Part shown: positions 1 through 64,000 of the stretch, one piece after another
Numbering within the stretch: position 1 is the stretch's first letter
Layout: each line of letters begins with the position of its first letter
DNA from: Candidatus Bathyarchaeia archaeon
GTDB lineage: Archaea > Thermoproteota > Bathyarchaeia > 40CM-2-53-6
Length of the DNA stretch: 64,000 nucleotides
Direction: 5' to 3'
Assembly (NCBI GenBank): GCA_050013255.1
Contig: JBEKFP010000001.1
Span: 1,152,001-1,216,000 of the forward strand
Position numbers and translations under genes: made by a program
The notes under the pieces: generated by a model
What the model saw: the letters and a program-made list of their open reading frames with translations, nothing else
Database searches by the model: none
What the model was told of the DNA's origin: nothing

Positions 1-2
1 AT

Positions 3-665
3 GTAGTAGTGCGCAGCCGGTACACGGAGGACCGCTTGGCCGACGCGGTAGAGAATGGTGTTCAGCAATACCTGATATTGGGCGCTGGCCTCGACACGTT
101 CCCATATCGACAACCTCATTGGGCGAGAGTATTGCGGATTTTCGAAGTAGATCAATCAACGAGCCAGTGTTCGAAGCGCGAACGGTTGGCCATGGCTGGG
201 ATTGAGGTTCCGTCGAATGTCGAGCTAATCGCTTGTGATTTCGAGACCATTTCTCTCCGTGATTGTTTGCGCAGAAGCAGCTTCGATTTTGGGAAACCCG
301 CGTTTCTTTCATGGCTCGGTGTGACGATGTATCTAAGCACGGACGCGATTGATGCAGTATTCAGGTTTGCAAGTTCGCTGCCAAAATCGAGTGAGATTGT
401 CTTCACGTTTGCATCTCCGGCGTCTACAGTGAAGGAAATCGGACGTGAACCCTTGCTTGCCGCATTCACGGCATTCGCTGCAGCACACGGAGAACCATGG
501 CGTACCTTTTTCGAGCCAGACGACTTGGCCCACAAATTGCAAGAGTTAGGTTTTTCGACCGTATCATTTCTTTCGGCTTCGGACGCTGATACACTATATT
601 TCCGAGGTCGTCACGACGGTCTCAAGATACGGCAAAGAGTCGGAATTGTAACCGCTACGGTCTAA
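3..665 (+). CDS. SAM-dependent methyltransferase, LCM/TIGR00027-like (5'-partial at window edge)
   Basis: R-S-R-Y-T-E-D, LILGAGLDT, FEVD and WLGVTMYL motifs. Frame is open back to the window edge. Confidence 0.9.
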   Translation, partial: VVVRSRYTEDRLADAVENGVQQYLILGAGLDTFPYRQPHWARVLRIFEVDQSTSQCSKRERLAMAGIEVPSNVELIACDFETISLRDCLRRSSFDFGKPAFLSWLGVTMYLSTDAIDAVFRFASSLPKSSEIVFTFASPASTVKEIGREPLLAAFTAFAAAHGEPWRTFFEPDDLAHKLQELGFSTVSFLSASDADTLYFRGRHDGLKIRQRVGIVTATV

Positions 666-683
666 ACCTATCCACTCTCAGGA

Positions 684-769
684 TGCGTGTGGCTCTAGCG
701 GTGCGGACGACCAGAATTGAACCGTCGTTTTAGTGCGTGTGTGCGTACCACTAGACCCGCACGCACAAA
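684..769. repeat. tRNA-3'-like/hairpin repeat, complete copy
   Basis: Arms 684-705 and 744-765 are inverted repeats (18/22 match). Minus strand reads GGTTCAATT-CTGGT-CGTCCGC-A-CCG. Internal hairpin GTGCGTGTG...CGCACGCAC. Confidence 0.8.
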
Positions 770-924
770 TTTCTGGCAATTTGGTTCAGGGCTGATGCTT
801 TATCGAGCTAAGGTCTCTTCTCAACCGGTTTAGTAATACCGGAGACTTCCGGGTCTATACAAAATAGAATCTATGAAGAATTAACGTATAATGATTCGGC
901 GTGTTCCTAGCCGAACGATGAGCG

Positions 925-1176
925 ATGGGTTTCGATCCCACAACCGTAATGAACTTCGTCCTAACTATCATAATATTCGTCTTGGGCGTTGCGCTGTATG
1001 GCAGGAAGAAGAACGTCATGACTCTCTACATCGGCATAGCTTTCGGCCTTTTCGCTATCTCTCACCTGGCAACCTTGCTTGACCTTGCTGCCACTCTAAC
1101 AGTTCCGCTCATAGCAGTCCGGGCAATTGCGTACATTGTAGTCATCATTGCATTGCTCACGTTTTGGAAGAAGTGA
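925..1176 (+). CDS. small membrane protein, about 3 TM helices
   Basis: 83-aa ORF with three hydrophobic segments, ending in KK. Confidence 0.8.
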   Translation: MGFDPTTVMNFVLTIIIFVLGVALYGRKKNVMTLYIGIAFGLFAISHLATLLDLAATLTVPLIAVRAIAYIVVIIALLTFWKK

Positions 1177-1192
1177 AACTGGAAAGACTCTC

Positions 1193-1268
1193 GCTTTAGT
1201 GGTTCACCCACACAAAACGGTACGAACAACGATTCAAGTTACGTGGCTCGCACCATTAAACCGACACC
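1193..1268. repeat. tRNA-3'-like/hairpin repeat, inverted degenerate copy
   Basis: Plus strand reads TTCAAGT-TACGT-GGCTCGC-A-CCA-TTAAACC. Reverse complement aligns with 5215-5300. Confidence 0.75.
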
Positions 1269-1331
1269 TATGAAAAGTCTGTAGACTATGCTTTCGTCTC
1301 CGCGGATGGTCTTCTGCGTGGCGTTCAAGTG

Positions 1332-1366
1332 GTGTGTGTGCGCACCAGTAGACCCACACACACAAA
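1332..1366. repeat. hairpin-only copy of the repeat
   Basis: GTGTGTGTG-CGCACCAGTAGACC-CACACACAC-AAA: perfect 9-bp stem, 14-nt loop. Confidence 0.8.
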
Positions 1367-1476
1367 CCGGCGTCGTTCATGTAATTTTGTGTGTATACAA
1401 ATTCCAAATTCCAACAGAACCGTAAAGTAAATTTGTGTGCGATCGTGATGCACTTTCGGAGTTGTGTGTTCGAGCA

Positions 1477-2115
1477 ATGGGGAATGAAGTACTGGATGCC
1501 ATTATGCAGCGACGCAGTATCTATCAGTTCAAGCCTGAGGCAGTCCCTACTGAGAAGATTACTTCCATTTTGGAGGCGGGTCGTTGGGCTCCGTCATATG
1601 CGAATAGTCAGCCATGGGAATTCATCACCGTAACTGATAGCAAATTGAAGCAGGAGGTTGTCGAGATAGCTAAGGAAACTATGGCTGCGCATGCAGGAAT
1701 AGAAGGAGCGCACACAATCATCGCAACATGTGTGGATCCCGAGAAAGATCAATATCACTTCATTGAAGACGGTGCTGTAGCAACACAGAACATGGCTCTG
1801 GCAGCACATAGCCTGGGGTTAGCGACCTATTGGGTCGGGATATTTAGTCTTATGAACGATAGGAAATCAGTCGAGCATAGAATCAAGGAGGTTCTGAACA
1901 TACCTGAAAAAATCCGCGTGATTTCTTTGTTGCCCATAGGTGTGCCTGCGTATAGTGTAGAGAAGCAAAGAAAGCGGTTGGAGGAGATTTGCCACGTTGA
2001 CAAGTATGGCAGCAGACAATCAGGTGTGGGAGTAGAGGATCAGGACAAGAAGACCGAGATAGAAGCACAGAGGCATGGCATGAGAGCGCATTTGCCCCGC
2101 GTCGCACCAACTTGA
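1477..2115 (+). CDS. nitroreductase family protein
   Basis: RRSIYQF, WAPSYANSQPWEF, QNMALAAHSLGL. ATG 1477 preferred over the track start at 1435. Confidence 0.93.
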   Translation: MGNEVLDAIMQRRSIYQFKPEAVPTEKITSILEAGRWAPSYANSQPWEFITVTDSKLKQEVVEIAKETMAAHAGIEGAHTIIATCVDPEKDQYHFIEDGAVATQNMALAAHSLGLATYWVGIFSLMNDRKSVEHRIKEVLNIPEKIRVISLLPIGVPAYSVEKQRKRLEEICHVDKYGSRQSGVGVEDQDKKTEIEAQRHGMRAHLPRVAPT

Positions 2116-2150
2116 TTGATTGGATCATGAGCCAACGTCAGGAGTGGCGG

Positions 2151-2163
2151 GCACACACACAAA
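2151..2163. repeat. remnant right arm of the repeat (GCACACACACAAA)
   Basis: Matches the CACACACACAAA end of other copies and lies between convergent stop codons. Very short. Confidence 0.4.
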
Positions 2164-2778
2164 TCAGCGTTTTCGCGCTACAACGGAAAATACGTGCCAA
2201 TGCTTCCTTCGTTCATGAAGTGCTGGCCTGTCATCTTTCTCCTGTTCGAGAAAGAATTCGATCTCAAATGGACGCAGTAGTGCCTTAACTTGCTTAGCGG
2301 TATGAAATGTCCCATTTGAACTGCGAGCCCAATCATCGTGAACGCCGAAGAAATGGCCTGAAAGCCTTCCTCCAGTACGAATCGAGGTTACGATCTTTCG
2401 CCAGAAAGAATGGAACCGTTTCGGTGAGCAAAACGGTAGGCTGTAACTTGCATTTACAAGATCACATCTGGGTAAGGATGATCTCTCGAATGAAGTCACA
2501 CGGGTTCTTAGTTGCTCTCTATGCGTTGGGGATACGTTAGATCGGATCCATCTAATCGCTCCAGCCTCACTGTCTACAGCCAGCACTTTCCAGCCTCGTC
2601 GCAGCAACTCTGACGTATCCCGACCACCTCCACATCCCAAATCAATCGCAAAACGCATCTTCTTTCGTGACGGTTCAGCGTCAAACGAAGAAAGTGCTTT
2701 TTGCAGGGTTTCGTAAGGAGGACGCTTTGAAGTCGCTTTGTAATAATCAAGCCAACGTGGTTCTCTGCGTTTGGACAT
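2164..2778 (-). CDS. class I SAM-dependent methyltransferase
   Basis: AIDLGCGGGRD motif I, LAVD, SLPFC, GHFFG. Likely start MSKRREP at 2778. Confidence 0.9.
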   Translation of the reverse strand: MSKRREPRWLDYYKATSKRPPYETLQKALSSFDAEPSRKKMRFAIDLGCGGGRDTSELLRRGWKVLAVDSEAGAIRWIRSNVSPTHREQLRTRVTSFERSSLPRCDLVNASYSLPFCSPKRFHSFWRKIVTSIRTGGRLSGHFFGVHDDWARSSNGTFHTAKQVKALLRPFEIEFFLEQEKDDRPALHERRKHWHVFSVVARKR

Positions 2779-2966
2779 AGAAGCAAAGTACAGCGGTTCT
2801 CGCTGATAACTATCGCCTAGATCCTCAGCTCTACAGTTGTAGAAGATACTTCCACTAACAGGTGGGGATCGTAAGCTGACTCTCGGTAGTAGTCGTAACG
2901 ACACTAGTCAACGACGCCTCCCATCCCCTATTTCATCGGTTCTTCTCCTTTCGGAAATTAGACAGC

Positions 2967-3191
2967 GTGCTTAAAACGCAACACGCTGACGCAATGATTA
3001 TGGTTCTAACCAGTTACGAGTGGGTTGCCGTTCTCATAATCATCGTGGTTATTGCTCTGGCGTATTTGTTCTGGCGCTCCTTTTCGCGCAGAATGGAAGG
3101 TACACAAAGACCACAGACGACCACTGGTGCAGGATGGAACAGTCGCATACGGAGTAATCAGACGCAAGACATCAAATCGAAAATCAGCTGA
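2967..3191 (+). CDS. small single-TM hypothetical protein
   Basis: One hydrophobic helix followed by a basic/polar tail. Start could be ATG 2994. Confidence 0.55.
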   Translation: MLKTQHADAMIMVLTSYEWVAVLIIIVVIALAYLFWRSFSRRMEGTQRPQTTTGAGWNSRIRSNQTQDIKSKIS

Positions 3192-3319
3192 CACATAGAT
3201 GCAAAGTTGACGACTGATAGCAGCTTTCACGGCAACCTGAAACAATGATTCACCTGTTTATGCGATTCTAGTTGGCCCAAGTACTTTATACCAACCAGCC
3301 CAATGAGGCTGTGATTGTG

Positions 3320-3583
3320 ATGACGACAGGTTTTCATGAGTTCGACAACAGAATCCATGACTTGGCTGAACGGGAAAATGAGTGTGACGGCCTGTTCGAA
3401 GAAATTAAGAATGGCAACGGCGACAAATCACTGCGCTATCTTGCACTGAGAGATTCCTGCAAAGAGTTGAGAAACAAAATTTTCAGGAGCGCTAGGTCAG
3501 CGGGACTAACGCGGGAAAGAATCAAGACGGAGATCAAGGAAGCAAGAAACCAGACGACCGCCACTAACGCGAAACACACTTAG
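3320..3583 (+). CDS. hypothetical helical protein
   Basis: Charged helical ORF. ATG 3320 preferred over the track start at 3272. Confidence 0.6.
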   Translation: MTTGFHEFDNRIHDLAERENECDGLFEEIKNGNGDKSLRYLALRDSCKELRNKIFRSARSAGLTRERIKTEIKEARNQTTATNAKHT

Positions 3584-3667
3584 GAAGAATCGATAGAATC
3601 ACCCAGATTTTTTGCGGAACTGGTTCAAGAGCTGAAATAGGCCCCCGGTCGTCAGTCGGTCACTTCA

Positions 3668-3699
3668 TGTGTGTGTGCGCACGACCAGACGCACACAAA
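3668..3699. repeat. hairpin-only degenerate copy of the repeat
   Basis: TGTGTGCG(3672-3679)-CACGACCAGA-CGCACACA(3690-3697): perfect 8-bp stem. Confidence 0.7.
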
Positions 3700-3741
3700 C
3701 TTTCTGTCAGTCGAACCAACTACGGCATACACGCGATAATA

Positions 3742-4185
3742 TCATTCGACGGTGAAGAGTTCGTGGTCAGGCATTCGATGAAGGGCAAGTGCGATTTCTT
3801 GAACCTCGCGTTGAGGCGAACTTGCGGAGACTCGAGAGAGTAGGGCGGCGGTTTTCTCGGTGGGGCCAATTAGGATGACGCGGTTGCCCTTTCGAAATCT
3901 TACTTTGATGCGTTGAGACTCTTTTACTATGATATTTCCCTTGCCTAAAGTGCAGCCACTGGATACCTGAATACCATCTAGCATGCAGGATTCCGGTGGC
4001 GATTTCCTGGTCCAAACTGTCGCAGATAACTCATGAAGTCGCTTAGGCTTCAACCTTTGAATGGCTATCACGCCCATCCGAAGACCAAATACTAGGTACG
4101 GACCTAGGTGACCATGAAAATCCACGCCCTCCTTCAGCAGACGCTGGCGGCCTGAGGCTCGTTTCTTTGTCACGGTGGTGCCCAC
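3742..4185 (-). CDS. FmdE/FwdE family metal-binding protein
   Basis: FHGHLGP, GLRMG and C-x-x-DGIQ-x-SSGCTLGKGN signature. Confidence 0.92.
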   Translation of the reverse strand: MGTTVTKKRASGRQRLLKEGVDFHGHLGPYLVFGLRMGVIAIQRLKPKRLHELSATVWTRKSPPESCMLDGIQVSSGCTLGKGNIIVKESQRIKVRFRKGNRVILIGPTEKTAALLSRVSASSPQREVQEIALALHRMPDHELFTVE

Positions 4186-4652
4186 TTGCGCAAGAGAAGA
4201 TCCCCAAGATGAAAACGCCTAGTGAGAATATCAACAACAGCAGCGCAAATCACATTCTCAACAGTCAAGAGAGCCAGAATAGTCTGCACAGCCACAGCTG
4301 GAACATGAAGAACTAATGTATCAACGAGATAAATCCACGGAGCCTGAATCAAGACCCACGCAACCAAACCTGCCAATACGGGTCGGAGCTTGCGGGAAAA
4401 GACCGCAATGAACAACCCCAAGAGCCCGTTTCCGACCACGATCGTCGGGTCTGACCTAATCATAGCCACATATGACCCTCCAACTAAGCCCGTGATGAGT
4501 CCGGATAGAGGACCACCCGCAACTCCAGCCAACATTATGCCTGTTTGAAAAAAGTGGATTCCCGTTCCGAACAGGAATGGTACCATTAAAAGACTAAGCA
4601 CAACTGTCACCGCACTAATCCCAGCCGTGAACGCCACAAGCCTGCTGTTCAT
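4170..4652 (-). CDS. ECF transporter S component
   Basis: Multi-TM protein with the GGPLSGLITGLVGG ECF-S-like motif. ATG at 4652. Confidence 0.75.
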   Translation of the reverse strand: MNSRLVAFTAGISAVTVVLSLLMVPFLFGTGIHFFQTGIMLAGVAGGPLSGLITGLVGGSYVAMIRSDPTIVVGNGLLGLFIAVFSRKLRPVLAGLVAWVLIQAPWIYLVDTLVLHVPAVAVQTILALLTVENVICAAVVDILTRRFHLGDLLLRKWAPP

Positions 4653-4662
4653 CGATTGCAAA

Positions 4663-4690
4663 GTATTACCGTTTCACCGAATCGTAATAA
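4663..4690. promoter_or_regulatory. putative NikR operator
   Basis: GTATTA-N16-TAATAA dyad with the same geometry as the E. coli NikR site GTATGA-N16-TCATAC. Lies between the divergent ECF-S and nikR genes. Confidence 0.6.
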
Positions 4691-4739
4691 TGATATTAAA
4701 AAGTACTGACCAATTCCAAGATGTTGGAGATAACCCGCC

Positions 4740-5147
4740 TTGGTTAGGGTAGAAAGGATTAGTTTCTCAACGCCGCCGGCACTACTAGAGCAATTTGACG
4801 ATTCCCTCAGAACACTCGGGTACAAGGATCGGTCGACGGCCCTGCAGATCGCAATGAGGAACTTCATCACAGAATACTCTTGGAGAAAGGAAGCAGGAAC
4901 ACCCGGAGCAGGAACGATCTTGCTGACTTACAACCATGAATCACATGGTCTTCAAGAAGCCTTGACGGACATCCAACATCAATTCCGCGACATCGTGAAC
5001 TCAACTACTCACATTCATCTTGACGAAACTCGGTGTCTGGAGATAATATCCGTCAAGGGGAGAATGGAGCGCATTCAAGCATTGGCAAAGAACATCATGA
5101 AGACACGTGGGGTAACGCAGCTCAGGCTATCAACCGTTGCTGTCTAG
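4740..5147 (+). CDS. nikR: nickel-responsive regulator NikR
   Basis: RHH N-terminus (RISFS...GYKDRS) and C-terminal YNH, QH, HIHLD...CLE nickel ligands. Confidence 0.93.
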   Translation: MVRVERISFSTPPALLEQFDDSLRTLGYKDRSTALQIAMRNFITEYSWRKEAGTPGAGTILLTYNHESHGLQEALTDIQHQFRDIVNSTTHIHLDETRCLEIISVKGRMERIQALAKNIMKTRGVTQLRLSTVAV

Positions 5148-5154
5148 AGAGTAA

Positions 5155-5200
5155 GTGTGCGGTACTATTAATGCAGGGAGGCAAATTTGAACCGTCGTCG
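5155..5200. repeat. degenerate tandem copy of the repeat
   Basis: AATTTGAACCGTCGTCG at 5184-5200 is identical to 5247-5263 and is preceded by a decayed GTGTGCGG arm. Confidence 0.7.
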
Positions 5201-5214
5201 GTAGAGTAATTTTC

Positions 5215-5300
5215 TGTGTGTGTGGGTCTAATGGTGCGGGCAACGTAATTTGAACCGTCGTCGTTCGTCGTTAGAAAGTGTGTGTGCGCAACAATAGACG
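5215..5300. repeat. tRNA-3'-like/hairpin repeat, best-preserved left arm
   Basis: Minus strand reads GGTTCAAAT-TACGT-TGCCCGC-A-CCA-TTAGACC-CACACACACA. Right end on plus strand is GTGTGTGTGCGCAACAATAGAC. Confidence 0.8.
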
Positions 5301-5306
5301 AGCTAT

Positions 5307-5936
5307 TCATTCCTTTGTTGTTTTCTTCTCTGAGACCCGCCTCACCGAAGATAGGACTAGCGGGGCAAACCAGAGGTAGAATCTCAAGGGGGTACTCAGT
5401 ATGGTCCAGCTCCAAAAGATGGGTGCTATTGTTAGGGCGAAAAGGCCCGCCGAAAAGAACAAGATGGTCCTGATTCGCCTATACTTGGCGAGTAGGTTTT
5501 GTGGGAGAAGTTTTCTGTCCTCAATGGTCAATTGATGGGTGAATAGTGCGAGTATCGCCATTAACCCTGCCATGTCAAGGGCGTAGGCTATTGAAGCGGC
5601 GTCTAGGAGGGCGGGATGGCCCGAAAAGTCGAAGACGACGTTCAAGTAAAATAGGTATGGCTCGATAGACACGAGAAAGAGCATGACGATGTTTAGTATG
5701 ACTGTGGTCATTTCCTCTAAAGGAAGAACAGACATGATGCTGGTGTAGCTCACCCACACTGAGATGAGAATTAGGAAGCTAAATCCGAATTCCACGACAT
5801 CGAAGAGTATGCCACCTGGGGTCTTAGGTAGCTTGATTATTAGGGAAATTGTTGCCACCGACAAGGCGAGTCCGAAAATCAAATCCGACAGGGACTCAAT
5901 CCGTGGCCTAGGATGTCTAGCAGTTTCCAACGCCAA
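5307..5936 (-). CDS. TMEM175/DUF1211 family K+ channel
   Basis: RIESLSDLIFGLAL (RxxxFSD-like) at TM1, about 6 TM helices. Confidence 0.85.
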   Translation of the reverse strand: MALETARHPRPRIESLSDLIFGLALSVATISLIIKLPKTPGGILFDVVEFGFSFLILISVWVSYTSIMSVLPLEEMTTVILNIVMLFLVSIEPYLFYLNVVFDFSGHPALLDAASIAYALDMAGLMAILALFTHQLTIEDRKLLPQNLLAKYRRIRTILFFSAGLFALTIAPIFWSWTILSTPLRFYLWFAPLVLSSVRRVSEKKTTKE

Positions 5937-6029
5937 TCACTCTACCCCCACTTACAGCGCTATAGATTCAAAAAGGCGTGGGTGGCAGTCCTCAAGCGAG
6001 GTCGGCCTAACCTAAGAGGAAGGAATTGG

Positions 6030-6239
6030 ATGACTCCAAGTGAGCGTGAGTTGCTTCAAGGTATGGTCAACTGCTATCACACTTGCCATGCTGACTTCGA
6101 AGATACGGTGGGTATGGTTGGTTCTGCTCGCGGGCTAAGCCCGGAAGAGGTTAAGGAAATCCTAACACGGCTCAGGGAAACAGGCGGCACCGAGTATAAG
6201 GAACTTAGAAGCCGTTTGCCTGATACCTTCCCTCTCTGA
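6030..6239 (+). CDS. small hypothetical protein with CxxC
   Basis: MTPSERELLQGMVNCYHTCH..., purine-rich RBS upstream of ATG 6030. Confidence 0.7.
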   Translation: MTPSERELLQGMVNCYHTCHADFEDTVGMVGSARGLSPEEVKEILTRLRETGGTEYKELRSRLPDTFPL

Positions 6240-6262
6240 ATACGTGAATGTGAGGCCCTAGT

Positions 6263-7162
6263 ATGACTAAATGTGCCGTCTGCGGAACGACCTTTCAAGC
6301 CGGGGATTACGATAGCCTCGCCCATCATTTCTATGAGTCGGCGGAAAGAAGCGACCCTGGTCACGTAATGTGGCTCAACAAGAACATCACAAGGAAAAAG
6401 ACGGATGCGTCCGAGCTCTCAAAACAGCTTCGAGTCTACCTCGACTTCCGGGCGATCGGAACAAAGGGATGGATGAAGAAGAGATTCATCGAGCGGTTCT
6501 ATGGAGAGAAACCGCACCCCTTCGTACTTGTCCTACAGCACCCATCCAAAGCAACTCTGTTAGGCTATGTGGTCGAACACCAGCATTTCCTACGGCAATG
6601 GACACGCAGCTGCGCATACATTATCGCGAAAACGGACAAAGTGGACGTTACGCTCTACGAATTGGACAACATCAATACAGAGTTCGGCGGAAACGGGCCC
6701 GACAAACCCTCACACTACGAACTGCTCATACGAATGGGCGAAAGCCTCGGTTTGCCTAGAGACAAGATCCTCGGGACGGATCCGCTATCCGACACTGCAT
6801 CGGCGACCAGGACATGGAACGAGATTGCTGAGAAGGAGCATTGGTTGGAGACGATGGCCGCGATGCATCCATTGGAGCTGATAGCTAACCGCAACCTGAG
6901 GGGGGAAGGAGCGAAGATGAGCTACTTTGACCGGTCAATACTGAGCGGAAACGAGGTCACGGACGCCACGAAGAACTTCCTTAGAGAGGGCTACGAGGCT
7001 GATGTTGAACATTCCGAAGAAGCCATGGACTTGATTGAGAAATATTCTGGCGACTTGGGTACAGCTGAGAACGTTCAGGCCACATTCCTTAGGTCGATTG
7101 ACGCATTTGACCGGTATTTGATGGCTCGCTTAGAAAGGGCGAAACAGTTTGAAAGTTCCTAA
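6263..7162 (+). CDS. Zn-finger-fused PqqC/TenA heme-oxygenase-like (HDO) protein
   Basis: N-terminal CAVC...HH...H. C-terminal helical domain with E-x-x-N-x-x-x-E...HYELL, E and ADVEH metal-ligand pattern. Confidence 0.75.
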   Translation: MTKCAVCGTTFQAGDYDSLAHHFYESAERSDPGHVMWLNKNITRKKTDASELSKQLRVYLDFRAIGTKGWMKKRFIERFYGEKPHPFVLVLQHPSKATLLGYVVEHQHFLRQWTRSCAYIIAKTDKVDVTLYELDNINTEFGGNGPDKPSHYELLIRMGESLGLPRDKILGTDPLSDTASATRTWNEIAEKEHWLETMAAMHPLELIANRNLRGEGAKMSYFDRSILSGNEVTDATKNFLREGYEADVEHSEEAMDLIEKYSGDLGTAENVQATFLRSIDAFDRYLMARLERAKQFESS

Positions 7163-7433
7163 GGGCTGCGCCATCTGCGAATCGACTTGGGGCAACCACT
7201 GGGCCGAAGTGGAAGGACAGAAAATGTTCTTCTGCTGTGAGATATGTGAGGTCGAATTCCGAAACATGATTGAAGAAGTCAAACGTAGAACGGGTTGGAA
7301 GACGATCGACGAGGTCAGAATAACAGGAGACCAGAAAGGTAGGGAATGCACAGCCCGATTGGGGCTTCAAGCCTTTCGCTATTTCATTCGATTCAGTTCA
7401 CAAGGGGCAATCGATACTTTCAGAGAAATATGA
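7149..7433 (+). CDS. TA0938-family Zn-binding protein
   Basis: GCAICESTWG...FFCCEIC pattern. Overlaps the upstream stop. Confidence 0.8.
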   Translation: MKVPKGCAICESTWGNHWAEVEGQKMFFCCEICEVEFRNMIEEVKRRTGWKTIDEVRITGDQKGRECTARLGLQAFRYFIRFSSQGAIDTFREI

Positions 7434-7565
7434 GTTCTCACTAGGTGGCGCGTCTCGCCGAACAAAAGCCCGTAAGCATGATTATATTTTGCACTAATTC
7501 CCCACCCACGGAGAGCCCACTAACAAATATCTGGGAACCTTTCGAGTCATCGGAGGCGGGGGCGT

Positions 7566-7847
7566 TTATTTTGCCAGTTTGTATGCGTCGATTACCTGCC
7601 AAATCCAGAAAACTAGGGCGTAAATTGTGAGAGCGAGTCTATAGGGGAAGAAACCTCCAGTCGACCTGAATGAGATGAAGAGAGTCTGCCATATCAGCGC
7701 TAGCGTCCCGACTATTATTCCAGCGACGAGGATTGATGCGCCGCGTTCTGGTCTGCCAGCGTACATCTGCCCTAACCCAGGAACTAGAAGGGAAAGTACT
7801 GCCGCTACTGGCGGGTCACGTTTAGGCTTGACTTCACGTTTAGGCAT
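7566..7847 (-). CDS. small membrane protein (TM2/DUF5683-like)
   Basis: AAVLSLLVPGLGQMYAG motif and C-terminal IDAY. Confidence 0.8.
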   Translation of the reverse strand: MPKREVKPKRDPPVAAVLSLLVPGLGQMYAGRPERGASILVAGIIVGTLALIWQTLFISFRSTGGFFPYRLALTIYALVFWIWQVIDAYKLAK

Positions 7848-7929
7848 GACTTGTCACAGCATCATTAGCTCTCGTCGTAACTCTATTATTATTTGTGGAC
7901 GGATTTGCGGCGGAAGGATTTCGGCCAGC

Positions 7930-9411
7930 TCAGGCCGTATACTTCTCTTGCAAGTATTTGACCAGCCATTCGGGGTTGTATTCTTCGCCGAACAGCCGCT
8001 TCTGGAGCTCTTTGGGAGAGTAGGTTGCGCCGTAGTTGTGTATTTTCTCCTTCAGCCAAGTCTTGATTCTTCCCAGTTCACCTTTTTTCACCAGTTCCTT
8101 CGTATCCATGTCCTTCTTAATTCGTTGGAAGATCATGCCGGCTATGACATTGCCCAGCGAATATGTTGGGAAATATCCAATAAGTCCGCCACTCCAATGC
8201 ACGTCTTGCAGAACACCTTGCGCATCGTCCTTGGGTCTGACACCGACAAATTTCTCCATCAGGTCGCTCCAGAGTGACGGGGCTTCGGAGACTGCGATTT
8301 CTCCGCCGATCAGTTTCTTCTCCAATTCGTACCGCAATACGATGTGGAAATTGTAGGTCAGCTCATCTGCGTCGACGCGGATCGGGCTTGGTTTGACCGC
8401 GCAGAAGTACCTGTATATCTCGTCTTCGTTGTAGCCCGAGACGAAGGGCAGGTTTGCCTTTAATGTTGGGTAAACTAGTTTTGTGAATTCTTTGCTTCTC
8501 CCGATGAAGTTCTCCCAGAACCTAGACTGAGATTCATGAACGCCGAGTGAGTTGCCTCTAGAGAGTGGAGTGTACTCTAGAGAGGGATCTACTTGCAAAT
8601 CGTAGATTGCATGGCCTGATTCATGGATAGTGGAGAACAGGGATTCTTTGAAATCCTTTCCTTCGTACCTTGTTGTAATCCGCACATCTTCAACTGACAT
8701 GCTCGTAGTGAAGGGGTGAGTGGAAACATCCATCCTGAAAGTCTTCTCAGGCATTGCAAGCAGCTTCAGGACTTCAACGTTCACACGCCTCATAGCGGCT
8801 TCATCATAGGCAACTGACTCCAAGGGGTGCGTGCTCGGAAACTTGCCTTCGGAAACAACCTTGTTGACAATTCTCTTGAGGTTAGGGACGAGGGGTGAGA
8901 AGACGCGGTCGACGTCGGTTGTTGTAAGTTCCTCTTCGAATTGGTTCATGAGGGCATTGTAGGGGTGTCCTTTGTAACCGAGTTTCTCTGCTTCCTGTTT
9001 CTTCAGGTCCACCATTTTCTCTAAGTAACCTTTGAACATCTGGAAGTCAGATTTTCGTCTCGCCTCCCTCCAGACGACTGTGCCTTCGATTGCGGTTCTC
9101 CGGAGCTCTTCCAAGAGCTTCGGCGGGATTTTCATGAAATAGTCAAGCTCGCGTTTAACTACCCTCAGAACTCCCCTTTCGTAATCGTTCATATCTCCAA
9201 GTTTTTCCGCCTTCGACACAAGGTCGGCCAGTTCAATCGTGCGTTCTTGTCTCATCAGCGATGTCTGAGCAATCGCGAACCCCCTAGACTTCGATGAACC
9301 GAGGGGCATGTAAGTTTCCATATCCCATTCAAGCAGCGCCGAGTTATGATCTAGCGCCCAGAGGGGTTTGTGTTTCTCAATAATTTCCATTATAACCGGA
9401 TTACTTGACAT
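7930..9411 (-). CDS. thermostable carboxypeptidase, peptidase M32
   Basis: HPF, VRITTRY, HESGH, HESQSRFWEN, IRVDADE, QDVHW, GYFPTYSLG. Confidence 0.97.
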   Translation of the reverse strand: MSSNPVIMEIIEKHKPLWALDHNSALLEWDMETYMPLGSSKSRGFAIAQTSLMRQERTIELADLVSKAEKLGDMNDYERGVLRVVKRELDYFMKIPPKLLEELRRTAIEGTVVWREARRKSDFQMFKGYLEKMVDLKKQEAEKLGYKGHPYNALMNQFEEELTTTDVDRVFSPLVPNLKRIVNKVVSEGKFPSTHPLESVAYDEAAMRRVNVEVLKLLAMPEKTFRMDVSTHPFTTSMSVEDVRITTRYEGKDFKESLFSTIHESGHAIYDLQVDPSLEYTPLSRGNSLGVHESQSRFWENFIGRSKEFTKLVYPTLKANLPFVSGYNEDEIYRYFCAVKPSPIRVDADELTYNFHIVLRYELEKKLIGGEIAVSEAPSLWSDLMEKFVGVRPKDDAQGVLQDVHWSGGLIGYFPTYSLGNVIAGMIFQRIKKDMDTKELVKKGELGRIKTWLKEKIHNYGATYSPKELQKRLFGEEYNPEWLVKYLQEKYTA

Positions 9412-9438
9412 GGAAAATAACGCAGCCCAATCTCAGTA

Positions 9439-9888
9439 TTAAATTGTGGGCATAGAATTCGAATGTGTTTTCCTGAAAGTGAAAAAAACCAGTGCAACCG
9501 TGAACGCTATGAGGAGCGGTTCTATCATTGGCGGGAATTCAGGGACGGCTTGCTGCAGATAGAAGTTTATTGTGTTTGATGAATTGTCCGTGAGATTGAC
9601 AGTAGCGCTGTTAGCCGTGTATCCATGAGCGCTGACTCTAACGTTGTATGTTCCGGCGGGAACTCGCATCTGGTAGACTCCGCTCATACCAGAAAATGCT
9701 TCGAAGGTTTGTTGGCTGTTGCTGGCATAAACGGTCGCCCAGTCAAAGGGATGGCCGTCAACTCCAATTACCATGCCCGTTATCTCTCCACCTGGCCCAC
9801 CGTAGTACTGCTGCGTCGATTGGGCGAACACCAACCTACTGCCAATCAAGACTAGCGCAAGAAGCGAAGCCGTCAGGATAAATCTCAT
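9439..9888 (-). CDS. surface protein with carboxypeptidase-regulatory-like beta domain and PEF-type C-terminal sorting signal
   Basis: Signal peptide, G-x-Y...PAGTYNVRVSAHGY, then VPEFP + TM + basic tail. Confidence 0.8.
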   Translation of the reverse strand: MRFILTASLLALVLIGSRLVFAQSTQQYYGGPGGEITGMVIGVDGHPFDWATVYASNSQQTFEAFSGMSGVYQMRVPAGTYNVRVSAHGYTANSATVNLTDNSSNTINFYLQQAVPEFPPMIEPLLIAFTVALVFFTFRKTHSNSMPTI

Positions 9889-10030
9889 AAATCCCGCTCA
9901 ACTAGAAGGATCAAGTTGGATTACTGGCAATAAAAGACTTGATAGACAGTCCAACTCCCACTTCATTCCGAAATCCTTCATCACTCTTCGTGTTTTCGGT
10001 CTTGCGGTTGGTTTACATTTAGTACAAGGC

Positions 10031-11083
10031 TTGAGTTTGATTAGCAAAGAAATTGATCAGGCGGAAGCATTGGGTCTCCGGAAGAGGATTTCTGACCTCA
10101 GGGTGTCGGTTCTTCCCGATTTCTATTTTGACAGGATAGTTCGGGTTCCTTCCTTTCGTGACTTGATTAGGCAGGTTGAGTTGAAGGCGGCGTCAGGGGG
10201 CGGCAACCTACGCGGCCTCTTTCAGACAGAGGTCAAGGGTGGAAACGCGACAAACCTTGCCTACGCCTTATCATCGCTGTCAGCTAGAACAAACCTTTAC
10301 TGTGTGGGAAATTCGCTTACACGAGCCGTACTTTCAACACCTCCAGCAGGTTGCAAGGTCAGGGTCATTGAGGGCCGGCCAGGTTATACAATGGCCCTCG
10401 AATTCCGCTTCAAACGGAAACCAGTCAACATCATGTTCAGCGATGTCGGTGACATTTCGAATTTCGATGGTAGAGAACTCACTCGACACGACACTATGAC
10501 CCTGAGGAAATCTGATTGCGTCGCTCTCGTGAACTGGTCTTCCAATGCGAAAGGAACCGAGCTTGCGCGCAGGGTCTTTGGTCTAAGCGACCGGGAAGGC
10601 AGGTTGAATTTCATTGACCTTGCAGATGTGGCCGGCGCAGAGAGTAGGGTCAGAACTCTAGCGAGGAACATTCTCGATCAAGGATTAGTTGACGTAATCA
10701 GCCTAAACGAGAACGAGGCTAGAATTATAGCGCGCACGCTTTCAATAGGGGGGCTGCGGCGTTCATATGATCGTCGTGACGTACTCAGAGTGTCAAACCT
10801 GCTTCACAACTCCCTCCGCGTCGTGGTAGACGTTCATACTCCAATCGGAAGCGCCTCTTCAACCAATCAAGAAGACGTATGGGTAGATTCGTTTGGCAAA
10901 GTCAGCGGCTTTGTGACTGGAGCAGGTGATGTTTGGGATGCGGGAGACATAATCGGACACCTTCTCAGCTTCAACGCCGAAGATAGGCTGCGTTTCGCTA
11001 ACGCCTGCGCGCATCTTTACCTAACCAACAAGAATGCCCGACTTCCAACCCTTCGTGAAGTCGCGCATTTCGCAAGCCTCTAA
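10031..11083 (+). CDS. PfkB/ribokinase family kinase
   Basis: GGNATN, NENEA, TGAGD. Confidence 0.88.
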   Translation: MSLISKEIDQAEALGLRKRISDLRVSVLPDFYFDRIVRVPSFRDLIRQVELKAASGGGNLRGLFQTEVKGGNATNLAYALSSLSARTNLYCVGNSLTRAVLSTPPAGCKVRVIEGRPGYTMALEFRFKRKPVNIMFSDVGDISNFDGRELTRHDTMTLRKSDCVALVNWSSNAKGTELARRVFGLSDREGRLNFIDLADVAGAESRVRTLARNILDQGLVDVISLNENEARIIARTLSIGGLRRSYDRRDVLRVSNLLHNSLRVVVDVHTPIGSASSTNQEDVWVDSFGKVSGFVTGAGDVWDAGDIIGHLLSFNAEDRLRFANACAHLYLTNKNARLPTLREVAHFASL

Positions 11084-11106
11084 CTCTTTTATCTCCGGCA
11101 TCGGAG

Positions 11107-11751
11107 TTGCGGAAGATGCCCATGCCTTTCCCTAACATCAACGAACGCCGAACGTTTCAGTTGGGCGCCAAGCACGTCTCTAAGGTTGATCCAAAGCTTC
11201 AGCAACTCGTCAAAGAACTTGGTCAGATCGATTTCGAGGCTAGTGGAGATCCATTTGAATCACTAGTTGAAGCGATCATTTCTCAGCAATTAAGCGGCAA
11301 GTCCGCTCGGGCAATTTTTGGTAGACTGAAGGCTCTGATTGGAAGCGAAGTAATCGAGGCGCATGCCCTCAAGAGGACGCACGTATCAAGATTGAGGAAA
11401 GCGGGGGTTTCTCCACAAAAGATCCGTTACCTCAAAGATTTGAGTTCGCGGGTGGCTAAGGGTCAACTGGACCTTGAGCGTCTCAAGGAGATGGAGGACG
11501 CTGAAGTAATTCGTATACTTGACGAAGTCAAAGGCATAGGTCCGTGGACGGCGCACATGTTTCTGCTCTTCACGCTGGGACGGCCGGATGTTCTTCCGGT
11601 CGATGACCTTGGGATTCAACTAGCGGTTAAGAGGGTATACTCCTTGCGCAAACTTCCTAGCGCGAAGAAGATTGAGGAAATTGCGAGCAATTGGCATCCA
11701 TATTGCTCTGTAGCGTCATTGTATCTCTGGCACGCGAAGAAAGTTCAGTAA
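11107..11751 (+). CDS. alkA: DNA-3-methyladenine glycosylase II (AlkA family)
   Basis: IISQQLS, HhH motif VKGIGPWTA, LPVDDLG, W-x-PY-x-S. Confidence 0.93.
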   Translation: MRKMPMPFPNINERRTFQLGAKHVSKVDPKLQQLVKELGQIDFEASGDPFESLVEAIISQQLSGKSARAIFGRLKALIGSEVIEAHALKRTHVSRLRKAGVSPQKIRYLKDLSSRVAKGQLDLERLKEMEDAEVIRILDEVKGIGPWTAHMFLLFTLGRPDVLPVDDLGIQLAVKRVYSLRKLPSAKKIEEIASNWHPYCSVASLYLWHAKKVQ

Positions 11752-11877
11752 CAGTAGATTCATGTTAGCGGGAACTTCTCGGCTACGACCCGACTTGCGC
11801 AAAACACTATCCTAAACGGAAAGGATAATTGCTGACGCACCTTTGGGAGGAATGTTAGGAGTGAGCGTGGGGTCCGA

Positions 11878-12042
11878 ATGAGCACGGAGGTTTGTTCTTG
11901 CGGCAGCGGGAAGAGACCTACAGGATATTGCGAAGAATGTGGAATGAAATACTGTAACGAATGCAAATTCACGCACCTATACACCCCTCCGGCTATGAGT
12001 ACTGCCGATTTCCTCTACGCAAGCGTAGGCAAGAAGAAATAG
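11878..12042 (+). CDS. 54-aa B-box-like zinc-finger microprotein (absent from ORF track)
   Basis: Manual translation MSTEVCSCGSGKRPTGYCEECGMKYCNECKFTHLYTPPAMSTADFLYASVGKKK. Fills an intergenic gap. Confidence 0.75.
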   Translation: MSTEVCSCGSGKRPTGYCEECGMKYCNECKFTHLYTPPAMSTADFLYASVGKKK

Positions 12043-12070
12043 CATCGTCTTCTGAGCGAGGGGACTCGGG

Positions 12071-12457
12071 TTGCTTTCCGCGAACCAAAAACCACGCTTG
12101 GTCTACGACGGGGTCTGCAATCTATGCACGGGCGCTGTTCGTTTTCTTCACGCGCTGCGGGGTGAAAAGCTGGTTCAATATACGCCGTTCCAGAACCTTA
12201 GGTCAGATGTGCGGCGGGCCTACGGTTTGACGGATGAAGCTCTCCAGGGACGCATGTACCTCATCCGAAGAGACGGATCCCTTGCAAGTGGCCCTTTTGC
12301 ATTAGTGGAGGTGTGCAAGCTCCTGACACCATTCAGCTTCCTTTGTAGCCTGTTCGGAACACCCTTCGCTCAACGATTATATGATTGGGTGGCTCAGCGG
12401 CGTTACAGGATCTTCGGCTGCAGGGAATCATGTTACGTCGTCAAATCAAGTGACTGA
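12071..12457 (+). CDS. DCC1/DUF393 thiol-disulfide oxidoreductase
   Basis: YDGVCNLC and Y-x-W-V-A-x-x-RY-x-IFG. Confidence 0.92.
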   Translation: MLSANQKPRLVYDGVCNLCTGAVRFLHALRGEKLVQYTPFQNLRSDVRRAYGLTDEALQGRMYLIRRDGSLASGPFALVEVCKLLTPFSFLCSLFGTPFAQRLYDWVAQRRYRIFGCRESCYVVKSSD

Positions 12458-12469
12458 GCTCGGAAGGCT

Positions 12470-13408
12470 TCACGAAGGCTTCATTATCAACGCAATCTCA
12501 TCGGGGTCCGAGATGAAGAGTTGCCCGTTTCCCTCATGCTGCGCGATAGGGCTGTCGGCCAACATGTTTGATAGTTCATTGAGGTTTTCGCGTGGAACTG
12601 TAATAGTTAAGTGGTCCAGGCCTGCCCAATTCCTTTCGACGGGTTTTCCTCCTAGGCTTTCCCATGTGTTCATTCCGATGTGGTGGTGGTACCGCCCGAC
12701 GGAAAGGAAGGCAGCGCTTCCATAGTACCTCATCAAATCTAAACCCATCACGCTACGGTAGAAGGAGATCGACCTCTGCAGGTCGGTAACCTTCAAGTGA
12801 ATGTGACCCACCTTGGTTCCATCAGCTATGGCCCTCAAACTATCCCGCCGTGCGTCGGTCACTTCCTTTAGCAAGGAATCAATGTCAAGTGGCTGTGTTG
12901 TCATATCCACGTACCCGTCTTCATCAAATTTCCAACGACCCCTAGTCCTGTCTGCGTATATCTCTATTCCATTTCCTTCAGGGTCCGTCAGGTAGAGTGC
13001 TTCACTGACTAGGTGGTTCGCGAAACCGTCAAAAATTATCCCTGCATTTCCGATAGCGACGTAGGAGGCTGCTAGGCTTCTTCTATCTGGAACCAGTAAC
13101 GCGTAATGGTAGAGCCCAGCAGCATCGTCGGGCGCTCTTTCGGCATTTGGAAGATGCCTCAAAACTATAATGGGCTCTGCAGATTTGCTGGGGCTAAGCT
13201 CAACAACCTCTTCGTCCCGCCGGCGGGCTACGAGGCCAAGGTCCTTTTCGTAGAAGGACAGCATCGAACCTAGGTCCCTTACCTTCAAAGAAACAGGTCC
13301 GAGCGTCATTTCTGGATTGAGTTTGAATTCCGGTATGGGCATGTCGATGTATCCTCTGCCTGTTGGGTTAGGTTTTCCAGGAATTAAATCAAAAGGGGTT
13401 TGAGGCAA
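12470..13408 (-). CDS. two-domain VOC/glyoxalase protein (CatE-like)
   Basis: GLYHYALL, HLVSEALYLTDPEGNGIEIYAD, GHIHLKV, YHHHIGMNTW. Confidence 0.92.
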   Translation of the reverse strand: MPQTPFDLIPGKPNPTGRGYIDMPIPEFKLNPEMTLGPVSLKVRDLGSMLSFYEKDLGLVARRRDEEVVELSPSKSAEPIIVLRHLPNAERAPDDAAGLYHYALLVPDRRSLAASYVAIGNAGIIFDGFANHLVSEALYLTDPEGNGIEIYADRTRGRWKFDEDGYVDMTTQPLDIDSLLKEVTDARRDSLRAIADGTKVGHIHLKVTDLQRSISFYRSVMGLDLMRYYGSAAFLSVGRYHHHIGMNTWESLGGKPVERNWAGLDHLTITVPRENLNELSNMLADSPIAQHEGNGQLFISDPDEIALIMKPS

Positions 13409-13482
13409 CGGTCGGTATTGGGGACATTAATTGTCTAGTGTGTTTGCCTCAGAGTAACATAGGTTCCACACAAAATTACACC

Positions 13483-13558
13483 ACTCCCCCACGGGGGGGT
13501 CCACCCATTGAGGCTAGGGTGGATCCACCCATCAAGGGGTGGTGCCAAACGGTGCCAA
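13483..13558. repeat. cluster of GC-rich palindromes
   Basis: ACTCCCCC-AC-GGGGGGGT, TCCACCC...GGGTGGA, the 14-bp palindrome GGGTGGATCCACCC, and GGTGCCAA twice. Confidence 0.6.
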
Positions 13559-13597
13559 GCGAAGGTAACTCCAGGCTGGTTTTGCGCCTCGATCCCC

Positions 13598-13807
13598 TCA
13601 TACGGAGCGGTTTACAGACCCAGGCCATGCATCTCCCCTTGACCGATGCCTTTGAACAATCCAGACCAGTTCGTCGAACGTGAGCGAACAACTGCCCGCT
13701 TCCTCCTGCCCATCTCGAACTATTTGTAGCAGTTGCCTAGCCCTCGTACCTATGGCTTCGCGGCTGAGGGCTGCGTAGAGGAACACATTTGAGTCGGGGT
13801 AAAGCGT
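13598..13807 (-). pseudogene. vapC: truncated VapC/PIN toxin
   Basis: LYPDSNVFLYAAL...SLTFDELVW is a PIN N-terminus. The start position reads ACG and the frame stops after about 69 codons. Confidence 0.8.
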
Positions 13808-14062
13808 CTATGCGTTCCTTTCATCCAGCTCCTCCTCATACGCATGCGGATTAATCTTGGACACGGGCTTTCCCTTTCGAGCGATTGTTTCCAAAGTTCG
13901 AATAGGATCTTCAGCCTCCCTCTCAAGGATCACACGCTATCCCTCCAGACGAAAAACAACCTTGGTTCCCGCGCCAATCTTGAGGATCTTTCTAAAACTC
14001 TTGGGGGTTACTACTTGCCCTTTTGGGCCGACCCGCATCTTGTCTGTTAGCAAGTGAAACAT
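13808..14062 (-). pseudogene. AbrB/MazE-type antitoxin with in-frame TAG
   Basis: Manual translation ...KMRVGPKGQVVTPKSFRKILKIGAGTKVVFRLEG*RVILERE..., with TAG at 13937-13939. Confidence 0.82.
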
Positions 14063-14248
14063 CAAGTTATACTTCTGTCTAACTTTCATTTATGCTTCGG
14101 TACGGGGAGGGGATTCTGACCCCAAGATCTTCAGAGACGTATTGACCAGATGGGTGGATGTAATCATCCGGCACTCCACTTCAGGCAGAAAAAAAACCCA
14201 AAATCAGCTCTGTCCGACCCCAAGAAAAACAGCAAAACAGGCCCGGTT

Positions 14249-14283
14249 TGACTCAGAAAACTGAGTCACCCCCCTGGGGGGTG
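14249..14283. repeat. two overlapping palindromes downstream of the frhB-like gene
   Basis: TGACTCAG-AAAA-CTGAGTCA and CACCCCCC-T-GGGGGGTG. Confidence 0.55.
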
Positions 14284-14353
14284 CCTCCAAGCGTGCGCGC
14301 AAGTAAACTAGAGTGTGCATCCATTCAAAGGAGGGTGTTGAAGGAACCGGCGC

Positions 14354-15406
14354 TTAGTTGATTTGTGTGGCTTTTCTCGCGTGTTTCGCCAGCGCCATGT
14401 TTACCACTTTCTGGTACCCCTTCTCTTCCGGCTTCAGTTCACGCAGCTCCACGTAACCCGCCTTCTCAGCTTGCCTTAGAATGTCGAGGCCCTTCTCTGT
14501 CCGCGCAATCACTGTGGAATAACCTGTTGGGCATCCTATACCGCCCACTGAGATGTCTGCGTATTCGGCGGTGAAATCTTCGCATTGCTTGCAACTCTGC
14601 CGAACGAACGCATCAACGTCACGAAGCGGTACATGCAAGAGTTCTTTGTCGCCAGCTTTAGCGATGAAGGATCCCTTCTTGATTTCCACACGTGTGATGG
14701 TGGAAGGGTCGATGCCTTTGCCGGCCATGTAGGTTTCCACCAGCTTATCGTAACCGTAAGCCTCCATACAGAACAAGCCTATGCTCAACTGCATGGCCTG
14801 TGCCAAACGGCGGTTGCCCAATGGTGATGTCTGAATCCTTCTCACCGCTCTCATCTGGCACGGTGTTCCGACCAGGCCAACCTTGGTCTTAGCGTACTCT
14901 TCAACCGCTGATCGAACACCAAGAAGCGTCGGGCTGGGTGTGTACTTCGTCCCAGCGTTCTTCACGATATCCTCGCTCTTCGTCGCGACCACAGGCTTCG
15001 CTTTCCAATTCGCATCTCTTCCCGCAACCACCGCTGCATCAATCAACTTCTTGTCCAGCGCGTAGCTAAGGAGGGCTGTAACCATACCGCCGTCCTGCGC
15101 AACTCCTTGAGTATCTTTGCTAACTGCGCGGCCAACAAATGTTCCTCTAGATATTCCGAGGGGTTCATCAGCGCGTCTTGTTCGGCCGTGGAGGAAGACT
15201 TCGACGTCATTCTTCGGAAACTCGACCGTGGGGCACTGGTAGTAGCAGACTTCGCACAGAGCACACTGGCCGATCAGTGTTGGTTGTTCCCCAACTGGCC
15301 AAAGTACTCCCACGGGGCATGAGGCCATGCAGGCCCCGCAGAAAGAGCATAAATTAGGTCGAACTACTTGCGTTACTAGGTTGCCGAACAGCTGTGGTTT
15401 CGCCAT
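14354..15406 (-). CDS. F420 hydrogenase/dehydrogenase beta subunit family (FrhB-like) with N-terminal 2x[4Fe-4S]
   Basis: CSFCGACMASCP, CALCEVCYYQCP, AQDGGMVT, GTPCQ, IGLFC, CKQCEDF...ADISVG. Start at MAKPQ. Confidence 0.92.
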   Translation of the reverse strand: MAKPQLFGNLVTQVVRPNLCSFCGACMASCPVGVLWPVGEQPTLIGQCALCEVCYYQCPTVEFPKNDVEVFLHGRTRRADEPLGISRGTFVGRAVSKDTQGVAQDGGMVTALLSYALDKKLIDAAVVAGRDANWKAKPVVATKSEDIVKNAGTKYTPSPTLLGVRSAVEEYAKTKVGLVGTPCQMRAVRRIQTSPLGNRRLAQAMQLSIGLFCMEAYGYDKLVETYMAGKGIDPSTITRVEIKKGSFIAKAGDKELLHVPLRDVDAFVRQSCKQCEDFTAEYADISVGGIGCPTGYSTVIARTEKGLDILRQAEKAGYVELRELKPEEKGYQKVVNMALAKHARKATQIN

Positions 15407-15556
15407 CATTTCAGATGCATCTTCTTGGTGTCTTTTCGACGCCGGCCAACCGCCTGGATTGAGGAAATGGCTTTTGGTTGTTTTCCATGATTGACATACA
15501 GAGGGCCCAAGCCAATTATCACTGAACAAAATTGAAAGCTCGGGAGCGGAATTCTT

Positions 15557-16843
15557 CTGTTTGATCGGCTCGGCCAAACGCTCAAGCCAAAACAACTAAG
15601 ACGCATACAGGAAACCAAACTCCGCAAAATCGTTCGCTACGCCTACAGGAATGTACCGTTATACCGCAAACGCTTCGACGAAGCCGGAGTGAAACCAGAA
15701 TCCATCAAAAGCCTCGACGATCTACCGAAGGTACCTTTCACAGCTAAGACAGATTTGCGAGACAATTATCCACTTGGTATTCTTGCCGTTCCTCAAAATC
15801 GCGTTTACTGTCTCCACGCGTCATCCGGTACAACTGGAAAACCGATAGTCGTAGCCTACACTCAACATGATTTGGAACGTTGGGCCACGTTAATGGGCAG
15901 AACTCTTGATACCGCCGGAGTAAAGAAAGGCGATATCGTTCAAAACATGTACGGATACGGCCTCTTCACCGGTGGGCTGGGTATCCATTATGGAGCCAGG
16001 GCCATAGGGGCCACAATCCTACCAACGAGCGTCGGAAACACAAAGCGCCAGCTAATGCTCATGAAGGACCTACGAAGCACCGTGGTCACGAGTACACCAT
16101 CTTACATGGTATACTTGGTTGAGGCAAGTCGGGCTGAGGGTTATGAGCCAAGAACCGATTTCGCTCTAAGAGTAGGGGTCTTCGGCGCTGAACCTTGGAG
16201 TGAAGAAGCTCGGAAGCGAATTGAGGCGGGGTTCGGTCTCCGGGCGCATGATATCTACGGTATGTCCGAGCTTTACGGTCCGGGGGTTGGAATCGAGTGC
16301 GAGCAAAGAAACGGCCTCCACATCTGGGGCGATGAATTTCTCGTAGAAACCATCAACCCTGACACCGGTGAGGTTTTGGAACCAGGCAAAGAAGGCGAAC
16401 TCGTCTTCACAATGCTTTCCCGGGAAGCGATGCCCTTCCTCCGCTACCGTTCAAGGGACCTCTCAACCGTGTACGAAGAGGAGTGTGCATGCGGCAGATA
16501 CCACAGCCGCATCGCGCGAATAAAGGGGCGGAGTGACGACATGCTCATCGTGGGAGGCGTGAACGTTTTTCCAAGCCAAATCGAGCATGTTTTAATGAAC
16601 ACTCCCGGCCTTGGAGATCAATATCAAATAATCGTCACGCACAAGGAACTGGACCGATTGGCCGTTAAGGTTGAAGCATCCACGGACATGCTGAAGGATC
16701 CGAATTTGCCGAAGAAGATTCAGGAAGACCTCTTCGCGGTCCTGGCGATTCGCGCTGACGTGGAACTCGTTGAGTTAGGGACACTCCCACGCTCAGAAGT
16801 CGGCAAGGCCCGCCGCGTAATCGACCTACGCCCAAAGGTTTGA
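15557..16843 (+). CDS. paaK: phenylacetate-CoA ligase family (PaaK-like)
   Basis: SSGTTGKP, YGYGLFTGG, YGMSE, LRYRSRD, GRSDDM. Homology extends upstream of the track start 15689 to a probable CTG at 15557. Confidence 0.9.
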   Translation: MFDRLGQTLKPKQLRRIQETKLRKIVRYAYRNVPLYRKRFDEAGVKPESIKSLDDLPKVPFTAKTDLRDNYPLGILAVPQNRVYCLHASSGTTGKPIVVAYTQHDLERWATLMGRTLDTAGVKKGDIVQNMYGYGLFTGGLGIHYGARAIGATILPTSVGNTKRQLMLMKDLRSTVVTSTPSYMVYLVEASRAEGYEPRTDFALRVGVFGAEPWSEEARKRIEAGFGLRAHDIYGMSELYGPGVGIECEQRNGLHIWGDEFLVETINPDTGEVLEPGKEGELVFTMLSREAMPFLRYRSRDLSTVYEEECACGRYHSRIARIKGRSDDMLIVGGVNVFPSQIEHVLMNTPGLGDQYQIIVTHKELDRLAVKVEASTDMLKDPNLPKKIQEDLFAVLAIRADVELVELGTLPRSEVGKARRVIDLRPKV

Positions 16844-16914
16844 GCCTAGCGACTGGAACTGCGGCTAAACTCGTTACACCATTTACTGGAACCGGGTAAC
16901 GATTCAGCGTTCCA

Positions 16915-17751
16915 CTAAACCCGTCGGAAGCTCGCGCATATCATACCGAAGTACGTAGGAACATCGTAAGAGATCACGTCGGCTTTCATCCTAAACCTAT
17001 CAATAGCTCCCGCGAGCATAGTCATCTGCCACAGGCTATCTGCTCCAGCAGCGTCCACAAACTTCGGTCTGAACCCCATGATCGAATCAATGCGGCCTCT
17101 TTGAATTGCTTGCAAGACTAGTCTATCGTACTCCTTCGATGCTTTGTTGAAACCGTACGGTCCGGATTTCTTATGTCTATGTGCTTGGTCGGCGCTAGCG
17201 ACAAAAACAATCCTCTTCGCTGCGCGCTCACTTACCTCGCCCACGACTCTGCCAAATTGAAAGTTCTGTGAGAGTGCGATTTCGCGTGAAGGGGTCACGA
17301 TAACCACCTTCGGTTTTGGTCTGCACTCTGGGGTGATGAACAAAAGTGGAACTAGTGTTCCCCAATCCATGGGCATGTCGGAAGTGACACCGTCGAAGGT
17401 TCCATAATTCGCACCGATAACGGGGAGTTTTCTTCTCGTGGCGGCGTCGAGGAGTTTCCTCGCGAATTTCACGTCACATTTGACCTTGAGGCCAACAGAT
17501 TTCTTGTTGCGCGGCGAGGCTTGGAGTGTACCCGTAGAATTCTCGGCTGTGACTACTGCAATCTTCCGCCAAAGCTTTAGGTTGTGCGGGCTGGCAATCA
17601 CGATTGTGTCTGGTCTTGCCTTCCTAACCTCCTTTGCCAGCTCCTGCAGTCCTTGCCTCGTTTTCTGAAACTTTCGCACGGTGGATTTGCTGGCAAGTTT
17701 CGCAATTGCTTCGCTACCATGGGGTGCTATGCAGGCGTAAACCAGAGGCAT
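16915..17751 (-). CDS. class III extradiol dioxygenase/LigB-Memo family protein
   Basis: APHG, SPHN, MDWGTLVPL, ASADQAH, PTYFGM. Confidence 0.85.
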   Translation of the reverse strand: MPLVYACIAPHGSEAIAKLASKSTVRKFQKTRQGLQELAKEVRKARPDTIVIASPHNLKLWRKIAVVTAENSTGTLQASPRNKKSVGLKVKCDVKFARKLLDAATRRKLPVIGANYGTFDGVTSDMPMDWGTLVPLLFITPECRPKPKVVIVTPSREIALSQNFQFGRVVGEVSERAAKRIVFVASADQAHRHKKSGPYGFNKASKEYDRLVLQAIQRGRIDSIMGFRPKFVDAAGADSLWQMTMLAGAIDRFRMKADVISYDVPTYFGMICASFRRV

Positions 17752-17923
17752 TTGATTTCGCTCTCAAACGAAGGAGGTGTTCGTTGAAAGCATAGCGTTT
17801 TTAGCGCAAGGGCCCGTAGTACTTGACGGTTACGCCTTTCGTTGCACTCTGCCCGACTAGCTGGCGAACGGGCTAAGCGTTCGGTGGAAGTCGTGGACTG
17901 AAATTGGAGAAGGATGGAGCATC

Positions 17924-19111
17924 TTGGATCTTCAACCGCAAGTCGGGTACGTTAGCACATACCCTCCTCGCGCGTGCGGCATAGCGACTTATACTCGAGA
18001 CCTAGCGAGGGCTCTACTAATGCGTGGCCGAATTGCCCGCTATCTCATTGTTGCAATTAATGAGGAGGATGGGAACCGGTATTCGGATCCTAATGTTAAG
18101 TTCACTATTGACCAGCATGGGCGCGAAGACTACTTCGCCGCAGCAGATTTCCTGAATCAGAGCGATGTTGACGTGGTAAGTGTCCAGCACGAGTACGGCA
18201 TCTACGGAGGAGAATGGGGGGAGTATGTCCTCGATCTCTACAAGAATCTCCAAAAGCCCATCATAACGACCTTTCATACGGTCCTTCGAAACCCGCCTGA
18301 CAAGGCACGCAGAATCATGTCTGAAATCGCAGAACGGAGCGAAACTGTTATTGTAACAATTGACTCAGCTGCGAAGCTTCTCGAGAAGCGGTTTGGAATC
18401 AACGCTGAAAGAATTAGAGTGGTACGTCACGGGGCTGCCCTCCCAGAGCGCGGGCACAACGAATATGCAAAACGATTTCTTGGGCTGGAGAAACGCACGG
18501 TACTCGCGACGTTCGGTTTGATCAGCTCTGGGAAAGGCCTAGAATATGCAATCAAATCACTCCCTTACCTAGTTAAGGAAAGGCCTGAGCTGCTGTACAT
18601 GGTGATAGGCGAAACGCACCCTGAGGTGCGAAGGCATGAAGGCGAAGCTTACCGCGAGAAACTAACATCGCTTACGAAACGGCTACACCTCGAAAACAAT
18701 GTTCGATTTGTAGACCACTATTTACGCGACGACGAACTGTCCCTGTACCTTCAAGCAATGGACATTTACGTGGCACCATACCTTGGCAAGGATCAGGTTT
18801 CCAGTGGGACGATTACGCTTGCGCTTGGACATGGCAGGGCAATTATTGCAACACCATCCCTATTCGCAAAAGAGGAGCTATCAAATAATAGAGGGCTTTT
18901 CTGCAAGTTCGCCGACGGACGTTCAATCGCCGAATGCGTCGAACGAATATTGAGCGACGTTAAATTAAGGCGGCAACTAGAAACGAACGCATTCAACTAC
19001 GGTCAAGAAATGGGCTGGACAAAGGTAGCTGATCAATATGGTGACATACTCAGATCTGCAATCGGAATTCCAAGAACTATCGATGAAACTGCGGCAATCA
19101 GTGAAGCTTGA
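17924..19111 (+). CDS. GT4 family glycosyltransferase
   Basis: STYPPRACGIATY, QHEYGIYGG, FGLI-x-x-GKGLE, GETHP, QVSSG. Confidence 0.93.
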   Translation: MDLQPQVGYVSTYPPRACGIATYTRDLARALLMRGRIARYLIVAINEEDGNRYSDPNVKFTIDQHGREDYFAAADFLNQSDVDVVSVQHEYGIYGGEWGEYVLDLYKNLQKPIITTFHTVLRNPPDKARRIMSEIAERSETVIVTIDSAAKLLEKRFGINAERIRVVRHGAALPERGHNEYAKRFLGLEKRTVLATFGLISSGKGLEYAIKSLPYLVKERPELLYMVIGETHPEVRRHEGEAYREKLTSLTKRLHLENNVRFVDHYLRDDELSLYLQAMDIYVAPYLGKDQVSSGTITLALGHGRAIIATPSLFAKEELSNNRGLFCKFADGRSIAECVERILSDVKLRRQLETNAFNYGQEMGWTKVADQYGDILRSAIGIPRTIDETAAISEA

Positions 19112-20123
19112 CCACCTCTTCGCCATAACGGATCACAATGCGGTTCTGCAACACGCAAAGTTCTCCGTTCCCGCAAGAAAAGAGGGGTATACGGTCGACG
19201 ACAACGCCCGCGCCCTAGTATTCGCAGTTAAGGCAAAAGCTTACTGGCCCACTCAACCTCTTTCAGAGCTACAACGCAAACTGATCAGCTTTCTGCTTCT
19301 CATGCAAGCCGAAGACGGCAAGTTCCACAACCTCATGGATTACTCCCTAAGGTTCATCGACAATCCGACGGTTGGAGACCATCTGGGCCGGGCCATCTGG
19401 GCTGCTGGCTCAGTCATCAACTCGGATCTGCCCAATGGATTGAAGGCTCCCGCTCGAGTCATATTTGATCGAGCACTTCCTTGGGCAAGGGAGTCGTCTT
19501 CACCACGAACGATGGCCTATGCTTGCCTAGGCCTTTGCGAGCGATTCCAAGTCGACGCTAAGGACCCCAATTTAAGAGTCAACATTGCGTCGTTGGCCGA
19601 CAGCCTAGTCGACTTGTACAACGCCAACCATGGGACGGACTGGAAATGGTTCGAGAACACCATATCCTATGATAACGCGCGACTGCCCCAGGCTTTGCTC
19701 TTGGCCTATCAGTCATTAGGCGCAGATGAATACCTCAAAGTTGCCCAGGAAACGTTTCGATTCCTGCAAGAACAGACAACAATTGAAGGAAAATTCGTGC
19801 CCATCGGAAGTTGGGGCTGGTACGCTAGGGATAAGGAGAGAGCTCTCTACGATCAGCAACCCCTTGAGGCAGGAACTATGGTCGAGGCTGCAGCAATAGG
19901 CTACAAGATCACTGGCTCCGAAGTTTACGAGAGGGCTTTACGTGAAGCGCTGGGATGGTTCTTTGGTCTCAACACCAAGTCTGTCAACGTCTATGATGAG
20001 GCGACAGGAGCTTGTCATGACGGTATAACGGAGGTTGGTTTGAATGAGAATCAGGGCTCCGAGTCCACAATTTCTCTTTTGCTTGCCGCCGCAACCTTCC
20101 TGGAATGCGTTACAAAGGGATGA
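19083..20123 (+). CDS. six-hairpin-like domain protein, usually the C-terminal part of this GT4 family
   Basis: QHA...GYTVDDNARAL, W-x-WFE...YDNARLPQAL, DQQPLEA, C-x-DG...NENQGSEST. Confidence 0.85.
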   Translation: MKLRQSVKLDHLFAITDHNAVLQHAKFSVPARKEGYTVDDNARALVFAVKAKAYWPTQPLSELQRKLISFLLLMQAEDGKFHNLMDYSLRFIDNPTVGDHLGRAIWAAGSVINSDLPNGLKAPARVIFDRALPWARESSSPRTMAYACLGLCERFQVDAKDPNLRVNIASLADSLVDLYNANHGTDWKWFENTISYDNARLPQALLLAYQSLGADEYLKVAQETFRFLQEQTTIEGKFVPIGSWGWYARDKERALYDQQPLEAGTMVEAAAIGYKITGSEVYERALREALGWFFGLNTKSVNVYDEATGACHDGITEVGLNENQGSESTISLLLAAATFLECVTKG

Positions 20124-20138
20124 GCTCTTGGCTGAGGT

Positions 20139-21059
20139 TCACTTCTCTTTTTCCAGTTCGTCGAGGAATTCATCCAGCGGAGAACTCGCGACGCAACAGA
20201 CTCTGTCGGCTCCGCCATAATAGGTCAGCAATTCTCCATCCCGAACCACGGCCCCGTCTGGAAACACAACGTTCGGAACAAAACCTCTCCTTTCAAAATC
20301 TGTTTCAGGTTCAAGGATTGGTGACCTAGTACGGGCAATCACTTTCTTCGGGTCATCTAAATCAAGCAACAGTGCCCCGGCACGGTAGATACGGTCGAGG
20401 CTGACGCCGTGGTAAAGCACCAGCCATCCGCGTTCAGTTTTGATCGGCGGCGAGCCAATTCCGACCTTTCTTTTCTCCCATGGAAACTTCGCTCTCAGGA
20501 TCTCATAGTCTCCGAAATGCGGCAAGTACTTGCTCCAGAAGCTCCGCGACGTCGCAAGCGATTCGATGCTGTCAAAGTAGGCAATCTGAACCTTTGACTC
20601 AAGCCGGTGAAGAATAGCCACTTTTCCGTGAATCCGCTCCGGAAAAATTACGCAGTCCTTGTCATCGCGGTCGGGCCCAACCAAACCGTACTTTTCGAAA
20701 TGCAAAAAGTCTTTCGTCGAAGCAAGGGCTATGCGTGGACCTTGGTGGGAGAAAGCAGTGTAGGTGACGTAGAAGGTTCCGTCGAAACGTGTTATGCGTG
20801 GGTCCTCGCATCCGAACTCCTCCCAATCGCCGGAAGAAGTCAGTACCGGTTCCGAGGAGCGCGATTCGATTGTTCTTCCGTCCAGCGTTCGCGCATATCC
20901 CAACCGGGAAGCTCCATGAGCGTCCACGGCTCGGTAGAGGAGGTGAATGGACCCACCTTCGGCAATTGCCCCAGGGTTGAAAGTTCCAATCGTCTCCCAC
21001 CCCATGTTGCTTCTCGGGGCGATGATGGGATTCTTCTCATATTTCGTAAGTCTTCGCAT
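20139..21059 (-). CDS. GH130-family glycosidase/mannoside phosphorylase
   Basis: FNPGA, LYRA, GCEDPRIT, KD-x-x-IFP, LHR, YHGV, G-x-VPNVVFP, YYGGAD. Confidence 0.93.
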   Translation of the reverse strand: MRRLTKYEKNPIIAPRSNMGWETIGTFNPGAIAEGGSIHLLYRAVDAHGASRLGYARTLDGRTIESRSSEPVLTSSGDWEEFGCEDPRITRFDGTFYVTYTAFSHQGPRIALASTKDFLHFEKYGLVGPDRDDKDCVIFPERIHGKVAILHRLESKVQIAYFDSIESLATSRSFWSKYLPHFGDYEILRAKFPWEKRKVGIGSPPIKTERGWLVLYHGVSLDRIYRAGALLLDLDDPKKVIARTRSPILEPETDFERRGFVPNVVFPDGAVVRDGELLTYYGGADRVCCVASSPLDEFLDELEKEK

Positions 21060-21155
21060 TCACTATTACCTGTACTGTGAGTGTCATGATGGAAGGGGTG
21101 GGTTTCTTCATGCCTAAGAACTAGTATTTGTGTTTGAGGTGGCAGACGGAACTAT

Positions 21156-21644
21156 TCAATTTCGAATCTGTTCTATTTCGTTTCCAACTAACTCAGCTAA
21201 TTCAAAGGCGGCTCTCTGTACAGGAGGGCTAAGGGCCTCGCGGAAAATAAATTCCGGGGTGATGTCGATTGTGAAGATTCTAATCGTATGTGGAACCGCA
21301 CTGTTTTCAAATCTCTTGAAGAGCTCCAAGGCTGTGGCAAAATTCGTGGAATGTGGTGACGATGCGTATTCTGTGCCTTTGAAATGCTCTGGCGATAATT
21401 CACAGATCTTGCCAACCGTCCCGGTTGAAGCAACCGAGTCTATAATGAAAACGCGTTCATAGCCCAATATCTCTTCAACCAGTCCAAGGCCGCCGAGGCT
21501 CAATTCCTTGAACTCCAAATCGGCTCGTCCGCGATTCCTATCCTTTAGCATTCTCACTACATGAATTCCTACTGCGTCGTCACCCATTATGGGATTACCG
21601 AGGCCTACAAGCAAAATGGTCGTATGGCTCAGCCCCGGTCTCAT
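21156..21644 (-). CDS. hydrogenase maturation protease
   Basis: GLGNPIMGDDAVG, IIDS, SPH. Confidence 0.95.
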   Translation of the reverse strand: MRPGLSHTTILLVGLGNPIMGDDAVGIHVVRMLKDRNRGRADLEFKELSLGGLGLVEEILGYERVFIIDSVASTGTVGKICELSPEHFKGTEYASSPHSTNFATALELFKRFENSAVPHTIRIFTIDITPEFIFREALSPPVQRAAFELAELVGNEIEQIRN

Positions 21645-21652
21645 GAACGATT

Positions 21653-23113
21653 CTACGGTCTCCGTATGTTATGAAGGATCGCCCTGTTTCTGTTGTAGAT
21701 TTTGATGTCGAGGGGCATCTGGCCTGGTAGGGTGTGGGTTGCGCAGGCGTAGCATGGGTCGTAAGCCCTGAAGGCCATCTCGACCATGTTCAGAATCCCG
21801 TCGGATACTTCCCCTTTCTTGATGAACCCCTCAGCGGCTTGCTTAATCGACATGCTGATTGCCGCATGGTTGTTAGTCGTTGCCACGATGAGGTTCACGT
21901 TCGTCACCATGCCTTTCGCATCCGTCTTGTAGTGGTGGAAGAGTGTTCCGCGGGGCGCTTCGACCGCTCCCACACCTTCGTCTGGTGTTTGAGTCGGGAT
22001 GTTTCGAACGTTCGGGTTTGTGATGTCGGGGTCTTGGCTAAGTTGTACCAGGCGCTCTGAAGCGTATACAAGTTCGACTAGGCGCGCCCAATGCGTAGCC
22101 AAAGTTGAGTGAACTGGCTTCTGGCCTAATGTCTCGTACAATCTCTTGTATTCTGCTTGTGCTGTTGGGGTAGCCATCCCTTCTGATACGTTGAGGCGGG
22201 CGAGTGGGGTCGCTTTGTATACGCCACTATCCTTGCCTCCTACCAGCCCTTTCCATCCGATCTTCTTGAGGTAGGGGAATTTGAGGTAGGTCCACGGTTC
22301 CACATGCTCCGAGATGTATTGCTGGTAGTCGGCTGCTGGAAACTTTGCAAACTCGTGGCCTTCCGGGTCCACAACCCTGATCTTTCCGTCGTAGAAGTTG
22401 ACGTGGCTCTGTTCGTCGACCGTACCCATGCAATATGTTTCTGTTGCGTAATTGTCGCTTGTTATGAGGTTGACGTAATCCTTGTTTTTCAGAACTATGT
22501 CGTCGAACAGTTTCATTGTGAACTTTGCAAATTCAACTTCGGATTTTGCGATCGATTCGATTCTGGCTCTCTCGTCTTCCGTAATGGGTTTGCTGACCCC
22601 GCCGGGGACGCCGCAGCTTGGGTGGATCCTCTTTCCACCTATCATCGCAATGACGTCGAGTGCATCCGAGCGGTGTTTGATGACTGAGCTGCCGACTTCT
22701 AACCCGACTTTCCCTATTACGCCGAGAATATTTCGCTCTGCTTTCGGCGCACTTGGTCCCATCACGAAGTCGGGGCCGGCGAGTATGTAGAAGTGGGTTA
22801 TGTGGTCGGCTATGAAGAAGGCGCTGTATAGGAGTTCTCTGAGTTTCTTCGCGGCTGGGGGTGGTTCTACATGGAACACTTGGTCTAGGGCTTTGGTGGA
22901 GGCTATGTGGTGTGCTTCTGGGCAGACGCCGCAAATTCTGCTGGTTATGTCGGGCATTTCTTCGACAGGCCTACCCTCGCAGAACTTCTCGAAACCCCTG
23001 AGTTCAGGGACTTGGAAGTAGGCGTTCTCGACATTCCCCTCATCGTTAAGGAAGATTGAGATCTTCCCGTGTCCCTCAAGCCTTGTAACAGGGTTGATTG
23101 TGACGGTTTTCAT
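21653..23113 (-). CDS. mvhA: [NiFe]-hydrogenase large subunit, group 3c
   Basis: RLEGHG, RGFEKF, RICGVC, EAPRG, DPCYACATH plus a cleavable tail. Confidence 0.95.
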   Translation of the reverse strand: MKTVTINPVTRLEGHGKISIFLNDEGNVENAYFQVPELRGFEKFCEGRPVEEMPDITSRICGVCPEAHHIASTKALDQVFHVEPPPAAKKLRELLYSAFFIADHITHFYILAGPDFVMGPSAPKAERNILGVIGKVGLEVGSSVIKHRSDALDVIAMIGGKRIHPSCGVPGGVSKPITEDERARIESIAKSEVEFAKFTMKLFDDIVLKNKDYVNLITSDNYATETYCMGTVDEQSHVNFYDGKIRVVDPEGHEFAKFPAADYQQYISEHVEPWTYLKFPYLKKIGWKGLVGGKDSGVYKATPLARLNVSEGMATPTAQAEYKRLYETLGQKPVHSTLATHWARLVELVYASERLVQLSQDPDITNPNVRNIPTQTPDEGVGAVEAPRGTLFHHYKTDAKGMVTNVNLIVATTNNHAAISMSIKQAAEGFIKKGEVSDGILNMVEMAFRAYDPCYACATHTLPGQMPLDIKIYNRNRAILHNIRRP

Positions 23114-24066
23114 GGCTTGGTCCTCCTTAGCAGAGAGCGAGCCAGGCTAAACCTGTAGAATGTGCCGAGCGGATCAGGCACTGAGTCCGCGAGCTTCTGA
23201 ATGTCTTCTTCGCTCTGCGCATCGAAGATTGATGATAAGGCCGAAAGCATCTTTCCGCCCTGGTCAATGGCTTTAGGCAGTGGCCCGTAGCAGCCGCGGC
23301 AAGGCGCGTTTGCGTCTAGGCATATGCTCCCACAACCTCCCCGGGTAGCTGGTCCCATGCAGATTATGCCTTGTTCAAGCAGGCATTTCTGCGAGTCAGG
23401 GATCGTTTCGTAGGTTCTAACAATCTTAGTGATCTTCCTTTCCGTCCTGGTGCGCTTGCACTCGTGGCACAGTGATTTGTCGGAGGCTCCTAGAACAGCT
23501 CCCTTCGGCGGCAGTGGGCCATCGACGAATAGGCTGATCACCTTGGAGACTTGTTCCCCAACTGGGGGACATCCGGGTACATAGTAATCGACGTCCACGA
23601 CTTGGTCGAGAGTTTTGACGGTGTTGTAGAGTTCGGGTATGGTTAGTTCTCCTTCCCTTACTTGCACCTTGGTTTGCGGGAAGGTTTTTTCGGGATTATC
23701 TGTCGTGGGCGTTTCCATGTAGGAGCTTGCGAAGATCCCGTCGCGGTCGGTTGTGTTCGCTAGGCTTGGTATGCCGCCTAAGTAGGCGCAGGTTCCGAAG
23801 GCTACAAGTAGTTTGGATTTGGCTCGCAGTAGTTTAGCTATGTGTTCGTTTTCGGAGTTTTGTATTGCGCCATTCATGAATGTGACATTTATGCTGCCGT
23901 CCGGCATCGCCTCAAGGTCTGAGTACTTGTAATCCAAGGCGGCGGGCCAAAAGACTATGTCAACCTTGTTGGCCAGGTCAACTAGTTTAGTTCCAAGTTC
24001 AAGTATAGCTATCTCGCAACCGCCGCAACTGCTTGCCCAGTTGAAAGCTATCTTAGGGTTCGTCAT
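23110..24066 (-). CDS. mvhG: [NiFe]-hydrogenase small subunit
   Basis: SCGGC, GTCA, PGCPP, C-x-GPATRGGC, PCRGCYG. Start at MTNPK. Confidence 0.94.
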   Translation of the reverse strand: MTNPKIAFNWASSCGGCEIAILELGTKLVDLANKVDIVFWPAALDYKYSDLEAMPDGSINVTFMNGAIQNSENEHIAKLLRAKSKLLVAFGTCAYLGGIPSLANTTDRDGIFASSYMETPTTDNPEKTFPQTKVQVREGELTIPELYNTVKTLDQVVDVDYYVPGCPPVGEQVSKVISLFVDGPLPPKGAVLGASDKSLCHECKRTRTERKITKIVRTYETIPDSQKCLLEQGIICMGPATRGGCGSICLDANAPCRGCYGPLPKAIDQGGKMLSALSSIFDAQSEEDIQKLADSVPDPLGTFYRFSLARSLLRRTKP

Positions 24067-24503
24067 GCCAATACCTCCACTCTCTTCTTCCAATTCAAAG
24101 GCCCCAGTGATCGTATATCCTCCGTCATTCCTCTAACGACCCGTGCGTACCTTTCGCCCTCCGAAGCGGAGACCCACTCTAACCTGACACGTTCTCGTTC
24201 TATTCCGAATTGGTCCAGCAGCCTCTGCAGGAGCTTGAATCTTCGAAGAGTCTTGATGTTCCCGCTTGTGTAGTGGCAATCGCCTGGGTGGCAGCCAGCG
24301 ATGAGTACTCCGTCTGCTCCTGATGCGAGAGCCTTTATGACAAGGGTGGGGTCGACGCGGCCTGAGCAGTTCACTCGTATTGGGTTGATGTTTGGTGGGT
24401 ACTTGATCCTGCTAGTTCCAGCCAAGTCGGCTCCGGCGTACGAGCACCATCTACATAGGAACCCAACAATTTTCGGTTCAAATCGTTCTTCCAATTGATT
24501 CAT
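24063..24503 (-). CDS. mvhD: hydrogenase [2Fe-2S] subunit
   Basis: FLCRWCSYAGADLAG, CSGRVD, GCHPGDCHY, WVSASEG. Confidence 0.96.
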   Translation of the reverse strand: MNQLEERFEPKIVGFLCRWCSYAGADLAGTSRIKYPPNINPIRVNCSGRVDPTLVIKALASGADGVLIAGCHPGDCHYTSGNIKTLRRFKLLQRLLDQFGIERERVRLEWVSASEGERYARVVRGMTEDIRSLGPLNWKKRVEVLA

Positions 24504-24508
24504 CTCTA

Positions 24509-26464
24509 TTATTCGACTATGGCCTCAATCATAGCGACCATCTGTTCGTCTGTGAGATTTCGGAGAGTTAGGGCACCTGACGGGCAGGAGGCTATGCAGG
24601 TCCCGCATCCTTCGCAGAGGGCCTCCGACACTTCCGCAAGTTTCTCAGCGTTCAGGCTAAGCGCGTCATACGGACATAGGGGGACGCAGATGCTGCATCC
24701 GCTGCACAATTCGCCGACAACATGGGCAATTGTTGGTTCGCGTTCGAGCGTTGGGCTTGATAGGAGGCCCAGGGCCTTGCCAGCAGCGCCGCTCGCCTGT
24801 GCTACAGTTTCCGGGATATCTTTGGGTGATTGTCCCGCTCCGGCTAGGAAGATCCCCGCCGTCGGGCTTTCGAGTGGTCGAAGCTTGGGGTGTGCCTCCG
24901 AGAAGAAGCCGTTCGCGTCCAGTGAAGCCTTGAGTTTGCTCGCCAGCTCGTGGGATTCTGAGCTTGGGACCATCCCGACCGCGAGTACTACTAAGTCGGC
25001 GTTGATTTGAACGGTTTTTCCACTGAGCGTATCAACGCCCTTAACGATGAGCTTTCCATTTTCTTCATAGACTTTGGCAACTCGGCCGCGGAGGTAAAGG
25101 AGGCCTTTCTCTTCTTGGCAACGTTTTACGAATTCCTCATATCCCTTCCCGCCAGCTCGGATGTCCATGTAGAACACGTACGCCTGGCCTTCTGGCACTT
25201 TGTGCCTGAACATCATCGCATGTCGAGCCGTATACATGCAGCATATTTTCGAACAGTAGGGTAGCGCCGTCTCAGGTTCGCGTTGTCCCGCGCATTGAAT
25301 GAAGACAATTTCTTTTGGCGTCTGACCATCTGATGGGCGTTTAATTTCGCCTGTTGTTGGTCCTGACGCTGAGAGCATGCGCTCAAATTCCATGCTGGTC
25401 ATTACGTCGGGGAAAGTGCCGTAGCCGTACTCGGTCAGTTTTGCGGCATCGTATAACTCGTATCCCGTGGAGACGATGATTGCCCCTACTTCGAGCTCAT
25501 GGATTCTTGGCCACGCATCAAGGTCTATGCAGCTTGTGCCGAATTTGTCGCATGCTTTCTTGCATTCCCCACAGGCTTGGGGCAACAGGCCTAAGCAGTT
25601 TTTCGCGTCGAGAACGTAAGCGGGCGGCACCGCTTGGGCGAATGGGGTGTAAATTGCTTTTCTCCAGGTCAAACCGAAGTCGAATTCGTTGGGAACTTGA
25701 GCGGGGCAGGCTTTCGCGCATTCCCCGCAAGCGTTACACTTGGCTTCATCAACGTACGCTGGTTCCTGTCGCACCTTGACCTTGAAGTTGCCAATGTAGC
25801 CTTTCACCTCTTCGACTTTAGAAAGCCTAAGGAGTTTGATGTTCGGGTGCCTGAACACCTCCACCATCAGGGGCCCGAGGATGCATGTTGAACAGTCGAG
25901 CGTGGGGAAGGTTTCGGAGAGTTGTGCCATTCTTCCCCCTATCGTTCCTGACTTTTCGACTAAGTAAACTTGGTAACCGCCATTCGCCACGTCAAGCGCA
26001 GCACGAATGCCTGCAATCCCTCCTCCGATGACGAGAACCTTCCGAGTCACTGGAACAGTGACGGGTTGCAGTGGTTCGTTGAGCCTAACCTTCTCTATGC
26101 CCTGGTGCACCGTAATGTGGGCTTTCGCCGTGGCCTTTCCAGGATCGTCGTGAACCCAGCTGCTCTGTTCTCGAATGTTCGCGATTTCGCAGTTGTATCG
26201 GTTCAGGCCTGACAGCTGCGCTATGGTCTTGAAGGTGGCCTCGTGCATCGCTGGCGAACAGGCGGCGACGACAATGGCGTCCAGATTGTGTTGCCTTATG
26301 CTGTCCTTGATCAATGTCTGGCCAGGTTCAGAGCAGAGGTACTTGTGGTCAACAGCGAACACTACGTCTTGCTGCTTGCCGGCTTTCTCAACAACTTCCT
26401 TAATGTTGACATTCCCTGCGATGTTCAAGCCGCAGTGGCAAACGAACACACCAACTCGTTTCAC
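24509..26464 (-). CDS. hdrA: heterodisulfide reductase subunit A
   Basis: GVFVCHCG, ACSP, NIRE, GGGIAG, TFPTLDC, CSKICC, HPKLRP, GPKDIP-like motif and ferredoxin motifs. Confidence 0.96.
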   Translation of the reverse strand: MKRVGVFVCHCGLNIAGNVNIKEVVEKAGKQQDVVFAVDHKYLCSEPGQTLIKDSIRQHNLDAIVVAACSPAMHEATFKTIAQLSGLNRYNCEIANIREQSSWVHDDPGKATAKAHITVHQGIEKVRLNEPLQPVTVPVTRKVLVIGGGIAGIRAALDVANGGYQVYLVEKSGTIGGRMAQLSETFPTLDCSTCILGPLMVEVFRHPNIKLLRLSKVEEVKGYIGNFKVKVRQEPAYVDEAKCNACGECAKACPAQVPNEFDFGLTWRKAIYTPFAQAVPPAYVLDAKNCLGLLPQACGECKKACDKFGTSCIDLDAWPRIHELEVGAIIVSTGYELYDAAKLTEYGYGTFPDVMTSMEFERMLSASGPTTGEIKRPSDGQTPKEIVFIQCAGQREPETALPYCSKICCMYTARHAMMFRHKVPEGQAYVFYMDIRAGGKGYEEFVKRCQEEKGLLYLRGRVAKVYEENGKLIVKGVDTLSGKTVQINADLVVLAVGMVPSSESHELASKLKASLDANGFFSEAHPKLRPLESPTAGIFLAGAGQSPKDIPETVAQASGAAGKALGLLSSPTLEREPTIAHVVGELCSGCSICVPLCPYDALSLNAEKLAEVSEALCEGCGTCIASCPSGALTLRNLTDEQMVAMIEAIVE

Positions 26465-27351
26465 TTCTTACCTCCTCCTATCAACATCGGTGTTGTTGCC
26501 TCGCGTACTGCTTGCATCTGGCGTTGGTCAAGTTCCAGTTCCTCAGGCTGAAGGCCCAAGGCCAGTCCCAGAAGTTGGGTGAAGTAGACGATTGGAAGGA
26601 AGTCGTCGGGAGTAGAGCCACTGCTGTCTTGAAGTTGGCTGGATTCTAGGTTGTACTTGCAGAGTGGGCAGCTAACAGTTAGCAGCCTAGCTCCGCACGA
26701 ACGGGCGGAGCGGATGATGGCCCCCGAGATTGGTTGAACATTTCCCGGCGAGCTGACGCTCAGGTACGAACCGCAACAATCAGTTCTGGCAGGGTAGTCG
26801 ATTGGCGTGCATCCCAATCTGGTTAGGAGGTTCTCCAGAATTGAAGGTCTGTTCGGGTCATCAAACTTCATCTCCCCAGCTGGACGGAGGAGCAGACAGC
26901 CGTAGTAGGCTCCTACGTGTAGTCCTTTGAAAGGAACCTTAACCGCTCTCTCAACAGCGTCGAAACCAATACGGTCCCTTAGAATTTCCAGAAAATGTAT
27001 GACGTCCACTCCGCCATTGAAAGTTTCTTCGTTGAATGTGTTAATCGTTTGTTGAGAGGGGGAGGCAAGCTTGGCATGTAGGTCTGTTCTCTTGAGAACA
27101 TTGTAGCAACCGGCGCATAACGTTACGAGGGTGTGGTCTTCCTGTGTCGCTCGGGCAAGGATCCGGTTCGGTCCGGCTTTTGTTATGAGGTTATCATCCA
27201 CGTTCGACAAAACCGCGCCGCAACAAAGCTGGCCCTGCATTTCTTTCAATTCGAAACCGAGAGCGTGTGCACAGGCTTTAGCGGATCGGTCGAAATCCTT
27301 CGCTACAGTTCGGAGTGAGCACCCGGGGAAGTAGAGGTAAGACTGCATCAT
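26461..27351 (-). CDS. hdrB: heterodisulfide reductase subunit B
   Basis: YFPGC, two CCG motifs, YYGCLLLRP, CPLC, YFTQLLGLA. Confidence 0.93.
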   Translation of the reverse strand: MMQSYLYFPGCSLRTVAKDFDRSAKACAHALGFELKEMQGQLCCGAVLSNVDDNLITKAGPNRILARATQEDHTLVTLCAGCYNVLKRTDLHAKLASPSQQTINTFNEETFNGGVDVIHFLEILRDRIGFDAVERAVKVPFKGLHVGAYYGCLLLRPAGEMKFDDPNRPSILENLLTRLGCTPIDYPARTDCCGSYLSVSSPGNVQPISGAIIRSARSCGARLLTVSCPLCKYNLESSQLQDSSGSTPDDFLPIVYFTQLLGLALGLQPEELELDQRQMQAVREATTPMLIGGGKK

Positions 27352-27358
27352 TTCTACC

Positions 27359-27754
27359 TCAATATGAGCTGAGTTTCCTGTAGGCGCTCACCAGGCCTTG
27401 TTGCGGTATCTCGGAGGAAGTCTGTTCAATCTTGAGCTCGTAGGGTTCTTGTCGCAACTTGATTGTGCGGATTGCTTCGCAGATTTTGCTCACGTCTAGG
27501 CCTCTTGGGCATTGAGTTTCACATGAGAAACAAGTCGCGCAGAGCCATGGTGAATTGGCGTCAAGAACTTGCTGAAAGCCAAGCTGCAGGTACCGGACGA
27601 TTTGGTGGGGAAGCAAATCCATACGCGAGGATAACGGGCAGGTGGCTGAGCATTTCCCGCACTGGTAGCAAAGTGAAATGTTCTGGCCGCTTATCGTCTC
27701 CACCTTGCGCAGCAGTGGGCCTCCGATTGAGTCGGCCGATAGGATGCTCGCCAC
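27359..27754 (-). CDS. hdrC: heterodisulfide reductase subunit C
   Basis: CYQCGKCSATCP and WLCATCFSCETQCPRG. Confidence 0.92.
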   Translation of the reverse strand: MASILSADSIGGPLLRKVETISGQNISLCYQCGKCSATCPLSSRMDLLPHQIVRYLQLGFQQVLDANSPWLCATCFSCETQCPRGLDVSKICEAIRTIKLRQEPYELKIEQTSSEIPQQGLVSAYRKLSSY

Positions 27755-27755
27755 C

Positions 27756-29432
27756 TTATTCCCAGCCTTTTACCGCGAAAGCCTCTAGCTCAATTTTCGC
27801 TTCCTTGCTACGGTAGTCGGGTAGAATTATTGGACTGTGTCGGTCCGGCTTGTAGCCGGCCTTTGCTAGTTCCTTGTGAAAACGAATAACATGGTTGAGA
27901 GTTGGTTTACCGCCGGCTGAGGTTTTTGATTTCTTGGCGGCTTCTGTACCGGCGCGTCGGCCGAAGACCAATATGTCAAGCAGCGAATTTCCCATCAAAC
28001 GGTTTCTTCCATGTACGCCGCCAGACGCTTCACCGGCAACATACAAGTTCGGGACGTTCGTGCGGCCGTCTACGTCAATGAGTACGCCCCCGTTCTGGTA
28101 ATGCTGGGTTGGATAGACGAGAACTGGGTCCTTCATTATGTCGATCCCGAACCTTTTGAATTGGCGGACCATAGCAGGGGCGAGGCGTTGTGTTCGGCCG
28201 GGCCCTTTCAAATCGTCAATGAGCGGCGTGTCGAGCCACACACCTACGAGGCCGCCTGGGGTTAGAACGCCCTTGTTGTGTTCCTTACATTCCCTTATGA
28301 TGGCTGAAGAAACAGCATCCCTTGTTTCAAGTTCGTTGACGAATCGGTCTCCGTTTACGTTGACAAGTTGGGAGCCTAGGCTCCGCATTTTCTCAGTTAT
28401 GAGCTGCCCGGAGATTAGTTCTGGGAATGCTACGCCGGTGGGGTGGTATTGGATTGTGTCTACGAATGCTAGCTTGCAACCGGCCCTGTAAGCAAGTGCA
28501 AGTCCATCCCCTGTCGCGCCGTAGTGGTTAGTTGTTGGGAAGCCTTGGACGTGTAACCTTCCTGACCCGCCGGTTGCTATGATCGTTGTCTTTGAACGAA
28601 TGACCGTGTACTCATCGGTCTCCATGTTGAGAAGAATGGCGCCGACGCAGTTTCCCTCCTCATCGGTTAACAATTCTATTGCGGGGGAGAATTCGATGAC
28701 TTGAATGCCGAGGTTGGTTACTTCATCTCGCAGCGTGCGCATTATTTCGGCGCCCGTGTAGTCTCGGGCCGCGTGCATGCGCCTTCTGCTTGTCCCGCCT
28801 CCGTGCATCGTGACGAAAGTACCGTCAGCTTCTTTGTCGAACATCGTGCCTAGGCCTTCAAGCCATTCGATGATCGAGGGGGCGTCTGAGACAAGCGTTC
28901 GAACGAGGCTGGGTATGTTTGTGTAACCCCCGCCTCCCATAACGTCAAGGTAGTGCGTGCCCGGTGAATCGTTCGCCTTGTCAGCTGCTTGAATTCCGCC
29001 CTGCGCCATCATCGTATTAGAATCGCCGAACCTTAGCTTGGTACACAATAGCACCTGGGCACCCTCCTGGTGGGCGGCTAAGGCTGAAGCGGCTCCTGCG
29101 CCACCACCGCCTATGACTAGTACGTCAGTTTGAATGCCTACTGTCGAGATGTCAATTTTCGTGGGATTCACGCGACTGTAAGCTTCAACAACCTCACCCA
29201 GCTCGTTGACGATCGGTTCGCCTTTGTTCGCTCCGACGAGAAGTTTCCGCGCCGTGCCAGGCTTGTAGTCGGGGTGGTACTTTTCGAGTAGTGCTTTCTT
29301 CTCCTCAGGCTTGAGTTTTGGAAATGTCTGTTTCATTCGTTCTTTACGGGTGGCGGCAACTTTGTCTATCGAACGTCGCATCTCTTCGCTGTAAGTGATT
29401 ACCGTTCGCCATTGCTGAGACTGCACTGACAC
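27756..29432 (-). CDS. fumarate reductase/succinate dehydrogenase-type flavoprotein (TfrA-like)
   Basis: GGGGAG, NTMMAQGG, QYHPT, TEKMR, ELETRD, HYQNGG, HGRNRLMGNSL. Confidence 0.9.
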   Translation of the reverse strand: MSVQSQQWRTVITYSEEMRRSIDKVAATRKERMKQTFPKLKPEEKKALLEKYHPDYKPGTARKLLVGANKGEPIVNELGEVVEAYSRVNPTKIDISTVGIQTDVLVIGGGGAGAASALAAHQEGAQVLLCTKLRFGDSNTMMAQGGIQAADKANDSPGTHYLDVMGGGGYTNIPSLVRTLVSDAPSIIEWLEGLGTMFDKEADGTFVTMHGGGTSRRRMHAARDYTGAEIMRTLRDEVTNLGIQVIEFSPAIELLTDEEGNCVGAILLNMETDEYTVIRSKTTIIATGGSGRLHVQGFPTTNHYGATGDGLALAYRAGCKLAFVDTIQYHPTGVAFPELISGQLITEKMRSLGSQLVNVNGDRFVNELETRDAVSSAIIRECKEHNKGVLTPGGLVGVWLDTPLIDDLKGPGRTQRLAPAMVRQFKRFGIDIMKDPVLVYPTQHYQNGGVLIDVDGRTNVPNLYVAGEASGGVHGRNRLMGNSLLDILVFGRRAGTEAAKKSKTSAGGKPTLNHVIRFHKELAKAGYKPDRHSPIILPDYRSKEAKIELEAFAVKGWE

Positions 29433-30131
29433 CTATGCTGCCTCCTTTTCGATTTCCCTAGCGTTGTACATCTTCGCCAACTCCGCTGTGCTTAGGTGGG
29501 TGAGGTGATCGAGGTCCTCGTCGAAAAATCCACTCCTGACCTGTTGAAGCCGTTCTTGAAGGTGCTTCGACTTCGGAGCCAAGTGCGCTGCGTAGAGTCT
29601 TCTTGCGAGAATGGCAACGTAGTACTGAACTATTTCCGCCGGGCATCTTGTGGCGCAGAGGCCGCACATTATGCAGTCGAATGAAAGGTCGGCCGCCGTG
29701 CTGATGTCGCCGCGCATCACGGCCCCCATAACATCTATGACAGGCAGCTCCTGTGGGCAGGCGCGGCTACAAGTGTTGCACTGTAAGCATCTCATCACCT
29801 CAGGATAGAAACGGACAATTGAGGACAGATCTGCCGGTAGTTCCTTCAAATTGTATTTGGCTTTAGTTGCGGGATGGAACGGAAGCATCGAAAAGACCAT
29901 TCCGTCCTTGACGGGCGTTTGGCATGCGAGTCCTGTTCGCAGCCTGTAATCTCCTTGAATCCTATACACGGTTGCGCAAGCGCCGCAGAAACCACTGCGA
30001 CAACCACACCCCCTCAGTAACCGGTAACCCAGAGACTCCATGGCGGTCAGGATAGTCAGGTTTTCTGGAACGTGGTACTGCTTACCAAAGACGTAGACTG
30101 CTAAATTCGAGTTCGATTTCTCAACGTCCAT
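29433..30131 (-). CDS. SdhB/FrdB-like iron-sulfur subunit
   Basis: GCRSGFCGAC...LACQ [2Fe-2S] motif plus CLQCNTCSRACP and CIMCGLCATRCP. Confidence 0.88.
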   Translation of the reverse strand: MDVEKSNSNLAVYVFGKQYHVPENLTILTAMESLGYRLLRGCGCRSGFCGACATVYRIQGDYRLRTGLACQTPVKDGMVFSMLPFHPATKAKYNLKELPADLSSIVRFYPEVMRCLQCNTCSRACPQELPVIDVMGAVMRGDISTAADLSFDCIMCGLCATRCPAEIVQYYVAILARRLYAAHLAPKSKHLQERLQQVRSGFFDEDLDHLTHLSTAELAKMYNAREIEKEAA

Positions 30132-30536
30132 TCATTCTTCCTCTGACATAATCTTCTGATTTTTCAGTGAGCTTTCCTTATCCACTAAGAAAATGGCGAA
30201 ATCAGGGCAGATCTCTTCGCAGACGCCACATCCGACACACAATGAGCTGTCCTTGATTCGGGGCGGATGTATTCCAATCTGGTTGAGCTTCTTGCCTTGC
30301 TCGAACACCTTACGTGGACAGAACTCTATGCAGTAAGTGCATCCCTTGCATCTGTCCTCGATTAGAATAACGTCGACGTCTCGGAGCTTCAACTTCTGTT
30401 GGGGTAAGAGAGGTATCCTAGATGGTCTAGGAGGGCTCCATTCCCTCACAAATCCCGACGTAACAGTCCCCTCGGTAACCCGCTCGATTGTGCGGTCTAC
30501 CTGCTGAGCGATGTTGCTCACTGGGGGAAGCCTCAC
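30132..30536 (-). CDS. korD: 2x[4Fe-4S] ferredoxin / 2-oxoacid oxidoreductase delta subunit
   Basis: CKGCTYCIEFCP and CVGCGVCEEICPDFAI. Start is uncertain. Confidence 0.85.
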   Translation of the reverse strand: MRLPPVSNIAQQVDRTIERVTEGTVTSGFVREWSPPRPSRIPLLPQQKLKLRDVDVILIEDRCKGCTYCIEFCPRKVFEQGKKLNQIGIHPPRIKDSSLCVGCGVCEEICPDFAIFLVDKESSLKNQKIMSEEE

Positions 30537-30675
30537 TTCGACGTTCTCTCATTTTATTCTAAATATAGAGATAGTTCTTTGAGTAAATACTATGCATATT
30601 AAACGCACAAACGAAGGTACGTATTTACATAAACCCGGTTCGTCTGTAAAACACCATTTGTCATCTGGAGGCGCG

Positions 30676-31815
30676 GTGAGACCTGTGACTGTGCGAGGGC
30701 AAAGTCGCGAATTTTTCATGTCCGGAAACCAGGCCTGCGCAGAGGCGGCTATCGCCGCGGGCTGTCGATTCTACGGAGGGTATCCGATCACTCCATCTTC
30801 AGAGATAGCGGAATACATGAGCAGACGTTTGCCGCAAGTCGGAGGACACTACCTTCAGATGGAAGACGAAATCGGCAGCATCGCTGCAGTCATCGGGGCG
30901 TCGAATGCAGGCGTCAAGAGCATGACGGCAACATCAGGGCCTGGATTCTCCCTGATGATGGAGAACATAGGATTAGGCGTAATCACCGAAACCCCATGCG
31001 TTATCGTTAATGTTCAAAGAGCGGGGCCAAGCACGGGAATTCCAACACTCATTGGACAAGGCGACATGATGCAGGCTCGATGGGGATCTCACGGGGACTA
31101 CGAGATTATTGCTTATTCACCAAACAGCGTCCAAGAGATGTTCGACCTTACGATCAAAACTTTCAACATGGCGGAAAAATATCGGACCCCAACTTTCCTG
31201 ATGGCCGACCAAGTCGTAGGCCATATGACAAGTAAGCTTGTGATTCCTCCCCCAGAAGACATAGAGGTGGTGAATCGGAAGAAACTATCCAAGTCTGAGC
31301 CGAATTTCATTCCCTTCGATTTCAGCCAAGATTACTCACCCATGGCGGTGGCTGGTGAGGGCTTTCACGTGAATGTTGATAGTCTTACGCACGATGAACG
31401 CGGATATCCATCCTTGGACCACGCTGTTTCTGAGAGAATGCTGAATCATTTAATCGGGAAAATCCTGAATCACCTAGACGACATAGTAGAAGTCGAACAC
31501 TACCTGACCGATGATGCGGAAGTAGTCATTGTAGCCTACGGTGCAACGTCCAGGTCAGCGCTCCGCGTCGTCAAGGAGGCTAGACAACGAGGTAAGAAGG
31601 TTGGGCTTCTCAGGTTGATTACGCCGTGGCCTTTTCCCCAAAAGGAAATTGAAAAACTCAGCGCGAAATCCAAGAGAATGGTTGTACCAGAGATCAACTA
31701 CGGCCAAATGGAACATCTGGTTAGAGAATTCGCGGAATGCCCCGTGATAGGCGTCCACTATCCTGTTGGGGCTCTAATCCCTCCCGAGAAAATCTACTCG
31801 GCTTTGGAGGTATAG
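30676..31815 (+). CDS. korA: 2-oxoacid:ferredoxin oxidoreductase alpha subunit (KorA-like)
   Basis: GYPITPSSE, QMEDE, TATSGPG, QRAGPSTG. GTG 30676 follows GGAGG. Confidence 0.93.
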   Translation: MRPVTVRGQSREFFMSGNQACAEAAIAAGCRFYGGYPITPSSEIAEYMSRRLPQVGGHYLQMEDEIGSIAAVIGASNAGVKSMTATSGPGFSLMMENIGLGVITETPCVIVNVQRAGPSTGIPTLIGQGDMMQARWGSHGDYEIIAYSPNSVQEMFDLTIKTFNMAEKYRTPTFLMADQVVGHMTSKLVIPPPEDIEVVNRKKLSKSEPNFIPFDFSQDYSPMAVAGEGFHVNVDSLTHDERGYPSLDHAVSERMLNHLIGKILNHLDDIVEVEHYLTDDAEVVIVAYGATSRSALRVVKEARQRGKKVGLLRLITPWPFPQKEIEKLSAKSKRMVVPEINYGQMEHLVREFAECPVIGVHYPVGALIPPEKIYSALEV

Positions 31816-31819
31816 AGGA

Positions 31820-32692
31820 ATGGCTCAACTTGAGGTTCATAGCGAATTCGAAACGATGAAACTCACCAACCCTAGAGACGAAATGTTACGAGCTGACAGG
31901 TTACCACACATCTGGTGCCCAGGATGCGGCCTGGGAATTGTAACTGGCTGTCTAGTTGAGGCGATTAGAAGTTCGGGAATTCCGCAGGATCGACATGTGA
32001 TTGTTTCGGGAATTGGTTGTACAGCTAGAATTCCTGGCTACTTGAACTTGGACACCTATCACACGACCCATGGGAGAGCCATTGCGGTTGCCACGGGCAT
32101 CAAGGTTGCAAAGCCCGAACTTGAGGTAACGGTCATCGCGGGAGACGGGGACCTATTTAACATAGGTGGCAATCATCTAATACATGCAATTCGACGAAAC
32201 GTGGACCTGAATATTTTCTGTGTGAACAATTTCAATTACGGGATGACAGGCGGGCAGTTCGGCGCAACTACACCAACGGGGGCGAAGACAGCTACAACTC
32301 CTTACGGCAATTTCGAATCTTCCTTCAACATACCGTATATGGTCGCCGCAGCCGGAGCACCATTCGTGGCCAGATGGACTGCGCTACACGTAAGGCAATT
32401 GCTGAAAACGATGTTGAGAGCATTTCAAGTTCAGGGTTTAGCATTCGTGGAAATTGTCTCCCCGTGCCCTCCCACCTTTGGAAACTTGAACAACTTCGAA
32501 GATGCCCTAGCTATGATGCAATACTTCAAGACCTGCTCACGAGTGGACGATAAGGCAGACCTCAGCAAGGTCGCCCTTACAATGAAACCCCCTGACCCAA
32601 TTTTCGTAGGTAACTTCGTCGATATCAAGAAACCTACGTATCACGAAATTGAACGCGAAATGATCGAAAAGGTGGTGAGCCGGTCGAAATGA
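31820..32692 (+). CDS. korB: 2-oxoacid:ferredoxin oxidoreductase beta subunit
   Basis: WCPGCG, SGIGC, HGRA, TPP motif GDGD...NN-x-x-YGMTGGQ. Confidence 0.93.
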   Translation: MAQLEVHSEFETMKLTNPRDEMLRADRLPHIWCPGCGLGIVTGCLVEAIRSSGIPQDRHVIVSGIGCTARIPGYLNLDTYHTTHGRAIAVATGIKVAKPELEVTVIAGDGDLFNIGGNHLIHAIRRNVDLNIFCVNNFNYGMTGGQFGATTPTGAKTATTPYGNFESSFNIPYMVAAAGAPFVARWTALHVRQLLKTMLRAFQVQGLAFVEIVSPCPPTFGNLNNFEDALAMMQYFKTCSRVDDKADLSKVALTMKPPDPIFVGNFVDIKKPTYHEIEREMIEKVVSRSK

Positions 32693-33246
32693 CGCGGTGT
32701 GAGGTCCGGCTCCAAGGGCTGGGAGGTCAAGGTATAATCTCCGCTGGCCGCCTGATTGGGGAAGCTGCATCTATTCATGAACGAAAAGAGGCCGTGATGA
32801 CGGAGGATTACAGCCCATACGTAACCGGCGGCTGGTCTAGGGCAGACCTCATCATATCAGACGAACCCATCGACTACCCACTTGTCACACGCCCGAACAT
32901 CCTGGTGGCTATGTCGCAAGACGGTTTTGACGGCAACTGGAAGAGCACACAACCCGATGCCGCGATAATCGTTGATAAGGGAATGATTAACACCTGTCCA
33001 GTACAAGACCGCAAATTATTCTCAGTCCCTGCACTCAACATCGCTGAAGAACTGGGAAAACGTGTCGTCGCTAACATAGTTATTCTAGGCTTTCTGGCAG
33101 CGAAAACCCATGTCGTGAGCACCGAGTCCCTGCAAGCAGCAATTCTGGCCAGGTACCCCAAGGCAGCCGACCTGAATCGCAGAGCCTTCCAGAGGGGGGT
33201 CGAACTCGCTTCCCGCACTACGGAAGTCTTGGAGCTAATGACCTGA
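32689..33246 (+). CDS. korC: 2-oxoacid:ferredoxin oxidoreductase gamma subunit
   Basis: GLGGQG, Y-x-P-x-x-x-GG, ANIVILG, N-x-x-AF-x-x-G. Confidence 0.9.
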   Translation: MTRCEVRLQGLGGQGIISAGRLIGEAASIHERKEAVMTEDYSPYVTGGWSRADLIISDEPIDYPLVTRPNILVAMSQDGFDGNWKSTQPDAAIIVDKGMINTCPVQDRKLFSVPALNIAEELGKRVVANIVILGFLAAKTHVVSTESLQAAILARYPKAADLNRRAFQRGVELASRTTEVLELMT

Positions 33247-33526
33247 TAGATGAAGGAGGTGAGCAAGCATAGACTCTAGGCGCACTGAAGGAGTTCTCCA
33301 ATTCGAAATCCGTGAACCGGGTACTGACGCTCGGATTGGACCTGTGCGCGCCTCATCAGTCCTAAGTCGTTGTGAAAACTGCTACGAATATTGGAATCAA
33401 AAGTGTGATCAATGCTCGCGTTGCGGAACAACCAAGTTCACGCCATGCCTGCACTGCGATCTTGGCCTGAGACGTTCGCACGGACGACCGAACTAATGAT
33501 CAAAAGGAAAGTGGGGGTGGAATAGT

Positions 33527-33667
33527 TTGGCGGGAAACACGATTGGGAGATGCGCGGAATGCAAAGGCACGTACGGTGATGATGAGTGCGAGGTATGCAC
33601 GATCTGCGGGGCTGGCGCCCTTGAGGTATGTACGCATTGCCCACCTAGCCCAACGATGGGTGGTTGA
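33527..33667 (+). CDS. 46-aa Cys-rich microprotein (absent from ORF track)
   Basis: Manual translation MAGNTIGRCAECKGTYGDDECEVCTICGAGALEVCTHCPPSPTMGG. TTG start follows GGGGGTGG. Confidence 0.6.
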   Translation: MAGNTIGRCAECKGTYGDDECEVCTICGAGALEVCTHCPPSPTMGG

Positions 33668-33781
33668 TCCTTCTCGGTGAAGATGTCTGATGAGAAGAAG
33701 GTCAATAGGTAGTGTCCTGTTCATGCTGCGTTAGACATTTCTCGGGATCCGGAGGATACTTGCATCTTCTCCGAGTTGGAT

Positions 33782-34078
33782 CTACCTAAAGGATTTGAGC
33801 AGTTCCTTCAATTCCAGTTCCGCATGAGTTCGGGCCGAGGCTTTGACGCGCTCCGCTAGAGTGGAGCGATTCAGAAGATCAAGCATGTCACCTTGAGAGT
33901 AAGCATGCCAGTCGCTGACCCTCAGCTGATACATGCATGGGTCGCCGCGAACCGATGAAGGATATGTTCGGAAAGTGAATATTTTCAGCTCCATCCGTGA
34001 GACAACGTATGTTAGGACCTCGCCCGCAAGTATGACGCCGCCGCCTGATTCGCCTGCTAGCCGAATCGCCAAGTCCAA
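33782..34078 (-). pseudogene. N-terminal fragment of a fused gamma-alpha 2-oxoacid oxidoreductase subunit
   Basis: IRLAGESGGGVILAG...YPSSVRG...QLRVSD. Similarity ends after about 70 aa. Confidence 0.7.
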
Positions 34079-34161
34079 TCTGTATCATCGTGGGCGAGCA
34101 TGGATTCCAAAGGTCTTAGGCTCACTGCTGGTACTCGGGACTGAATTTCCGTCGACCAACG

Positions 34162-34797
34162 CTACCGTTTCTTAACGAACAGAACCGACGGGCTTAACCC
34201 TATTCTCGTACCAATGTCGTCGAGAATTTTCTGGAATTTAACGTGGGAGAGCCCGAGTCCTTTGCGCCCCTTTGGTGGGTAGGGGTCGTTGAAAATGACA
34301 TACTCTTCATCAGCGTCGGTTACGACGATCCAGTGTGGGATGTTGAGCGAGTGTATGACCCCCATATGCACAAGGGCTATAGGAACTTGATTCCCACGAA
34401 CTCCTCGCAAGATGTCCGCAACGACGGGCCGTTTGTACGTGACCGGCAATTTCCTCCTGATGGCTCTCTGCCGGTTTTCCTTCATACCGAATATACTGAG
34501 TTCGATCTCTTCGGAGGAGAAAGTCCTGAGCAGCCTCCGTCTCCACGCATCGTGTTCAACAGTTCTACTGCGCTGCGTTATCAGCCGCACGTCGTAGCCT
34601 GAGTCAATTAAAGGGACACAGAGTCCGAACGGGTCAGCACCCTTTATGCCAATCATGTTGCATTGGCGCCACACCTCAAATTCAAGCTCGCGGCCGATTT
34701 CAAGGTCCCGGTCGAAATGTTTCATTACCATTAACACGCAGGCGGGGCCGCAAGTGAATTCCGAGCTCTGCGCATAGTAAGGCACGTTGAACTTCAT
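34162..34797 (-). CDS. peptidase C39-like family protein
   Basis: PYYAQ-x-x-EFTCGPAC, PHWIVV, NDP. Confidence 0.9.
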   Translation of the reverse strand: MKFNVPYYAQSSEFTCGPACVLMVMKHFDRDLEIGRELEFEVWRQCNMIGIKGADPFGLCVPLIDSGYDVRLITQRSRTVEHDAWRRRLLRTFSSEEIELSIFGMKENRQRAIRRKLPVTYKRPVVADILRGVRGNQVPIALVHMGVIHSLNIPHWIVVTDADEEYVIFNDPYPPKGRKGLGLSHVKFQKILDDIGTRIGLSPSVLFVKKR

Positions 34798-34845
34798 GTT
34801 TCTATCTCTAGAGGATGCGAATCTTCCAAGTCATCGACTATATCT

Positions 34846-35838
34846 TTAACGCCTGAAATGTTCCCAGCCCTTCATCGCTACTTTCACATCTCCCCCGGCC
34901 AGCCGTAAACGTACTCCAGCAGATTTCCTTGTTACGACACCGATCGCCTTCAATTTTCCGCGGGCAGCCTTCTGTGCAAGCCTGAACTTCTCAGGTTTCA
35001 CTGTGACCACAAGGCAATACTCCTCTCCACCGTAGAGGGCGAGGTCTCTCGCCCCGTAGCGATGACGAGCCGCAAACTGCTCCGCAGCCTTGCTGACGGG
35101 AACATGATCGATCCTTATTCCGACGCCGCTAGCTCTCGACAACTCGTGAAGGCTCCAAGCCAATCCATCACTTGAATCGATAGAAGCAGTCAGGGCTCCT
35201 GAGGAGCCTAACCTAAGCCCGAGGTCTAGTTCGGCGCGAGGGTTGTAAACAGCTTGATACATCGGGCGCGGTAATTTAGCGGGTCGAGTCCCGTGCTGGA
35301 GCAGTGCCTTCAGCCCCGCCGAGGCAGACCCAAATTCGCCGCTAACCGCAACGACATCGCCAATTCGTGCACCGGAACGAAGAATAAGCTGTTCTTTGCG
35401 GGCGATCGCGAATAGGGCTATCGATATTGTCAGGTCATTTGATTCATTGGTGTCCCCACCCACGAGTGGGAACTGGTACTGGATCGCAGCCGAACTTAGT
35501 CCGGCAGCTATTTCTTGAACATCTTTCCTTCTCAGAGTAGCTGGCAGACCGAGCGCAACGAGCCCCGCCAGAGGCCGGACCCCTTTGGCTGCGAGGTCGC
35601 TAACGTTTGCCACAACCGCTTTGCGAGCTACCTGGCGCATTGTCATACCCGGCGGGATATCGGTGCTGCCGACGAGCATGTCTGTTTTCAGAATCGCAAC
35701 TTTTCCGTCTGCCAGTTTCACTGCGGAAACATCATCCCCGAAACCGACAACGGTATTACGATTGGTGCCGAGTGAACGTTCCATGATGCGAATTATGCGT
35801 AGTTCACCCAGCTGTCTAAGTGAAGTCAACTCTCCCAT
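34846..35838 (-). CDS. thiL: thiamine-monophosphate kinase
   Basis: GDD, NVSDLAAKG, GGDT, DSSDGL, GGEEY, GWEHF. Confidence 0.95.
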   Translation of the reverse strand: MGELTSLRQLGELRIIRIMERSLGTNRNTVVGFGDDVSAVKLADGKVAILKTDMLVGSTDIPPGMTMRQVARKAVVANVSDLAAKGVRPLAGLVALGLPATLRRKDVQEIAAGLSSAAIQYQFPLVGGDTNESNDLTISIALFAIARKEQLILRSGARIGDVVAVSGEFGSASAGLKALLQHGTRPAKLPRPMYQAVYNPRAELDLGLRLGSSGALTASIDSSDGLAWSLHELSRASGVGIRIDHVPVSKAAEQFAARHRYGARDLALYGGEEYCLVVTVKPEKFRLAQKAARGKLKAIGVVTRKSAGVRLRLAGGDVKVAMKGWEHFRR

Positions 35839-35910
35839 GCCACCGCTTTCCACGTGTCTCTCTTACACTACGCATATTTTGAATAGTTCGATTGGCCTCA
35901 GCCAGACGGG

Positions 35911-36891
35911 ATGAATGGAGGGGGGAAGTTGCCCGACATTGTCTGTATGGGTGAAGTTATGGTTGAACTCAACGCTGTTAACCGTGGCCCATTGAGGAGT
36001 GTGGATCTCTTCGAAAAACATGCGGCAGGGGCCGAGGGGAATGTAGCAATCGGAGCCTCGAGGCTCGGTTGCAGTTCCGGGATAATCACGAGGGTTGGTG
36101 ATGATGAATTCGGCCTCTTCCTCATGGCGACCCTTAAAGGAGAAAACGTGGACACGTCTCACGTCCACGTCGACAAGGATTTTCCGACAGCAATCTTCTT
36201 CATTCAACGTGGCTTTCCAATTCCTGACAGGAGTGAGGCATACTATTACCGCCACAATTCAGCCGGAAGCAAACTCAGTCCCAAAGACCTAGACACGAAA
36301 TACATCGGTTCAGCAAAGGTCCTCCATGTTTCCGGAATAACTCCCGCATTAAGCGAAAGCGCCAAAGAGGCAACAACAGCCGCTGTGAAAATCGCGAAAG
36401 AAAACAAGGTGATGGTCTCACTGGACACGAACATTCGCCTCAAACTTTGGACTGAAGGAGCAGCAAGACCTACCCTACTCCCGCTATGCAATATGGCGGA
36501 CATACTCTTCACAAGTCTACCGGACGCAAGAATAATCCTAGGCCTCGACGAACCTGCAGAAATAGCTAAAGCTCTACACAAAAGCGGCGTCAAAACTGTA
36601 GTAATCAAGCTCGGGAACAAGGGGGCGTTTGCTAGCTCTAACGGCGAGACCTTGACTCAACCCATGATCCATACGAGCGTTGAGGATCCAACAGGTGCTG
36701 GCGATTCTTTCGCGGCAACATTTCTAGCAACTCAGTTGAAAGGTTGGGTACTGCAGGACAGTTTGCGCGGGGCTTTGGCGACAGCAGCTTTAGTCGTAGG
36801 CATCAGAGGCGATTATGAGAACATACCGAGCATGGATGCGTTACGGACTTATCTTGAATTTCAAAAAGGTAAGGCTGAGTACCTTCGATGA
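35911..36891 (+). CDS. kdgK: PfkB sugar kinase, 2-keto-3-deoxygluconate kinase-like
   Basis: GE-x-M, GAE-x-NVA, VGDDEFG, D-x-NIR-x-KLW, DPTGAGD. Confidence 0.85.
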   Translation: MNGGGKLPDIVCMGEVMVELNAVNRGPLRSVDLFEKHAAGAEGNVAIGASRLGCSSGIITRVGDDEFGLFLMATLKGENVDTSHVHVDKDFPTAIFFIQRGFPIPDRSEAYYYRHNSAGSKLSPKDLDTKYIGSAKVLHVSGITPALSESAKEATTAAVKIAKENKVMVSLDTNIRLKLWTEGAARPTLLPLCNMADILFTSLPDARIILGLDEPAEIAKALHKSGVKTVVIKLGNKGAFASSNGETLTQPMIHTSVEDPTGAGDSFAATFLATQLKGWVLQDSLRGALATAALVVGIRGDYENIPSMDALRTYLEFQKGKAEYLR

Positions 36892-36950
36892 GGTTCAACG
36901 AAGCATAGAGTAGTAGGGTTCAGAACGGGAAAGAAGATGTTTGGTGCCTT

Positions 36951-37094
36951 TCAGGACTGTTGAGCTGACGGCGTTTGCGTCACCACATCGGCGGTCGGGA
37001 CGGGCTGTTCGGCCAGTCCGCACTTTGTGAGGTGCGTTTTGTATTCGTCGAGCCTGATCTGTCTATGGCATCGAAGGCATTCGAGCGTCTTCAT
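36951..37094 (-). CDS. 47-aa C2HC (UBZ-like) zinc-finger microprotein (absent from ORF track)
   Basis: Manual translation MKTLECLRCHRQIRLDEYKTHLTKCGLAEQPVPTADVVTQTPSAQQS, pattern C-x2-C-x11-H-x3-C. Confidence 0.7.
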   Translation of the reverse strand: MKTLECLRCHRQIRLDEYKTHLTKCGLAEQPVPTADVVTQTPSAQQS

Positions 37095-37175
37095 CTCGGT
37101 GCGTACGCTTCTATTACGGAATTGTCGACGGCCCGTCTATTTCACTCTCGCGATTGCAATTTGCTCTGTCGTTAT

Positions 37176-38363
37176 TCAACGTTGGCTTTTGAAGCCGTCC
37201 GACCATGAAGGTTGATGCAAGCTTGGTTGGATGGTTCTAACGCTTTGCGGTCTCAGTCGTTCCCCTATCTCATGCATTCGGGTACCTGTCATGCCTTGAA
37301 TGCGTCTCAAATCAGTCATTTCGCGTCGAGAAACTAACGTCACCGCAATACCGCTGGCTCCAGCCCTGCCGGTCCGGCCAATTCTATGGAAGTAAAGCAG
37401 AGGGTCGTTGGGTAGGTCATAATTCACGACATGCGTGACGCCTTCGATATCCAAGCCCCGTGAGGCAACATCCGTTGCTACCAGGAATCGCGCACGGCCT
37501 CTTCGGAAATCATCCAACGCTCGTTCGCGTTGCGCCTGCGTCAGGTCACCATGTATTACAGCGACGTCACGCCGGTTCCGCCTTAGTCTATATCCAATCC
37601 GATCAGCGCCTCTCTTGGTGGAGCAGAAAATCAAAGCACGCTGAACAGATTTTTCGTCCATTATGTCGCAGAGTGCTTGAAACTTGCGTTCTGGGTCTAC
37701 TACGCGGTAGAGCTGGTCTATTTCCTCAACCGCTATCTCGTCCCTGCTGACCAGTATTTTCTCAGCATTGTACATGTGCCTCGACGCCAATTCGAGGATT
37801 TCGTCGGGCATGGTAGCAGAGAACATTGCTGTCTGCTTTTCGTTGGCCGTTCTTCGCAGTATGAACTCTATGTCGTCGATGAAACCCATGTCGAGCATGC
37901 GGTCGCCTTCGTCGAGGACAACAAACGTTGCTTGGTCGATTAGCAGAGTGCCTCTTCGGAGGTGGTCGATGATTCTGCCCGGTGTCCCAACCACGATGTG
38001 CACAGTGCTTTGAAGTGCTTGCATCTGGCTGTAGATTGGTTGGCCACCATAAACGGCGAGCGTTCGTACTGAGAGGTATTTCCCATATCTGTTCAGGTCT
38101 GAGGCAACTTGAACGGCTAGTTCACGGGTCGGGACAAGAACAAGCGCTTGCACCGCATCCATGGACCTATCAATTCTCTGAATCATAGGTACGCCGAAAG
38201 CAGCAGTCTTACCTGTACCAGTTTTCGCTTGGCCTATCACATCTCTGCCATCAAGCAGAGGGCCAATTGCTGCAGCCTGAATTGGGAACATCTCTTCAAA
38301 ACCGAGTTCCCTGAGGCTGCGAATTATCTCTCCCTTTATCGGGAGTTCTTCGAAACTTTGCAT
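37176..38363 (-). CDS. DEAD-box RNA helicase
   Basis: Q motif, GTGKT, PTRELA, TPGR, DEGD, SAT, SRGLD, HRIGRTGR. Confidence 0.96.
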   Translation of the reverse strand: MQSFEELPIKGEIIRSLRELGFEEMFPIQAAAIGPLLDGRDVIGQAKTGTGKTAAFGVPMIQRIDRSMDAVQALVLVPTRELAVQVASDLNRYGKYLSVRTLAVYGGQPIYSQMQALQSTVHIVVGTPGRIIDHLRRGTLLIDQATFVVLDEGDRMLDMGFIDDIEFILRRTANEKQTAMFSATMPDEILELASRHMYNAEKILVSRDEIAVEEIDQLYRVVDPERKFQALCDIMDEKSVQRALIFCSTKRGADRIGYRLRRNRRDVAVIHGDLTQAQRERALDDFRRGRARFLVATDVASRGLDIEGVTHVVNYDLPNDPLLYFHRIGRTGRAGASGIAVTLVSRREMTDLRRIQGMTGTRMHEIGERLRPQSVRTIQPSLHQPSWSDGFKSQR

Positions 38364-38607
38364 TCCTAGTTTACACTTTCCTACGTAAACCGCTTTTAGA
38401 AAACCGAACAGCTAAGCTTCCGCGTTTACGGGTAAACCGCGTTCCAGTTTCGCTGTGCAGAACTTCTCTGTATCCGCACGCGGTCTTCGTTAAAACTACG
38501 CAAACACAACACTACCATTTAAACGTTAGTTGAAACTGACAGAGTAATGGGCTCTTCAAGAACGAAATGAATCGTAGTCTGCCAAGAGTTCAAACGGGGG
38601 CAGGTTC

Positions 38608-40578
38608 TTGGGAGAATTGCTTTGGACACCCTCAAAGGAACAAGTGAGACAGGCCAACATTACCCGTTTTATCGACTTCGTCAACAGGAAGTACGGACTT
38701 AAGATTCAGAACTATTGGCAGCTGCACGAGTGGTCTGTTGAGAAAATTCCCGACTTCTGGGCGGCCATGTGGGAATTTGGGGGCATAGTCTCTAGTCGCA
38801 GCTATGACAATGTGGTCGACGACCTAACCAAATTCCCCGGCGCAAAATGGTTTCCAGGTGCAAAACTGAATTTCGCTCAGAACCTATTGAGGCATAGAGA
38901 CGATCAATATGCGCTTTTGTTCAGAGGCGAGACGCAGAAGACAGCCCAGATGACCTACGGAGAATTGTATGCTCAAGTCGCAGCGCTAGCAAAGTGGCTG
39001 GTCCGAGAGGGAGTTGCACCGGGGGATAGAGTGTGTGCCTACCTGCCCAACATGACCGAAACGGTTGTCGCCATGCTTGCCGCCACAAGTGTTGGAGCTG
39101 TTTGGGCTTCCTGTGGGACTGAACTTGGGCCGACAGCTGTTTTGGATCGTTTCTGTCAGGTCGAGCCTAAGATCCTCTTTACGGCCGACGGATACTTTTA
39201 TGGAAACAAAGTTTTCGACAGGTTAGCTTACGCCGAAAGGGTTGCCCGGGGAATCCCTTCGTTAGAACATGTGGTCGCTGTTCCGTATCTAAACGAGAAA
39301 CCTGATATCACGAACATACCAAACTGTGTGCTCTACAACAATATCATCTCATCCGAGAACGTGTCCGAAATCCACTTCGAGCAACTGCCTTTCGACCATC
39401 CCGTCTACATAATGTTCTCCTCCGGAACAACTGGCAAGCCGAAGTGCATGGTTCAAGGCGTTGGTGTGCTTCTGAATCAGCTGAAGGATCTGATGCTCCA
39501 TACGGACCTGAAGCGAGAAGATAGGATAACCTACATTACAACTGCAAGCTGGATGATGTGGAATTGGCTTGTAAGTTCACTAGCCGTGGGGGCTACGATA
39601 GTTCTCTACGATGGTAACCCGAACTATCCAAATTGGGGTAACATGTGGAGGTTGATACAGGATGATAAGATAACTATTTTCGGTTGTAGCGCCAGCTACA
39701 TCAACTATCTCAGAACCCTTGAGGCAAGGCCTGGCAAGGTTTATGATTTAACGTCCCTCCGTGAAATATCGCAGACTGGTTCACCTCTTTCCGCCGAAGG
39801 CTTCGGGTGGATTTATCGTGAGGTCAAGCGAGACCTACACTTCAATTCAATTTCAGGTGGCACTGATCTCAACGGGGGGTTCGCCTCTGGAAACCCTACA
39901 CTTCCTGTCTATGCAGGTGAGGTTAGCGGGCCTGAATTAGGAATGAAGATTAGAGCCTACGACGAGCAGGGAAAGCAGGTAGTTGACCAAGAAGGAGAAC
40001 TTGTGTGTGAGGCTCCTTCCCCATCCATGCCACTTCATTTCTGGAAGGACCCAGGGAATGAAAGATACAGAGAGGCCTACTTCAATTTCTACCTACACGT
40101 GGAAAAAAACGTTTGGAGACACGGCGACTACATTATTATCCATAGTGACACGGGCGGAATAACGTTCCTCGGCCGCTCAGATAGTGTGTTGAAGCCATCA
40201 GGAGTCCGCATCGGCACGGCTGAGATTTATAGTGTCGTGGAAAAATTCCCTGAAATTGCCGATAGCGTAGTCGTGGGGCAAAATTGGAAAGGAGACCAAC
40301 GGTTGATCCTCTTCGTCCAACTTGCCTCCGGCCAACGCTTAACCGAGGATCTGAAATCTAAAATAAAACAATCCCTACGTCAAGATGCTTCTCCAAGGCA
40401 TGTTCCTGCGCTCATACTTGAAACGCCAGGTATCCCTTACACATTCAACATGAAGAAGGTTGAGAGTGCCGTCAGAAACATAATAGACGGCAAACCGGTC
40501 GCAAACAGAGCTGCAATAACCAATCCTGAGTCTCTAGAATATTTCGAGAAACTCTTACCGCAACTTCAATCGGAGTAA
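38608..40578 (+). CDS. acetoacetate-CoA ligase
   Basis: FSSGTTGKPKC, WMMWNWL, SISGGTD, W-x-HGD, GRSD-x-x-LKPSGVRIGTAEIY, KKVE. Confidence 0.93.
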   Translation: MGELLWTPSKEQVRQANITRFIDFVNRKYGLKIQNYWQLHEWSVEKIPDFWAAMWEFGGIVSSRSYDNVVDDLTKFPGAKWFPGAKLNFAQNLLRHRDDQYALLFRGETQKTAQMTYGELYAQVAALAKWLVREGVAPGDRVCAYLPNMTETVVAMLAATSVGAVWASCGTELGPTAVLDRFCQVEPKILFTADGYFYGNKVFDRLAYAERVARGIPSLEHVVAVPYLNEKPDITNIPNCVLYNNIISSENVSEIHFEQLPFDHPVYIMFSSGTTGKPKCMVQGVGVLLNQLKDLMLHTDLKREDRITYITTASWMMWNWLVSSLAVGATIVLYDGNPNYPNWGNMWRLIQDDKITIFGCSASYINYLRTLEARPGKVYDLTSLREISQTGSPLSAEGFGWIYREVKRDLHFNSISGGTDLNGGFASGNPTLPVYAGEVSGPELGMKIRAYDEQGKQVVDQEGELVCEAPSPSMPLHFWKDPGNERYREAYFNFYLHVEKNVWRHGDYIIIHSDTGGITFLGRSDSVLKPSGVRIGTAEIYSVVEKFPEIADSVVVGQNWKGDQRLILFVQLASGQRLTEDLKSKIKQSLRQDASPRHVPALILETPGIPYTFNMKKVESAVRNIIDGKPVANRAAITNPESLEYFEKLLPQLQSE

Positions 40579-40775
40579 CGAATGCGCAGAGTCTTGCCCG
40601 CGTAGCCTAGGATCGTTCCCAACTGCTACCACATTCGGTTTTTCCTGCGGATACACCATAGGGGAAACTTGTGCGGAGTTTCTGGTGATTTAAGCGTCCA
40701 GATTGTAATGCCTCAGAAAAAAAACAAGCCATAGTGTTATTAGGACTGCGAGTAGTCCATCTCTGGGAAAATACC

Positions 40776-41876
40776 TTGAGTTCTACAGAAAAACCAAAAT
40801 CAAGCAACAAGATGTACATCGGGATAGGAATAATTGTTATTCTCGTCATCGCAATTGGAGCAGGAGTTTACCTATACAACCCAACCCAAGCCCCGTCATC
40901 TACAACTCAGACAATGGTGACCTCTGCAGCAGGCGCAATCAAGATTGCTTTTATCAGCAGCGCGCCAATGGAGGAACCGTGGACCTCAGTCATACACACA
41001 GCCATCAACTACTCAATCCAGTACTACGGCGCAGATAAAATAACGTACAAGTGGACTGAAAACGTCCAGTACTCCGACACGCCCAGAGTCATGCGTGAAT
41101 ATGCAACTAACGGCTTCAATCTAATATTCGTTGACGCATTTGGGGCGGACGACACCGCCCGAGCCGCCGCAAAGGACTTTCCAAACACGTACTTCGTCCT
41201 CGGAACAGATAATCACGTGTTCGGCGACAACGTGGCTGTGTTCGACGACTGGATTCATGAACCCGCTTACATGTGCGGCATGATTGCCGGCAACATAACG
41301 AAGAGCAACGTGATCGGAGTCGTTGGAGGCGTAGCCGACCCCGAGGTCAACAGGCTCATAAACGCATTCAAGGATGGAGCAAAGGCCGTAAACCCCAACG
41401 TCAAGGTTCTAATCACATTCATGGGCGAGTGGTTCAACCCTCCCAAGGCAAAGGAAGCTGCATTAGCAGAAATCAACGCTGGCGCGGATGTTCTGTACAG
41501 TGAACGGGAGGGAGGAATTGAGGCAGCAGAACTGAAACACATACCCGTGTTCGGAAGCCTACAGGATCAATATCAACTAGCGCCCGACGTGGTAATCACA
41601 GGGCCTGTTTGGAACATGTGGCCAACAGTCAAACACGAGATTGACTTAGTGATGCAACAAAAGTGGGTAGCCGAAGATCTCAGATTCTATTCAATGATGG
41701 AGAAGGGCGGTTCAATGCTCGCGCCTTGGCATGACTGGGAGACAAGACTAAGTCCGGACATTGTGGCGATGTTGAAGAAAACTAACGCAGTATCAGCGAT
41801 GGACGCAGTCACGGCCCAGATAATGTCTGGAGCTCTTACTGTCCCGATGGATGAGTCCGAACCAGTATCAGGCTAG
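40776..41876 (+). CDS. BMP-family ABC substrate-binding protein (nucleoside/nucleobase type)
   Basis: N-terminal TM plus Ser/Thr linker, IHEPAY-x-x-G-x-IAG, F-x-x-GAK-x-VNP, GEWFNP. Likely TTG start at 40776. Confidence 0.92.
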   Translation: MSSTEKPKSSNKMYIGIGIIVILVIAIGAGVYLYNPTQAPSSTTQTMVTSAAGAIKIAFISSAPMEEPWTSVIHTAINYSIQYYGADKITYKWTENVQYSDTPRVMREYATNGFNLIFVDAFGADDTARAAAKDFPNTYFVLGTDNHVFGDNVAVFDDWIHEPAYMCGMIAGNITKSNVIGVVGGVADPEVNRLINAFKDGAKAVNPNVKVLITFMGEWFNPPKAKEAALAEINAGADVLYSEREGGIEAAELKHIPVFGSLQDQYQLAPDVVITGPVWNMWPTVKHEIDLVMQQKWVAEDLRFYSMMEKGGSMLAPWHDWETRLSPDIVAMLKKTNAVSAMDAVTAQIMSGALTVPMDESEPVSG

Positions 41877-41900
41877 TGAGGCAGTGCACAGAGGCTAAGT

Positions 41901-41944
41901 TCCATTTTTCCTTCCCATCTTTCTTTTCCATTTTTGTTTTCTTC
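41901..41944 (+). terminator. oligo-pyrimidine tract after the BMP gene
   Basis: TCCATTTTTCCTTCCCATCTTTCTTTTCCATTTTTGTTTTCTTC, resembling an archaeal oligo-U terminator. Confidence 0.5.
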
Positions 41945-41973
41945 TATAGCTTTCGGTTAGGACGGCGCTTCGA

Positions 41974-43491
41974 ATGAATGGGCGCGAATACGCAGTAGAC
42001 ATGAGGGGCATCGTCAAGACATTTCCTGGTGTAGTTGCCAACGATAATGTCGATCTTCAGCTGGAACGTGGGAAGATACACGCTCTCCTCGGGGAGAACG
42101 GGGCCGGAAAGACAACACTGATGAACGTGCTATACGGCCTTTACAGGCCCGACGGGGGCGAAATTCTAGTCGGTGACAAGCGGGTTGTTTTCAACTCTCC
42201 CCAAGACGCCATAGCCGTGAAGATTGGAATGATACATCAACACTTCATGCTAGTACAAGCAATGAGCGTTGTCGACAACATAATCTTGGGGCTGAAGTCT
42301 AACAAAGTCGTGTTAGACGAGGTTTCGGCTCAGAAGAGAATTCGGGAGCTTGCTGACACTTATGGCCTGGAGGTTGACCCAGATAGCTACATTTGGCAAC
42401 TGAGTGTTGGCGAACAGCAACGAGTTGAGATCCTAAAAGCAATCTACAGGGACGCTAGCATCTTAATTCTCGACGAACCGACTGCAGTTTTGACCCCTCC
42501 AGAGATCAAGGACTTGTTCCGAGTTCTTCGCAGAATGAAAGGCGAAGGAAAATCCATCGTCTACATCAGTCACAAACTCGATGAGGTACTGGAAATCAGT
42601 GACAGGATCTCCGTCCTAAGGCTCGGCAAAATAGTGGCAGAGGTCTTGACGAAAGAGACAAGCAAGGTAGAACTCGCTCGTATGATGGTGGGTCGAGAAG
42701 TAATCTTCAGACTCTCCAAGACAGCGGCCAAGACTGGAAAACCGATCCTTGAGGTTCAAGACATTTCCGCAGTGAATGATAGGAAGGCGCTTGCGTTAAG
42801 GAAAGTCTCATTTACCGTCGGGGAAGGTGAGATCCTCGGTATCGCTGGCGTCTCGGGCAACGGACAGCGAGAACTCGCGGAGGTTCTTATCGGGCTGAGG
42901 AAGGTTGCGAATGGAAATGTCAAGATCGGTGGCGTCGATGTTACGAATTCGAGCCCAAGAAAAATGGCCGATATGAGCGTGGGGTTCATTCCAGAGGATC
43001 GGGTGGGAGTAGGCTTAGTGATGAATCTCCCAATTCTCAACAACGCGATTCTGAAAGAGTATCGGAACTTTTCGAACGGCCCGCTTCTGGATTATGCCGC
43101 CGCCTCCGCTTACACGGAACGGATAATCAAGGAATTTGGCGTTAAGACGCCCAACATGCGTTACCCCACAAAGACGCTCTCAGGTGGTAATCTGCAGAAA
43201 CTCATCTTGGCACGTGAACTCGCTAGGGACCCGAGGTTATTAATTGCGTCCCAGCCCACACGAGGGCTTGATGTGGGCGCAACTGAGGAAATACGCTCAA
43301 GACTCATAGAAGAAAGATCTCACGGCCGAGGGGTTCTGCTCATCTCCGAAGACCTCGACGAGATACTGTCCCTGAGCGATAGGATCGCTGTAATGTTTGA
43401 GGGACAGATCATGGGTATTGTTCAAGCTGAGGATGCGAAGCTGGAAGATATTGGACTGATGATGGCCGGGTCCAAGAGAATGGAGGCGTGA
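41974..43491 (+). CDS. ABC transporter ATP-binding protein (CUT2/nucleoside type, double domain)
   Basis: GENGAGKT, LSVGEQQRVEI, LDEPT, LSGGNLQK. Confidence 0.96.
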   Translation: MNGREYAVDMRGIVKTFPGVVANDNVDLQLERGKIHALLGENGAGKTTLMNVLYGLYRPDGGEILVGDKRVVFNSPQDAIAVKIGMIHQHFMLVQAMSVVDNIILGLKSNKVVLDEVSAQKRIRELADTYGLEVDPDSYIWQLSVGEQQRVEILKAIYRDASILILDEPTAVLTPPEIKDLFRVLRRMKGEGKSIVYISHKLDEVLEISDRISVLRLGKIVAEVLTKETSKVELARMMVGREVIFRLSKTAAKTGKPILEVQDISAVNDRKALALRKVSFTVGEGEILGIAGVSGNGQRELAEVLIGLRKVANGNVKIGGVDVTNSSPRKMADMSVGFIPEDRVGVGLVMNLPILNNAILKEYRNFSNGPLLDYAAASAYTERIIKEFGVKTPNMRYPTKTLSGGNLQKLILARELARDPRLLIASQPTRGLDVGATEEIRSRLIEERSHGRGVLLISEDLDEILSLSDRIAVMFEGQIMGIVQAEDAKLEDIGLMMAGSKRMEA

Positions 43492-43494
43492 GAG

Positions 43495-44562
43495 TTGGCC
43501 TTCTTTACAGTCGAGAAACGTTTACTGCCGTCACGGCGACTCAACATCGCTGCGCCTATTGTATCAACGTTGGTCGCTCTGGTCATTTCTGCTGTCCCAA
43601 TCTATGTGGGCGGAGTCAATCCCCTATACGGTTATGGGGAACTCTTGTATGGCGCCCTCGGCGACAAACTCGCTATAACAGAAACTTTCGTGTTGTTCGC
43701 ACCACTGCTGCTCTGCGGTTTGGCGGTCGCACTAGCCTTCACGTGTAAGTTTTGGAACATCGGAGCAGAGGGACAACTCTATTCCGGAGGGTTGTTCGCA
43801 TCATTCTTCGCGGTTTACGCTACATCTATTCCATCGGTTATAGCCATTCCAGCAATGTTGGCCGTGGGTTTCCTCGGAGGGGCGGGATGGGCTGCGATCC
43901 CTGCGATTCTGAAAGTGAAACTGAAAGTTGACGAAGTTGTAACCACCCTGCTAGGCAACTGGATAATGACCTACGCCGTTGAGGCACTTCTGTTCGGCCC
44001 TTGGAAGAATCCTGCTACGGGATGGCCTGAATCGCCCGTAATCTCTGATACAACGAAATTCCCAATCCTCATAGCGGGCTCGAGATTTCATTTTGGCATA
44101 ATCCTCGCACTACTCGTGGCTGTCGTATTCTATATCATAGTTCGGAAAACGAAGTGGGGGTTTGAGCTGCTCGGAATCGGAGGGAATCAGACCGCTTCGT
44201 ACGCAGCTGGCATTAATGTTCCGAGACAAATCATCCTTGCCGCGATTGTCAGCGGGGGCATTGCAGGCCTTGCAGGCGTAGGTCAAGTTGCGGGTATCCA
44301 GTTTCATATGACGACTGACCTCTCGCCGGGTTACGGTTATACTGGAGTGATAATTGCGATGGTAGGCGCCCTTAACCCCATTGGAGTAGTGTTGGCTTCC
44401 TTCCTTCTGGCAGTAGTTGTTCAGGGTACACAAGCGATGCACCGCGCCACAGGCGTCCCTTGGGCGTTGGCGGAGGGCATGCAGGGGATAATCCTCCTTT
44501 GCCTGTTGGTAGGCATTTTCTTCACCAAATATCGCCTGAAGCAAGGTAGGAGGCGCAGTTAA
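43495..44562 (+). CDS. ABC transporter permease
   Basis: WNIGAEGQ, DEVVTTLL, GYGYTG. Confidence 0.94.
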   Translation: MAFFTVEKRLLPSRRLNIAAPIVSTLVALVISAVPIYVGGVNPLYGYGELLYGALGDKLAITETFVLFAPLLLCGLAVALAFTCKFWNIGAEGQLYSGGLFASFFAVYATSIPSVIAIPAMLAVGFLGGAGWAAIPAILKVKLKVDEVVTTLLGNWIMTYAVEALLFGPWKNPATGWPESPVISDTTKFPILIAGSRFHFGIILALLVAVVFYIIVRKTKWGFELLGIGGNQTASYAAGINVPRQIILAAIVSGGIAGLAGVGQVAGIQFHMTTDLSPGYGYTGVIIAMVGALNPIGVVLASFLLAVVVQGTQAMHRATGVPWALAEGMQGIILLCLLVGIFFTKYRLKQGRRRS

Positions 44563-45501
44563 TTGTCGTTACTTGATGCCACCCTGATCACCGGCGTGCT
44601 TGCGATGACGCTGAGAATGGCAACTCCATTGATTTACGGGACTGTAGGGGAAACGTTCTCTGAACGAGCAGGAATCCTAAACTTGGGAATAGAGGGCATG
44701 ATGTTGATGGGTGCAAGCATAGGGTTTCTCGTTGGATTTACTACGGGAGACCTATGGCTAGGAGTAGCCGCAGCTGCACTCACAGGGCTCGTGTTGGGAT
44801 TAGTAATGGCGTTCCTGACGGTATCAATAGGCGCCCAACAGCATGTTGCTGGTTTGGGGCTCACGATAGCCTGCTCGGGTTTCAGCTTTTACATTTACCG
44901 AATATCCGTGGCCAATGTTGGAGGCGTTGCACCACACGTAGAACCATTCGCCACAATTCCCATTCCATACCTGAGTCAAATACCGATCATTGGAGAGGTC
45001 CTGTTCAACCAGCACGCGTTGGCTTACATTGGGTTGATCCTTGTACCAGTCTCAGCCTTCGTACTCTTCAGAACCAGATTTGGCCTTTCTCTTCGCGCTG
45101 TCGGTGAAAACCCGAACGCTGCTGCGACAGCAGGCATCGACGTGTTCAAGATGAGATACATCAGCCTCATCATAGCGGGTGTCCTCAGTGCCATTGGCGG
45201 GGCTTGGCTCTCATTGGCACAGTCGGGCATGTTCCTTCCGGGACTTACGCAGGGGCGAGGATGGGTGTGTATTGCGTTGGTTGTTTTCGCTAACTGGATG
45301 CCCTACAGAGTTCTAGGCGGGGCCATACTGTTCGGTGGAATAGACGCCGTTCAACTGTCGTTGCAGGGAGTTGGTTGGAACATACCTTACCAACTATTCC
45401 TCATGCTTCCTTACGTGCTAACAATAGTGGCCCTAGTAGCGGTCTCTCGACGAGCAAGAGCCCCAGCCGCGCTTCTTCTTTCGTACAAGAGGGAAGATTG
45501 A
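44563..45501 (+). CDS. ABC transporter permease
   Basis: SERAGILNLGIEG, LRAVGENP, GRGW, MLPYVLT. Confidence 0.94.
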   Translation: MSLLDATLITGVLAMTLRMATPLIYGTVGETFSERAGILNLGIEGMMLMGASIGFLVGFTTGDLWLGVAAAALTGLVLGLVMAFLTVSIGAQQHVAGLGLTIACSGFSFYIYRISVANVGGVAPHVEPFATIPIPYLSQIPIIGEVLFNQHALAYIGLILVPVSAFVLFRTRFGLSLRAVGENPNAAATAGIDVFKMRYISLIIAGVLSAIGGAWLSLAQSGMFLPGLTQGRGWVCIALVVFANWMPYRVLGGAILFGGIDAVQLSLQGVGWNIPYQLFLMLPYVLTIVALVAVSRRARAPAALLLSYKRED

Positions 45502-45568
45502 ACTTTCTCGTTACTGCAAACGGCATGCGGCTATCACACTAAAGTGTAGAATCCCGAGAGCGACAAGT

Positions 45569-46798
45569 ATGAGCCCCGACCTTATAGTTCGGAACGCGAG
45601 GTTGCGTTCGGGAAAGGTTTGTGACATATCGATCAGTGATGGAAAATTCGAGGAAATTGGCGAACATCTGAATAGTTCGGCAGGGCGAGTAGTGGACGCG
45701 AACGGTAATTTAGCAACTGAATCCTTCCCAGTTGCCCATCTGCACCTCGATAAGGTCATGACTGGCGCGTTCGCGGAAGAAGCCGTCCTGGTTGAGTATG
45801 AGAAGCCATCCATGGGCGGTGCGATGACCGCCATTGAACTCGCATCGAAAGTGAAGGAACATTACGTGGAATCGGAGATCCTAGAACGAGTTCGACATGT
45901 ACTGACTGACGCTGAGTACTACGGTGTAAGCCACGTTAGAGCCTTCGCCGACGTGGACACCAAAGCAAAGTTGATCGGTGTCAAAGCACTTCTAAAGGCA
46001 AGGGACGAATTCAAGAACCAAGTTGACATTCAGATTGTTCCTTTTCCACAAGACGGAATCATTAGGGAACCTGGGGCAGAGGAATTGCTTTACAAATCCA
46101 TGGACCTAGGCGCAGATTTGGTCGGTGGAATCCCATGGATAGAGCTAACGGAGGAGGATTCGAAGAAGCACATTGACATCGCATTCGAGATTGCGAAGAA
46201 GTATGATGCCGATGTGGCTATGCTGACTGATGACGCAGGCGATCCTGAGCTCAGGACCACTGAGTACTTGGCAAAGTCCGCAATGAAGAATGGTTGGGAA
46301 GGCAGAGTTACTGCCTGCCATGCTAGGGCGACTGCGCTTTACAATGATGTTTACCATAGAAAGTTCGCTGCCCTGCTGAAGAAGGCGGGTGTCGGAATTG
46401 TCACCGACCCTCATACTGGTCCGTTGCATGTGCGCGTGAAGGAGCTTTTGAACGCCGGCGTGACTGTGGCGCTCAGCCAGGACGATGTTTACGATGCGTA
46501 CTATCCGTATGGACGGTGTAACATGCTCGAAATCGCCTTTCTGGCAGCTCATCTGTTGTGGATGACGTCGAACCGGGATCGCGAGATACTGTACGATATG
46601 ATTACCAAGAACCCTGCCAATATTATGGGAATCGACGACTATGGCTTGGCGAATGGAAACGCTGCAGACCTTGTCATACTGAATGCTCAGGATCTAAGGA
46701 CCGCCCTCACATATCACACAGAACCGCTTTACGTCATCAGGAATGGCATGGTCACATGTGAAACACGTGTGAACAGAACCCGCAATGCCGAGAATTAG
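45569..46798 (+). CDS. CodA-like amidohydrolase-superfamily deaminase
   Basis: HLHLDK, FPQDG, VGGIP, CHA, QDD-x-x-D-x-YYPYG. Confidence 0.88.
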   Translation: MSPDLIVRNARLRSGKVCDISISDGKFEEIGEHLNSSAGRVVDANGNLATESFPVAHLHLDKVMTGAFAEEAVLVEYEKPSMGGAMTAIELASKVKEHYVESEILERVRHVLTDAEYYGVSHVRAFADVDTKAKLIGVKALLKARDEFKNQVDIQIVPFPQDGIIREPGAEELLYKSMDLGADLVGGIPWIELTEEDSKKHIDIAFEIAKKYDADVAMLTDDAGDPELRTTEYLAKSAMKNGWEGRVTACHARATALYNDVYHRKFAALLKKAGVGIVTDPHTGPLHVRVKELLNAGVTVALSQDDVYDAYYPYGRCNMLEIAFLAAHLLWMTSNRDREILYDMITKNPANIMGIDDYGLANGNAADLVILNAQDLRTALTYHTEPLYVIRNGMVTCETRVNRTRNAEN

Positions 46799-46893
46799 AA
46801 TTCGTCATTAAGTCAGGAGCGGGAGTGTTCGGCCTATAGACTCATAGTGCTGGTGGGTAATTATTTCAATGAGCCATCGCCTATCTTGGAACC

Positions 46894-47985
46894 TTGTTTT
46901 CCGAGATGAACCATTTGGAAGAACTTGAAACAAACTTAGTGGATTCCATAATTCAGGAATACGGAGTCAATGTCGACGCTACAAGACCCGCTAACCTAAC
47001 CAAAACAAGACTCAATCCGCAGACTAGAGTCTTTGAAGTCCAACACTCATCATTGAATGCCTTCATCATCGACACTCCTATGACCCGAAGAATCGCTTGC
47101 CACCCACATGTGGTGGGGGATGAACTTGAGAACCTTACACTCGAGGCAGCAGAACAGAGCTTGCCTGCTATTCTTGAACTATCACAAATCAATCCCACTA
47201 GGAAGGGGGCAATAGTGTTTGAGCAAATCCTCAGAGCCGCTCCCGGGTACAACCTGCATCAGGCAGCGAGCCGAGTAATTCCAGGCAATTATAGAACCGT
47301 CAACATTAGGCCTCGCTACACTCACACATCCTATCGAGATCACGACGGCATGGTTCACCGACAACTCGACATAGTTTACGAAGATTTTGCGGAACTCCCC
47401 GCAAACAGAGAGGTTTTCTTGATAATGCAAGATACGGTGGCAAGCAGTAGGTCAGCCGAAGTCAGCATCGAAGCCGCAATTAATCATTGCGAAGAAGTCG
47501 GCTCGCATATCGCCAAGTGGATTCTTTATGGGTTCATCGCTCTAGAAGGACTCAAGCTGCTCGACAAAATTGCGCGAAGCCACCGCATTCCATTAGTAGC
47601 ATTTGCAATGGGAAATCTGACCGCTCTCTGCGCCAACAATTACGACATGCCACTATACGGTGTAGACGAATGGCTCTGGCGCAAGGATCATTCGATCAGC
47701 AAGCTTGGTGCATTGCTCGATAGAGACACATTTGTGGAATATCTACACGAATTTGTTCCCGGGTCGGATCAACCCGGTGATTGGTCCGCACGTCAAAGTA
47801 GACTGTTCAACGGCCAGGGTTATGAAGGAGGTGACATAGCTGGCCACCTAGAAAACAGCATACGACTAATGAAAAGTCTGCTAGAGATCGGAGAATTGAA
47901 GGATTGGCAGGAAAAGATAGCATCAGATGAGCTACTCAGACTGGAGAAGGGATTGGAAAAGGTAAGGGCGGATCCTCTGAGATAG
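46894..47985 (+). CDS. divergent type I phosphoribosyltransferase (UPRTase-like) protein
   Basis: ILRAAPG (compare UPRTase ILRAG) and a PRPP-loop-like IMQDTVASSRS. Confidence 0.6.
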   Translation: MFSEMNHLEELETNLVDSIIQEYGVNVDATRPANLTKTRLNPQTRVFEVQHSSLNAFIIDTPMTRRIACHPHVVGDELENLTLEAAEQSLPAILELSQINPTRKGAIVFEQILRAAPGYNLHQAASRVIPGNYRTVNIRPRYTHTSYRDHDGMVHRQLDIVYEDFAELPANREVFLIMQDTVASSRSAEVSIEAAINHCEEVGSHIAKWILYGFIALEGLKLLDKIARSHRIPLVAFAMGNLTALCANNYDMPLYGVDEWLWRKDHSISKLGALLDRDTFVEYLHEFVPGSDQPGDWSARQSRLFNGQGYEGGDIAGHLENSIRLMKSLLEIGELKDWQEKIASDELLRLEKGLEKVRADPLR

Positions 47986-48022
47986 CGGTCGGGTCAGATT
48001 CAGGAATCAGGCAACGAAGTCG

Positions 48023-48484
48023 TCAGAGTTTCCCTATATCCTCATTCCATAACTTTGGATTTCTCTCTATGAACTGCTTCATGATTTCCTTGCATTCATC
48101 GAGGTTTAAGTTGATTACCTGAACGCCATGGTTTACCATTAGCTCCTCAGCCCCGGGAAAAGTCGCCGACTCTCCCACAACTACCTTCTTTATTTCAAAT
48201 TGGACGACTGCGCCTGCACAGAGGTAGCAGGGCATCAATGTGGAGTAGAGTGTTGTGCCGCTATAGCTACCTATTCTTCCTGTCTTGCGAAGACAATCGA
48301 TTTCTGCGTGCGAAGTTGGGTCTCTCTCTTGTACCCGCTTGTTGTGGCCCTGCCCAATGATCTTTCCGTCCCGTACAAGAAGGGACCCAATTGGAATGCC
48401 CCCTTCACGCATTCCGAGCTTTGCTTCCTCGATGGCTACCTTCATGAAATCTTGATAGACTTTCCTATCTTCAATATGATCCAT
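48023..48484 (-). CDS. CDA-fold cytosine/nucleoside deaminase (FCY1-like)
   Basis: GGIPIG, HAE, PCYLC, WNEDIG. Confidence 0.92.
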   Translation of the reverse strand: MDHIEDRKVYQDFMKVAIEEAKLGMREGGIPIGSLLVRDGKIIGQGHNKRVQERDPTSHAEIDCLRKTGRIGSYSGTTLYSTLMPCYLCAGAVVQFEIKKVVVGESATFPGAEELMVNHGVQVINLNLDECKEIMKQFIERNPKLWNEDIGKL

Positions 48485-48529
48485 TTTCAGAACCCTCGGT
48501 GAAGATCGATTTTGTTTGGGGAATGGATT

Positions 48530-49252
48530 CTATAGGTCGATATGTTCTGGCATTTTCGGGTTCTGCGATTGCTTCAGCAAGTCGCTTGGTACGGGCCTTT
48601 CACCCAGGCGGGGCCCATACTTCGGCTTCACGAAGCTATGCCACTGGTCCTTGGTGTTGAAGAAGACTCTTGCTCCGCCTAATTCGTGTTGAATTTGAGG
48701 GTAGGGTTTCTGGAATTGAGCGAGTCCTAGTCCCCAGTACCTAATTCCCGTGTAGCTCTCATAGGTTGCCCACCATTCCTCCATTCCAAGGTTCTCGAAG
48801 GCATGCTCCATCTTCGCAAGATACATGAGCGCTCCTATGCCTGCCCCACGCTTGAAAGTCAACGTGTGAAGACTTATCGCGACTTTCTCATCCCAAAGGC
48901 GCGCATTAGCAATCGCGGCTAATTCTCCCTCCAAAACCCCGACGAGGCAATAGTGATCCTTTACGCGCTTCCTGTACCATGACATTATTTCCGCATAGAC
49001 TCTTGACGCGACTAGGTCGTAGAAGTCCTTCTGCTCATCCATGATGGATCGCGTGGTCTTCAGAATAACAGGGATGTCGTCTGTCGTAGCCATCCGCACC
49101 ACCATTTTCTTCCCGTCCGGCAGTTTGAGAAGTCGCGGATCATACTTTCTGGCAAGAAGAGGGGATTCTGGTGGCCGGAGAATTGGTTCCAAGTCCTCGA
49201 CATTTATCTTGACTTCCTGAAGCGTCACAGGACAAGGAGGTTTGAAAGACAT
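48530..49252 (-). CDS. GNAT-fold N-acetyltransferase-like protein
   Basis: VRMAT-x-DD and the acyl-CoA-binding-like SLHT...KRGAGIG motif. Confidence 0.65.
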   Translation of the reverse strand: MSFKPPCPVTLQEVKINVEDLEPILRPPESPLLARKYDPRLLKLPDGKKMVVRMATTDDIPVILKTTRSIMDEQKDFYDLVASRVYAEIMSWYRKRVKDHYCLVGVLEGELAAIANARLWDEKVAISLHTLTFKRGAGIGALMYLAKMEHAFENLGMEEWWATYESYTGIRYWGLGLAQFQKPYPQIQHELGGARVFFNTKDQWHSFVKPKYGPRLGERPVPSDLLKQSQNPKMPEHIDL

Positions 49253-49348
49253 CTAGTAAAGCACCGTCCGGAAGTCCCGCGCGCGTCCTTTTAGCGGTTG
49301 CGACACGAATTCAGAACTGGAAAAGGTGTGCGAAGGTCCATCGAATGC

Positions 49349-50266
49349 TTATGATAGTCCCATGCTCTGCGCGATGCTCTCCGTGTTGCGCCCGTTCCCT
49401 TTGATATCTGAAATCAAACAAAGCGCTAGGATCGCGCCAACCGAAATGTCAATACCGGAAGTGTGACCTCTGGGTAGAAGAGTTTCCATAGCCAAGATGA
49501 ACTCATCTTCATTTCCTAATGCTGCTGAACGAATTAGTTGTTGAACTTGGTCGTCGAGCACCTGACGTTGCATGTAATCCATCAACTTGGCACTAATCCA
49601 GTTAGTGTTCTCTTGGACAAGGTCGAGGTCTAGAAGCACCTTTGAACGGTTAATGTTGTGTGCGAGAGAGTTGTATGTGGAAAGGAACCCGCCGAGAACG
49701 TCATCTCCCGAGGGGGTGAACCCTGATCCTAAGCCTACAATTTTCATAGCCGGTTCAGAAAATTGCCCAGCCTTTCCGGAGTCTCTTAGGGTGATAATGC
49801 CTCTACGGACAAAGTCCCTCACCCCTTCGTGCGCTAGACCTTTCGAGTCTAAGACGCTCTGACTGGTGTCGATTACCGTTAGAATTGTGGAGGAGAGGGT
49901 CAGAGCCTCTTTAGTTAACCCAAATTGTTGAGCGGGTGGGTTTTCGAGATTGTACGCATTGCCGTACGGGATTGCTGCACTTAGCTGAATTGTTGCCGTA
50001 TCGCCGACGTGAATATTTCTTTCATCAACCGAAACAGGTTCTAAAGGCGTCACTATTCGCTCAACCACAGCTGCTGAATCAAGATTGATGGTTATTGGTG
50101 ATTTCAAATGCCGGTTAGTGATGAAGATGAGGTCGTTCTTGATGGTTTTCACGTAGAATGAATTCGGGAAAGCGCTTACCACAGATCCTACGACGCCTGA
50201 TCCTCCAACTAAGAGTGACCTAGCTGCAAGTGCACCTATGCAGTTCGCTTGGAGGAGGGTTCTCAA
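49349..50266 (-). CDS. DUF2877 protein (YlbF/AllH, YahE family)
   Basis: VGLGSGFTPSGDD-x-L-x-G, T-x-x-IS, GHTSG-x-D. Confidence 0.9.
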   Translation of the reverse strand: MRTLLQANCIGALAARSLLVGGSGVVGSVVSAFPNSFYVKTIKNDLIFITNRHLKSPITINLDSAAVVERIVTPLEPVSVDERNIHVGDTATIQLSAAIPYGNAYNLENPPAQQFGLTKEALTLSSTILTVIDTSQSVLDSKGLAHEGVRDFVRRGIITLRDSGKAGQFSEPAMKIVGLGSGFTPSGDDVLGGFLSTYNSLAHNINRSKVLLDLDLVQENTNWISAKLMDYMQRQVLDDQVQQLIRSAALGNEDEFILAMETLLPRGHTSGIDISVGAILALCLISDIKGNGRNTESIAQSMGLS

Positions 50267-50275
50267 CCTTCGCCC

Positions 50276-51580
50276 TTAGATCCCATACCTTTGCGCGAAG
50301 GATTTGAGTGCTTGCTTGAAGATCTCTACCGGGAATGAGACTATTCCCGCTCCCACTTGCCCTATTCCTGCTTCCCTGTGGGCAATCCCTGTGTTTATCG
50401 TCGGCGTTATCCCCGTCCTAACGACTTTGCGGATATCGATGCCGGTTGGTGTTCCTTGAAAATCGAGGAAGGGTATTATGAAATCCTTGTTCTTTGCTTG
50501 AGTAATCTCATACATCTTCTGAGTGTTCTCGATGGCGTATGCTACGCTTCCACCAACCCATGAAACAATGCCTGGGGCGGCTGCCATCGCAAACCCACCA
50601 AAACCAGCTGTCTCAGTTATCGCGCTGTCCCCAAGGTCTGGATTCGCATCCTTCTCAGTAAACCCCGGGAACCACACTCCTTTTGGCACTTGTGCGGGCG
50701 CAGTGAACCACTCGTGCTCTAGGCCGCTAACCCAGATTCCCGCGTCCGTCCCATTTCGAGTAAGGACCGTGACTATGGTGCTATACTTGATTTTATCCGC
50801 GGCCAGTGCGATTGCTTTCGCGCTGGCCATTCCTAGGTTGAGGAGGGTGAAGTTGTTTTGGCTCATGAAATTGAAGGTCTCAATCAACGTCTTCTTGTCT
50901 AACCCGGTTTTCATCATGTAGGGGGCAATCTCTTTGAGAAAGAGTGGGGTTGCCGCGTTGTAGCGGTTATGGCAGTCGTCGCCCATTGTTAGAGCTTGGG
51001 TGATTATCGGCTTCATCGCGACGCCATCTTTGTCCCTCTTGATCTCCTTGATTGTGGCTTCAAGTGTTGTGGCTAGTGTGTCGCTCATCCAAACGAGTCT
51101 TTGTATTACTTCGTTAGAGTAGGCGCCATACCTCAGGACTTTTCCGATTCCTTCGTTCAGGTTCGAGTAGGTTTTAACTTCGAACTTACGGTCGTGAACG
51201 ACATATACGGGCATGTTTGGTGATACGATGCCCGCCATGGGGCCTACCGAGTCATGGTGATGGTTCGGTACGAAGGTTATCTGTCCCGCCGCCGCAAGCT
51301 TCTCAGCCTCGACCCCGTCGCGTGCCCAGCCTTCGTAGATCGCTGCGCCCATTACAGCTCCCTTCATTGGTCCACTCATGCCCTGCCATGCGATGGGTGG
51401 CCCTGCATGAAGCAGCATCTTGTCTTTCATGCCCGGAATAACCTTGCGAGCTAGTCCAATGTCGACCCACACCGGGTCGGACTCCATCATTCTACTTACT
51501 GCCTGCTGATTGGCTTTCTCAATTTCATTCTTGAGTTCAGCGGGCGCCAAAAGAACCACGGGTGCGCTGAGCCTTGCCAA
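50276..51580 (-). CDS. DUF1116 protein (YlbE/AllG, YahG family)
   Basis: LLHAGPP, GPMAG, NEGIGKVLRYGA, MGDDCHNR, PDLGDSAITE, TGID, INTGIAH, GQVGAG. Confidence 0.94.
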   Translation of the reverse strand: MARLSAPVVLLAPAELKNEIEKANQQAVSRMMESDPVWVDIGLARKVIPGMKDKMLLHAGPPIAWQGMSGPMKGAVMGAAIYEGWARDGVEAEKLAAAGQITFVPNHHHDSVGPMAGIVSPNMPVYVVHDRKFEVKTYSNLNEGIGKVLRYGAYSNEVIQRLVWMSDTLATTLEATIKEIKRDKDGVAMKPIITQALTMGDDCHNRYNAATPLFLKEIAPYMMKTGLDKKTLIETFNFMSQNNFTLLNLGMASAKAIALAADKIKYSTIVTVLTRNGTDAGIWVSGLEHEWFTAPAQVPKGVWFPGFTEKDANPDLGDSAITETAGFGGFAMAAAPGIVSWVGGSVAYAIENTQKMYEITQAKNKDFIIPFLDFQGTPTGIDIRKVVRTGITPTINTGIAHREAGIGQVGAGIVSFPVEIFKQALKSFAQRYGI

Positions 51581-51697
51581 GCTATAAGTCGATTTTGGCG
51601 AGGTTTCAACGGTGTGAATGGGAATTATGTTAAATGCATAATCGAAGCGGTCGTACAGTTGCAGTTGATTAGAGGACTGCTAGTGTGGTTGGGGAGA

Positions 51698-53317
51698 TTG
51701 AGCATAATTCGGAACCTAGTGAAGCGGAATTTCCATAGAGATTCCGTTCAACTCCTTCACCTCTCCGAGGAGGCGAAGAAGATCGGTGGAGTCAAGGATG
51801 CGGCTGTTGTTATGGGCACAACGACAAACAAGGAAATACTGGCGAGGCTCGGCCTTCTGACCAAGGAAGGGGAAGCAGCATCAGATTCTGATATGATACT
51901 CGCCGTTGTTGCTGACTCCCAACCGAGAATAGATGAAGGCTTGCACCAAATCGAGGAAATGTTACTAAGGCCACCCGCCGCCAAAGGGCGTAGCTTCTAC
52001 AGTGTAGAAGCGGCTTTGCAGGCGATGCCTGGAGCTAACCTAGCGATTGTTTCAATTCCTGGGGAATTTGCCAGGGATGTCGTCCTCAAGTTGTTGGACA
52101 AGGGCATCAATGTTCACCTGTTCAGCGACCATGTCCCACCTCAGCATGAGCTGGAGCTGAAACAGTATGCGAAATCCAAGGGTTTGCTTGTCATGGGGCC
52201 TGGAGCCGGAACTTCGATCATCGGCGGCAAAGCGGTTGCCTTCGCTAATGTTGTCAAGAAAGGGAAAATTGGCATCGTTGCCGCGGCTGGTACAGGGCTC
52301 CAAGAGGTAAGCGTCCTACTCAGCGAGGCTGGCTTGGGAGTTTCAGTTGGGCTGGGAACGGGCGGTGGGGATGTCAAAACCAAGATTCGCGGACTAATGA
52401 TGCTCCAGTGCATTGACGCACTTGAACGCGACATAGGAACGAGCACAATCGTTGTTGTTTCCAAACCACCCGACAGCGATGTGAAGAAGAGTATACTCGG
52501 CCACATAGCGAACGACACTAAGAAAAAATATGTAACATGTTTCCTTGGCCCAGAGAACTATGAGATCCCTGCGACTGCGCGAGAACGTGTTAAGGGAACA
52601 AAAACGCTTCACGCAGCATTCGTAGAAGCTACTCGAACCTCGACCACTGACTCGCAGCAAGGCACTGCGAAACAATATACGTTTTCACGGAATGAATTAG
52701 CCGCTCTAACCGACAAAGCAGTAAAGGGATTGAGTGACAGGCAGAAGTACATCAGAGGTCTGTACACAGGCGGCACGCTCGCTTACGAGACCCTCATCAT
52801 CCTCGGCCGACTGCTTGGCCCCGTTTATTCCAATGCTCCTCTTGATCCCAAGCTGAAGTTGGCTGATTCCTATCGCAGTACAAGAGATGCCATAATAGAC
52901 CTAGGGGAGGAAGAATTCACTGCTGGCCGAGCACACCCAATGATAGACCCTACAATCCGAAACATTAGGCTCATGGAAGAGGCTAAAGATCCGGAAGTGG
53001 CTGTAATTCTAATGGACGTAATGCTGGGATTTGGATCCCATCCGGATCCCGCCGGTGCGATGCTGGGCGCGATCGAAGAGTCTGAGAAGATTGCTCAGGC
53101 GGACGGGAGAACAATGCCAATACTGGCGCACGTATGTGGAACTGAACAAGATCCACAACCTCTCTCAGACCAGGAGGCGAAGTTGAACAAAGCGGGTGTG
53201 CACCTATTTCCAACAAACGCAATGATGGCCATCGCTTCCGCAATGATCTCGAGAAGGGGAACATTGGACGAGCGGGCAATGGAAGATATATACTCGCATT
53301 TCCTTGTGAGCTTCTGA
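51698..53317 (+). CDS. fdrA: acyl-CoA synthetase-like FdrA (AllF/YahF family)
   Basis: DSV-x-L, MGT-x-x-NK, FSD-x-V, MGP, GTG-x-QE, SKPP, GLYTGGTL, GRAHPMIDP, HPDPA, GTEQDPQ. Likely TTG start at 51698. Confidence 0.93.
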   Translation: MSIIRNLVKRNFHRDSVQLLHLSEEAKKIGGVKDAAVVMGTTTNKEILARLGLLTKEGEAASDSDMILAVVADSQPRIDEGLHQIEEMLLRPPAAKGRSFYSVEAALQAMPGANLAIVSIPGEFARDVVLKLLDKGINVHLFSDHVPPQHELELKQYAKSKGLLVMGPGAGTSIIGGKAVAFANVVKKGKIGIVAAAGTGLQEVSVLLSEAGLGVSVGLGTGGGDVKTKIRGLMMLQCIDALERDIGTSTIVVVSKPPDSDVKKSILGHIANDTKKKYVTCFLGPENYEIPATARERVKGTKTLHAAFVEATRTSTTDSQQGTAKQYTFSRNELAALTDKAVKGLSDRQKYIRGLYTGGTLAYETLIILGRLLGPVYSNAPLDPKLKLADSYRSTRDAIIDLGEEEFTAGRAHPMIDPTIRNIRLMEEAKDPEVAVILMDVMLGFGSHPDPAGAMLGAIEESEKIAQADGRTMPILAHVCGTEQDPQPLSDQEAKLNKAGVHLFPTNAMMAIASAMISRRGTLDERAMEDIYSHFLVSF

Positions 53318-53321
53318 TGAA

Positions 53322-53504
53322 GTGAGAGGAATGAGTGAAAATATCCTACAGCTTTTCACTTCAGAGTTGAAGGTAATCAACATTGGGCTTGAGCTTTTCC
53401 GGGACGCGTTAGAGGCTCAAGGTGTCGACGTGGCACAAGTCTCGTGGCAGATGCCCATTAAACTTGAGAAAGAGTATGAGGACATTCTCTCGAAGATACT
53501 CTAA
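53322..53504 (+). CDS. stand-alone small FdrA/YahG linker-domain protein
   Basis: LKVINIGLELFRDALEAQGVDVAQVSW-x-x-P. Confidence 0.85.
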   Translation: MRGMSENILQLFTSELKVINIGLELFRDALEAQGVDVAQVSWQMPIKLEKEYEDILSKIL

Positions 53505-53577
53505 CCTCTCTTCTTCGCCTCTTTTGTGATTTGCCGAATAATTGTCGTTAACCGGGTGGCGGGTCAATGGTTTCGCA

Positions 53578-54111
53578 TTAGTTGGATTGTTCGTTCTTCT
53601 TTTTTGTCTTCCTAGGTGGCTGGGGAACTGCGATTTCCTGTTCCTGCCTTTGCTCTTTCGCGTATTCGAGAATGGCTTCAATCATCTGCTTGTAGGTTCC
53701 ACAACGGCAGATGTGGCCGCTAAGGAATTCCCTGATCTCCCGTTCTGTTGGGTTCGGATTCCGCTTTAGAAGATATTGTGCGGTTAGTACGAAAGAAGGC
53801 GTGCAGAAACCGCATTGCATCGCCGCTTTTTCAACGAAAAGTTTCTGGAGACGGGAGAGTTGCCCTTCCGGTGCAAGCCCTTCAGCCGTCGTAACTTCTT
53901 TCCCTTTTGCCTCCAACGCCAGTACGAGGCATGACTTCACAGGTTTACCTTCGAGGAGAACCGTGCATAGGCCGCACTCTCCGCGCCAGCATCCGGCCTT
54001 AACGCTCTTCACTTCGGCTTTGTCGCGGATGAGGTCGAGCAGAAGGACGTTATCTTTCGTTTCAATTTTCTTGGGAACGCCGTTTATCTTGATGTCGATT
54101 ACTTGAGTCAA
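53578..54111 (-). CDS. xanthine dehydrogenase family [2Fe-2S] subunit (CoxS-like), copy 2
   Basis: GCWRGECGLCTV, SCL, QCGFCTP, CRCGTY. Confidence 0.94.
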   Translation of the reverse strand: MTQVIDIKINGVPKKIETKDNVLLLDLIRDKAEVKSVKAGCWRGECGLCTVLLEGKPVKSCLVLALEAKGKEVTTAEGLAPEGQLSRLQKLFVEKAAMQCGFCTPSFVLTAQYLLKRNPNPTEREIREFLSGHICRCGTYKQMIEAILEYAKEQRQEQEIAVPQPPRKTKKKNEQSN

Positions 54112-54116
54112 TCTTC

Positions 54117-55013
54117 CTACGCTCCAAGAACTCTACCGAGTGCCTCGATGGCCAGGACTTCTAGTATATGTGATCGGTACTCAGCCGTGCCTAGAACATC
54201 TGTCATCGGTTCGACAGTTTTCTTGATCACTTGCACAGCTTCGTCTATGAGTTGTGGAAGGGGCGCTTTTCGGTTGAAGGTCTTCTCAACCTCATAGACT
54301 CTGCTCGGTATTGGGGCAAGTGCGCCATAGGCGAATCGTACTATTCGATCTTCCGCGCGTGACGGGTTTGCGCACAAAGCTGCAACGTTTACCACGCTAA
54401 ACTCACTGTTCGAAGTATGTTTCAGGAATATGCTTCTTGCGTTGTCTGGTGGGGCTTTCAAATGGACAGCAACCGCGATCTCGTTCGGTTCTAGCGCGGT
54501 TTCCGCTAAACCTTTTATGAATTCCTTAATCGGAATCAGCCTTCTTCCCTTGACACTTGCCGCTTCGATTTCTGCGTCGAAGATCAGTAGTGGGGTTGGT
54601 GAGTCGACGAAGGGTAAGGCCTCGCATAGGTCGCCGAGGAGTGTGGAACGGTTTCTCAGGACGGGGTCGCTTAGTTCTGCGCCGCAGTCGTACATTGCTG
54701 TATACCTTTCCTGCAAGGGCCTCCAGTCTAGGAGCTGGCTTAGTGTGACCGTTGCCCCGATCGTTATTCCCTTCGGGCCTCCGTCGCTAAGTGTCTCGAG
54801 TTCTGGTATGCCTTTGATGTCCACGACGTATGAGGGGCTGACCAGGCGTTCCTTCATGAACGCGAGTAGGCCAACGCCACCTGCCATTACCTTAGCGTCG
54901 TCTTTGTGCTCGTCGAGCACTTGGAGTGCTTCCTGCAATGAAGCCGGTTTGAGATATTGAAAGTCAGGCAGGGTTAGGTAGGGTGAGCCAAATGACGTCT
55001 CAATTACCCCCAC
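54117..55013 (-). CDS. xanthine dehydrogenase family FAD subunit (CoxM-like), copy 2
   Basis: Y-x-x-P-x-SL-x-EA, AGG, RN-x-x-T-x-x-G, D-x-x-G-x-x-EYR. Confidence 0.93.
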   Translation of the reverse strand: MGVIETSFGSPYLTLPDFQYLKPASLQEALQVLDEHKDDAKVMAGGVGLLAFMKERLVSPSYVVDIKGIPELETLSDGGPKGITIGATVTLSQLLDWRPLQERYTAMYDCGAELSDPVLRNRSTLLGDLCEALPFVDSPTPLLIFDAEIEAASVKGRRLIPIKEFIKGLAETALEPNEIAVAVHLKAPPDNARSIFLKHTSNSEFSVVNVAALCANPSRAEDRIVRFAYGALAPIPSRVYEVEKTFNRKAPLPQLIDEAVQVIKKTVEPMTDVLGTAEYRSHILEVLAIEALGRVLGA

Positions 55014-57375
55014 TCATCTTCAAGCGGTTTTTCGCTTCCTCGATGAGTTCAGGCCTTTGTTGTTGGATTGCTCTCCAAACGTTCTCGGGTGACATCGGCA
55101 ATTTCGTAATCTGGACTCCAATTGCATGAAAGATAGCGTTGGCAATCGCTGGGGCAACACCAATCATAACAAGTTCACCTATGCCCCTAGCACCGTGAGG
55201 GCCGTCTTTCTGTGGAGTCTCAATAAGAATTCCGTCGATCTCACTAGGTACTTCTTTGGCTCTGAGTATCTTGTAGTTAGATAAATTCGGGTTCAGAACC
55301 CAACCTTGTTCGTCGAAGAGAATTTCTTCGTGAAGTGCAACGCTCTGTCCCATGATGAAGCCGCCATCAATTTGACCCTTCAATAGGAGTGGGTTGATCG
55401 CTTTGCCGACATCATAGGCCTGAGACGCCTTGATGATTTCAATGTCCCCCGTCAAGACATCAACTTCTACTTCGACGCCGGTACCACCGAACGTGTGGAA
55501 GATTGTGGGGACTCCCTGGCCCGTGTCGGGGTCAAGATAGGTCGTTAATGCTGACATGAATTTGCCCCGGCCTATGATTGGCCCTCCAATCGAACGTCCG
55601 TCTGGATATGTGTACCCAAACACAACCTCGCTGAGTTGTAGCCCGTGCCACGGAACACCGCTCACAAAGACCCTTTCGTCTGCTATCTCAAGCTCTTCGG
55701 GCCGCACTTTGAGGACTTGGGCTGCAACTTCCCTTATCTGATCCTTAGCATCCTTGGCCGCATCTATCAACGCGGCGCCATCAGTGAAAAGCCCGCGGCT
55801 ACCCACCGTCTGCCATGTGTAAGCCGACGTATCCGTGCTACGTACAAGCCCGACGTGAACCTTATCGAATGGTATACCCAATTCATCGGCGACGAGTTGG
55901 CAGAGCCCCGTAGGGGTGCCTTGGCCGAATGATCCAGTTCCGATTAGGAGATCGACTGAAACATCTTCATTGAACTTTATGATCGCAGAGGCAGCAGCGT
56001 TTGGTGGTTGTGCTGGACCCTTGAGGCAGAGTGCCATACCCTTCCCCCTGAATCTGCCTGGACGTGTGGGCTTCTGGGAGGGGAGCCCCCAACCGATTGA
56101 TTTGGCAACAGACTTTGCAACGCTCACAGGGTCTCCAGCGTCTTCGCGGAGTCGCTCTCCTGTTCCTGTTTCCGAGATTCCTGGTTTCAGTAAATTCTTC
56201 AATCTGATTTCGACTGGGTCGAGCTTTAATTTTTCAGCCGCCATATCCATGACGCGTTCCAGCGCCCAGTGGCTCTCTGGGTAGCCGAATCCTCTCATCG
56301 CACTTGTGGGGACTTTTGTTGTGTAAACTGCGAGCGACTCGCATTGGATGTTCGGGACCTCGTAGCATCCTTCGGAAGAATATCCGGCGGCTCGGCAGAC
56401 GTTCACTGTGTAGTCTGCGTAGCCGCCCGCGTCCATGACGAAGCGAGCTTTGTACGCGAACAGTTTCCCATCTTTCTTGAACCCCGCCTTAACAGATGCG
56501 TGAAATCCTTCTCTTACAGGTGCAGAGCAGAATTGTTCCTTTCTCGACAGGACGAGCTTAACGGGCTTGTAGCCTGCCTTCTTGGATAACAGTGCAACTA
56601 GCGGCTCCCACCCGATTCCAACTTTGCCCCCGAAGCCTCCTCCGCACAGAGGGGCCTTGATGATCACCTTGTTGACTGGAATCCCAAGCGAGAGAGCCAT
56701 CAGATAACGTGTGGAGAAGGGCGATTGGGTGCTCGTCCAAATCTCGACCGTTCCATCCTTCTTGTAATCGGCTATTATGGACTGTAGTTCCATGAAGCCG
56801 TGGCTTACATGTGGAATGTCGAATTCTCCTTCGATGATTACGTCTGCTTCTTGTAGGCCTCTCTCAGCGTCACCCCTCACCAGTTTGAATTGGTTCGCAA
56901 TGTTGGTGCCTGGGATAGGTTTGAAGGCGGGAGAGACTCGGTACTCTGACATCCTTTCATGTATTATCGGAGCATTGGGCTTCAGCGCCTCACCGGGGTC
57001 GAAGATGCCGGGTAACGGCTCATATTCCACTTCAACTTGATCGATACCGCGCTCAGCTGCTTCCAATGATTCTGCGATAACCGCGGCGACAGGATGGCCA
57101 ACCCACCGGACTTTGTCGACGGCGAGGACGTCTCTGTCGCCTACGTAAATGCCCAGCCTGTAAGGAAATTCGGCGCCCGTTGCAACAGCAACAACACCTG
57201 GCACGCTTTGGGCTTTGCTCGTGTCAACCTTGACGATTCTCGCATGTGCATGGGGGCTCGTTACCAGTTTGGCGTACAGCATTCCCGCGAGTTCGATGTC
57301 GAATGCGTAGGTTGCGGTTCCAGTGACTTTGAGGTAGGAATCATACTGAGGGATGGATTTTCCAATGTAACCCAT
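55000..57375 (-). CDS. xanthine dehydrogenase family molybdopterin subunit, copy 2
   Basis: KVTG-x-A-x-Y, SPHAHA, GGGFGGK, AMRGFG, GQG, GARGIGE. Confidence 0.95.
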   Translation of the reverse strand: MGYIGKSIPQYDSYLKVTGTATYAFDIELAGMLYAKLVTSPHAHARIVKVDTSKAQSVPGVVAVATGAEFPYRLGIYVGDRDVLAVDKVRWVGHPVAAVIAESLEAAERGIDQVEVEYEPLPGIFDPGEALKPNAPIIHERMSEYRVSPAFKPIPGTNIANQFKLVRGDAERGLQEADVIIEGEFDIPHVSHGFMELQSIIADYKKDGTVEIWTSTQSPFSTRYLMALSLGIPVNKVIIKAPLCGGGFGGKVGIGWEPLVALLSKKAGYKPVKLVLSRKEQFCSAPVREGFHASVKAGFKKDGKLFAYKARFVMDAGGYADYTVNVCRAAGYSSEGCYEVPNIQCESLAVYTTKVPTSAMRGFGYPESHWALERVMDMAAEKLKLDPVEIRLKNLLKPGISETGTGERLREDAGDPVSVAKSVAKSIGWGLPSQKPTRPGRFRGKGMALCLKGPAQPPNAAASAIIKFNEDVSVDLLIGTGSFGQGTPTGLCQLVADELGIPFDKVHVGLVRSTDTSAYTWQTVGSRGLFTDGAALIDAAKDAKDQIREVAAQVLKVRPEELEIADERVFVSGVPWHGLQLSEVVFGYTYPDGRSIGGPIIGRGKFMSALTTYLDPDTGQGVPTIFHTFGGTGVEVEVDVLTGDIEIIKASQAYDVGKAINPLLLKGQIDGGFIMGQSVALHEEILFDEQGWVLNPNLSNYKILRAKEVPSEIDGILIETPQKDGPHGARGIGELVMIGVAPAIANAIFHAIGVQITKLPMSPENVWRAIQQQRPELIEEAKNRLKMSGGN

Positions 57376-57528
57376 TTTCTAGGCCTCTCAATTTCGGTAG
57401 TTCAATACGATGCGTTGAGTTCTCGCTTTAACCGTATCGTACCTGAAGGACATTCAGGACCGGGTGTCTGTCTGTTTTGAACGTTACCTAACTATATGAA
57501 ACTCTCCTTCGAAGAATGCGCCCTCTTA

Positions 57529-58002
57529 CTAGTGTGGATTAATCTTTGAAGCGTCTAATATTGCGTTAATGATTTGCCGGTAGCCCGTGCATCTACAGAG
57601 GATTCCCTCAACGGATTCTACGACTTCTTCGCGGGTGGGTGACGGGTTTCTTTTGAGTAGAGCTGTTGCGACGAGGACTGCTGCCGGCGTGCAGAAACCG
57701 CATTGAAGTGCTCCATGCTCGATGAACTTCGTTTGAAGAGTGGAAAGGGCGCCTTCTTTGGTAATGCCTTCGATTGTTGTTATTTTGTGTGCGTTCGCTT
57801 CGACAGCAAGTACAAGACAGGATTTCACGGGCTCGTCATCAAGAAGGATTGTGCAAAGGCCACAATCACCACGTTCACACGCAGGTTTGGCGCCAGTTAA
57901 TCCAAGTTTGTGTCGCAGGATCCAAAGCAAGGTCTTGTTGGCGTCAGTTTCGATGGTGTGTCGTTTTCCGTTCACTGTCAGCTCAATCAAATGTTTCGTC
58001 AA
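57529..58002 (-). CDS. xanthine dehydrogenase family [2Fe-2S] subunit (CoxS-like), copy 1
   Basis: CERGDCGLCT, SCL, QCGFCTP, CRCTGY. Confidence 0.94.
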   Translation of the reverse strand: MTKHLIELTVNGKRHTIETDANKTLLWILRHKLGLTGAKPACERGDCGLCTILLDDEPVKSCLVLAVEANAHKITTIEGITKEGALSTLQTKFIEHGALQCGFCTPAAVLVATALLKRNPSPTREEVVESVEGILCRCTGYRQIINAILDASKINPH

Positions 58003-58003
58003 C

Positions 58004-58867
58004 TCAGCTAGCCTCCCACAATTGCTTCACCAATCTCCTGGTCAGAACTTTCACTAGGTTGACGCGGTATTCCTTCCCAGCTCTCACGTCCGTAATTGGG
58101 GAGACGGCTTTCATTACGACTGGTATGGCCTCGTCAACAAGTTCGTCGACTGGCCTGTCTTTCCTGAAGATTTTTTCGGCTTCAAAAGCTCGAACCGGTG
58201 TGGGCGCTACTGAAGCGTACGCAAGCCTGATTTCCTTCCCAGACCCACCGGTAGGAGCCGCGAGCCCGCCCACTCCGACCACTGCCAAGTCCTCACCCAT
58301 CGTTCTTCGAGCCTTCATGTAGGCGCTGATTGATTTCTCAGGAGGTATGGGAAGATCGATGGAAGTAACTAGCTCGTTACCGGCAAGGATGTTCTTCTTC
58401 ACGCCGGTAAAGAATTGATGAATTGGGACCTTCTTTGTGCCATCTTGCGTTGAGATGTTCACCGTTGCATTGAGAACCAAGAGGGCTGGCGCTGTGTCTG
58501 CTGCGGGGGAGGCATTGCAAATATTTCCGACCAAAGTTGCTCGGTTTCGAACCTGAAAGTCTCCGATGGTGCTCGCAGCTTCTCTCAGAATTGGGTAGTT
58601 CTTTGAGACCGCGTCATGACGAATTAGCCGATTCAGCGTCACACCGGCCCCGACCGTAAGCCCGGACTTATCGTTGAATGATAGGTTTTGAAGTTCTTTG
58701 ACTCTTTTGATGTCGATTAGGTATTTTGCGGGTTCCTGTCCGCCCCTTAGGCTGACTAGTAGGTCCGTCCCACCAGCTAGAGGTCTTGCATCCTTTCCGT
58801 ACTTGTCTAAGAGTGAGAATGTTTCTTGGAGGCTTTCAGGGCCGAAGTAGTCGAACTTTGGGAGCAT
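58004..58867 (-). CDS. xanthine dehydrogenase family FAD subunit (CoxM-like), copy 1
   Basis: AGGTDL, QVRNRATLVGNICNASPAAD, DVRA-x-x-EYR. Start at MLPKF. Confidence 0.94.
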   Translation of the reverse strand: MLPKFDYFGPESLQETFSLLDKYGKDARPLAGGTDLLVSLRGGQEPAKYLIDIKRVKELQNLSFNDKSGLTVGAGVTLNRLIRHDAVSKNYPILREAASTIGDFQVRNRATLVGNICNASPAADTAPALLVLNATVNISTQDGTKKVPIHQFFTGVKKNILAGNELVTSIDLPIPPEKSISAYMKARRTMGEDLAVVGVGGLAAPTGGSGKEIRLAYASVAPTPVRAFEAEKIFRKDRPVDELVDEAIPVVMKAVSPITDVRAGKEYRVNLVKVLTRRLVKQLWEAS

Positions 58868-58872
58868 GCATG

Positions 58873-61221
58873 TCACCTGTTTCTTGTGAGCAGTTCCGGC
58901 TTCTGTTTCTTGATTGCAGCCCACACCCGTTCCTGCCTCATCGGAAGGTCGAACAGCTGCACTCCCGAGGCATCGAAAACGGCGTTCGCAATTGCCGGAG
59001 GTATCGAGAGCATTGTAAGCTCTCCGATGCCTCTCGCGCCGTACGGGCCATCGGATTGTGGATTCTCGATTAATGTGACAACGTGTTCTTCAGGCATGTC
59101 TGAGGCTCTGGCAATTTTGTAATCGGTGAAATTGCTATTGAGCATCGCTCCGGCTTCGTTGTAGACGTAACCCTCCATCAACCCGATGCTCAACGATTGG
59201 AGCATCCCCCCGTACACCTGCCCCAGTACAAGGAGGGGGTTGATGGTTTTCCCTATGTCGAATGCTGAGGCGACTTTGAGAACTTCGATTTCTCCAGTGT
59301 CCGGATCGAGTTTAATCTTGACTCCCTGCGCCCCGAAAGTCCACTTCAATGCCGGAAATCCTTGGCCCGTCTCAGGGTCCAAGTAGGTTAGCCCGCGCGG
59401 AACGTATGAGCCACGCCCGATGACGGGGCCGCCTATTGCCGAACCATTAGGGTATGTGTAACCCATAGCGAATTGTTGAATGGGTATCCCTTTGTCGGGT
59501 TGCCCTCGTGGAAAGACCATTTCGTTTTCGAGGATTAGTTCCGATTTGGAAACCCTGAGGGCTTGTGATGCCATGTCGATGATCTGTTCTTTCGCATCCC
59601 GTGCAGCACTGATTACTGCCTTCCCTTCCATGAAGAGGTTCCTACTTGCGACTGTCTGCCATGAGTAAGGTGTCAGGTCTGTGATTCTCTCTGGGACGAC
59701 ACGGATTTTCTCAATTGGTAAGCCTAATTCTTCAGCAGCCATCTGCGCCAGACTGGTTGTCGTCCCCTGGCCGATTTCAGTTACACCAACGGCCAGGCTG
59801 GCGCTTCCATCTTCATTGAACTTTATGATGGCAGATGAGCCTGCATTCGGCGGCATCGCTGGGGCTTTCCAAAGGGCCGCGATACCCATTCCGTATAGCT
59901 TGCCGTCTGCGGCAGGCGGTTGTTTTCCTCCCCACCCAAGTTTTTCCGCAACCGTTCTGATGCACTGATCCACTCTCCCAGCGTCTTCCCTAAGCTTCTC
60001 GCCTGTAGCTGTAATCGAGCCTGGTCGGAGAGCATTTCGTAGCCGAATTTCAACCGCGTCGATGCCAAGCTTGTTGGCGAGGATGTCCATCTGACGTTCT
60101 ATTGCCCACAAGAACTCGAGATGGCCGAAGCCTCGGAATGCTGTTCCATATGGGTGGTTCGTGTAGACGGTAATTGAGTCGCAGTGAATGTTCGGAACTT
60201 CGTATGGGCCGGTGCAGGCGTATCCGGCAGCGCGGCCAATGTTGACGCCATAGTCCGCATAAGCACCAGCATCGTACACGTACTTTATTTGTTCCGCGAC
60301 GATTTTGCCTTTTGCGTCAACCCCTGTCTTGATCCATCCGTAGAATCCTTGCCTGAGTGGAGCGGTTGTAAGTTCTTCCTCTCGAGTCAAGGAGAGTTTG
60401 ACTGGGCGTCCTTCGGAAAACTTGGATAGCAAAACTACTAGGGGCTCAAAGTTGATGCCCGCCTTACCTCCGAAACCTCCGCCGACATGGGGTACGTGAA
60501 CGTTGATTTTTTGGAGTGGAATTCCAAGCGCGTGGCTCAGTATGTACCTAACCGCGAAAGGTGATTGGGCGCAGGTCCAGACCTCGGCGCTTCCGTCTTG
60601 GAAGTACTGGGCTATGCATGCGCGCGGTTCCATGGCCGCATGGCTTACTTGTGGCATTGAGAATTCGTTCTCAACGACAACGGTTGCGTTTTCGAAACCT
60701 GACTTGATATCGCCTTTGCGCACTTTAAAGATGTTCGCAATGTTTGTTCCGGGAATAGGGGTGAAGACAGGGGAGTGTTCGTATTGAGCCAAGTTTTCGT
60801 GAACTAGCGGTGAACCTGGCTTCAGAGCCTCGTTCACATCAAAAACAGGCGGCAGTGGTTCATATTTCACATCGATGAGGTCGATTGCTTCCTCAGCTGC
60901 TTCCTCACTTTCAGCCGCAACGGCTGCGACTGGCTCCCCGGCCCACCTGACCTTGTCTTTCGCCAGAACCATCTTATCACGTACGTACAAGCCCATTCTG
61001 TAAGGGAAGGCTTGACCTGTAATGGCGGCTTCAACACCTGGATATTTTTCCGCCTTCTTCACGTCGATGCTAAGAATGCGAGCGTGTGCATGTGGGCTCC
61101 GGAGGAACTTGGCGTACAGCATGCCCGAGACTTCTAAGTCCGCAACAAACTTCGTCGTTCCAGTAACTTTCTCGAACGCATCGACACGGGGTATGCTCTT
61201 GCCAACGTACTTGTAACTCAA
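58873..61221 (-). CDS. xanthine dehydrogenase family molybdopterin subunit, copy 1
   Basis: RVDA-x-x-KVTG, SPHAHA, GGGFGGK, AFRGFG, EIGQG, GARGIGE. Likely TTG start at 61221 (track start 61281). Confidence 0.95.
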   Translation of the reverse strand: MSYKYVGKSIPRVDAFEKVTGTTKFVADLEVSGMLYAKFLRSPHAHARILSIDVKKAEKYPGVEAAITGQAFPYRMGLYVRDKMVLAKDKVRWAGEPVAAVAAESEEAAEEAIDLIDVKYEPLPPVFDVNEALKPGSPLVHENLAQYEHSPVFTPIPGTNIANIFKVRKGDIKSGFENATVVVENEFSMPQVSHAAMEPRACIAQYFQDGSAEVWTCAQSPFAVRYILSHALGIPLQKINVHVPHVGGGFGGKAGINFEPLVVLLSKFSEGRPVKLSLTREEELTTAPLRQGFYGWIKTGVDAKGKIVAEQIKYVYDAGAYADYGVNIGRAAGYACTGPYEVPNIHCDSITVYTNHPYGTAFRGFGHLEFLWAIERQMDILANKLGIDAVEIRLRNALRPGSITATGEKLREDAGRVDQCIRTVAEKLGWGGKQPPAADGKLYGMGIAALWKAPAMPPNAGSSAIIKFNEDGSASLAVGVTEIGQGTTTSLAQMAAEELGLPIEKIRVVPERITDLTPYSWQTVASRNLFMEGKAVISAARDAKEQIIDMASQALRVSKSELILENEMVFPRGQPDKGIPIQQFAMGYTYPNGSAIGGPVIGRGSYVPRGLTYLDPETGQGFPALKWTFGAQGVKIKLDPDTGEIEVLKVASAFDIGKTINPLLVLGQVYGGMLQSLSIGLMEGYVYNEAGAMLNSNFTDYKIARASDMPEEHVVTLIENPQSDGPYGARGIGELTMLSIPPAIANAVFDASGVQLFDLPMRQERVWAAIKKQKPELLTRNR

Positions 61222-61287
61222 ATCTCGCACGCAGAAAGGTTCACGCTTATCCAAAGCCTTGTGCTTGGCGTAGACACTCAAGCTCGC

Positions 61288-61728
61288 CTATTGAGCAACC
61301 TTCTGGCTGACGCAATCGAGGGTCTGAGTGATGATTTTTTGGGCTGCGTTCTCGAGTAGGCCTTTAGCGATGCTTCCTAGGGGGCCACTTATCGTGGCGT
61401 CCGCAGCCCAACTCAATTCTGTGCCTTCAGGGACTGGGTTGCAGTTGATTGAAATCTCTGCTTTGAATGCGCTCGTTACGCCGGAACCATCCACCAGCAG
61501 TTTCGCATGATGATTTACAGGGTCTTCCTCCGTCACTCTACTGTTAACTCTGAACGATCCTTTGATGAATCCAATGCCTATCTTCGTTTTTGCCTCGATC
61601 TTTTTTCCCTCAGTTATCTTGTACTCCTCGACTCCGGGTAGGCACTGAGCGATTGATTCAGGCGTCGAAATGAAATTCCATAACTTTTCGACAGGGGCCT
61701 TTACAACCGCTTTCGATTCAAAATGCAA
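61288..61728 (-). CDS. coxG: CoxG/SRPBCC family protein
   Basis: LW-x-F-x-x-x-P-x-x-I-x-x-CLPG, IG-x-IKG-x-F, G-x-LGS. Confidence 0.88.
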   Translation of the reverse strand: MHFESKAVVKAPVEKLWNFISTPESIAQCLPGVEEYKITEGKKIEAKTKIGIGFIKGSFRVNSRVTEEDPVNHHAKLLVDGSGVTSAFKAEISINCNPVPEGTELSWAADATISGPLGSIAKGLLENAAQKIITQTLDCVSQKVAQ

Positions 61729-61891
61729 GAAGGAAACACGAACTTCGACTCGCCTAAGCGGCTATATTGCTGTGCTGTTCCAATCCTAAGGGTAAGAATA
61801 GCTTCACGCAGTGGATTCTATTACCGCTAAGCGCGGTACTTACACAGTTCTTATAAAATCCTGAACAAGAGCGTACAATCGATGATGAAGA

Positions 61892-62659
61892 ATGAAACTG
61901 ATTGACCTGTCACAACCACTCAACCAGGAAACGCCCTTCTGGCCGCTCTACCCACCTTTCGAAGTCAAGTTCATCAAGAGAAAGGCTGAGCATGGAGTAA
62001 ACGCCCAGTATATCATGACCTCAAACCACATGGGAACCCACCTTGATGCGCCCCTTCATTTTGTGACCGGAGGCAAAGACATAGAGAAGATCCCCCTCGA
62101 ACAGCTCTACGGACCAGGCGTGATAGTCGATGTCAGCGATGTTGGAGACCTAGGTATTTACACGCCGGATATGGTGGAAAAAAGAGTGCAGCTTCGCGAC
62201 GGAGACATTCTTCTCCTCCATACCGGGTTCCACAGATATTCGTGGTACCAGCCGCAGGGCATGGCCGACGAGGAGAGATACATCCACCGACACCCAGGCC
62301 CAACGAGGGAATGGGTGGATTGGATACTGGGACGAAAAATCAAGCTGTGGGGCGTCGACGCGGTCTCAACCGACCACCCAATGAACCTGCCCATAGGGAG
62401 ATTTCTGCCGAGAATCGCTCCGAAAGTACGCGCCTTATGTGAGAAGAAGTTTGGAAAGGAGAATGTGGACAAACTATTCCCGGAGGAGGATTACCAGTTA
62501 ACACACAACGCTTTGTTTCCACACGATTGCATCCACATTGAAAACCTCGGTGGAGATATTGAGAAACTGCTGAACAAGCGCGTGACAATTGGTTGCTTCC
62601 CTTGGAAGTTCCGTGGTGGGGAAGCTGCTTTTGCTAGGGTTGTCGCGTTTGTAGATTAA
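61892..62659 (+). CDS. cyclase family (kynurenine formamidase-like) metal hydrolase
   Basis: DLS, HMGTHLDAP-x-HF, GVD-x-x-S-x-D, H...IENL. Confidence 0.92.
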   Translation: MKLIDLSQPLNQETPFWPLYPPFEVKFIKRKAEHGVNAQYIMTSNHMGTHLDAPLHFVTGGKDIEKIPLEQLYGPGVIVDVSDVGDLGIYTPDMVEKRVQLRDGDILLLHTGFHRYSWYQPQGMADEERYIHRHPGPTREWVDWILGRKIKLWGVDAVSTDHPMNLPIGRFLPRIAPKVRALCEKKFGKENVDKLFPEEDYQLTHNALFPHDCIHIENLGGDIEKLLNKRVTIGCFPWKFRGGEAAFARVVAFVD

Positions 62660-62682
62660 AACGGATCATTCCTTTGTTTTTC

Positions 62683-62982
62683 TTAGCCTCCGCCCACGAT
62701 TTCCAAAACGTCAACGCTGTCTATCGTGACCATGTCGTGTTCGAGGAGTGGAGTCCTTAAGCCCTCTAGCATTTTGACGCTATGCCCATTAACAAGCATG
62801 ATTAGGTTGGCGCTCATCTCTTTCGTTCCTGGGTCGAATATGTAACGGCTGAAATCCGGGCCAATCCTTCGTGTGAGCTCCTCCAAGAGGTCACCAACGG
62901 TTTTTACTGTTTCAGCAACTTCGATTTCATCAGAACCTGCAGCCGTTCTTGCACGGCCATGCAATTTGACTCGTATTGCCAT
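62683..62982 (-). CDS. MoaD/SAMP ubiquitin-like protein
   Basis: Beta-grasp pattern (TV-x-DLL, LVNG) and C-terminal GGG. Confidence 0.88.
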   Translation of the reverse strand: MAIRVKLHGRARTAAGSDEIEVAETVKTVGDLLEELTRRIGPDFSRYIFDPGTKEMSANLIMLVNGHSVKMLEGLRTPLLEHDMVTIDSVDVLEIVGGG

Positions 62983-63282
62983 CACGCCCACCCACAAATA
63001 CTATGTCGACAAGGCTTTGCCGAAGCCTCCTAATTCGGTTAACGTTTGGTTTTCGCCTAACGACCAGCATTAACGTTAAGGTTCGAAATCGGCGTCTGCA
63101 TTTTGTCATGCGGCGGCTGCAGCGAATCTTGGGTTAATCTCGGGTTGTGTTGGCTCTCTCTGCCCGTGGGTAGTTTGCAAAAATAATGGGGACCCATTAC
63201 AGTATGAACTTGTGTTTCTCGGGTAAGAGCAACACTGCAAAGGCTTTAATTCAAAATGAGTGCCACCTCATATCGAGAAAAT

Positions 63283-64000
63283 ATGAAACAATCAATGACA
63301 GCGGTTGCTTTAATCGTAATGCTTGTCGTCGGAGTTGTAATCGGCATTTTCGTCGGGCCCTCTATGATGCCAAGTCAAGGCGGAATGAGTACAGTAACTA
63401 CAACGGTCGGCGGTGGTGAGGCTAACGCTATCGGGAAACTCAAAGTAGGCCTCATACTGCCAATAACGCCAGAAGACTATTCGTGGAACTACCAAGCGGA
63501 CAAATCAATCAAGTTACTGGGCAGTCAGTTTGGCTTCAACGCTACTGTAGCAGAGAACCTCTTTGATGGAACCAAAGCCGAACCCGTTGCCACTCAATGG
63601 GCAAGCCAAGGCTACAATGTGATCATCGGACAGGGCATCCAATACCAAGACATGTTCATCAAAATCGCTCCACAATTCCCCAACACCCTCTTCCTTTGCG
63701 TTGACTGCTTCAAAGGCGGCCATGACGGCACAGACCCAAGTAATGTTGGCGATGTCTGGTGGTACATGGCTGACGGCGCCTACCTAATGGGTCTACTAGC
63801 AGGAAACATGACCAAGACCAACAAACTGGGCTTGATTGGAGGTGGCCGGGTTCCCTCAATTTGGGCTGGCCACGAAGCTTTCAAGCGCGGAGCTCTCCAT
63901 TCGAACCCCAATGTTCAGTTCATCGAAACATGGATGCCATTCTCGTGGGCCGATGTGGCGGGAGCAAAGAAATCAGCAGAACAAATGGCAGACCAAGGCG
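63283..64000 (+). CDS. second BMP-family substrate-binding protein (3'-partial, absent from ORF track)
   Basis: Manual translation MKQSMTAVALIVMLVVG...LKVGLILP...DYSWN...GYNVIIG...AYLMGLLAGNMTKTNKLG...FKRGA...NPNV. Frame is open to the window end. Confidence 0.9.
   Translation, partial: MKQSMTAVALIVMLVVGVVIGIFVGPSMMPSQGGMSTVTTTVGGGEANAIGKLKVGLILPITPEDYSWNYQADKSIKLLGSQFGFNATVAENLFDGTKAEPVATQWASQGYNVIIGQGIQYQDMFIKIAPQFPNTLFLCVDCFKGGHDGTDPSNVGDVWWYMADGAYLMGLLAGNMTKTNKLGLIGGGRVPSIWAGHEAFKRGALHSNPNVQFIETWMPFSWADVAGAKKSAEQMADQG

Follow-up and report, generated by a model that had tools for sequence, protein, structure and literature searches.

The repeats at the left end of the window (the whole 64,000-nucleotide stretch of Bathyarchaeia DNA analysed here) are most likely traces of a Cas1-type transposase (casposase): scars left by its insertions, tips of element ends and landing pads that mimic tRNA. 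They separate gene units that lack the enzyme and are stacked behind a tRNA gene. Judged from its sequence, the window most likely carries a natural array of non-autonomous mini-casposons, made by chemistry of the CRISPR kind, and not an integron. In published descriptions, casposons are self-synthesizing and rarely met. The idea that CRISPR repeats and leaders go back to a repeatedly duplicated casposase target is based on a small number of two-element tandems, together with a single engineered mini-casposon. The genomes studied here contain the leader-repeat-insert-repeat layout as a natural feature, with about 110 occurrences per genome and leader-proximal polarity, and ordinary genes apparently move with it between species. 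No published description of such arrays was found in the literature searched, most subscription journals being outside its scope.

Anatomy and distribution of the repeat sites

All elements listed in the original prediction are present in the window, and a search at a relaxed score gave no further copy from 5.3 kb up to 64 kb. The copies are real, but the family extends beyond the window: we counted 112 sites in 31 clusters genome-wide, one T site (see below) lies 269 bp before window position 1, and the family is also found in 20 of 22 other genomes of the same Bathyarchaeia genus. The site model gave 79 matches in the genome and none in the reversed-genome control, the full site model 115 versus 0. 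The layout of leader, repeat and insert occupies about 100 kb (4%) of the genome. As noted in the original prediction, unrelated small genes lie between the sites, most of which are located 8-85 nt downstream of a stop codon.

The H module had been read as a 13-6-13 dyad. Since core positions 8-14 are the variable ones, the correct reading is 9-14-9, with a directional 14-bp core beginning CGCACCA and an element tip on each side. The arms are interchangeable around this core, an identical long arm being seen on either side of it at different sites, and the sites bracket Cas1-solo elements with identical direct duplications; both findings speak against H as an att-like site. The T module does resemble a tRNA 3' end: it is a tRNA-mimic leader with TCAAAT at -15 to -10, exactly where characterised casposases read. 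T-stem pairing in T sites averages 2.4 of 5 and the casposase-read bases are retained, a column conservation that is partly circular since T sites were chosen by motif; this does not fit T-H junctions as crossovers that left part of a tRNA behind. Upstream of the window, at a distance of about 390 bp, lies a tRNA that ends CCCGCCA, not CGCACCA as expected for an intact source tRNA. Anchoring at tRNAs was not found to be a general rule (4 of 31 clusters within 500 bp of a tRNA 3' end vs. 1.7 expected, p 0.08), and Rfam and ARAGORN gave no matches in the window.

Cas1-solo elements

A Cas1-solo gene is carried only by two elements elsewhere in the genome, E1 and E2, and by none of the window units; these units are therefore non-autonomous at best. 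E1 (C1:1330273-1346555; 16,283 bp) encodes an intact 407-aa Cas1-solo, is flanked by an identical 14-bp direct repeat and ends in an imperfect TIR of about 132 bp that opens with the same tip as the window sites; this 9-bp tip is all that the window units share with E1. E2 (about 11 kb; 404-aa Cas1-solo; matching 13-14-bp repeat) has the same core as the window sites and a different tip.

Among PDB structures, the M. mazei casposase (6OPM) matches the Cas1-solo of E1 best (E 4e-74, residues 4-402), the next Cas1 following at 6e-24. The catalytic residues E167/H236/E253 are intact, and the 6OPM alignment covers the C-terminal HTH extension, a feature of family 2 casposases; from this PDB match, the enzyme appears to be family-2-like. 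Residues R191/R192, which contact CGCA in M. mazei, align to H/Q in E1 and H/N in E2, the loop alignment being gapped nearby. Casposon traits found here are the TIR (in E1) and the 14-bp TSD, and the target is of the family 2 type, with a T-loop leader and CGCA/CC at +1. Neither E1 nor E2 contains PolB (the PolB matches of the genome are on another contig and the pPolB search was empty), no PolB annotation was found near six related casposase genes, and a search for Cas2 gave no match. A 121-aa ORF of E1 was considered as a primase replacing PolB and was rejected, as the leads were a motif and an Atlas match only and no PDB fold matched significantly.

A site within 1.5 kb was found at 5 of 23 cas1 loci only, because cas1 sits deep inside the elements. 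Within about 10 kb on each side, 16 of 17 fetched cas1 loci had sites compared to 27% of random 20-kb windows (two of the 17 overlap, and the one exception is a contig cut inside an E1 copy). Tip type tracks the casposase subtype, and the T-core-tip pattern was present in 14 of 16 casposase-positive genomes vs. 27 of 285 others, kin being non-independent. Two near-complete relatives (G016 and G018) contain sites and gave no casposase match.

The island in the window

The window sites belong to an island of 5.7 kb that starts on the left at a tRNA 3' end (Table 1). Cores begin at 744, 1249, 1341, 3678 and 5287 on the + strand and at 705 and 5238 on the - strand and are alike at 10-13 of 14 positions; a degenerate - strand core (5175-5162) and a lone tip (2152-2160) accompany them. 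The core at 744-757 is identical to the leader-proximal core at -269 at 12 of 14 positions. At least seven ends elsewhere in the genome resemble the end at 5239-5286 (80-91% alike) and are located on either side of cores.

Table 1. Features of the island, in window coordinates; functional labels of sites are putative
Feature	Position	Strand	Details
LCM-family SAM methyltransferase gene, 3' part, unit 1 cargo	1-665	+	PF04072 (Pfam); gene start about 190 bp before window
Candidate inward-facing decoy target in right end of unit 1	683-729	-	leader 729-706, 14-bp core 705-692, occupied by tip 691-683
Putative tandem junction	735-766	+	tip 735-743, core (TSD copy) 744-757, tip 758-766
Small membrane protein, weakly DUF5985-like, unit 2 cargo	925-1176	+	below Pfam cut-off
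Candidate decoy target travelling with unit-2 module	1205-1262	+	worn tip, leader 1229-1248, core 1249-1262
Left end, truncated, of a different element family; adjoins decoy core	1263-1331	+	recurs at C1:197649, C1:633267, C2:746092
Putative tandem junction	1332-1363	+	tip 1332-1340, core 1341-1354, tip 1355-1363
Nitroreductase module, begins at element tip	1355-2144	+	ORF 1435-2115, PF00881
Element tip and 7-nt core remnant CCCGCCA	2145-2160	-	tip 2152-2160; the remnant of the original prediction
Class I SAM methyltransferase gene, cargo	2164-2904	-	PF13649
74-aa membrane ORF, cargo	2967-3191	+	same module as class I methyltransferase
103-aa ORF, no known family	3272-3583	+	in multicopy module 3198-3677
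Putative tandem junction	3669-3700	+	tip 3669-3677, worn core 3678-3691, tip 3692-3700
Unit 4 cargo	3742-5147		FmdE-family gene 3742-4185 (-); ECF S-component-like 4170-4661 (-); NikR 4740-5147 (+)
Candidate inner worn decoy target	5155-5200	-	leader 5200-5176, core 5175-5162, tip 5161-5155
Candidate outer decoy target	5216-5262	-	leader 5262-5239, consensus core 5238-5225, tip 5224-5216; top-scoring site of window
Decoy-bearing element end	5239-5286	-	tip 5286-5278, ACG repeats, leader; recurring end family
Distal worn core, then host sequence (island right border)	5287-5300	+	

Duplications, polarity and proposed mechanism

Between neighbouring cores on the same strand the variable 7 nt match above chance (p about 2e-4), and no such matching was seen between neighbours on opposite strands (p 0.46); identical cores on opposite strands, the signature of inversion, were not enriched. 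Perfect core matches were observed in 7 of 26 leader-proximal pairs, whereas the 28 internal pairs had none (Fisher p 0.004). Of 48 T sites, 23 (about half, compared to a background of 3.6%) are located just inside a tip, at 34-52 nt, and thus units seem to bring their own landing pads. A tip is present on the 3' side of 84 cores and on the 5' side of 47, an imbalance suggesting that deletions or one-ended events are common.

We propose that a family-2-like casposase is supplied in trans from PolB-less casposons elsewhere in the genome. Its target would resemble a tRNA 3' end, with CGCA following the leader TTCAAAT (-16 to -10); the enzyme would cut this target with a 14-bp stagger and join tips ending GTGTGTG to it, the core being duplicated at each insertion. 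Insertion would leave T-core-tip as its scar on the leader side and tip-core-host on the distal side; where two units are stacked, their junction would read tip-core-tip (H). Cas1-less units of 0.6-5 kb would ride on this casposase and carry ordinary accessory genes. Many ends appear to hold an inward-facing, non-pairing target copy, and with it each arrival would add a new landing pad, allowing arrays to grow and nest away from real tRNAs. The sequences show the anatomy of the sites, the duplications, a link to Cas1-solo, insertion relative to kin and the sharing of modules; catalysis by these Cas1 proteins, their action in trans, the use of decoys and the way in which cargo is first captured are inferred. 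Against this mechanism speak the residues at the R191/R192 positions, the sites of G016 and G018, the imbalance of joins, the few cas1 loci with a site within 1.5 kb, and the incomplete units and missing distal duplication described below. We lean slightly towards a still wider reading, a self-perpetuating Cas1-driven gene-capture platform with selected decoy targets in unit ends, in which casposases build and shuffle polar arrays across a Bathyarchaeia order. If true, this platform would be functionally analogous to integrons and would illustrate, in living cells, the step proposed to lead from casposons to CRISPR.

Alternative explanations

Scars made by a casposase might also surround mere debris, gene units being eroded large casposons that were reshuffled by recombination between repeats and not moved in trans. 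Many cas1 fragments with stops in or near arrays, imprecise module boundaries and the imbalance of joins agree with this origin, which we nevertheless consider unlikely: Cas1-less units of 0.6-2.4 kb have perfect, locally distinct duplications, the duplication matches at 13 of 14 positions in a Cas1-less 5.2-kb unit with canonical GGGGATAT tips, and shared modules are 91-97% identical between species vs. 68-82% for core genes.

Integron- or pdif-like cassettes, with H as the dyad of a tyrosine recombinase and T-H as crossovers with tRNA ends, would explain the dyad look, the cassette-sized spacing and the tRNA-like half, and the genome does encode three tyrosine recombinases. However, these are 20-190 kb away from any site, and they score 37-65 bits against an IntI cut-off of 265 bits. 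Pairs of attC R-boxes occur at 1 of 112 sites, which equals the background (0.7%) and agrees with the predicted dissimilarity to attC. The occurrence of one and the same arm to the left and right of a polar core, a core of 14 bp instead of a 6-8-bp spacer, locally matched direct duplications and the lost T-stem argue in the same direction. Such a system, already largely refuted, is highly improbable; what stands is that the sites delimit mobile accessory-gene modules and that the island was built by repeated insertion, by another enzyme and with another geometry than predicted. As a side observation, two of the three tyrosine recombinases adjoin tRNA genes.

Equally hardly credible are REP/BIME-like repeats or an approximately 85-bp MITE accumulating in variable regions, the fallback of the original prediction. 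The intergenic post-stop position, genome-wide occurrence and alternating orientation would be compatible with them, but no Y1 (RAYT/IS200) transposase was found in the search, 85% of the sites have a neighbour within 3 kb vs. 23% expected, and the 85-bp composite does not recur in one piece, but has parts that recombine freely. Moreover, Cas1 elements and islands missing from relatives have sites at their borders, and the window sites vanish together with their cargo in relatives.

Comparison with known systems

The mini-casposon reading can be set against family 2 casposons (MetMaz-C1, the tRNA-Leu casposons of M. mazei and AciBoo-C1), which share a Cas1-solo aligned through the C-terminal extension, TIRs, a 14-bp TSD with CGCA, a leader motif at -15 to -9 from the tRNA T-loop and tandem insertion with one shared TSD (PMC4779613, PMC6614799, PMC6977970). 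The A. boonei leader has TCAAATC at -15 to -9 (PMC6614799), and the M. mazei TSD of 14 bp starts with CGCA (PMC4779613; PMC6977970). Unlike these casposons, autonomous elements here contain no PolB, tips are CA repeats vs. GGGGATAT, each genome has about 110 sites, accessory genes are carried by natural units without Cas1, and targets are mostly non-tRNA decoys, many inside ends. Casposases of the proposed family 5 are likewise mostly PolB-less and were proposed to be non-self-replicating, but they have no C-terminal HTH and are near I-A Cas1, whereas the Cas1-solo here aligns to family 2 along its whole length; the accessible part of that source describes no arrays or non-autonomous units (PMC9755687). 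In M. mazei, an engineered mini-casposon consisting of TIR and TSD only was moved by the chromosomal Cas1solo and integrated in vivo in tandem with the resident casposon (PMC10359463). That unit was artificial and single, whereas those here are natural, many and gene-bearing. The array would be a natural version of this casposon kind, PolB-less and non-autonomous, with a presumed activity. Hundreds of natural target and end variants are available for testing casposase specificity, and a compact cargo-insertion tool with 9-bp tips, a roughly 30-bp target and one protein is suggested.

Acinetobacter pdif modules form arrays of accessory modules separated by short sites. Integrons, including archaeal ones (PMC9668308), similarly hold arrays of one-to-few-gene modules between short sites. 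Unlike both, the arrays here show no IntI, attC or Xer-type fixed arms, and their sites would be duplications, not recombination substrates. With CRISPR arrays they share a leader, direct repeats that are short, growth that is polar and takes place next to the leader and, presumably, Cas1 chemistry. They differ in that the repeat is 14 bp long, the inserts are of gene size and have tips of their own, and there is no Cas2 and no sign of crRNA or immunity.

Relatives and metagenomes

The island is absent from G004, where the alignment resumes at 5305, joined to the tRNA 3' end; none of 16 relatives has a site at the island locus. Island modules recur in other arrays at 83-96% identity: the LCM-family methyltransferase module in G004 and G021 (83-84%), the unit-2 module in G014, G004 and G021 (91-93%), the nitroreductase module in G011 (93%, from the tip itself) and G019 (91%, with the tip on the opposite side of a core), and the class I methyltransferase module (2147-3256) in a G004 array (96%). 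The G014 copy of the unit-2 module ends with the same T site, but has another 3' neighbour, and the G004 copy of the methyltransferase module starts at the equivalent of tip 2152-2160, on a different core. Module 3198-3677 has two further copies in this genome and copies at 73-95% in many relatives. The FmdE/ECF S-component-like/NikR trio recurs at 65-72% in G007 and G020, with no site within 1.5 kb there.

Window units were not found whole, tip to tip, in other genomes; usually one module boundary is on a site and the other is off. At its distal border the island shows no recognisable copy of the outermost tRNA-type duplication, and when exact single-core empty sites for the other units were sought in four relatives, the loci were occupied or rearranged. 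In four peat assemblies, candidate joints for an empty site or excised circles had fewer than 40 matching letters on one side, lay on repeats and were not accepted. These four independent metagenome assemblies cover the island in pieces, and peat run X7 has mismatch-free contigs over the five leftmost sites and over the right end. A second, much deeper copy of the nitroreductase module is present in the peat metagenome runs.

Anatomy and distribution of the sites

All elements listed in the original prediction were present in the window, and its claim that no copy lies beyond 5.3 kb held within the window. In the 2.46-Mb genome a weight matrix found 79 copies, against 0 in the reversed genome; a fuller model, with five real tRNA ends excluded from the count, gave 112 sites in 31 clusters; 85% of these sites had a neighbour within ≤3 kb, compared with 23% expected. 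The common part of the sites was a polar 14-bp core of 7 near-invariant (CGCACCA) and 7 variable bases. It was flanked 5′ by a leader (module T) or an element tip, GTGTGTGTG, and 3′ by the tip CACACACAC or host DNA; module H is thus tip-core-tip, not the att-like 13-6-13 dyad proposed earlier. T, rightly proposed to resemble a tRNA 3′ end, has retained TTCAAAT at -16 to -10, G at -3 and the start of the core, but T-stem pairing is lost (mean 2.4 of 5). One 35-nt end was found 5′ of the core at C1:1329450 and 3′ of another at C1:1355397 (C1 and C3 are host contigs), and the nitroreductase end lay 3′ of a core in the window and 5′ of a core in the relative G019. Such placement fits joining to the target in either orientation rather than fixed recombination arms.

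Among the 22 other genomes of the genus, 20 had the core pattern. At class level the T-core-tip pattern was present in 41 of 301 genomes, and these 41 represent 15 genera, mostly of one order. The repeat was also seen in assemblies titled as the bacteria Acidoferrum (stretch L017) and Methylomirabilota (L019); since their match positions and contig numbers agree with the archaeal-genus genomes G010 and G005, these titles look misassigned.

Cas1-encoding elements of the host

The host genome contained two full Cas1 genes, in the Cas1-solo elements E1 and E2, and a search of it for Cas2 found none. E1 Cas1 matched the M. mazei casposase structure 6OPM over residues 4-402 (E 4e-74), far above any other Cas1, and the catalytic E/H/E was kept in both proteins. 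The A. boonei casposase depends on TCAAATC at -15 to -9, and the duplication it leaves is 14-15 bp long (PMC6614799); M. mazei target site duplications (TSDs) are 14 bp, starting CGCA (PMC4779613). The host sites match this leader and this TSD in both bases and register. Casposase subtype was tracked by tip type in the relatives, and 14 of 16 casposase-positive genomes had the T-core-tip pattern vs 27 of 285 others, kin among them not being independent.

In their working these elements are like family 2 casposons, from which the host elements differ by the absence of PolB and the window units by the absence of Cas1. PolB was absent from both E1 and E2, and none was annotated near six related casposase genes. 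Precedents are two-element tandems and solo terminal inverted repeats (TIRs; PMC4779613), PolB-less casposases (PMC9755687) and an engineered mini-casposon (PMC10359463); the literature searched yielded no description of high-copy natural mini-casposons that carry genes, of decoy targets within element ends or of casposons in Bathyarchaeia.

A conserved 121-aa ORF of E1 had an invariant DxD and GxHxY; it gave an AEP-primase-like lead in Atlas and no significant match in a PDB search. Beside it lies the gene of a 373-aa protein that looks like the helicase portion of primase-helicase fusions, and the pair is a possible PolB substitute. Other E1 cargo (stretches L036, L037) was of defence type (AIPR, Hjc-like nuclease, DndB, DNA methyltransferase), and E2 carried HNH and TIR-domain genes.

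Duplications, mechanism and alternatives

In 35 neighbouring same-strand core pairs the variable 7 nt agreed above shuffles (p about 2e-4), and opposite-strand cores showed no excess. Agreement was perfect in 7 of 26 leader-adjacent pairs and in none of the 28 internal ones, which fits growth of the kind known from CRISPR arrays, where the most recent insertion stands beside the leader. Across the genome, 23 of 48 T sites lay 34-52 nt inside a tip (background 3.6%), and only 4 of 31 clusters touched a real tRNA; a real CGCACCA-ending tRNA (C1:1132495) and its counterpart in the relative G011 were also used as targets.

The sites carry duplication scars and element ends and are linked to Cas1; insertion has occurred, and modules are shared between arrays. 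We suggest that a casposase acting in trans inserts units lacking the enzyme next to the leader and thereby duplicates the core, and that decoys (tRNA mimics away from real tRNAs) within unit ends would supply arrays with new landing pads. Units would later be trimmed and reshuffled by deletions and one-ended events, which are needed because joins at the 3′ side of the core were commoner than at the 5′ side (84 vs 47) and modules common to several arrays often had one precise boundary only. Counting against this mechanism, the CGCA-reading arginines of the M. mazei casposase are not kept in the host's casposases, and two near-complete relatives have sites and no detectable casposase.

That the units are casposon debris and not mobile units is a live but improbable explanation; perfect, locally different duplications flank Cas1-less units of 0.6-2.4 kb. 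The tyrosine-recombinase att or integron array originally predicted was not upheld: none of the three recombinases is an IntI, their distances from any site are 20-190 kb, and attC boxes were at background level across sites. The tRNA upstream of the window ends in CCCGCCA, not in the CGCACCA named in the prediction. A search for the Y1 transposase of REP/MITE-type repeats found none.

The island at the window start

The four units of the island occupy the intervals between the T site at -269 and the successive + strand cores. In the relative G004 the tRNA end is joined directly to window position 5305; sites at this locus were absent from all 16 relatives compared. Other arrays contain the window modules at 83-96% identity, in species whose core genes are 68-76% identical to those here, except G014 at 92%. 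Peat assemblies confirmed the island order in pieces and showed the nitroreductase module a second time, at much greater depth.

Features of the island and related elements (negative positions precede the window start; L numbers are examined DNA stretches)
Feature	Position	Description
E1	C1:1330273-1346555	~132 bp imperfect TIR starting with CA tip; identical 14-bp direct repeat
E1 121-aa ORF	L036:14103-14468
E1 373-aa protein	L036:14490-15611
E2	C3, ~11 kb	G-rich tip; matching repeat
5.2-kb Cas1-less element	L139:3091-8345 (C1:716091-721345)	near-perfect long TIRs starting with the canonical GGGGATAT tip; duplication 13/14
Intron-containing tRNA gene	3′ end ~390 bp before window position 1	end CCCGCCA
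111-bp piece of another end type	C1:1151621-1151731 (L039:3621-3731)	begins GGTTCCAGACC
First T site	-269
+ strand cores	744, 1341, 3678, 5287	12, 13, 10, 11 of 14 bases match the T site at -269
Minus-strand T sites	705, 5238, 5175	inside unit ends, inward-facing
Unit 1		LCM methyltransferase
Unit 2		DUF5985-like gene
Unit 3		nitroreductase, methyltransferase, two small ORFs
Unit 4		FmdE, ECF S component, NikR
Core remnant under lone tip	2145-2151 (-)	CCCGCCA, as in the type of tRNA terminus found upstream; opposite strand
Module with 103-aa ORF	3198-3591	no known family; three host-genome copies, widespread in genus

The 111-bp piece starts exactly 7 nt past the CCA of the tRNA and is followed by the first T site; a partner in inverted orientation was not detected. 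Further copies lie behind tRNA-Ser at C1:855473, at C1:859559 and in G014, and the piece may thus be the adapter end of a different type of element. In the relative G017 the GGGGATAT tip type lies close to a casposase more distant from E1 (43%). One decoy T site, orthologous in three species (L138:6731; L159:3612; L160:2521), differed between them in variable core bases and cargo.

Follow-up and report, generated by a model that had tools for sequence, protein, structure and literature searches.

A variable island of core-bounded units

The window (a stretch of 64,000 nt from contig C1 of an uncultured peat archaeon of the Bathyarchaeia) begins inside a variable island of 5.7 kb, C1:1151620-1157304, which as a whole spans window positions -380 to 5304 and fills 1-5304 of the window itself. 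In a relative without the island (genome G004), the 3' end of tRNA-Val is immediately followed by the sequence from window position 5305 onward; a clean 14-bp duplication at the island's own tRNA-Val borders was not found. The island is a chain of approximately six units bounded by 14-nt cores, and includes three tRNA-like sites of 23 nt at 699-721 (minus strand), 1233-1255 (plus) and 5232-5254 (minus). An initial sequence-only reading had placed three such copies here, and a search for TTCAANTNNNGTNGNCCGCACC with up to two mismatches recovered all three on the same strands, compared with 0.06 matches expected from shuffled sequence. Site 1 ends in CCG, not CCA.

At site 1, the core (692-705, minus; reverse complement CGCACCGCTAGAGC) starts with CGCA and reads CGC-A-CCG followed by 7 nt. 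It is abutted at 684-691 by an element terminus, TGCGTGTG, which is a degenerate CACAC... on the other strand, and is preceded in its own sense by a T-loop-like leader (706-721, minus; reverse complement TTCAATTCTGGTCGTC) with TCAAT/TCAAAT at -15 to -10 from the core. The adjoining segment (722-757, plus) consists of a spacer and (GT)n at 722-743, and then a second core in opposite orientation, CGTACCACTAGACC, at 744-757. Two inverted cores enclose a piece of 46 nt made up of terminus and leader, an arrangement referred to as the long form of the repeat. The following unit (758-1232, plus) starts with CGCACGCACAAA, ends with CACCCACACAAAACGGTACGAACAACGA into site 2, and carries a small membrane-protein ORF (925-1176).

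Site 2 comprises the leader TTCAAGTTACGTGGCT (1233-1248, plus) and the core CGCACCATTAAACC (1249-1262, plus), the latter sharing 13 of 14 nt with a core at C1:1151732, just upstream of the window. Next to it lies the truncated end of another element family, GACACCTATGAAAAGTCT ... GTGGTGTGTGTG (1263-1340, plus), a type that begins exactly 14 nt past CGCA at three other cores in the genome. A further core, CGCACCAGTAGACC (1341-1354, plus), with (GT)n before and (CA)n after, is of the right-junction type, or short form. Judged from sequence, it may be the duplication partner of the core at C1:1151732, which lies 1595 bp upstream and matches it at 13/14 positions; the heptamer of these two cores is the commonest one. 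The nitroreductase unit behind it (1355-2144, plus; ORF 1435-2115) starts with CACACACACAAA and is kept as a block, at 91-93 % identity, in two related peat MAGs. There it has other neighbours, and on its left it is again bordered by a member of the repeat family, in another form and orientation. Unit order is likewise shuffled between relatives. The next junction (2145-2163) is a degenerate half core, TGGCGGG, followed by CACACACACAAA, whilst that at 3666-3704 (plus) has (GT)n, a degenerate core CGCACGACCAGACG at 3678-3691 and then CACACAAAC, and separates a methyltransferase unit from an FmdE / ECF-S / NikR unit.

At site 3, a (TG)5 element terminus (5215-5224) abuts the core (5225-5238, minus; reverse complement CGCACCATTAGACC), which is preceded by its leader (5239-5254, minus; reverse complement TTCAAATTACGTTGCC). 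Directly downstream, in the sense of site 3 itself, is a degenerate second copy of the putative landing site (5163-5201, minus; reverse complement ...GACGACGGTTCAAATTTGCCTCC + CTGCATTAATAGTA). The right edge of the island (5255-5300) is formed by a spacer (reverse complement ...ACGACGAACGACGACGG), (GT)n at 5278-5286 and a degenerate core, CGCAACAATAGACG, at 5287-5300.

All three sites have the layout of an occupied insertion site, i.e. leader, 14-nt core and an element terminus at +15, the termini being CACACGCA at site 1, GACACCTATG... at site 2 (the end known from three other cores) and CACACACACA at site 3. For sites 1 and 3, no second copy of the 14-mer with one mismatch or fewer was found; as adjacent cores often have the opposite orientation or show two to three mismatches, these junctions appear to be old or rearranged. 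Recent mobility is suggested by an element end that is 99 % identical over 1.2 kb in another species (G074), where it adjoins a different core.

A genome-wide repeat family with fixed spacing

What had been described as three diverged copies proved to be three only within the window: the genome holds a family of approximately 36, with uniform TTCAAAT-N9-CGCACC spacing, such that dozens of copies mark mobile-element junctions. The gap from TTCAANT to CGCACC is exactly 9 nt in 38 places genome-wide, where 0.4 are expected per spacing, and all other gaps from 0 to 30 nt are at background level; the anticipated constancy of the T-loop-to-CCA distance therefore extends to the further copies. We also assembled a set without reference to the T-loop, namely CGCACCA-N7-CACAC sites lacking GTGTG directly before them (n = 39). 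TTCAAAT was present at exactly -16 to -10 in 24 of these, with no instance shifted by 1-3 nt to either side.

Within the family, the core starts with CGCA and TCAAAT occupies -15 to -10 in every copy. The middle 12 nt had been thought free to differ, which holds in part for nine of them (weak consensus T.CG.TGCC), but the last three (CGC) are invariant. Site 3 agrees with the family consensus at 22/23 nt. Conservation also reaches beyond CCA, through 7 further nt and then a CACAC run, a feature missed by the sequence-only reading, and a CA-type terminus is found at +15 in 30/38 of the T-type sites.

The sites are intergenic and can face either way relative to the genes beside them. The 5' strand of the T-stem does not pair, as had been noted for the window: the mean is 2.4 of 5 pairs in 36 copies versus 2.6 with shuffled partners, whilst two real or real-like tRNA ends gave 5/5 in the same test. 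ARAGORN predicted 0 tRNAs and Rfam gave 0 matches in the window; together with T-stem pairing at the shuffled level, this rules out a tRNA gene or pseudogene. The closest host tRNA 3' end belongs to a tRNA with a GCGGCCG acceptor (C1:1132371), which has 18/23 nt in common with the family consensus and makes the earlier derivation of the CGC-A acceptor end from a tRNA starting with GCG a reasonable one. The layout also recurs at a real tRNA 3' end (C1:1132479), behind which lies a CA-type remnant.

Casposases, their elements and Cas1-less units

The genome encodes two Cas1 proteins (407 and 404 aa, 60 % identical to each other) and no Cas2. The best match of the casposase among solved structures is the Methanosarcina mazei casposase (PDB 6OPM; E-value 3.9e-74, residues 4-402), whilst its best CRISPR Cas1 match is weaker (5.9e-24). 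These are thus Cas1-family integrases with a C-terminal HTH region, unlinked to Cas2 or CRISPR. Casposon 1 (C1:1330275-1346555) has inverted repeats of ∼130 nt that are 82 % identical and start with CACACAC, and lies between the two copies of a perfect 14-bp duplication, GGTCTAATGGTGCG, one of which adjoins a leader module; the core of window site 3 is identical to this duplication. Casposon 2 (C3:228079-239043) has different inverted repeats, with CCGCCCCCGCC... / ...GGCGGGGGCGG ends, and a perfect duplication of CGCACCAGCATACC, again adjoined by a leader module. Both duplications take the form CGCACCA plus 7 nt, and the core of site 1, which is in the same register, would accordingly be a segment duplicated by a casposase-type insertion. 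A third element, of 5.2 kb, has 74-nt inverted repeats beginning exactly 7 nt past CGCACCA and a flanking repeat matching at 13/14 nt. Three unrelated inverted-repeat families are therefore found at one type of target.

A family B DNA polymerase is a defining feature of casposons, which are regarded as self-synthesizing. PF03175 had no match in the genome, and PF00136 matches were all on contig C2, distant from the elements. Pfam scans of the element ORFs revealed no polymerase, and instead AIPR, TIR-domain, DNA methylase and DndB-like proteins. As such, we class these elements as casposon-like and polymerase-less, not as canonical casposons.

Many small Cas1-less units with cargo genes bear the same scar, including at least eight of 0.6-5 kb with CACAC...GTGTG ends. 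Pairs of a leader-core and a GT-core with an exact common 14-mer within 45 kb numbered 10 (1.7 expected), and the exact 14-mer was present in the nearest GT-core in 6/18 cases (0.9 expected). Abundance of a few heptamers is an unlikely explanation for the pairs, given 10 observed against 1.7. The leader module often lies ∼30 nt inside the element end, so that some copies may belong to element termini and not represent chromosomal targets.

Among the 61 genomes of the order, the pattern was present in 15, compared with 0/61 for a reversed control. Two genomes, G038 and G047, come from other families of the order and display the same architecture with perfect flanking 14-mers: a duplication of CGCACCAAGGTACC surrounds 9.4 kb with a casposase on G038:C14, and one of CTCACCAGCTGTGG surrounds 9 kb with 45-nt inverted repeats (98 %) on G047:C50. 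In this strict pattern search of fragmented MAGs, several site-rich genomes had no detected casposase and several casposase-bearing genomes had no detected sites.

Probable landing sites and comparison with known systems

We consider it probable (∼0.85) that the tRNA-like 23-mers are landing sites of casposon-type transposons, now occupied. They are neither tRNA relics nor RNA signals. The mechanism is a known one at unusual scale, the T-loop-to-CCA spacing being the geometry that casposases are known to read; new are the polymerase-less casposons, the Cas1-less cargo units and the multiplied pseudo-tRNA landing pads. Our own evidence is the geometry of the sites together with duplications, inverted repeats and casposase genes, as well as presence or absence between relatives. 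The features of recognition are taken from the literature and are represented here by sequence geometry.

A site would consist of a leader with the T-loop motif TTCAAAT and, after exactly 9 nt, a 14-bp core starting with CGCA. The casposase presumably recognizes the motif and the CGCA start, by analogy with distant enzymes, makes cuts in the two strands with a 14-bp stagger and attaches the element (ends mostly CACAC...GTGTG) by its 3' ends, and gap repair would then duplicate the 14-mer. The left copy would retain its leader and remain a target, the right copy would lie behind ...GTGTG, and repeated use would yield core-insert-core chains. Cas1-less units were presumably moved in trans, and the pads may have spread by riding inside element ends. 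The sites would be derived from, or mimic, the 3' end of the host tRNA with acceptor stem GCGGCCG, and such an origin would explain why the 7+5+7+1+3 layout is present without a tRNA fold. Similarly, the spacing would be retained because the enzyme measures distance, and positions -9 to -1 and +8 to +14 would drift because they carry little weight in recognition. The proposal that a protein reads both ends fits in its recombinase version, with casposase geometry and two casposons at such sites, whilst its RNA-processing version is unsupported.

It is possible, at well below even odds, that most leader-plus-core copies are parts of the transposons and not chromosomal targets. The terminal 50-60 nt of small elements would then read (CA)n-spacer-ACGACGACGG-TTCAAAT-N9-core, the motif would be either a casposase-binding site in the end or a landing pad travelling with the element, and each of the three window sites would represent an element end or a solo end. 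In agreement with this, the (CA)n-spacer-leader-core unit is tandemly repeated with a period of 59-65 nt and lies directly inside left element ends (G000 C1:37914 and C1:1355411, and in G038), the right end of the C1:37914 element bears an inverted counterpart, and sites 1 and 3 are exact long forms, an inverted core lying 46 nt upstream in each case. However, unrelated inverted repeats without a leader are found on casposons 1 and 2 and on the 5.2-kb element, all of which nonetheless sit at leader-plus-core sites, and the tRNA 3' end at C1:1132479 has the site layout with its CA-type remnant. This view refines the landing-site explanation and does not exclude it, as both need a motif-reading casposase.

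Very improbable, by comparison, is an origin as att relics of tyrosine integrases, i.e. tRNA 3' halves displaced by integrative plasmids or viruses targeting a tRNA gene. Parts of tRNA 3' ends are classic archaeal att sites, two of the three tyrosine recombinases (PF00589) in the genome adjoin tRNA genes, and a longer tRNA 3' fragment (∼26 nt) exists near C3:239100. Nevertheless, those three genes all lie elsewhere, with no integrase in or near the islands, the duplicated segment, just 14 bp long, does not include the T-loop, the inserts have terminal inverted repeats paired with 14-bp duplications, copies occur in both orientations inside one island, and Cas1-bearing elements sit precisely at such sites. 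Functional tRNA-like RNA modules, such as 3'-UTR ends read by RNase P/Z, a CCA-adding or another RNA-processing enzyme (the other proposal of the sequence-only reading), are scarcely credible: T-loop consensus, discriminator and CCA are in canonical register and placement is intergenic, but T-stem pairing is at chance, there is no acceptor 5' strand and no ARAGORN or Rfam match, the sites face both ways relative to flanking genes, and conservation continues past CCA into a 14-mer duplicated at the DNA level and a transposon terminus.

The landing-site chains resemble integron gene-cassette arrays with attC sites in that single-gene units lie between short recombination-type sites and are shuffled in order among relatives. 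In contrast to integrons, the islands contain no IntI-type integrase, both orientations are mixed, and the sites are made up of target duplications and transposon termini, not of folded attC. Spacer integration by Cas1-Cas2 also gives repeat-insert-repeat chains, and at the CRISPR leader-repeat junction a leader-proximal motif at fixed distance directs short-repeat insertion and duplication, as would the motif proposed here. Unlike at CRISPR loci, Cas2 is absent and no regular array exists; in place of short unique spacers, transposon-like units of 0.05-16 kb, which have termini of their own, are inserted between 14-bp cores.

Closer still are the casposons themselves. For integration at the 3' end of tRNA-Pro, the casposase of Aciduliprofundum boonei depends on a TCAAATC motif 9-15 bp upstream of where the element inserts, as well as on the first 2 nt of the 14-15 bp that become duplicated; of the inverted repeats, the last few nucleotides suffice (PMC6614799). 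AciBoo-C1 shares with our sites a TCAAAT-type motif 9-15 bp upstream, and the first duplication nucleotides matter in A. boonei; host phylum and tRNA identity differ, and the duplication starts with CG here and CC there. In M. mazei, the duplications are 14 bp long and their initial CGCA corresponds to the last 4 bp of tRNA-Leu; the casposase needs upstream tRNA sequence and its HTH domain, and both tandem insertions and solo inverted repeats are known (PMC4779613, PMC6977970). With the family 2 casposons of this species (e.g. MetMaz1FA1A3-C2; casposase 6OPM) our elements share a full-length casposase match, including the C-terminal domain, and a 14-bp duplication that starts, with CGCA, at the last acceptor nucleotides and the tRNA discriminator. 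They differ in lacking a family B polymerase and in a duplication that also covers a genomically encoded CCA. Furthermore, whereas in M. mazei the target is a single tRNA gene or a handful of intergenic sites, there are ∼36 pseudo-tRNA copies per genome here, together with many small Cas1-less cargo units that carry the scar.

A spaced repeat family with a T-loop leader

The sequence-only reading had singled out three 23-mers that keep the T-loop-to-CCA spacing of a tRNA (7+5+7+1+3 nt), and we found them as described at window positions 699–721 (minus strand; site 1), 1233–1255 (plus strand; site 2) and 5232–5254 (minus strand; site 3), a degenerate pattern giving 3 matches in the window against 0.06 expected. 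Their identification as tRNAs or as a known RNA family was rejected, as neither ARAGORN nor Rfam (E up to 1) returned any in the region searched. Genome-wide, TTCAANT was followed by CGCACC after a gap of exactly 9 nt at 38 places, with 0.4 expected per spacing and all other spacings at background; two of the 38 were real-looking tRNA 3′ ends. Each copy comprises a leader, carrying the T-loop motif TTCAAAT, and a 14-nt core that starts CGCA 9 nt after the motif; core positions are numbered +1 to +14, leader positions are negative and an element terminus begins at +15. Beyond CCA there are 7 further semi-conserved nucleotides and then, in 30 of the 38 copies, a CACAC run. A T-loop-independent set of sites was chosen only by CGCACCA-N7-CACAC; 18 of these are preceded by GTGTG, and the other 39 served as a test set for the T-loop register. 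TTCAAAT lay exactly at −16 to −10 in 24 of the 39, and in none of them at offsets of 1 to 3 in either direction. Among copies, −16 to −10 and +1 to +7 are kept whilst −9 to −1 and +8 to +14 vary, and T-stem pairing is no better than with shuffled partners (2.4 of 5 versus 2.6).

The host genome (2.46 Mb in 3 contigs, C1–C3; 50 % GC), of which the window is C1:1152001–1216000, contains 57 family members by nhmmer, grouped in islands. The family was found in 11 of the 12 genus genomes sampled first. Of 61 genomes from the order, 15 matched the strict pattern, spread over several families, and none matched a reversed control pattern. Among host tRNA ends, the nearest to the family belongs to a GCGGCCG-acceptor tRNA at C1:1132371 (TTCAAATCCCGGCGGCCGCACCA); it equals the consensus at 18 of 23 nt and is itself followed by a CA-type remnant. 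Longer pieces of this 3′ end (...GAATCCCGGCGGCCGCACCA) occur at C3:239100–239143 and C2:287290–287310, adjoining leader-core sites and CA termini. Nearly all host tRNA genes (e.g. that at C1:1151491–1151613, 388 nt before the window) are interrupted by at least one intron, in some cases at a non-canonical position, and most encode CCA; only 3 clean tRNAs were called by ARAGORN without intron mode, and 19 tRNAs were found with the Rfam model. Among public sequences, the window has its closest relatives in peat MAGs of Candidatus Bathyarchaeia. The host genome has a listed completeness of 100 % and a listed contamination of 8.55 %, part of which may stem from duplicated mobile DNA and not from mixed bins.

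Casposases and the elements at the cores

Two Cas1 homologues of 407 aa (extracted locus L082, 13417–14640, minus strand) and 404 aa, 60 % identical to each other, are encoded in the host genome, in which no Cas2 was found. For both, the M. mazei casposase structure 6OPM is a full-length match (E 3.9e-74) that far outscores any CRISPR Cas1, and both genes sit in repeat-rich islands. Casposon 1 (C1:1330275–1346555; 16.3 kb) has ~130-nt inverted repeats beginning CACACAC and is flanked on both sides by GGTCTAATGGTGCG, the reverse complement of CGCACCATTAGACC, with the T-loop module adjoining one of the two copies. Casposon 2 (C3:228079–239043), the ends of which (CCGCCCCCGCC...) are unrelated to those of casposon 1, shows a perfect duplication of CGCACCAGCATACC, also with a T-loop module beside it. 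No family B polymerase was found in the elements, which carry defence-like cargo (AIPR, a protein with a TIR domain, a DNA methylase accompanied by a DndB-like protein, and a GHKL-type ATPase).

When the sequence downstream of each leader-core site in this genome was searched for the same 14-mer, 10 exact pairs were found against 1.7 expected, bounding inserts of 0.6, 1.6, 1.75, 2.0, 2.4, 3.4, 4.3, 11 and 16 kb that are mostly CACAC...GTGTG-ended and mostly lack Cas1; many Cas1-less units have ordinary genes as cargo. Inverted repeats of 74 nt bound a 5.2-kb element (C1:716105–721311; extracted locus L092, 1105–6311), which starts exactly 7 nt past CGCACCA, as do two more ends of its family, and which is flanked by a repeat that agrees at 13 of 14 nt. 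The element encodes a 1134-aa protein for which no Pfam match was found, a MauJ-like protein and a 136-aa ORF; just beyond its border is a Shedu SduA_C-like gene. A second type of upstream module, ...ACGACGTTCCGATTTTGAACGG(A/C), occurs at the ends of C1:1352982–1355396 and in another genome (locus L125, G074:C40, 2700–2760), directly upstream of the core and as part of a ~60-nt inverted repeat; its T-loop hexamer is inverted and its register differs from that of the main leader.

In two genomes from other families of the order, G038 and G047, leader and core precede a (CA)n-ended element with a casposase, which ends in (GT)n and is followed by a core identical to the first (CGCACCAAGGTACC and CTCACCAGCTGTGG, respectively). 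Recent movement is argued for by an element end that shows 99 % identity over 1.2 kb and adjoins a different core in another species. The flank of the 4.3-kb element at C1:37914 was poorly conserved in the relatives examined for an empty site. Around the casposase locus of a further genome, G045, neither CGCACCA-type cores nor inverted repeats were found within 20 kb on each side, and that lineage therefore probably uses another target. As TCAAAT lies at −15 to −10 and the 14-bp core starts CGCA, as in published casposases, the 'T-loop ... CGC-A-CCA' motif most probably represents the leader-plus-duplication target of a family-2-type casposase, and we place the probability of a casposon landing-site mechanism for the 23-mers at roughly 85 %. 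The earlier suggestion that a recombinase or an RNA-processing enzyme reads the two ends is thus partly supported: the recombinase stands, most probably as the casposase, and the RNA-processing alternative is not supported.

The variable island and competing explanations

In a related genome, G004, the tRNA-Val 3′ end is joined straight to window position 5305, so that C1:1151620–1157304 constitutes a 5.7-kb variable island. It reads as a chain of about six units with cores between them: an LCM-type methyltransferase, a small membrane protein, a truncated element end, a nitroreductase (window 1355–2144), a methyltransferase plus small ORFs, and FmdE-like, ECF-S-like (ECF-transporter S-component-like) and NikR genes between two cores (window 3742–5147), which may be a metal-related cargo module. 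The nitroreductase unit is 91–93 % identical in two related MAGs, where its neighbours differ, and on its left it is bordered by a family repeat in each of the three genomes, every time in another form. In G004, NikR and the TMEM175-like gene are on separate contigs, and the neighbours of NikR in G011 and G008 differ from those in the window. Sites 1 and 3 have a long form (inverted core, 46 nt of terminus plus leader, core), and at site 2 a leader-core precedes the truncated end of a different element family. This CACACCTATGAAAAGTCT... end (window 1263–1330) also starts at +15 of three other cores (C1:197649, C1:633267 and C2:746088), and no inverted partner was found for it. A conserved 21-codon ORF (MKSL(V/I)..HxIL..W.FCVAFRP.) begins two copies, which have only ~300 nt in common at 91 % identity; in the window copy it stops after 4 codons. 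No clean partner 14-mers were found for sites 1 and 3, nor a clean duplication at the outer borders of the island at tRNA-Val; the window junctions are old.

Synteny breaks at the repeats had prompted an integron-like reading, which we dropped because no integrase lies nearby and inverted repeats with 14-bp duplications account for the junctions. Tyrosine recombinase genes at C3:28755–29228 and C2:259232–259651 directly adjoin tRNA genes and are probably ordinary integrated elements unrelated to the leader-core family. An IS200/IS605, REP or MITE hairpin could be suspected in GTGTG-core-CACAC; this 'hairpin' is two element termini around a duplicated core, and hence the core can face either way between the GT and CA runs. 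Retro-element priming at the tRNA-like CCA end was rejected, as conservation extends beyond CCA and the junctions are scars of DNA transposons.

Some leader-core copies are located ~30 nt within the end of an element, an arrangement suggesting that landing pads are carried along by elements. We tentatively extend this to a view that we consider rather less probable than its negation, namely that the pad (leader plus 14-bp repeat) is itself mobile inside Cas1-less unit ends; each insertion of a small Cas1-less unit would then plant a new target, and casposases would extend growing repeat-insert-repeat chains of gene-sized inserts. If true, this would represent a living intermediate that links site-specific casposons with CRISPR arrays, as well as an integron-like gene-capture platform driven by Cas1. 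Five successive 0.3–1 kb segments of locus L089 (G011:C3:231893–235309) match five distant loci of the host genome, a mosaic of single-gene units without the leader-core family; one spacer has a different tRNA-like T-arm (GTGGGATTCGAATCCAC), perhaps a landing site used in another lineage.

Relation to known casposases

Mutagenesis of the A. boonei casposase showed a need for TCAAATC 9–15 bp upstream of the insertion site and for nucleotides 1 and 2 of the duplicated segment, the remainder of the 14–15-bp duplication and most of the inverted repeat being dispensable (PMC6614799). In M. mazei, 14-bp duplications have an invariant CGCA start, which is formed by the final 4 bp of tRNA-Leu; the HTH domain and ~30 bp of tRNA sequence upstream are needed, and both solo inverted repeats and tandem insertions are present (PMC4779613, PMC6977970). 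The ~36 diverged sites in one genome, with more in other families of the order, map a casposase target by natural mutagenesis, and their drift agrees with the in vitro measurements on a distant enzyme. The system, in which a multiplied tRNA-derived target marks the borders of variable, defence-rich islands, bears on the possible origin of a leader-repeat junction and a repeat array from a transposon, and offers a practical rule for locating mobile islands in Bathyarchaeia genomes. The literature searched describes neither Bathyarchaeia casposons nor natural Cas1-less derivatives ('mini-casposon' in print refers to laboratory constructs), and polymerase-less casposase elements, small Cas1-less cargo units and a multiplied tRNA-derived target are undescribed there. 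The present system resembles that of A. boonei in its TCAAAT at −15 to −10, against TCAAATC at 9–15 bp upstream, and shares with M. mazei the register and a 14-bp core starting CGCA; unlike M. mazei, however, the host encodes CCA in its tRNA genes. It differs from known casposons in that its elements lack a family B polymerase, many Cas1-less units carry ordinary genes, and the target has been multiplied into dozens of pseudo-tRNA copies.

Follow-up and report, generated by a model that had tools for sequence, protein, structure and literature searches.

The island spans about 31 kb in the genome of a peat-dwelling Bathyarchaeia archaeon. It was followed from the window, the 64,000-nucleotide stretch of DNA that was analysed, into the adjoining sequence. 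A previous sequence-only reading had let the island end at position 64000, but a second ABC transporter, GNAT-like gene and cyclase continue for about 8 kb past that point. ABC transporter 1 is encoded on the forward strand by the substrate-binding protein BMP1 (40734..41876; Pfam Bmp, 115.7 bits), an ATPase (41974-43491; Pfam ABC_tran, two stretches) and two permeases (43495-44562 and 44563-45501; Pfam BPD_transp_2 twice). Transporter 2 and with it a second module begin with BMP2 on the forward strand (Pfam Bmp), whose 5' part lies at 63256..64000 and whose gene ends at L003:1384, L003 being the sequence piece that covers the stretch past the window. Besides BMP2, the further 7.8 kb (L003:257-7803) hold two permeases and an ATPase (L003:1345-4996), an ORFan (L003:5055-6014), GNAT-like gene 2 (L003:6031-6768) and cyclase 2 (L003:6802-7803). 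The ATPase and permeases of transporter 1 are 35-46% identical to those of the second transporter. All gene classes listed in the sequence-only reading are present at or near the positions given there, by Pfam matches for most and by fold only for the GNAT and UPRTase-like proteins.

Three genes encode an AllFGH-like trio. The AllH-like (DUF2877) subunit (49349..50266, reverse strand; Pfam AllH, 72.4 bits) shares 30% identity with E. coli AllH and 26% with YahE over ~110 residues. The AllG-like (DUF1116) subunit (50276..51580, reverse strand; Pfam AllG, 283 bits), present as a single copy in the genome, matches E. coli AllG at 46% identity and YahG at 45%. Divergent from AllG lies the gene for the FdrA/AllF-like subunit (51614..53317, forward strand; Pfam CoA_binding and Ligase_CoA), which is closer to E. 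coli YahF (42% identity) than to AllF (35%) and scored 400.7 bits against the NCBIfam FdrA model (cut-off 433). AllFGH cleaves an N-acylurea-type bond in oxalurate (PMC11326118). A carbamate kinase, which the sequence-only reading had suggested looking for beyond the window, is encoded 147 kb from the island. A carbamate kinase-like gene occurs in 27/27 sampled AllG-positive genomes compared with 145/401 overall, and it adjoins the trio in 7 loci.

Two three-subunit Mo-hydroxylases are encoded on the reverse strand, trimer 1 at 53578..57375 (S 53578-54111, M 54117-55013, L 55000-57375) and trimer 2 at 57529..61281 (S 57529-58002, M 58004-58924, L 58873-61281). In both, Pfam assigned Fer2_2 to S, FAD_binding_5 and CO_deh_flav_C to M, and Ald_Xan_dh_C and MoCoBD_1/2 to L. 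None of the subunits reached an NCBIfam equivalog cut-off; XdhA was the best NCBIfam model for both L subunits, and glyceraldehyde dehydrogenase models were also matched, in each case below cut-off. The closest solved chain to the L subunit of trimer 1 was 4-hydroxybenzoyl-CoA reductase (336 bits). The equivalents of bovine XDH Gln767, Arg880 and Glu1261 are kept in the L subunits of both trimers, whereas the purine-binding Glu802 is replaced by Val in trimer 1 and by Ala in trimer 2. A CoxG-like SRPBCC protein (61288..61728, reverse strand; Pfam COXG, 90 bits) is encoded next; in 14 related loci such a gene adjoins an L1-type trimer. Cyclase 1, a cyclase-family metal-dependent amidohydrolase and the candidate ring opener (61892..62659, forward strand; Pfam Cyclase, 130 bits), keeps the metal motif HxGTHxDxPxH, has kynurenine formamidases and isatin hydrolases as its closest solved chains and is 50% identical to cyclase 2. 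With key residues and metal motif kept, the L subunits and the cyclase are predicted to be competent catalysts. Opening of the barbiturate ring yields an N-acylurea. The MoaD/ThiS-fold small protein (62683..62997, reverse strand; Pfam ThiS, 35.8 bits) scored 47.4 against NCBIfam moaD_arch (cut-off 49.5). In 7 related loci its gene adjoins FdrA or AllH, and several loci also have MoeA genes close by.

The sequence-only reading had proposed that the trimers act in sequence, hydroxylating one ring twice before it is opened. Known XDHs perform successive hydroxylations, and the two trimers stand side by side in the same orientation, both here and in the nearest Bathyarchaeia relatives. However, the two are paralogues (L 53%, M 35% and S 51% identity) within a wholesale duplication that also takes in the transporter, cyclase and GNAT-like genes, and in many genomes a single trimer, either L1-type or L2-type, accompanies the trio. 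Because the trimers arose by duplication and relatives do with one of either type, the double hydroxylation is unsupported, and we regard it as very improbable. For the same reasons, the sequences suggest that two parallel upper modules feed one AllFGH-like enzyme. The paired transporters, trimers, cyclases and GNAT-like proteins would then serve a pair of related substrates such as uracil and thymine.

The GNAT-fold protein (paralogue 1; 48530..49252, reverse strand) had no match in Pfam or NCBIfam. Its classification as GNAT is supported by the predicted fold: for the model (pLDDT 85.6), 353 of the 500 Foldseek matches counted had E<=0.001, and the 50 that were listed are all GNAT acyltransferases. 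An R-x-x-G-x-G motif lies at R135-G140, with R135 and G140 invariant in 26 homologues, and the second copy is 51% identical. Among 401 sampled genomes of the phylum, 14 carry a GNAT-like gene, and each of these is AllG-positive. The protein is a core member of the cassette, a role that the sequence-only reading overlooked.

To assess conservation, the 401 genomes, 27 of which carry an AllG-like gene, were complemented by 62 related loci that were fetched. Cyclase, XDH-family trimer, CoxG, GNAT-like gene and BMP-ABC transporter recur as neighbours of the trio, in gene orders that vary among Bathyarchaeia, Nitrososphaerales, Conexivisphaerales and Caldarchaeales. In most related loci, archaeal and bacterial, a cyclase gene adjoins the trio. 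In one bacterial MAG the genes form a compact operon (GNAT-AllH-AllF-AllG-cyclase-XDH M-S-L-NCS2 permease), and the versions in Anaerolineales and Acidilobales are similar. Lack of co-occurrence in other genomes had been named as grounds for rejecting the original proposal, which withstood this check: the cassette spans four archaeal orders and bacteria, and the trio, cyclase, one trimer, GNAT-like gene and a nucleobase-type transporter were found together in Bathyarchaeia, Nitrososphaerales, Conexivisphaerales, Caldarchaeales and Acidilobales. Since these loci share ancestry, adjacency counts overstate independence. Methylmalonyl-CoA mutase and carboxyltransferase genes also recur near the trio, each in 8 loci, as do OAD_beta and an epimerase-like protein of glyoxalase fold, each in 4; a PrpD and PrpB-like pair occurs in one locus, and a biotin carrier was checked in a single locus. 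These (methyl)malonyl-CoA neighbours had been overlooked earlier; in these archaea they belong to the common housekeeping set. In the Bathyarchaeia genome the methylmalonyl-CoA mutase is on another contig, and a dedicated amidase was not found, the sole amidase-family gene being far away.

The related loci also bear on whether the trio simply scavenges oxalurate, biuret or triuret, ureides taken up from the environment, which has been proposed for nitrifiers. The Mo-hydroxylases, the cyclases and the GNAT-like proteins would then have unrelated functions, for example in aldehyde oxidation or as formamidases. A 2025 study found allFGHK adjoining biuH in ammonia-oxidising archaea (AOA) and, in a Nitrososphaerales MAG that is not an AOA, adjoining bmpA-nupABC; it read both as oxalurate users (PMC12625717). 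Some AllG-positive loci, for example in Pelearchaeum and Acidilobales, have no XDH trimer within reach, and the matches of the trimers to glyceraldehyde dehydrogenase models, although below cut-off, fit the same explanation. However, the trio keeps the cyclase, trimer and GNAT-like gene as companions despite many changes of gene order and in both domains, including the nine-gene operon, the GNAT-like gene never occurs without AllG in the 401 genomes, and a biuH-like isochorismatase was not seen in the window. Independent scavenging is thus considered improbable.

We give about even chances to the reading that the island encodes an oxygen-free nucleobase breakdown route, as a conserved cassette with a duplicated upper part and with pyrimidines as the favoured substrates; the general scheme taken by itself is somewhat probable. 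No published description of such a route was found in the searchable literature. A base would be imported by the BMP-type ABC transporter and, in the Bathyarchaeia genome, amino forms would be converted to oxo forms by an Fcy1-type cytosine deaminase and perhaps a CodA/AtzC-like amidohydrolase. An XDH-family Mo-hydroxylase would place an oxo group from water next to a ring nitrogen, turning uracil into barbiturate and thymine into 5-methylbarbiturate. The cyclase would hydrolyse this cyclic imide, giving ureidomalonate or its methyl form as the N-acylurea. The single FdrA/DUF1116/DUF2877 enzyme may then phosphorolyse the acylurea to carbamoyl phosphate and an amide (malonamate), for which AllFGH acting on oxalurate is the analogue. 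Carbamoyl phosphate would yield ATP via carbamate kinase, and the carbon skeleton would enter (methyl)malonyl-CoA metabolism, with the GNAT-fold protein as the likeliest link to CoA chemistry. From the conserved gene neighbourhoods, the route probably recurs in other archaea and bacteria.

The accessory genes were examined for their bearing on the substrate. The Fcy1-type deaminase (48023..48484, reverse strand; Pfam dCMP_cyt_deam_1), a candidate feeder, matched yeast cytosine deaminase end to end with 127 bits, compared with 72 bits against TadA and 53 bits against the guanine deaminase of B. subtilis. The residues aligned with Asn51, Glu64, Phe114, Trp152 and Asp155 of the yeast enzyme, which we take to be substrate residues, are kept. 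The CodA/AtzC-like amidohydrolase, also of deaminase type (45569..46798, forward strand; Pfam Amidohydro_3), scored 238-271 bits against NCBIfam cytosine-deaminase subfamilies, below cut-off; among solved chains it is closest to AtzC (194 bits), followed by E. coli CodA (175 bits), and its identity to E. coli YahJ is 26%. Deamination had been proposed as a core step, but the Fcy1-type gene was found in 0/62 related loci, being unique to the Bathyarchaeia genome among the loci examined, and the CodA/AtzC-like gene in few. The PRTase-fold protein of an unnamed family (46894..47985, forward strand), without a match in Pfam or NCBIfam, was assigned by its fold model (pLDDT 79), whose top Foldseek matches are uracil and adenine phosphoribosyltransferases, in agreement with its earlier designation as UPRTase-like. 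Its gene is in 0/62 related loci, two contexts among its 317 homologues elsewhere are unrelated to the island, and it is probably outside the pathway. Like the two deaminases, the PRTase-like gene is an addition specific to this lineage.

The closest solved chain to BMP1 was AtzT (117 bits), which binds guanine and hydroxyatrazine (PMC6834077). In an alignment, the equivalents of the AtzT residues Trp194 (stacking) and Glu165 are kept, unlike those of Ser97, Asn218 and Asn220 (residues per PMC6834077). The purine-nucleoside-binding TmpC/PnrA (2FQW) was not among the 12 solved-chain matches of BMP1. BMP2 is closest to 3S99 (94 bits), which was deposited with adenine bound. Both solved proteins bind free purine bases, which was counted toward a free base as the imported substrate; uracil, thymine and cytosine are bound poorly by the solved BMP relatives (PMC6834077). 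Some relatives of the island carry NCS2 permeases in place of the BMP-ABC transporter, scoring 229 bits against xanthine-permease and 115 bits against uracil-permease models, both below cut-off. The proposed heterocycle-type import is thereby strengthened, and both transporters are, judged by similarity, of nucleobase-binding kinds.

The transporters also fit the same enzymatic logic acting on a purine or other heterocycle (xanthine or hypoxanthine from adenine or guanine, hydantoin, parabanate, pterin or a triazine-like base), with oxalurate or another ureide phosphorolysed by the AllFGH-like enzyme. The true adenine deaminase flanking the Anaerolineales cassette, the nearness of the CodA-like protein to AtzC and of BMP1 to AtzT, and the below-cut-off XdhA matches are in line with such substrates. 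However, Val or Ala stands in place of Glu802, the residue on which xanthine binding in XDH depends. Uricase was not found in the whole genome, and allantoinase models gave only below-cut-off matches, all at distant loci; the AtzD/barbiturase family gave no whole-genome match in a search run without a positive control. The earlier statement that the window lacks these three enzymes thus holds. To our knowledge, single-step hydrolytic opening of xanthine or urate gives no N-acylurea. Purine-type carbon skeletons would leave the (methyl)malonyl-CoA and propionyl-CoA neighbours unexplained, and the Fcy1-type deaminase and a uridine phosphorylase point to pyrimidines; a purine or other heterocycle is rather unlikely.

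Pyrimidines are favoured because of the Fcy1-type deaminase, the uridine phosphorylase of one bacterial relative (above the NCBIfam cut-off, adjoining a GNAT-like gene and a carboxyltransferase) and the recurrent (methyl)malonyl-CoA neighbours. The replacement of Glu802 and the N-acylurea derived from barbiturate, which has the bond type that AllFGH cleaves in oxalurate, were also counted toward them. Counted against the overall reading were the purine-binding BMP relatives, the xanthine-leaning NCS2 permeases and the Anaerolineales adenine deaminase; the Mo subunits, CodA-like protein and FdrA, all below NCBIfam equivalog cut-offs; and the distant mutase, the missing dedicated amidase and the restriction of the Fcy1-type deaminase to one genome. 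The assignment to pyrimidines is tentative, at somewhat less than even chances. The most likely substrates are uracil and thymine, degraded via barbiturate and fed by cytosine, and the example route of the sequence-only reading (cytosine, uracil, barbiturate, ureidomalonate) fits the added evidence best. Island DNA was also found in 20 peat and wetland metagenome runs, which was counted as a sign of an anoxic setting.

The window (G000:C1:1152001-1216000) belongs to a genome of 2.46 Mb in three contigs, and its nearest relatives among public genomes are MAGs of peat and soil Bathyarchaeia. Island DNA was contained in 20 peat or wetland metagenome runs, and no RNA run was present among the sequencing runs listed as containing the 8.9-kb core. 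Pfam and NCBIfam searches bore out the gene list of the sequence-only reading. On the forward strand, the island opens with BMP1, the binding protein of transporter 1 (40734-41876), an ABC ATPase with two permeases (41974-45501), and a CodA/AtzC-like amidohydrolase (45569-46798), all assigned by Pfam/NCBIfam, followed by a phosphoribosyltransferase (PRTase)-fold protein of 363 amino acids (46894-47985), recognized by fold only. The reverse strand then encodes a CDA-fold deaminase of the Fcy1 type (48023-48484; Pfam/NCBIfam), a GNAT-like protein of 240 amino acids (48530-49252; fold only), and the AllH-like (49349-50266; Pfam) and AllG-like (50276-51580; Pfam) proteins. The FdrA-like gene (51614-53317, forward strand; Pfam) diverges from the AllG-like gene. 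Two complete Mo-hydroxylase S-M-L sets (53578-57375 and 57529-61281; Pfam) and CoxG (61288-61728; Pfam/NCBIfam) follow on the reverse strand, and cyclase 1 (61892-62659, forward strand; Pfam) is divergent from them. A MoaD-like gene (62683-62997) and BMP2, the binding protein of transporter 2 (63256 onward), both with Pfam/NCBIfam matches, come last, BMP2 running past the window end. Because the gene set continues beyond the window, the island was taken as approximately 31 kb: the sequence from window position 63000 onward (L003) holds the remainder of BMP2, two permeases, an ATPase, a 319-amino acid ORFan, a second GNAT-like gene, and cyclase 2, past which an Alba-domain gene opens an unrelated stretch.

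The FdrA-, AllG-, and AllH-like genes are adjacent and complete in Pfam architecture (CoA_binding + Ligase_CoA, DUF1116, and DUF2877, respectively). The FdrA-like protein is 42% identical to E. coli YahF and 35% to AllF, the AllG-like protein 46% to AllG and 45% to YahG, and the AllH-like protein 30% to AllH (over a third of the length) and 26% to YahE; on these identities, the trio appears as near to YahEFG as to AllFGH. E. coli AllFGH has been demonstrated experimentally to be the oxamic transcarbamylase, which converts oxalurate and phosphate to oxamate and carbamoyl phosphate (PMC11326118) and works with the carbamate kinase AllK (PMC11326118, PMC9843812). By analogy, the archaeal trio, likewise a three-gene enzyme of identical Pfam families, presumably phosphorolyses an N-acylurea to carbamoyl phosphate. 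In oxalurate, an N-acylurea, AllFGH cleaves the bond between the carbamoyl group and nitrogen. As in E. coli, a carbamate kinase accompanies the trio in all sampled genomes that carry it, but here it lies outside the operon; the search beyond the window suggested by the sequence-only reading located it 147 kb from the island, and in 7 relatives (7 loci) it adjoins the trio. The constant partners of the trio, a cyclase, a Mo-hydroxylase, and a GNAT-fold protein, also set it apart from AllFGH of E. coli, where they are missing. None of the allantoin genes allB, allC, allD, and allE was found in the island, and every match to the allantoinase models fell below cut-off and at other loci. Like the island, the uncharacterized E. 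coli cluster yahEFG-yahI-yahJ links a paralogous trio with a CodA-like amidohydrolase, encoded by yahJ; it also includes yahI, which is carbamate kinase-like. A Mo-hydroxylase, a cyclase, a GNAT-like gene, and a BMP transporter are all missing from the E. coli cluster, and the CodA-like protein of the island is just 26% identical to YahJ.

Of 401 genomes sampled from the phylum, 27 have an AllG-like gene, distributed patchily over families; the 14 with a GNAT-like gene all belong to these 27, and the 145 with a carbamate kinase-like gene include the full 27. These tallies are descriptive rather than statistical, related genomes being non-independent. Island proteins were mapped onto 62 related loci (20 stretches around AllG from 12 of the 27 genomes and 42 loci from named MAGs), and leftover ORFs were called. 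Recurrent partners of the trio in these loci were a cyclase, one XDH-family trimer, CoxG, a GNAT-like gene, and a BMP-ABC transporter, a set kept despite differing gene order in Bathyarchaeia, Nitrososphaerales, Conexivisphaerales, and Caldarchaeales. The cassette genes do recur together in other genomes, a point on which the pathway first proposed depended. Independent support for the cassette came from the contexts of GNAT-like homologues. A bacterial MAG carries a nine-gene operon (GNAT-AllH-AllF-AllG-cyclase-XDH M-S-L-NCS2 permease), an Anaerolineales MAG a doubled cassette with a true adenine deaminase at its flank, and an Acidilobales contig a GNAT, an NCS2 permease, AllG, AllH, a cyclase, and AllF. 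Because they recur across loci, the transporter, the Mo-hydroxylase with CoxG, the cyclase, the trio, and the GNAT-like gene were defined as the core. Few of the 62 loci contained the CodA-like gene, and none contained the 319-amino acid ORFan, the Fcy1-type deaminase, or the gene for the PRTase-fold protein. Deamination, placed first in the sequence-only reading, thus has its genes in the island, but the deaminases are local additions outside the core.

Both XDH-type sets are full, comprising L (hammerhead + MoCoBD_1/2), M (FAD_binding_5 + CO_deh_flav_C), and S (two 2Fe-2S domains) subunits. With L1 residues numbered via alignment to the bovine enzyme, the equivalents of Glu1261 and Gln767 were invariant in L1, L2, the L subunit of the bacterial cassette, and E. 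coli XdhA, and the Arg880 equivalent was kept in the L subunits. The sets thus resemble XDH/CoxLMS-type hydroxylases in being organized as L-M-S, in retaining the Mo-site Gln together with the catalytic Glu and the Arg880 equivalent, and in having CoxG as an accessory gene. They differ in that L1 has Val, and L2 and the bacterial L subunit have Ala, at the position of the purine-binding Glu802, that the L subunits reached no NCBIfam equivalog cut-off (485-536 bits with the XdhA models against a cut-off of 780), and that their nearest solved chain is 4-hydroxybenzoyl-CoA reductase. With Glu802 replaced and the XdhA score below cut-off, the sequences argue against a bona fide purine-specific xanthine dehydrogenase. 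Taken at maximal length, the L2 and M2 ORFs share 52 nucleotides (58873-58924) and the L1 and M1 ORFs 14; translation of the M subunits may actually begin at start codons downstream of those of the longest ORFs. Cyclase 1 matched Pfam Cyclase (PF04199) with 130 bits, and the HxGTHxDxPxH metal motif was kept in the alignment to kynurenine formamidase; the arylformamidase model gave 70 bits against a cut-off of 223. Domain and motif are shared with kynurenine formamidase and isatin hydrolase, a Cyclase-family enzyme able to open a cyclic amide, whereas a constant association with the trio has no parallel among characterized members.

Pairwise comparison revealed a near-complete duplication outside the trio. 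Two paralogous copies each are present of the BMP (29% identity), the ABC ATPase (46%), the permeases (35-43%), the L (L1 and L2, 53%), M (35%), and S (51%) subunits, the cyclase (50%), and the GNAT-like protein (51%); the AllG gene is single copy genome-wide. Judged by best-hit identities, the trio occurs with an L2-type trimer alone in some genomes (G026 and G378) and with an L1-type trimer alone in many (Nitrososphaerales, Conexivisphaerales), and some other genomes carry both types. In the sequence-only reading, the two trimers hydroxylated the same ring in succession. Such a sequential double hydroxylation is disfavored, since the parts of the upper modules are paralogues of each other and relatives with a single trimer exist. 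The duplicated upper modules would rather serve two related bases.

That the core encodes an oxygen-independent heterocycle route with recovery of carbamoyl phosphate is, in our assessment, somewhat probable; pyrimidines as its substrate are proposed tentatively. In the pathway that we infer at every step, a uracil-type ring would be hydroxylated next to N1 to give barbiturate, one imide bond of which would be hydrolyzed to yield ureidomalonate, an N-acylurea. Phosphorolysis of ureidomalonate would release carbamoyl phosphate and malonamate or methylmalonamate, and carbamate kinase would convert carbamoyl phosphate to ATP. Cytosine, perhaps also 5-methylcytosine, would enter via the Fcy1-type deaminase in this archaeon. 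The scheme matches the minimal nine-gene operon with its one permease, one hydroxylase, one ring opener, trio, and GNAT. The proposed intermediates (uracil or thymine, barbiturate, ureidomalonate) and an initial water-using hydroxylation are shared with the oxidative route by which Rhodococcus and related aerobes degrade pyrimidines, using uracil/thymine dehydrogenase, barbiturase, and ureidomalonase (see PMC3758960, PMC4051656). In contrast to that pathway, an unrelated enzyme of the cyclase family would open the ring here, phosphorolysis of the ureide with conservation of energy would take the place of hydrolysis to urea, and the setting is anoxic. No match to the AtzD/TrzD barbiturase family (PF09663) was found in the genome; control genomes were likewise without a match, which leaves the sensitivity of this search unproven. 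A still broader proposal, which we regard as unlikely, is that the cassette represents a widespread, undescribed anaerobic "oxidative" pyrimidine pathway of archaea and bacteria with replaced enzymes, ATP yield, a CoA-linking GNAT, and uracil/thymine modules. In place of the classical enzymes, an XDH-family protein would then act as uracil/thymine dehydrogenase, a cyclase-family protein as a barbiturase analogue, and an AllFGH-like complex as ureidomalonate phosphorylase, the divergent GNAT-fold enzyme would hand the (methyl)malonyl moiety to CoA in a new reaction, and the upper pathway would be duplicated here into uracil-specific and thymine-specific modules.

The transporters bear on the choice of substrate. 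The nearest solved chains are AtzT for BMP1 and 3S99 for BMP2, both crystallized with free purine bases bound; the nucleoside-binding TmpC/PnrA structure gave no match to BMP1 and a weak one to BMP2 (27 bits). A purine or other heterocycle processed with the same enzymatic logic would agree with these purine-binding relatives, with the leaning of NCS2 permeases to xanthine, and with the adenine deaminase in Anaerolineales; set beside the replaced Glu802, we consider this alternative rather improbable. AtzT binds guanine with an affinity of 0.11 μM, and uracil, thymine, and cytosine at just 0.6-1.6 mM (PMC6834077). Of the ligand-site residues of AtzT, BMP1 retains the Trp that stacks and the Glu but lacks three that contact guanine, and its ligand therefore differs from guanine. 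Among the deaminases, the small protein aligned over its whole length with yeast cytosine deaminase (127 bits), TadA and guanine deaminase scoring far lower. Equivalents of yeast Asn51, Glu64, Phe114, Trp152, and Asp155, which we take to be substrate contacts in the yeast enzyme, are kept; the CDA fold, the H-A/G-E and PCxxC zinc motifs, and the C-terminal helix with Trp152 and Asp155 point to a yeast-type enzyme. The CodA-like protein was nearest to AtzC (194 bits; CodA, 175 bits) and below every curated cut-off, with 270.6 bits against 438 for the best NCBIfam cytosine deaminase model. Its N-terminal HxH is present, and two mid-alignment His residues of AtzC are replaced by Leu and Asp at a place where the alignment may be imprecise.

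Structures of the two family-less proteins (240 and 363 amino acids) were predicted from homologue alignments, and Foldseek searches with these models confirmed at fold level what had been called GNAT and UPRTase-like from the sequence. For the 240-amino acid protein (pLDDT 85.6), all 50 Foldseek matches listed were GNATs with TM about 0.5, and no Pfam model matched. An R-x-x-G-x-G motif at R135-G140, with R135 and G140 invariant, corresponds to the acyl-CoA pyrophosphate-binding R/Q-x-x-G-x-G/A. On the predicted model, the protein is a divergent member of the GNAT superfamily, with an apparently intact CoA-binding motif, many invariant charged residues, and 570 homologues, bacterial ones included. 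A weakly held guess is that it joins an acyl moiety to CoA or substitutes for an amidase. The 363-amino acid protein is predicted to adopt a type I phosphoribosyltransferase fold, extended at the C terminus by additional helices; UPRTases were its top Foldseek matches (TM 0.55 over the target), and no Pfam or NCBIfam model matched. Its 317 homologues, mostly from Bathyarchaeia and Thermoproteota with some from bacteria, stand in varying contexts; as these are unrelated to the island, the gene was rejected as a pathway member.

Further genes recur near the trio in related loci. The carbon of malonamate or methylmalonamate would fit (methyl)malonyl-CoA and propionyl-CoA neighbors: methylmalonyl-CoA mutase was found in 8 loci, a carboxyltransferase in 8, OAD_beta in 4 (adjoining the carboxyltransferase in three), a glyoxalase-fold epimerase-like protein in 4, and PrpD with a PrpB-like lyase in one. 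A biotin-carrier protein was present in the single locus checked (L041), and carrier, carboxyltransferase, and OAD_beta together would supply the components of a (methyl)malonyl-CoA decarboxylase of the sodium-pumping type. In 5 loci (L033, L036, L068, L069, and L092), the gene adjoining FdrA encodes an amidase-signature protein. This gene and the GNAT-like gene were mutually exclusive in a small sample (5 amidase loci, about three lineages), and the two may be alternative solutions to one step. One bacterium carries a uridine phosphorylase, above the curated cut-off, adjoining the GNAT-like gene and a carboxyltransferase. MoeA genes were found in several loci. Directly downstream of the GNAT-like gene, 4 loci (L086:13182-14713, L089, L061, and L042) carry a thiolase-like gene together with one for a DUF35/ChsH2 zinc ribbon; this pair is absent from the window.

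Known routes of pyrimidine catabolism include the reductive, Rut, URC, and aerobic oxidative ones, and to our knowledge no gene is assigned to uracil/thymine dehydrogenase. If correct, the proposal would add a further, oxygen-free route with energy gained by substrate-level phosphorylation and would supply genes for the uracil/thymine dehydrogenase step. It would also give functions to several widespread groups: the YahEFG-like AllFGH paralogues, numerous XDH-family trimers so far unassigned, a family of divergent GNATs, and a large branch within the "cyclase" proteins. Peat and soil Bathyarchaeia and non-ammonia-oxidizing Nitrososphaeria would live partly on necromass nucleobases, with a bearing on wetland carbon and nitrogen turnover. 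Earlier work characterized AllFGH in E. coli (PMC11326118) and noted allFGHK in nitrifiers, where the archaeal genes have so far been read solely as oxalurate scavenging (PMC12625717). Scavenging of ready-made ureides, with the neighboring genes unrelated, is the published reading for nitrifiers (PMC12625717); it is hard to reconcile with the synteny across domains. In the searchable literature, which covered few subscription journals, no description of a linkage of the trio to a Mo-hydroxylase, a cyclase, and a GNAT-like gene was found. Features of the archaeal version of the cassette are the duplication of its upper pathway, transporters of the BMP type, and a cytosine deaminase of the yeast type.

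Directly upstream of BMP1, an acetoacetate-CoA ligase (38608-40578) scored 872 bits, above the NCBIfam cut-off. It was considered as a malonamate activator and rejected, and it was left outside the island because it had no counterpart in the 62 related loci. The 319-amino acid ORF lies between transporter 2 and the second GNAT-like gene (L003:5055-6014, equivalent to window positions 68054-69013) and had no Pfam/NCBIfam match and no homologue across the 62 loci. The carbamate kinase is part of a second nitrogen-compound locus approximately 145-172 kb upstream of the window (G000:C1:979600-1007200), where it is flanked by two carbamoyltransferase paralogues. An assignment of this locus (approximately 980-1007 kb) as a ygeW/ygeX/hyuA-like anaerobic purine cluster was unsupported by NCBIfam: its PALP proteins are cysteine-synthase-like and threonine-synthase-like, its amidohydrolase is of the TRZ/ATZ type, and both carbamoyltransferases fall below every cut-off. 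The argument that purines are handled elsewhere in the genome was dropped for this reason. The same locus, with the two PALP genes interspersed, holds two further XDH-family trimers (approximately 34% identity to L2), a third BMP-ABC transporter, and the TRZ/ATZ-type deaminase.
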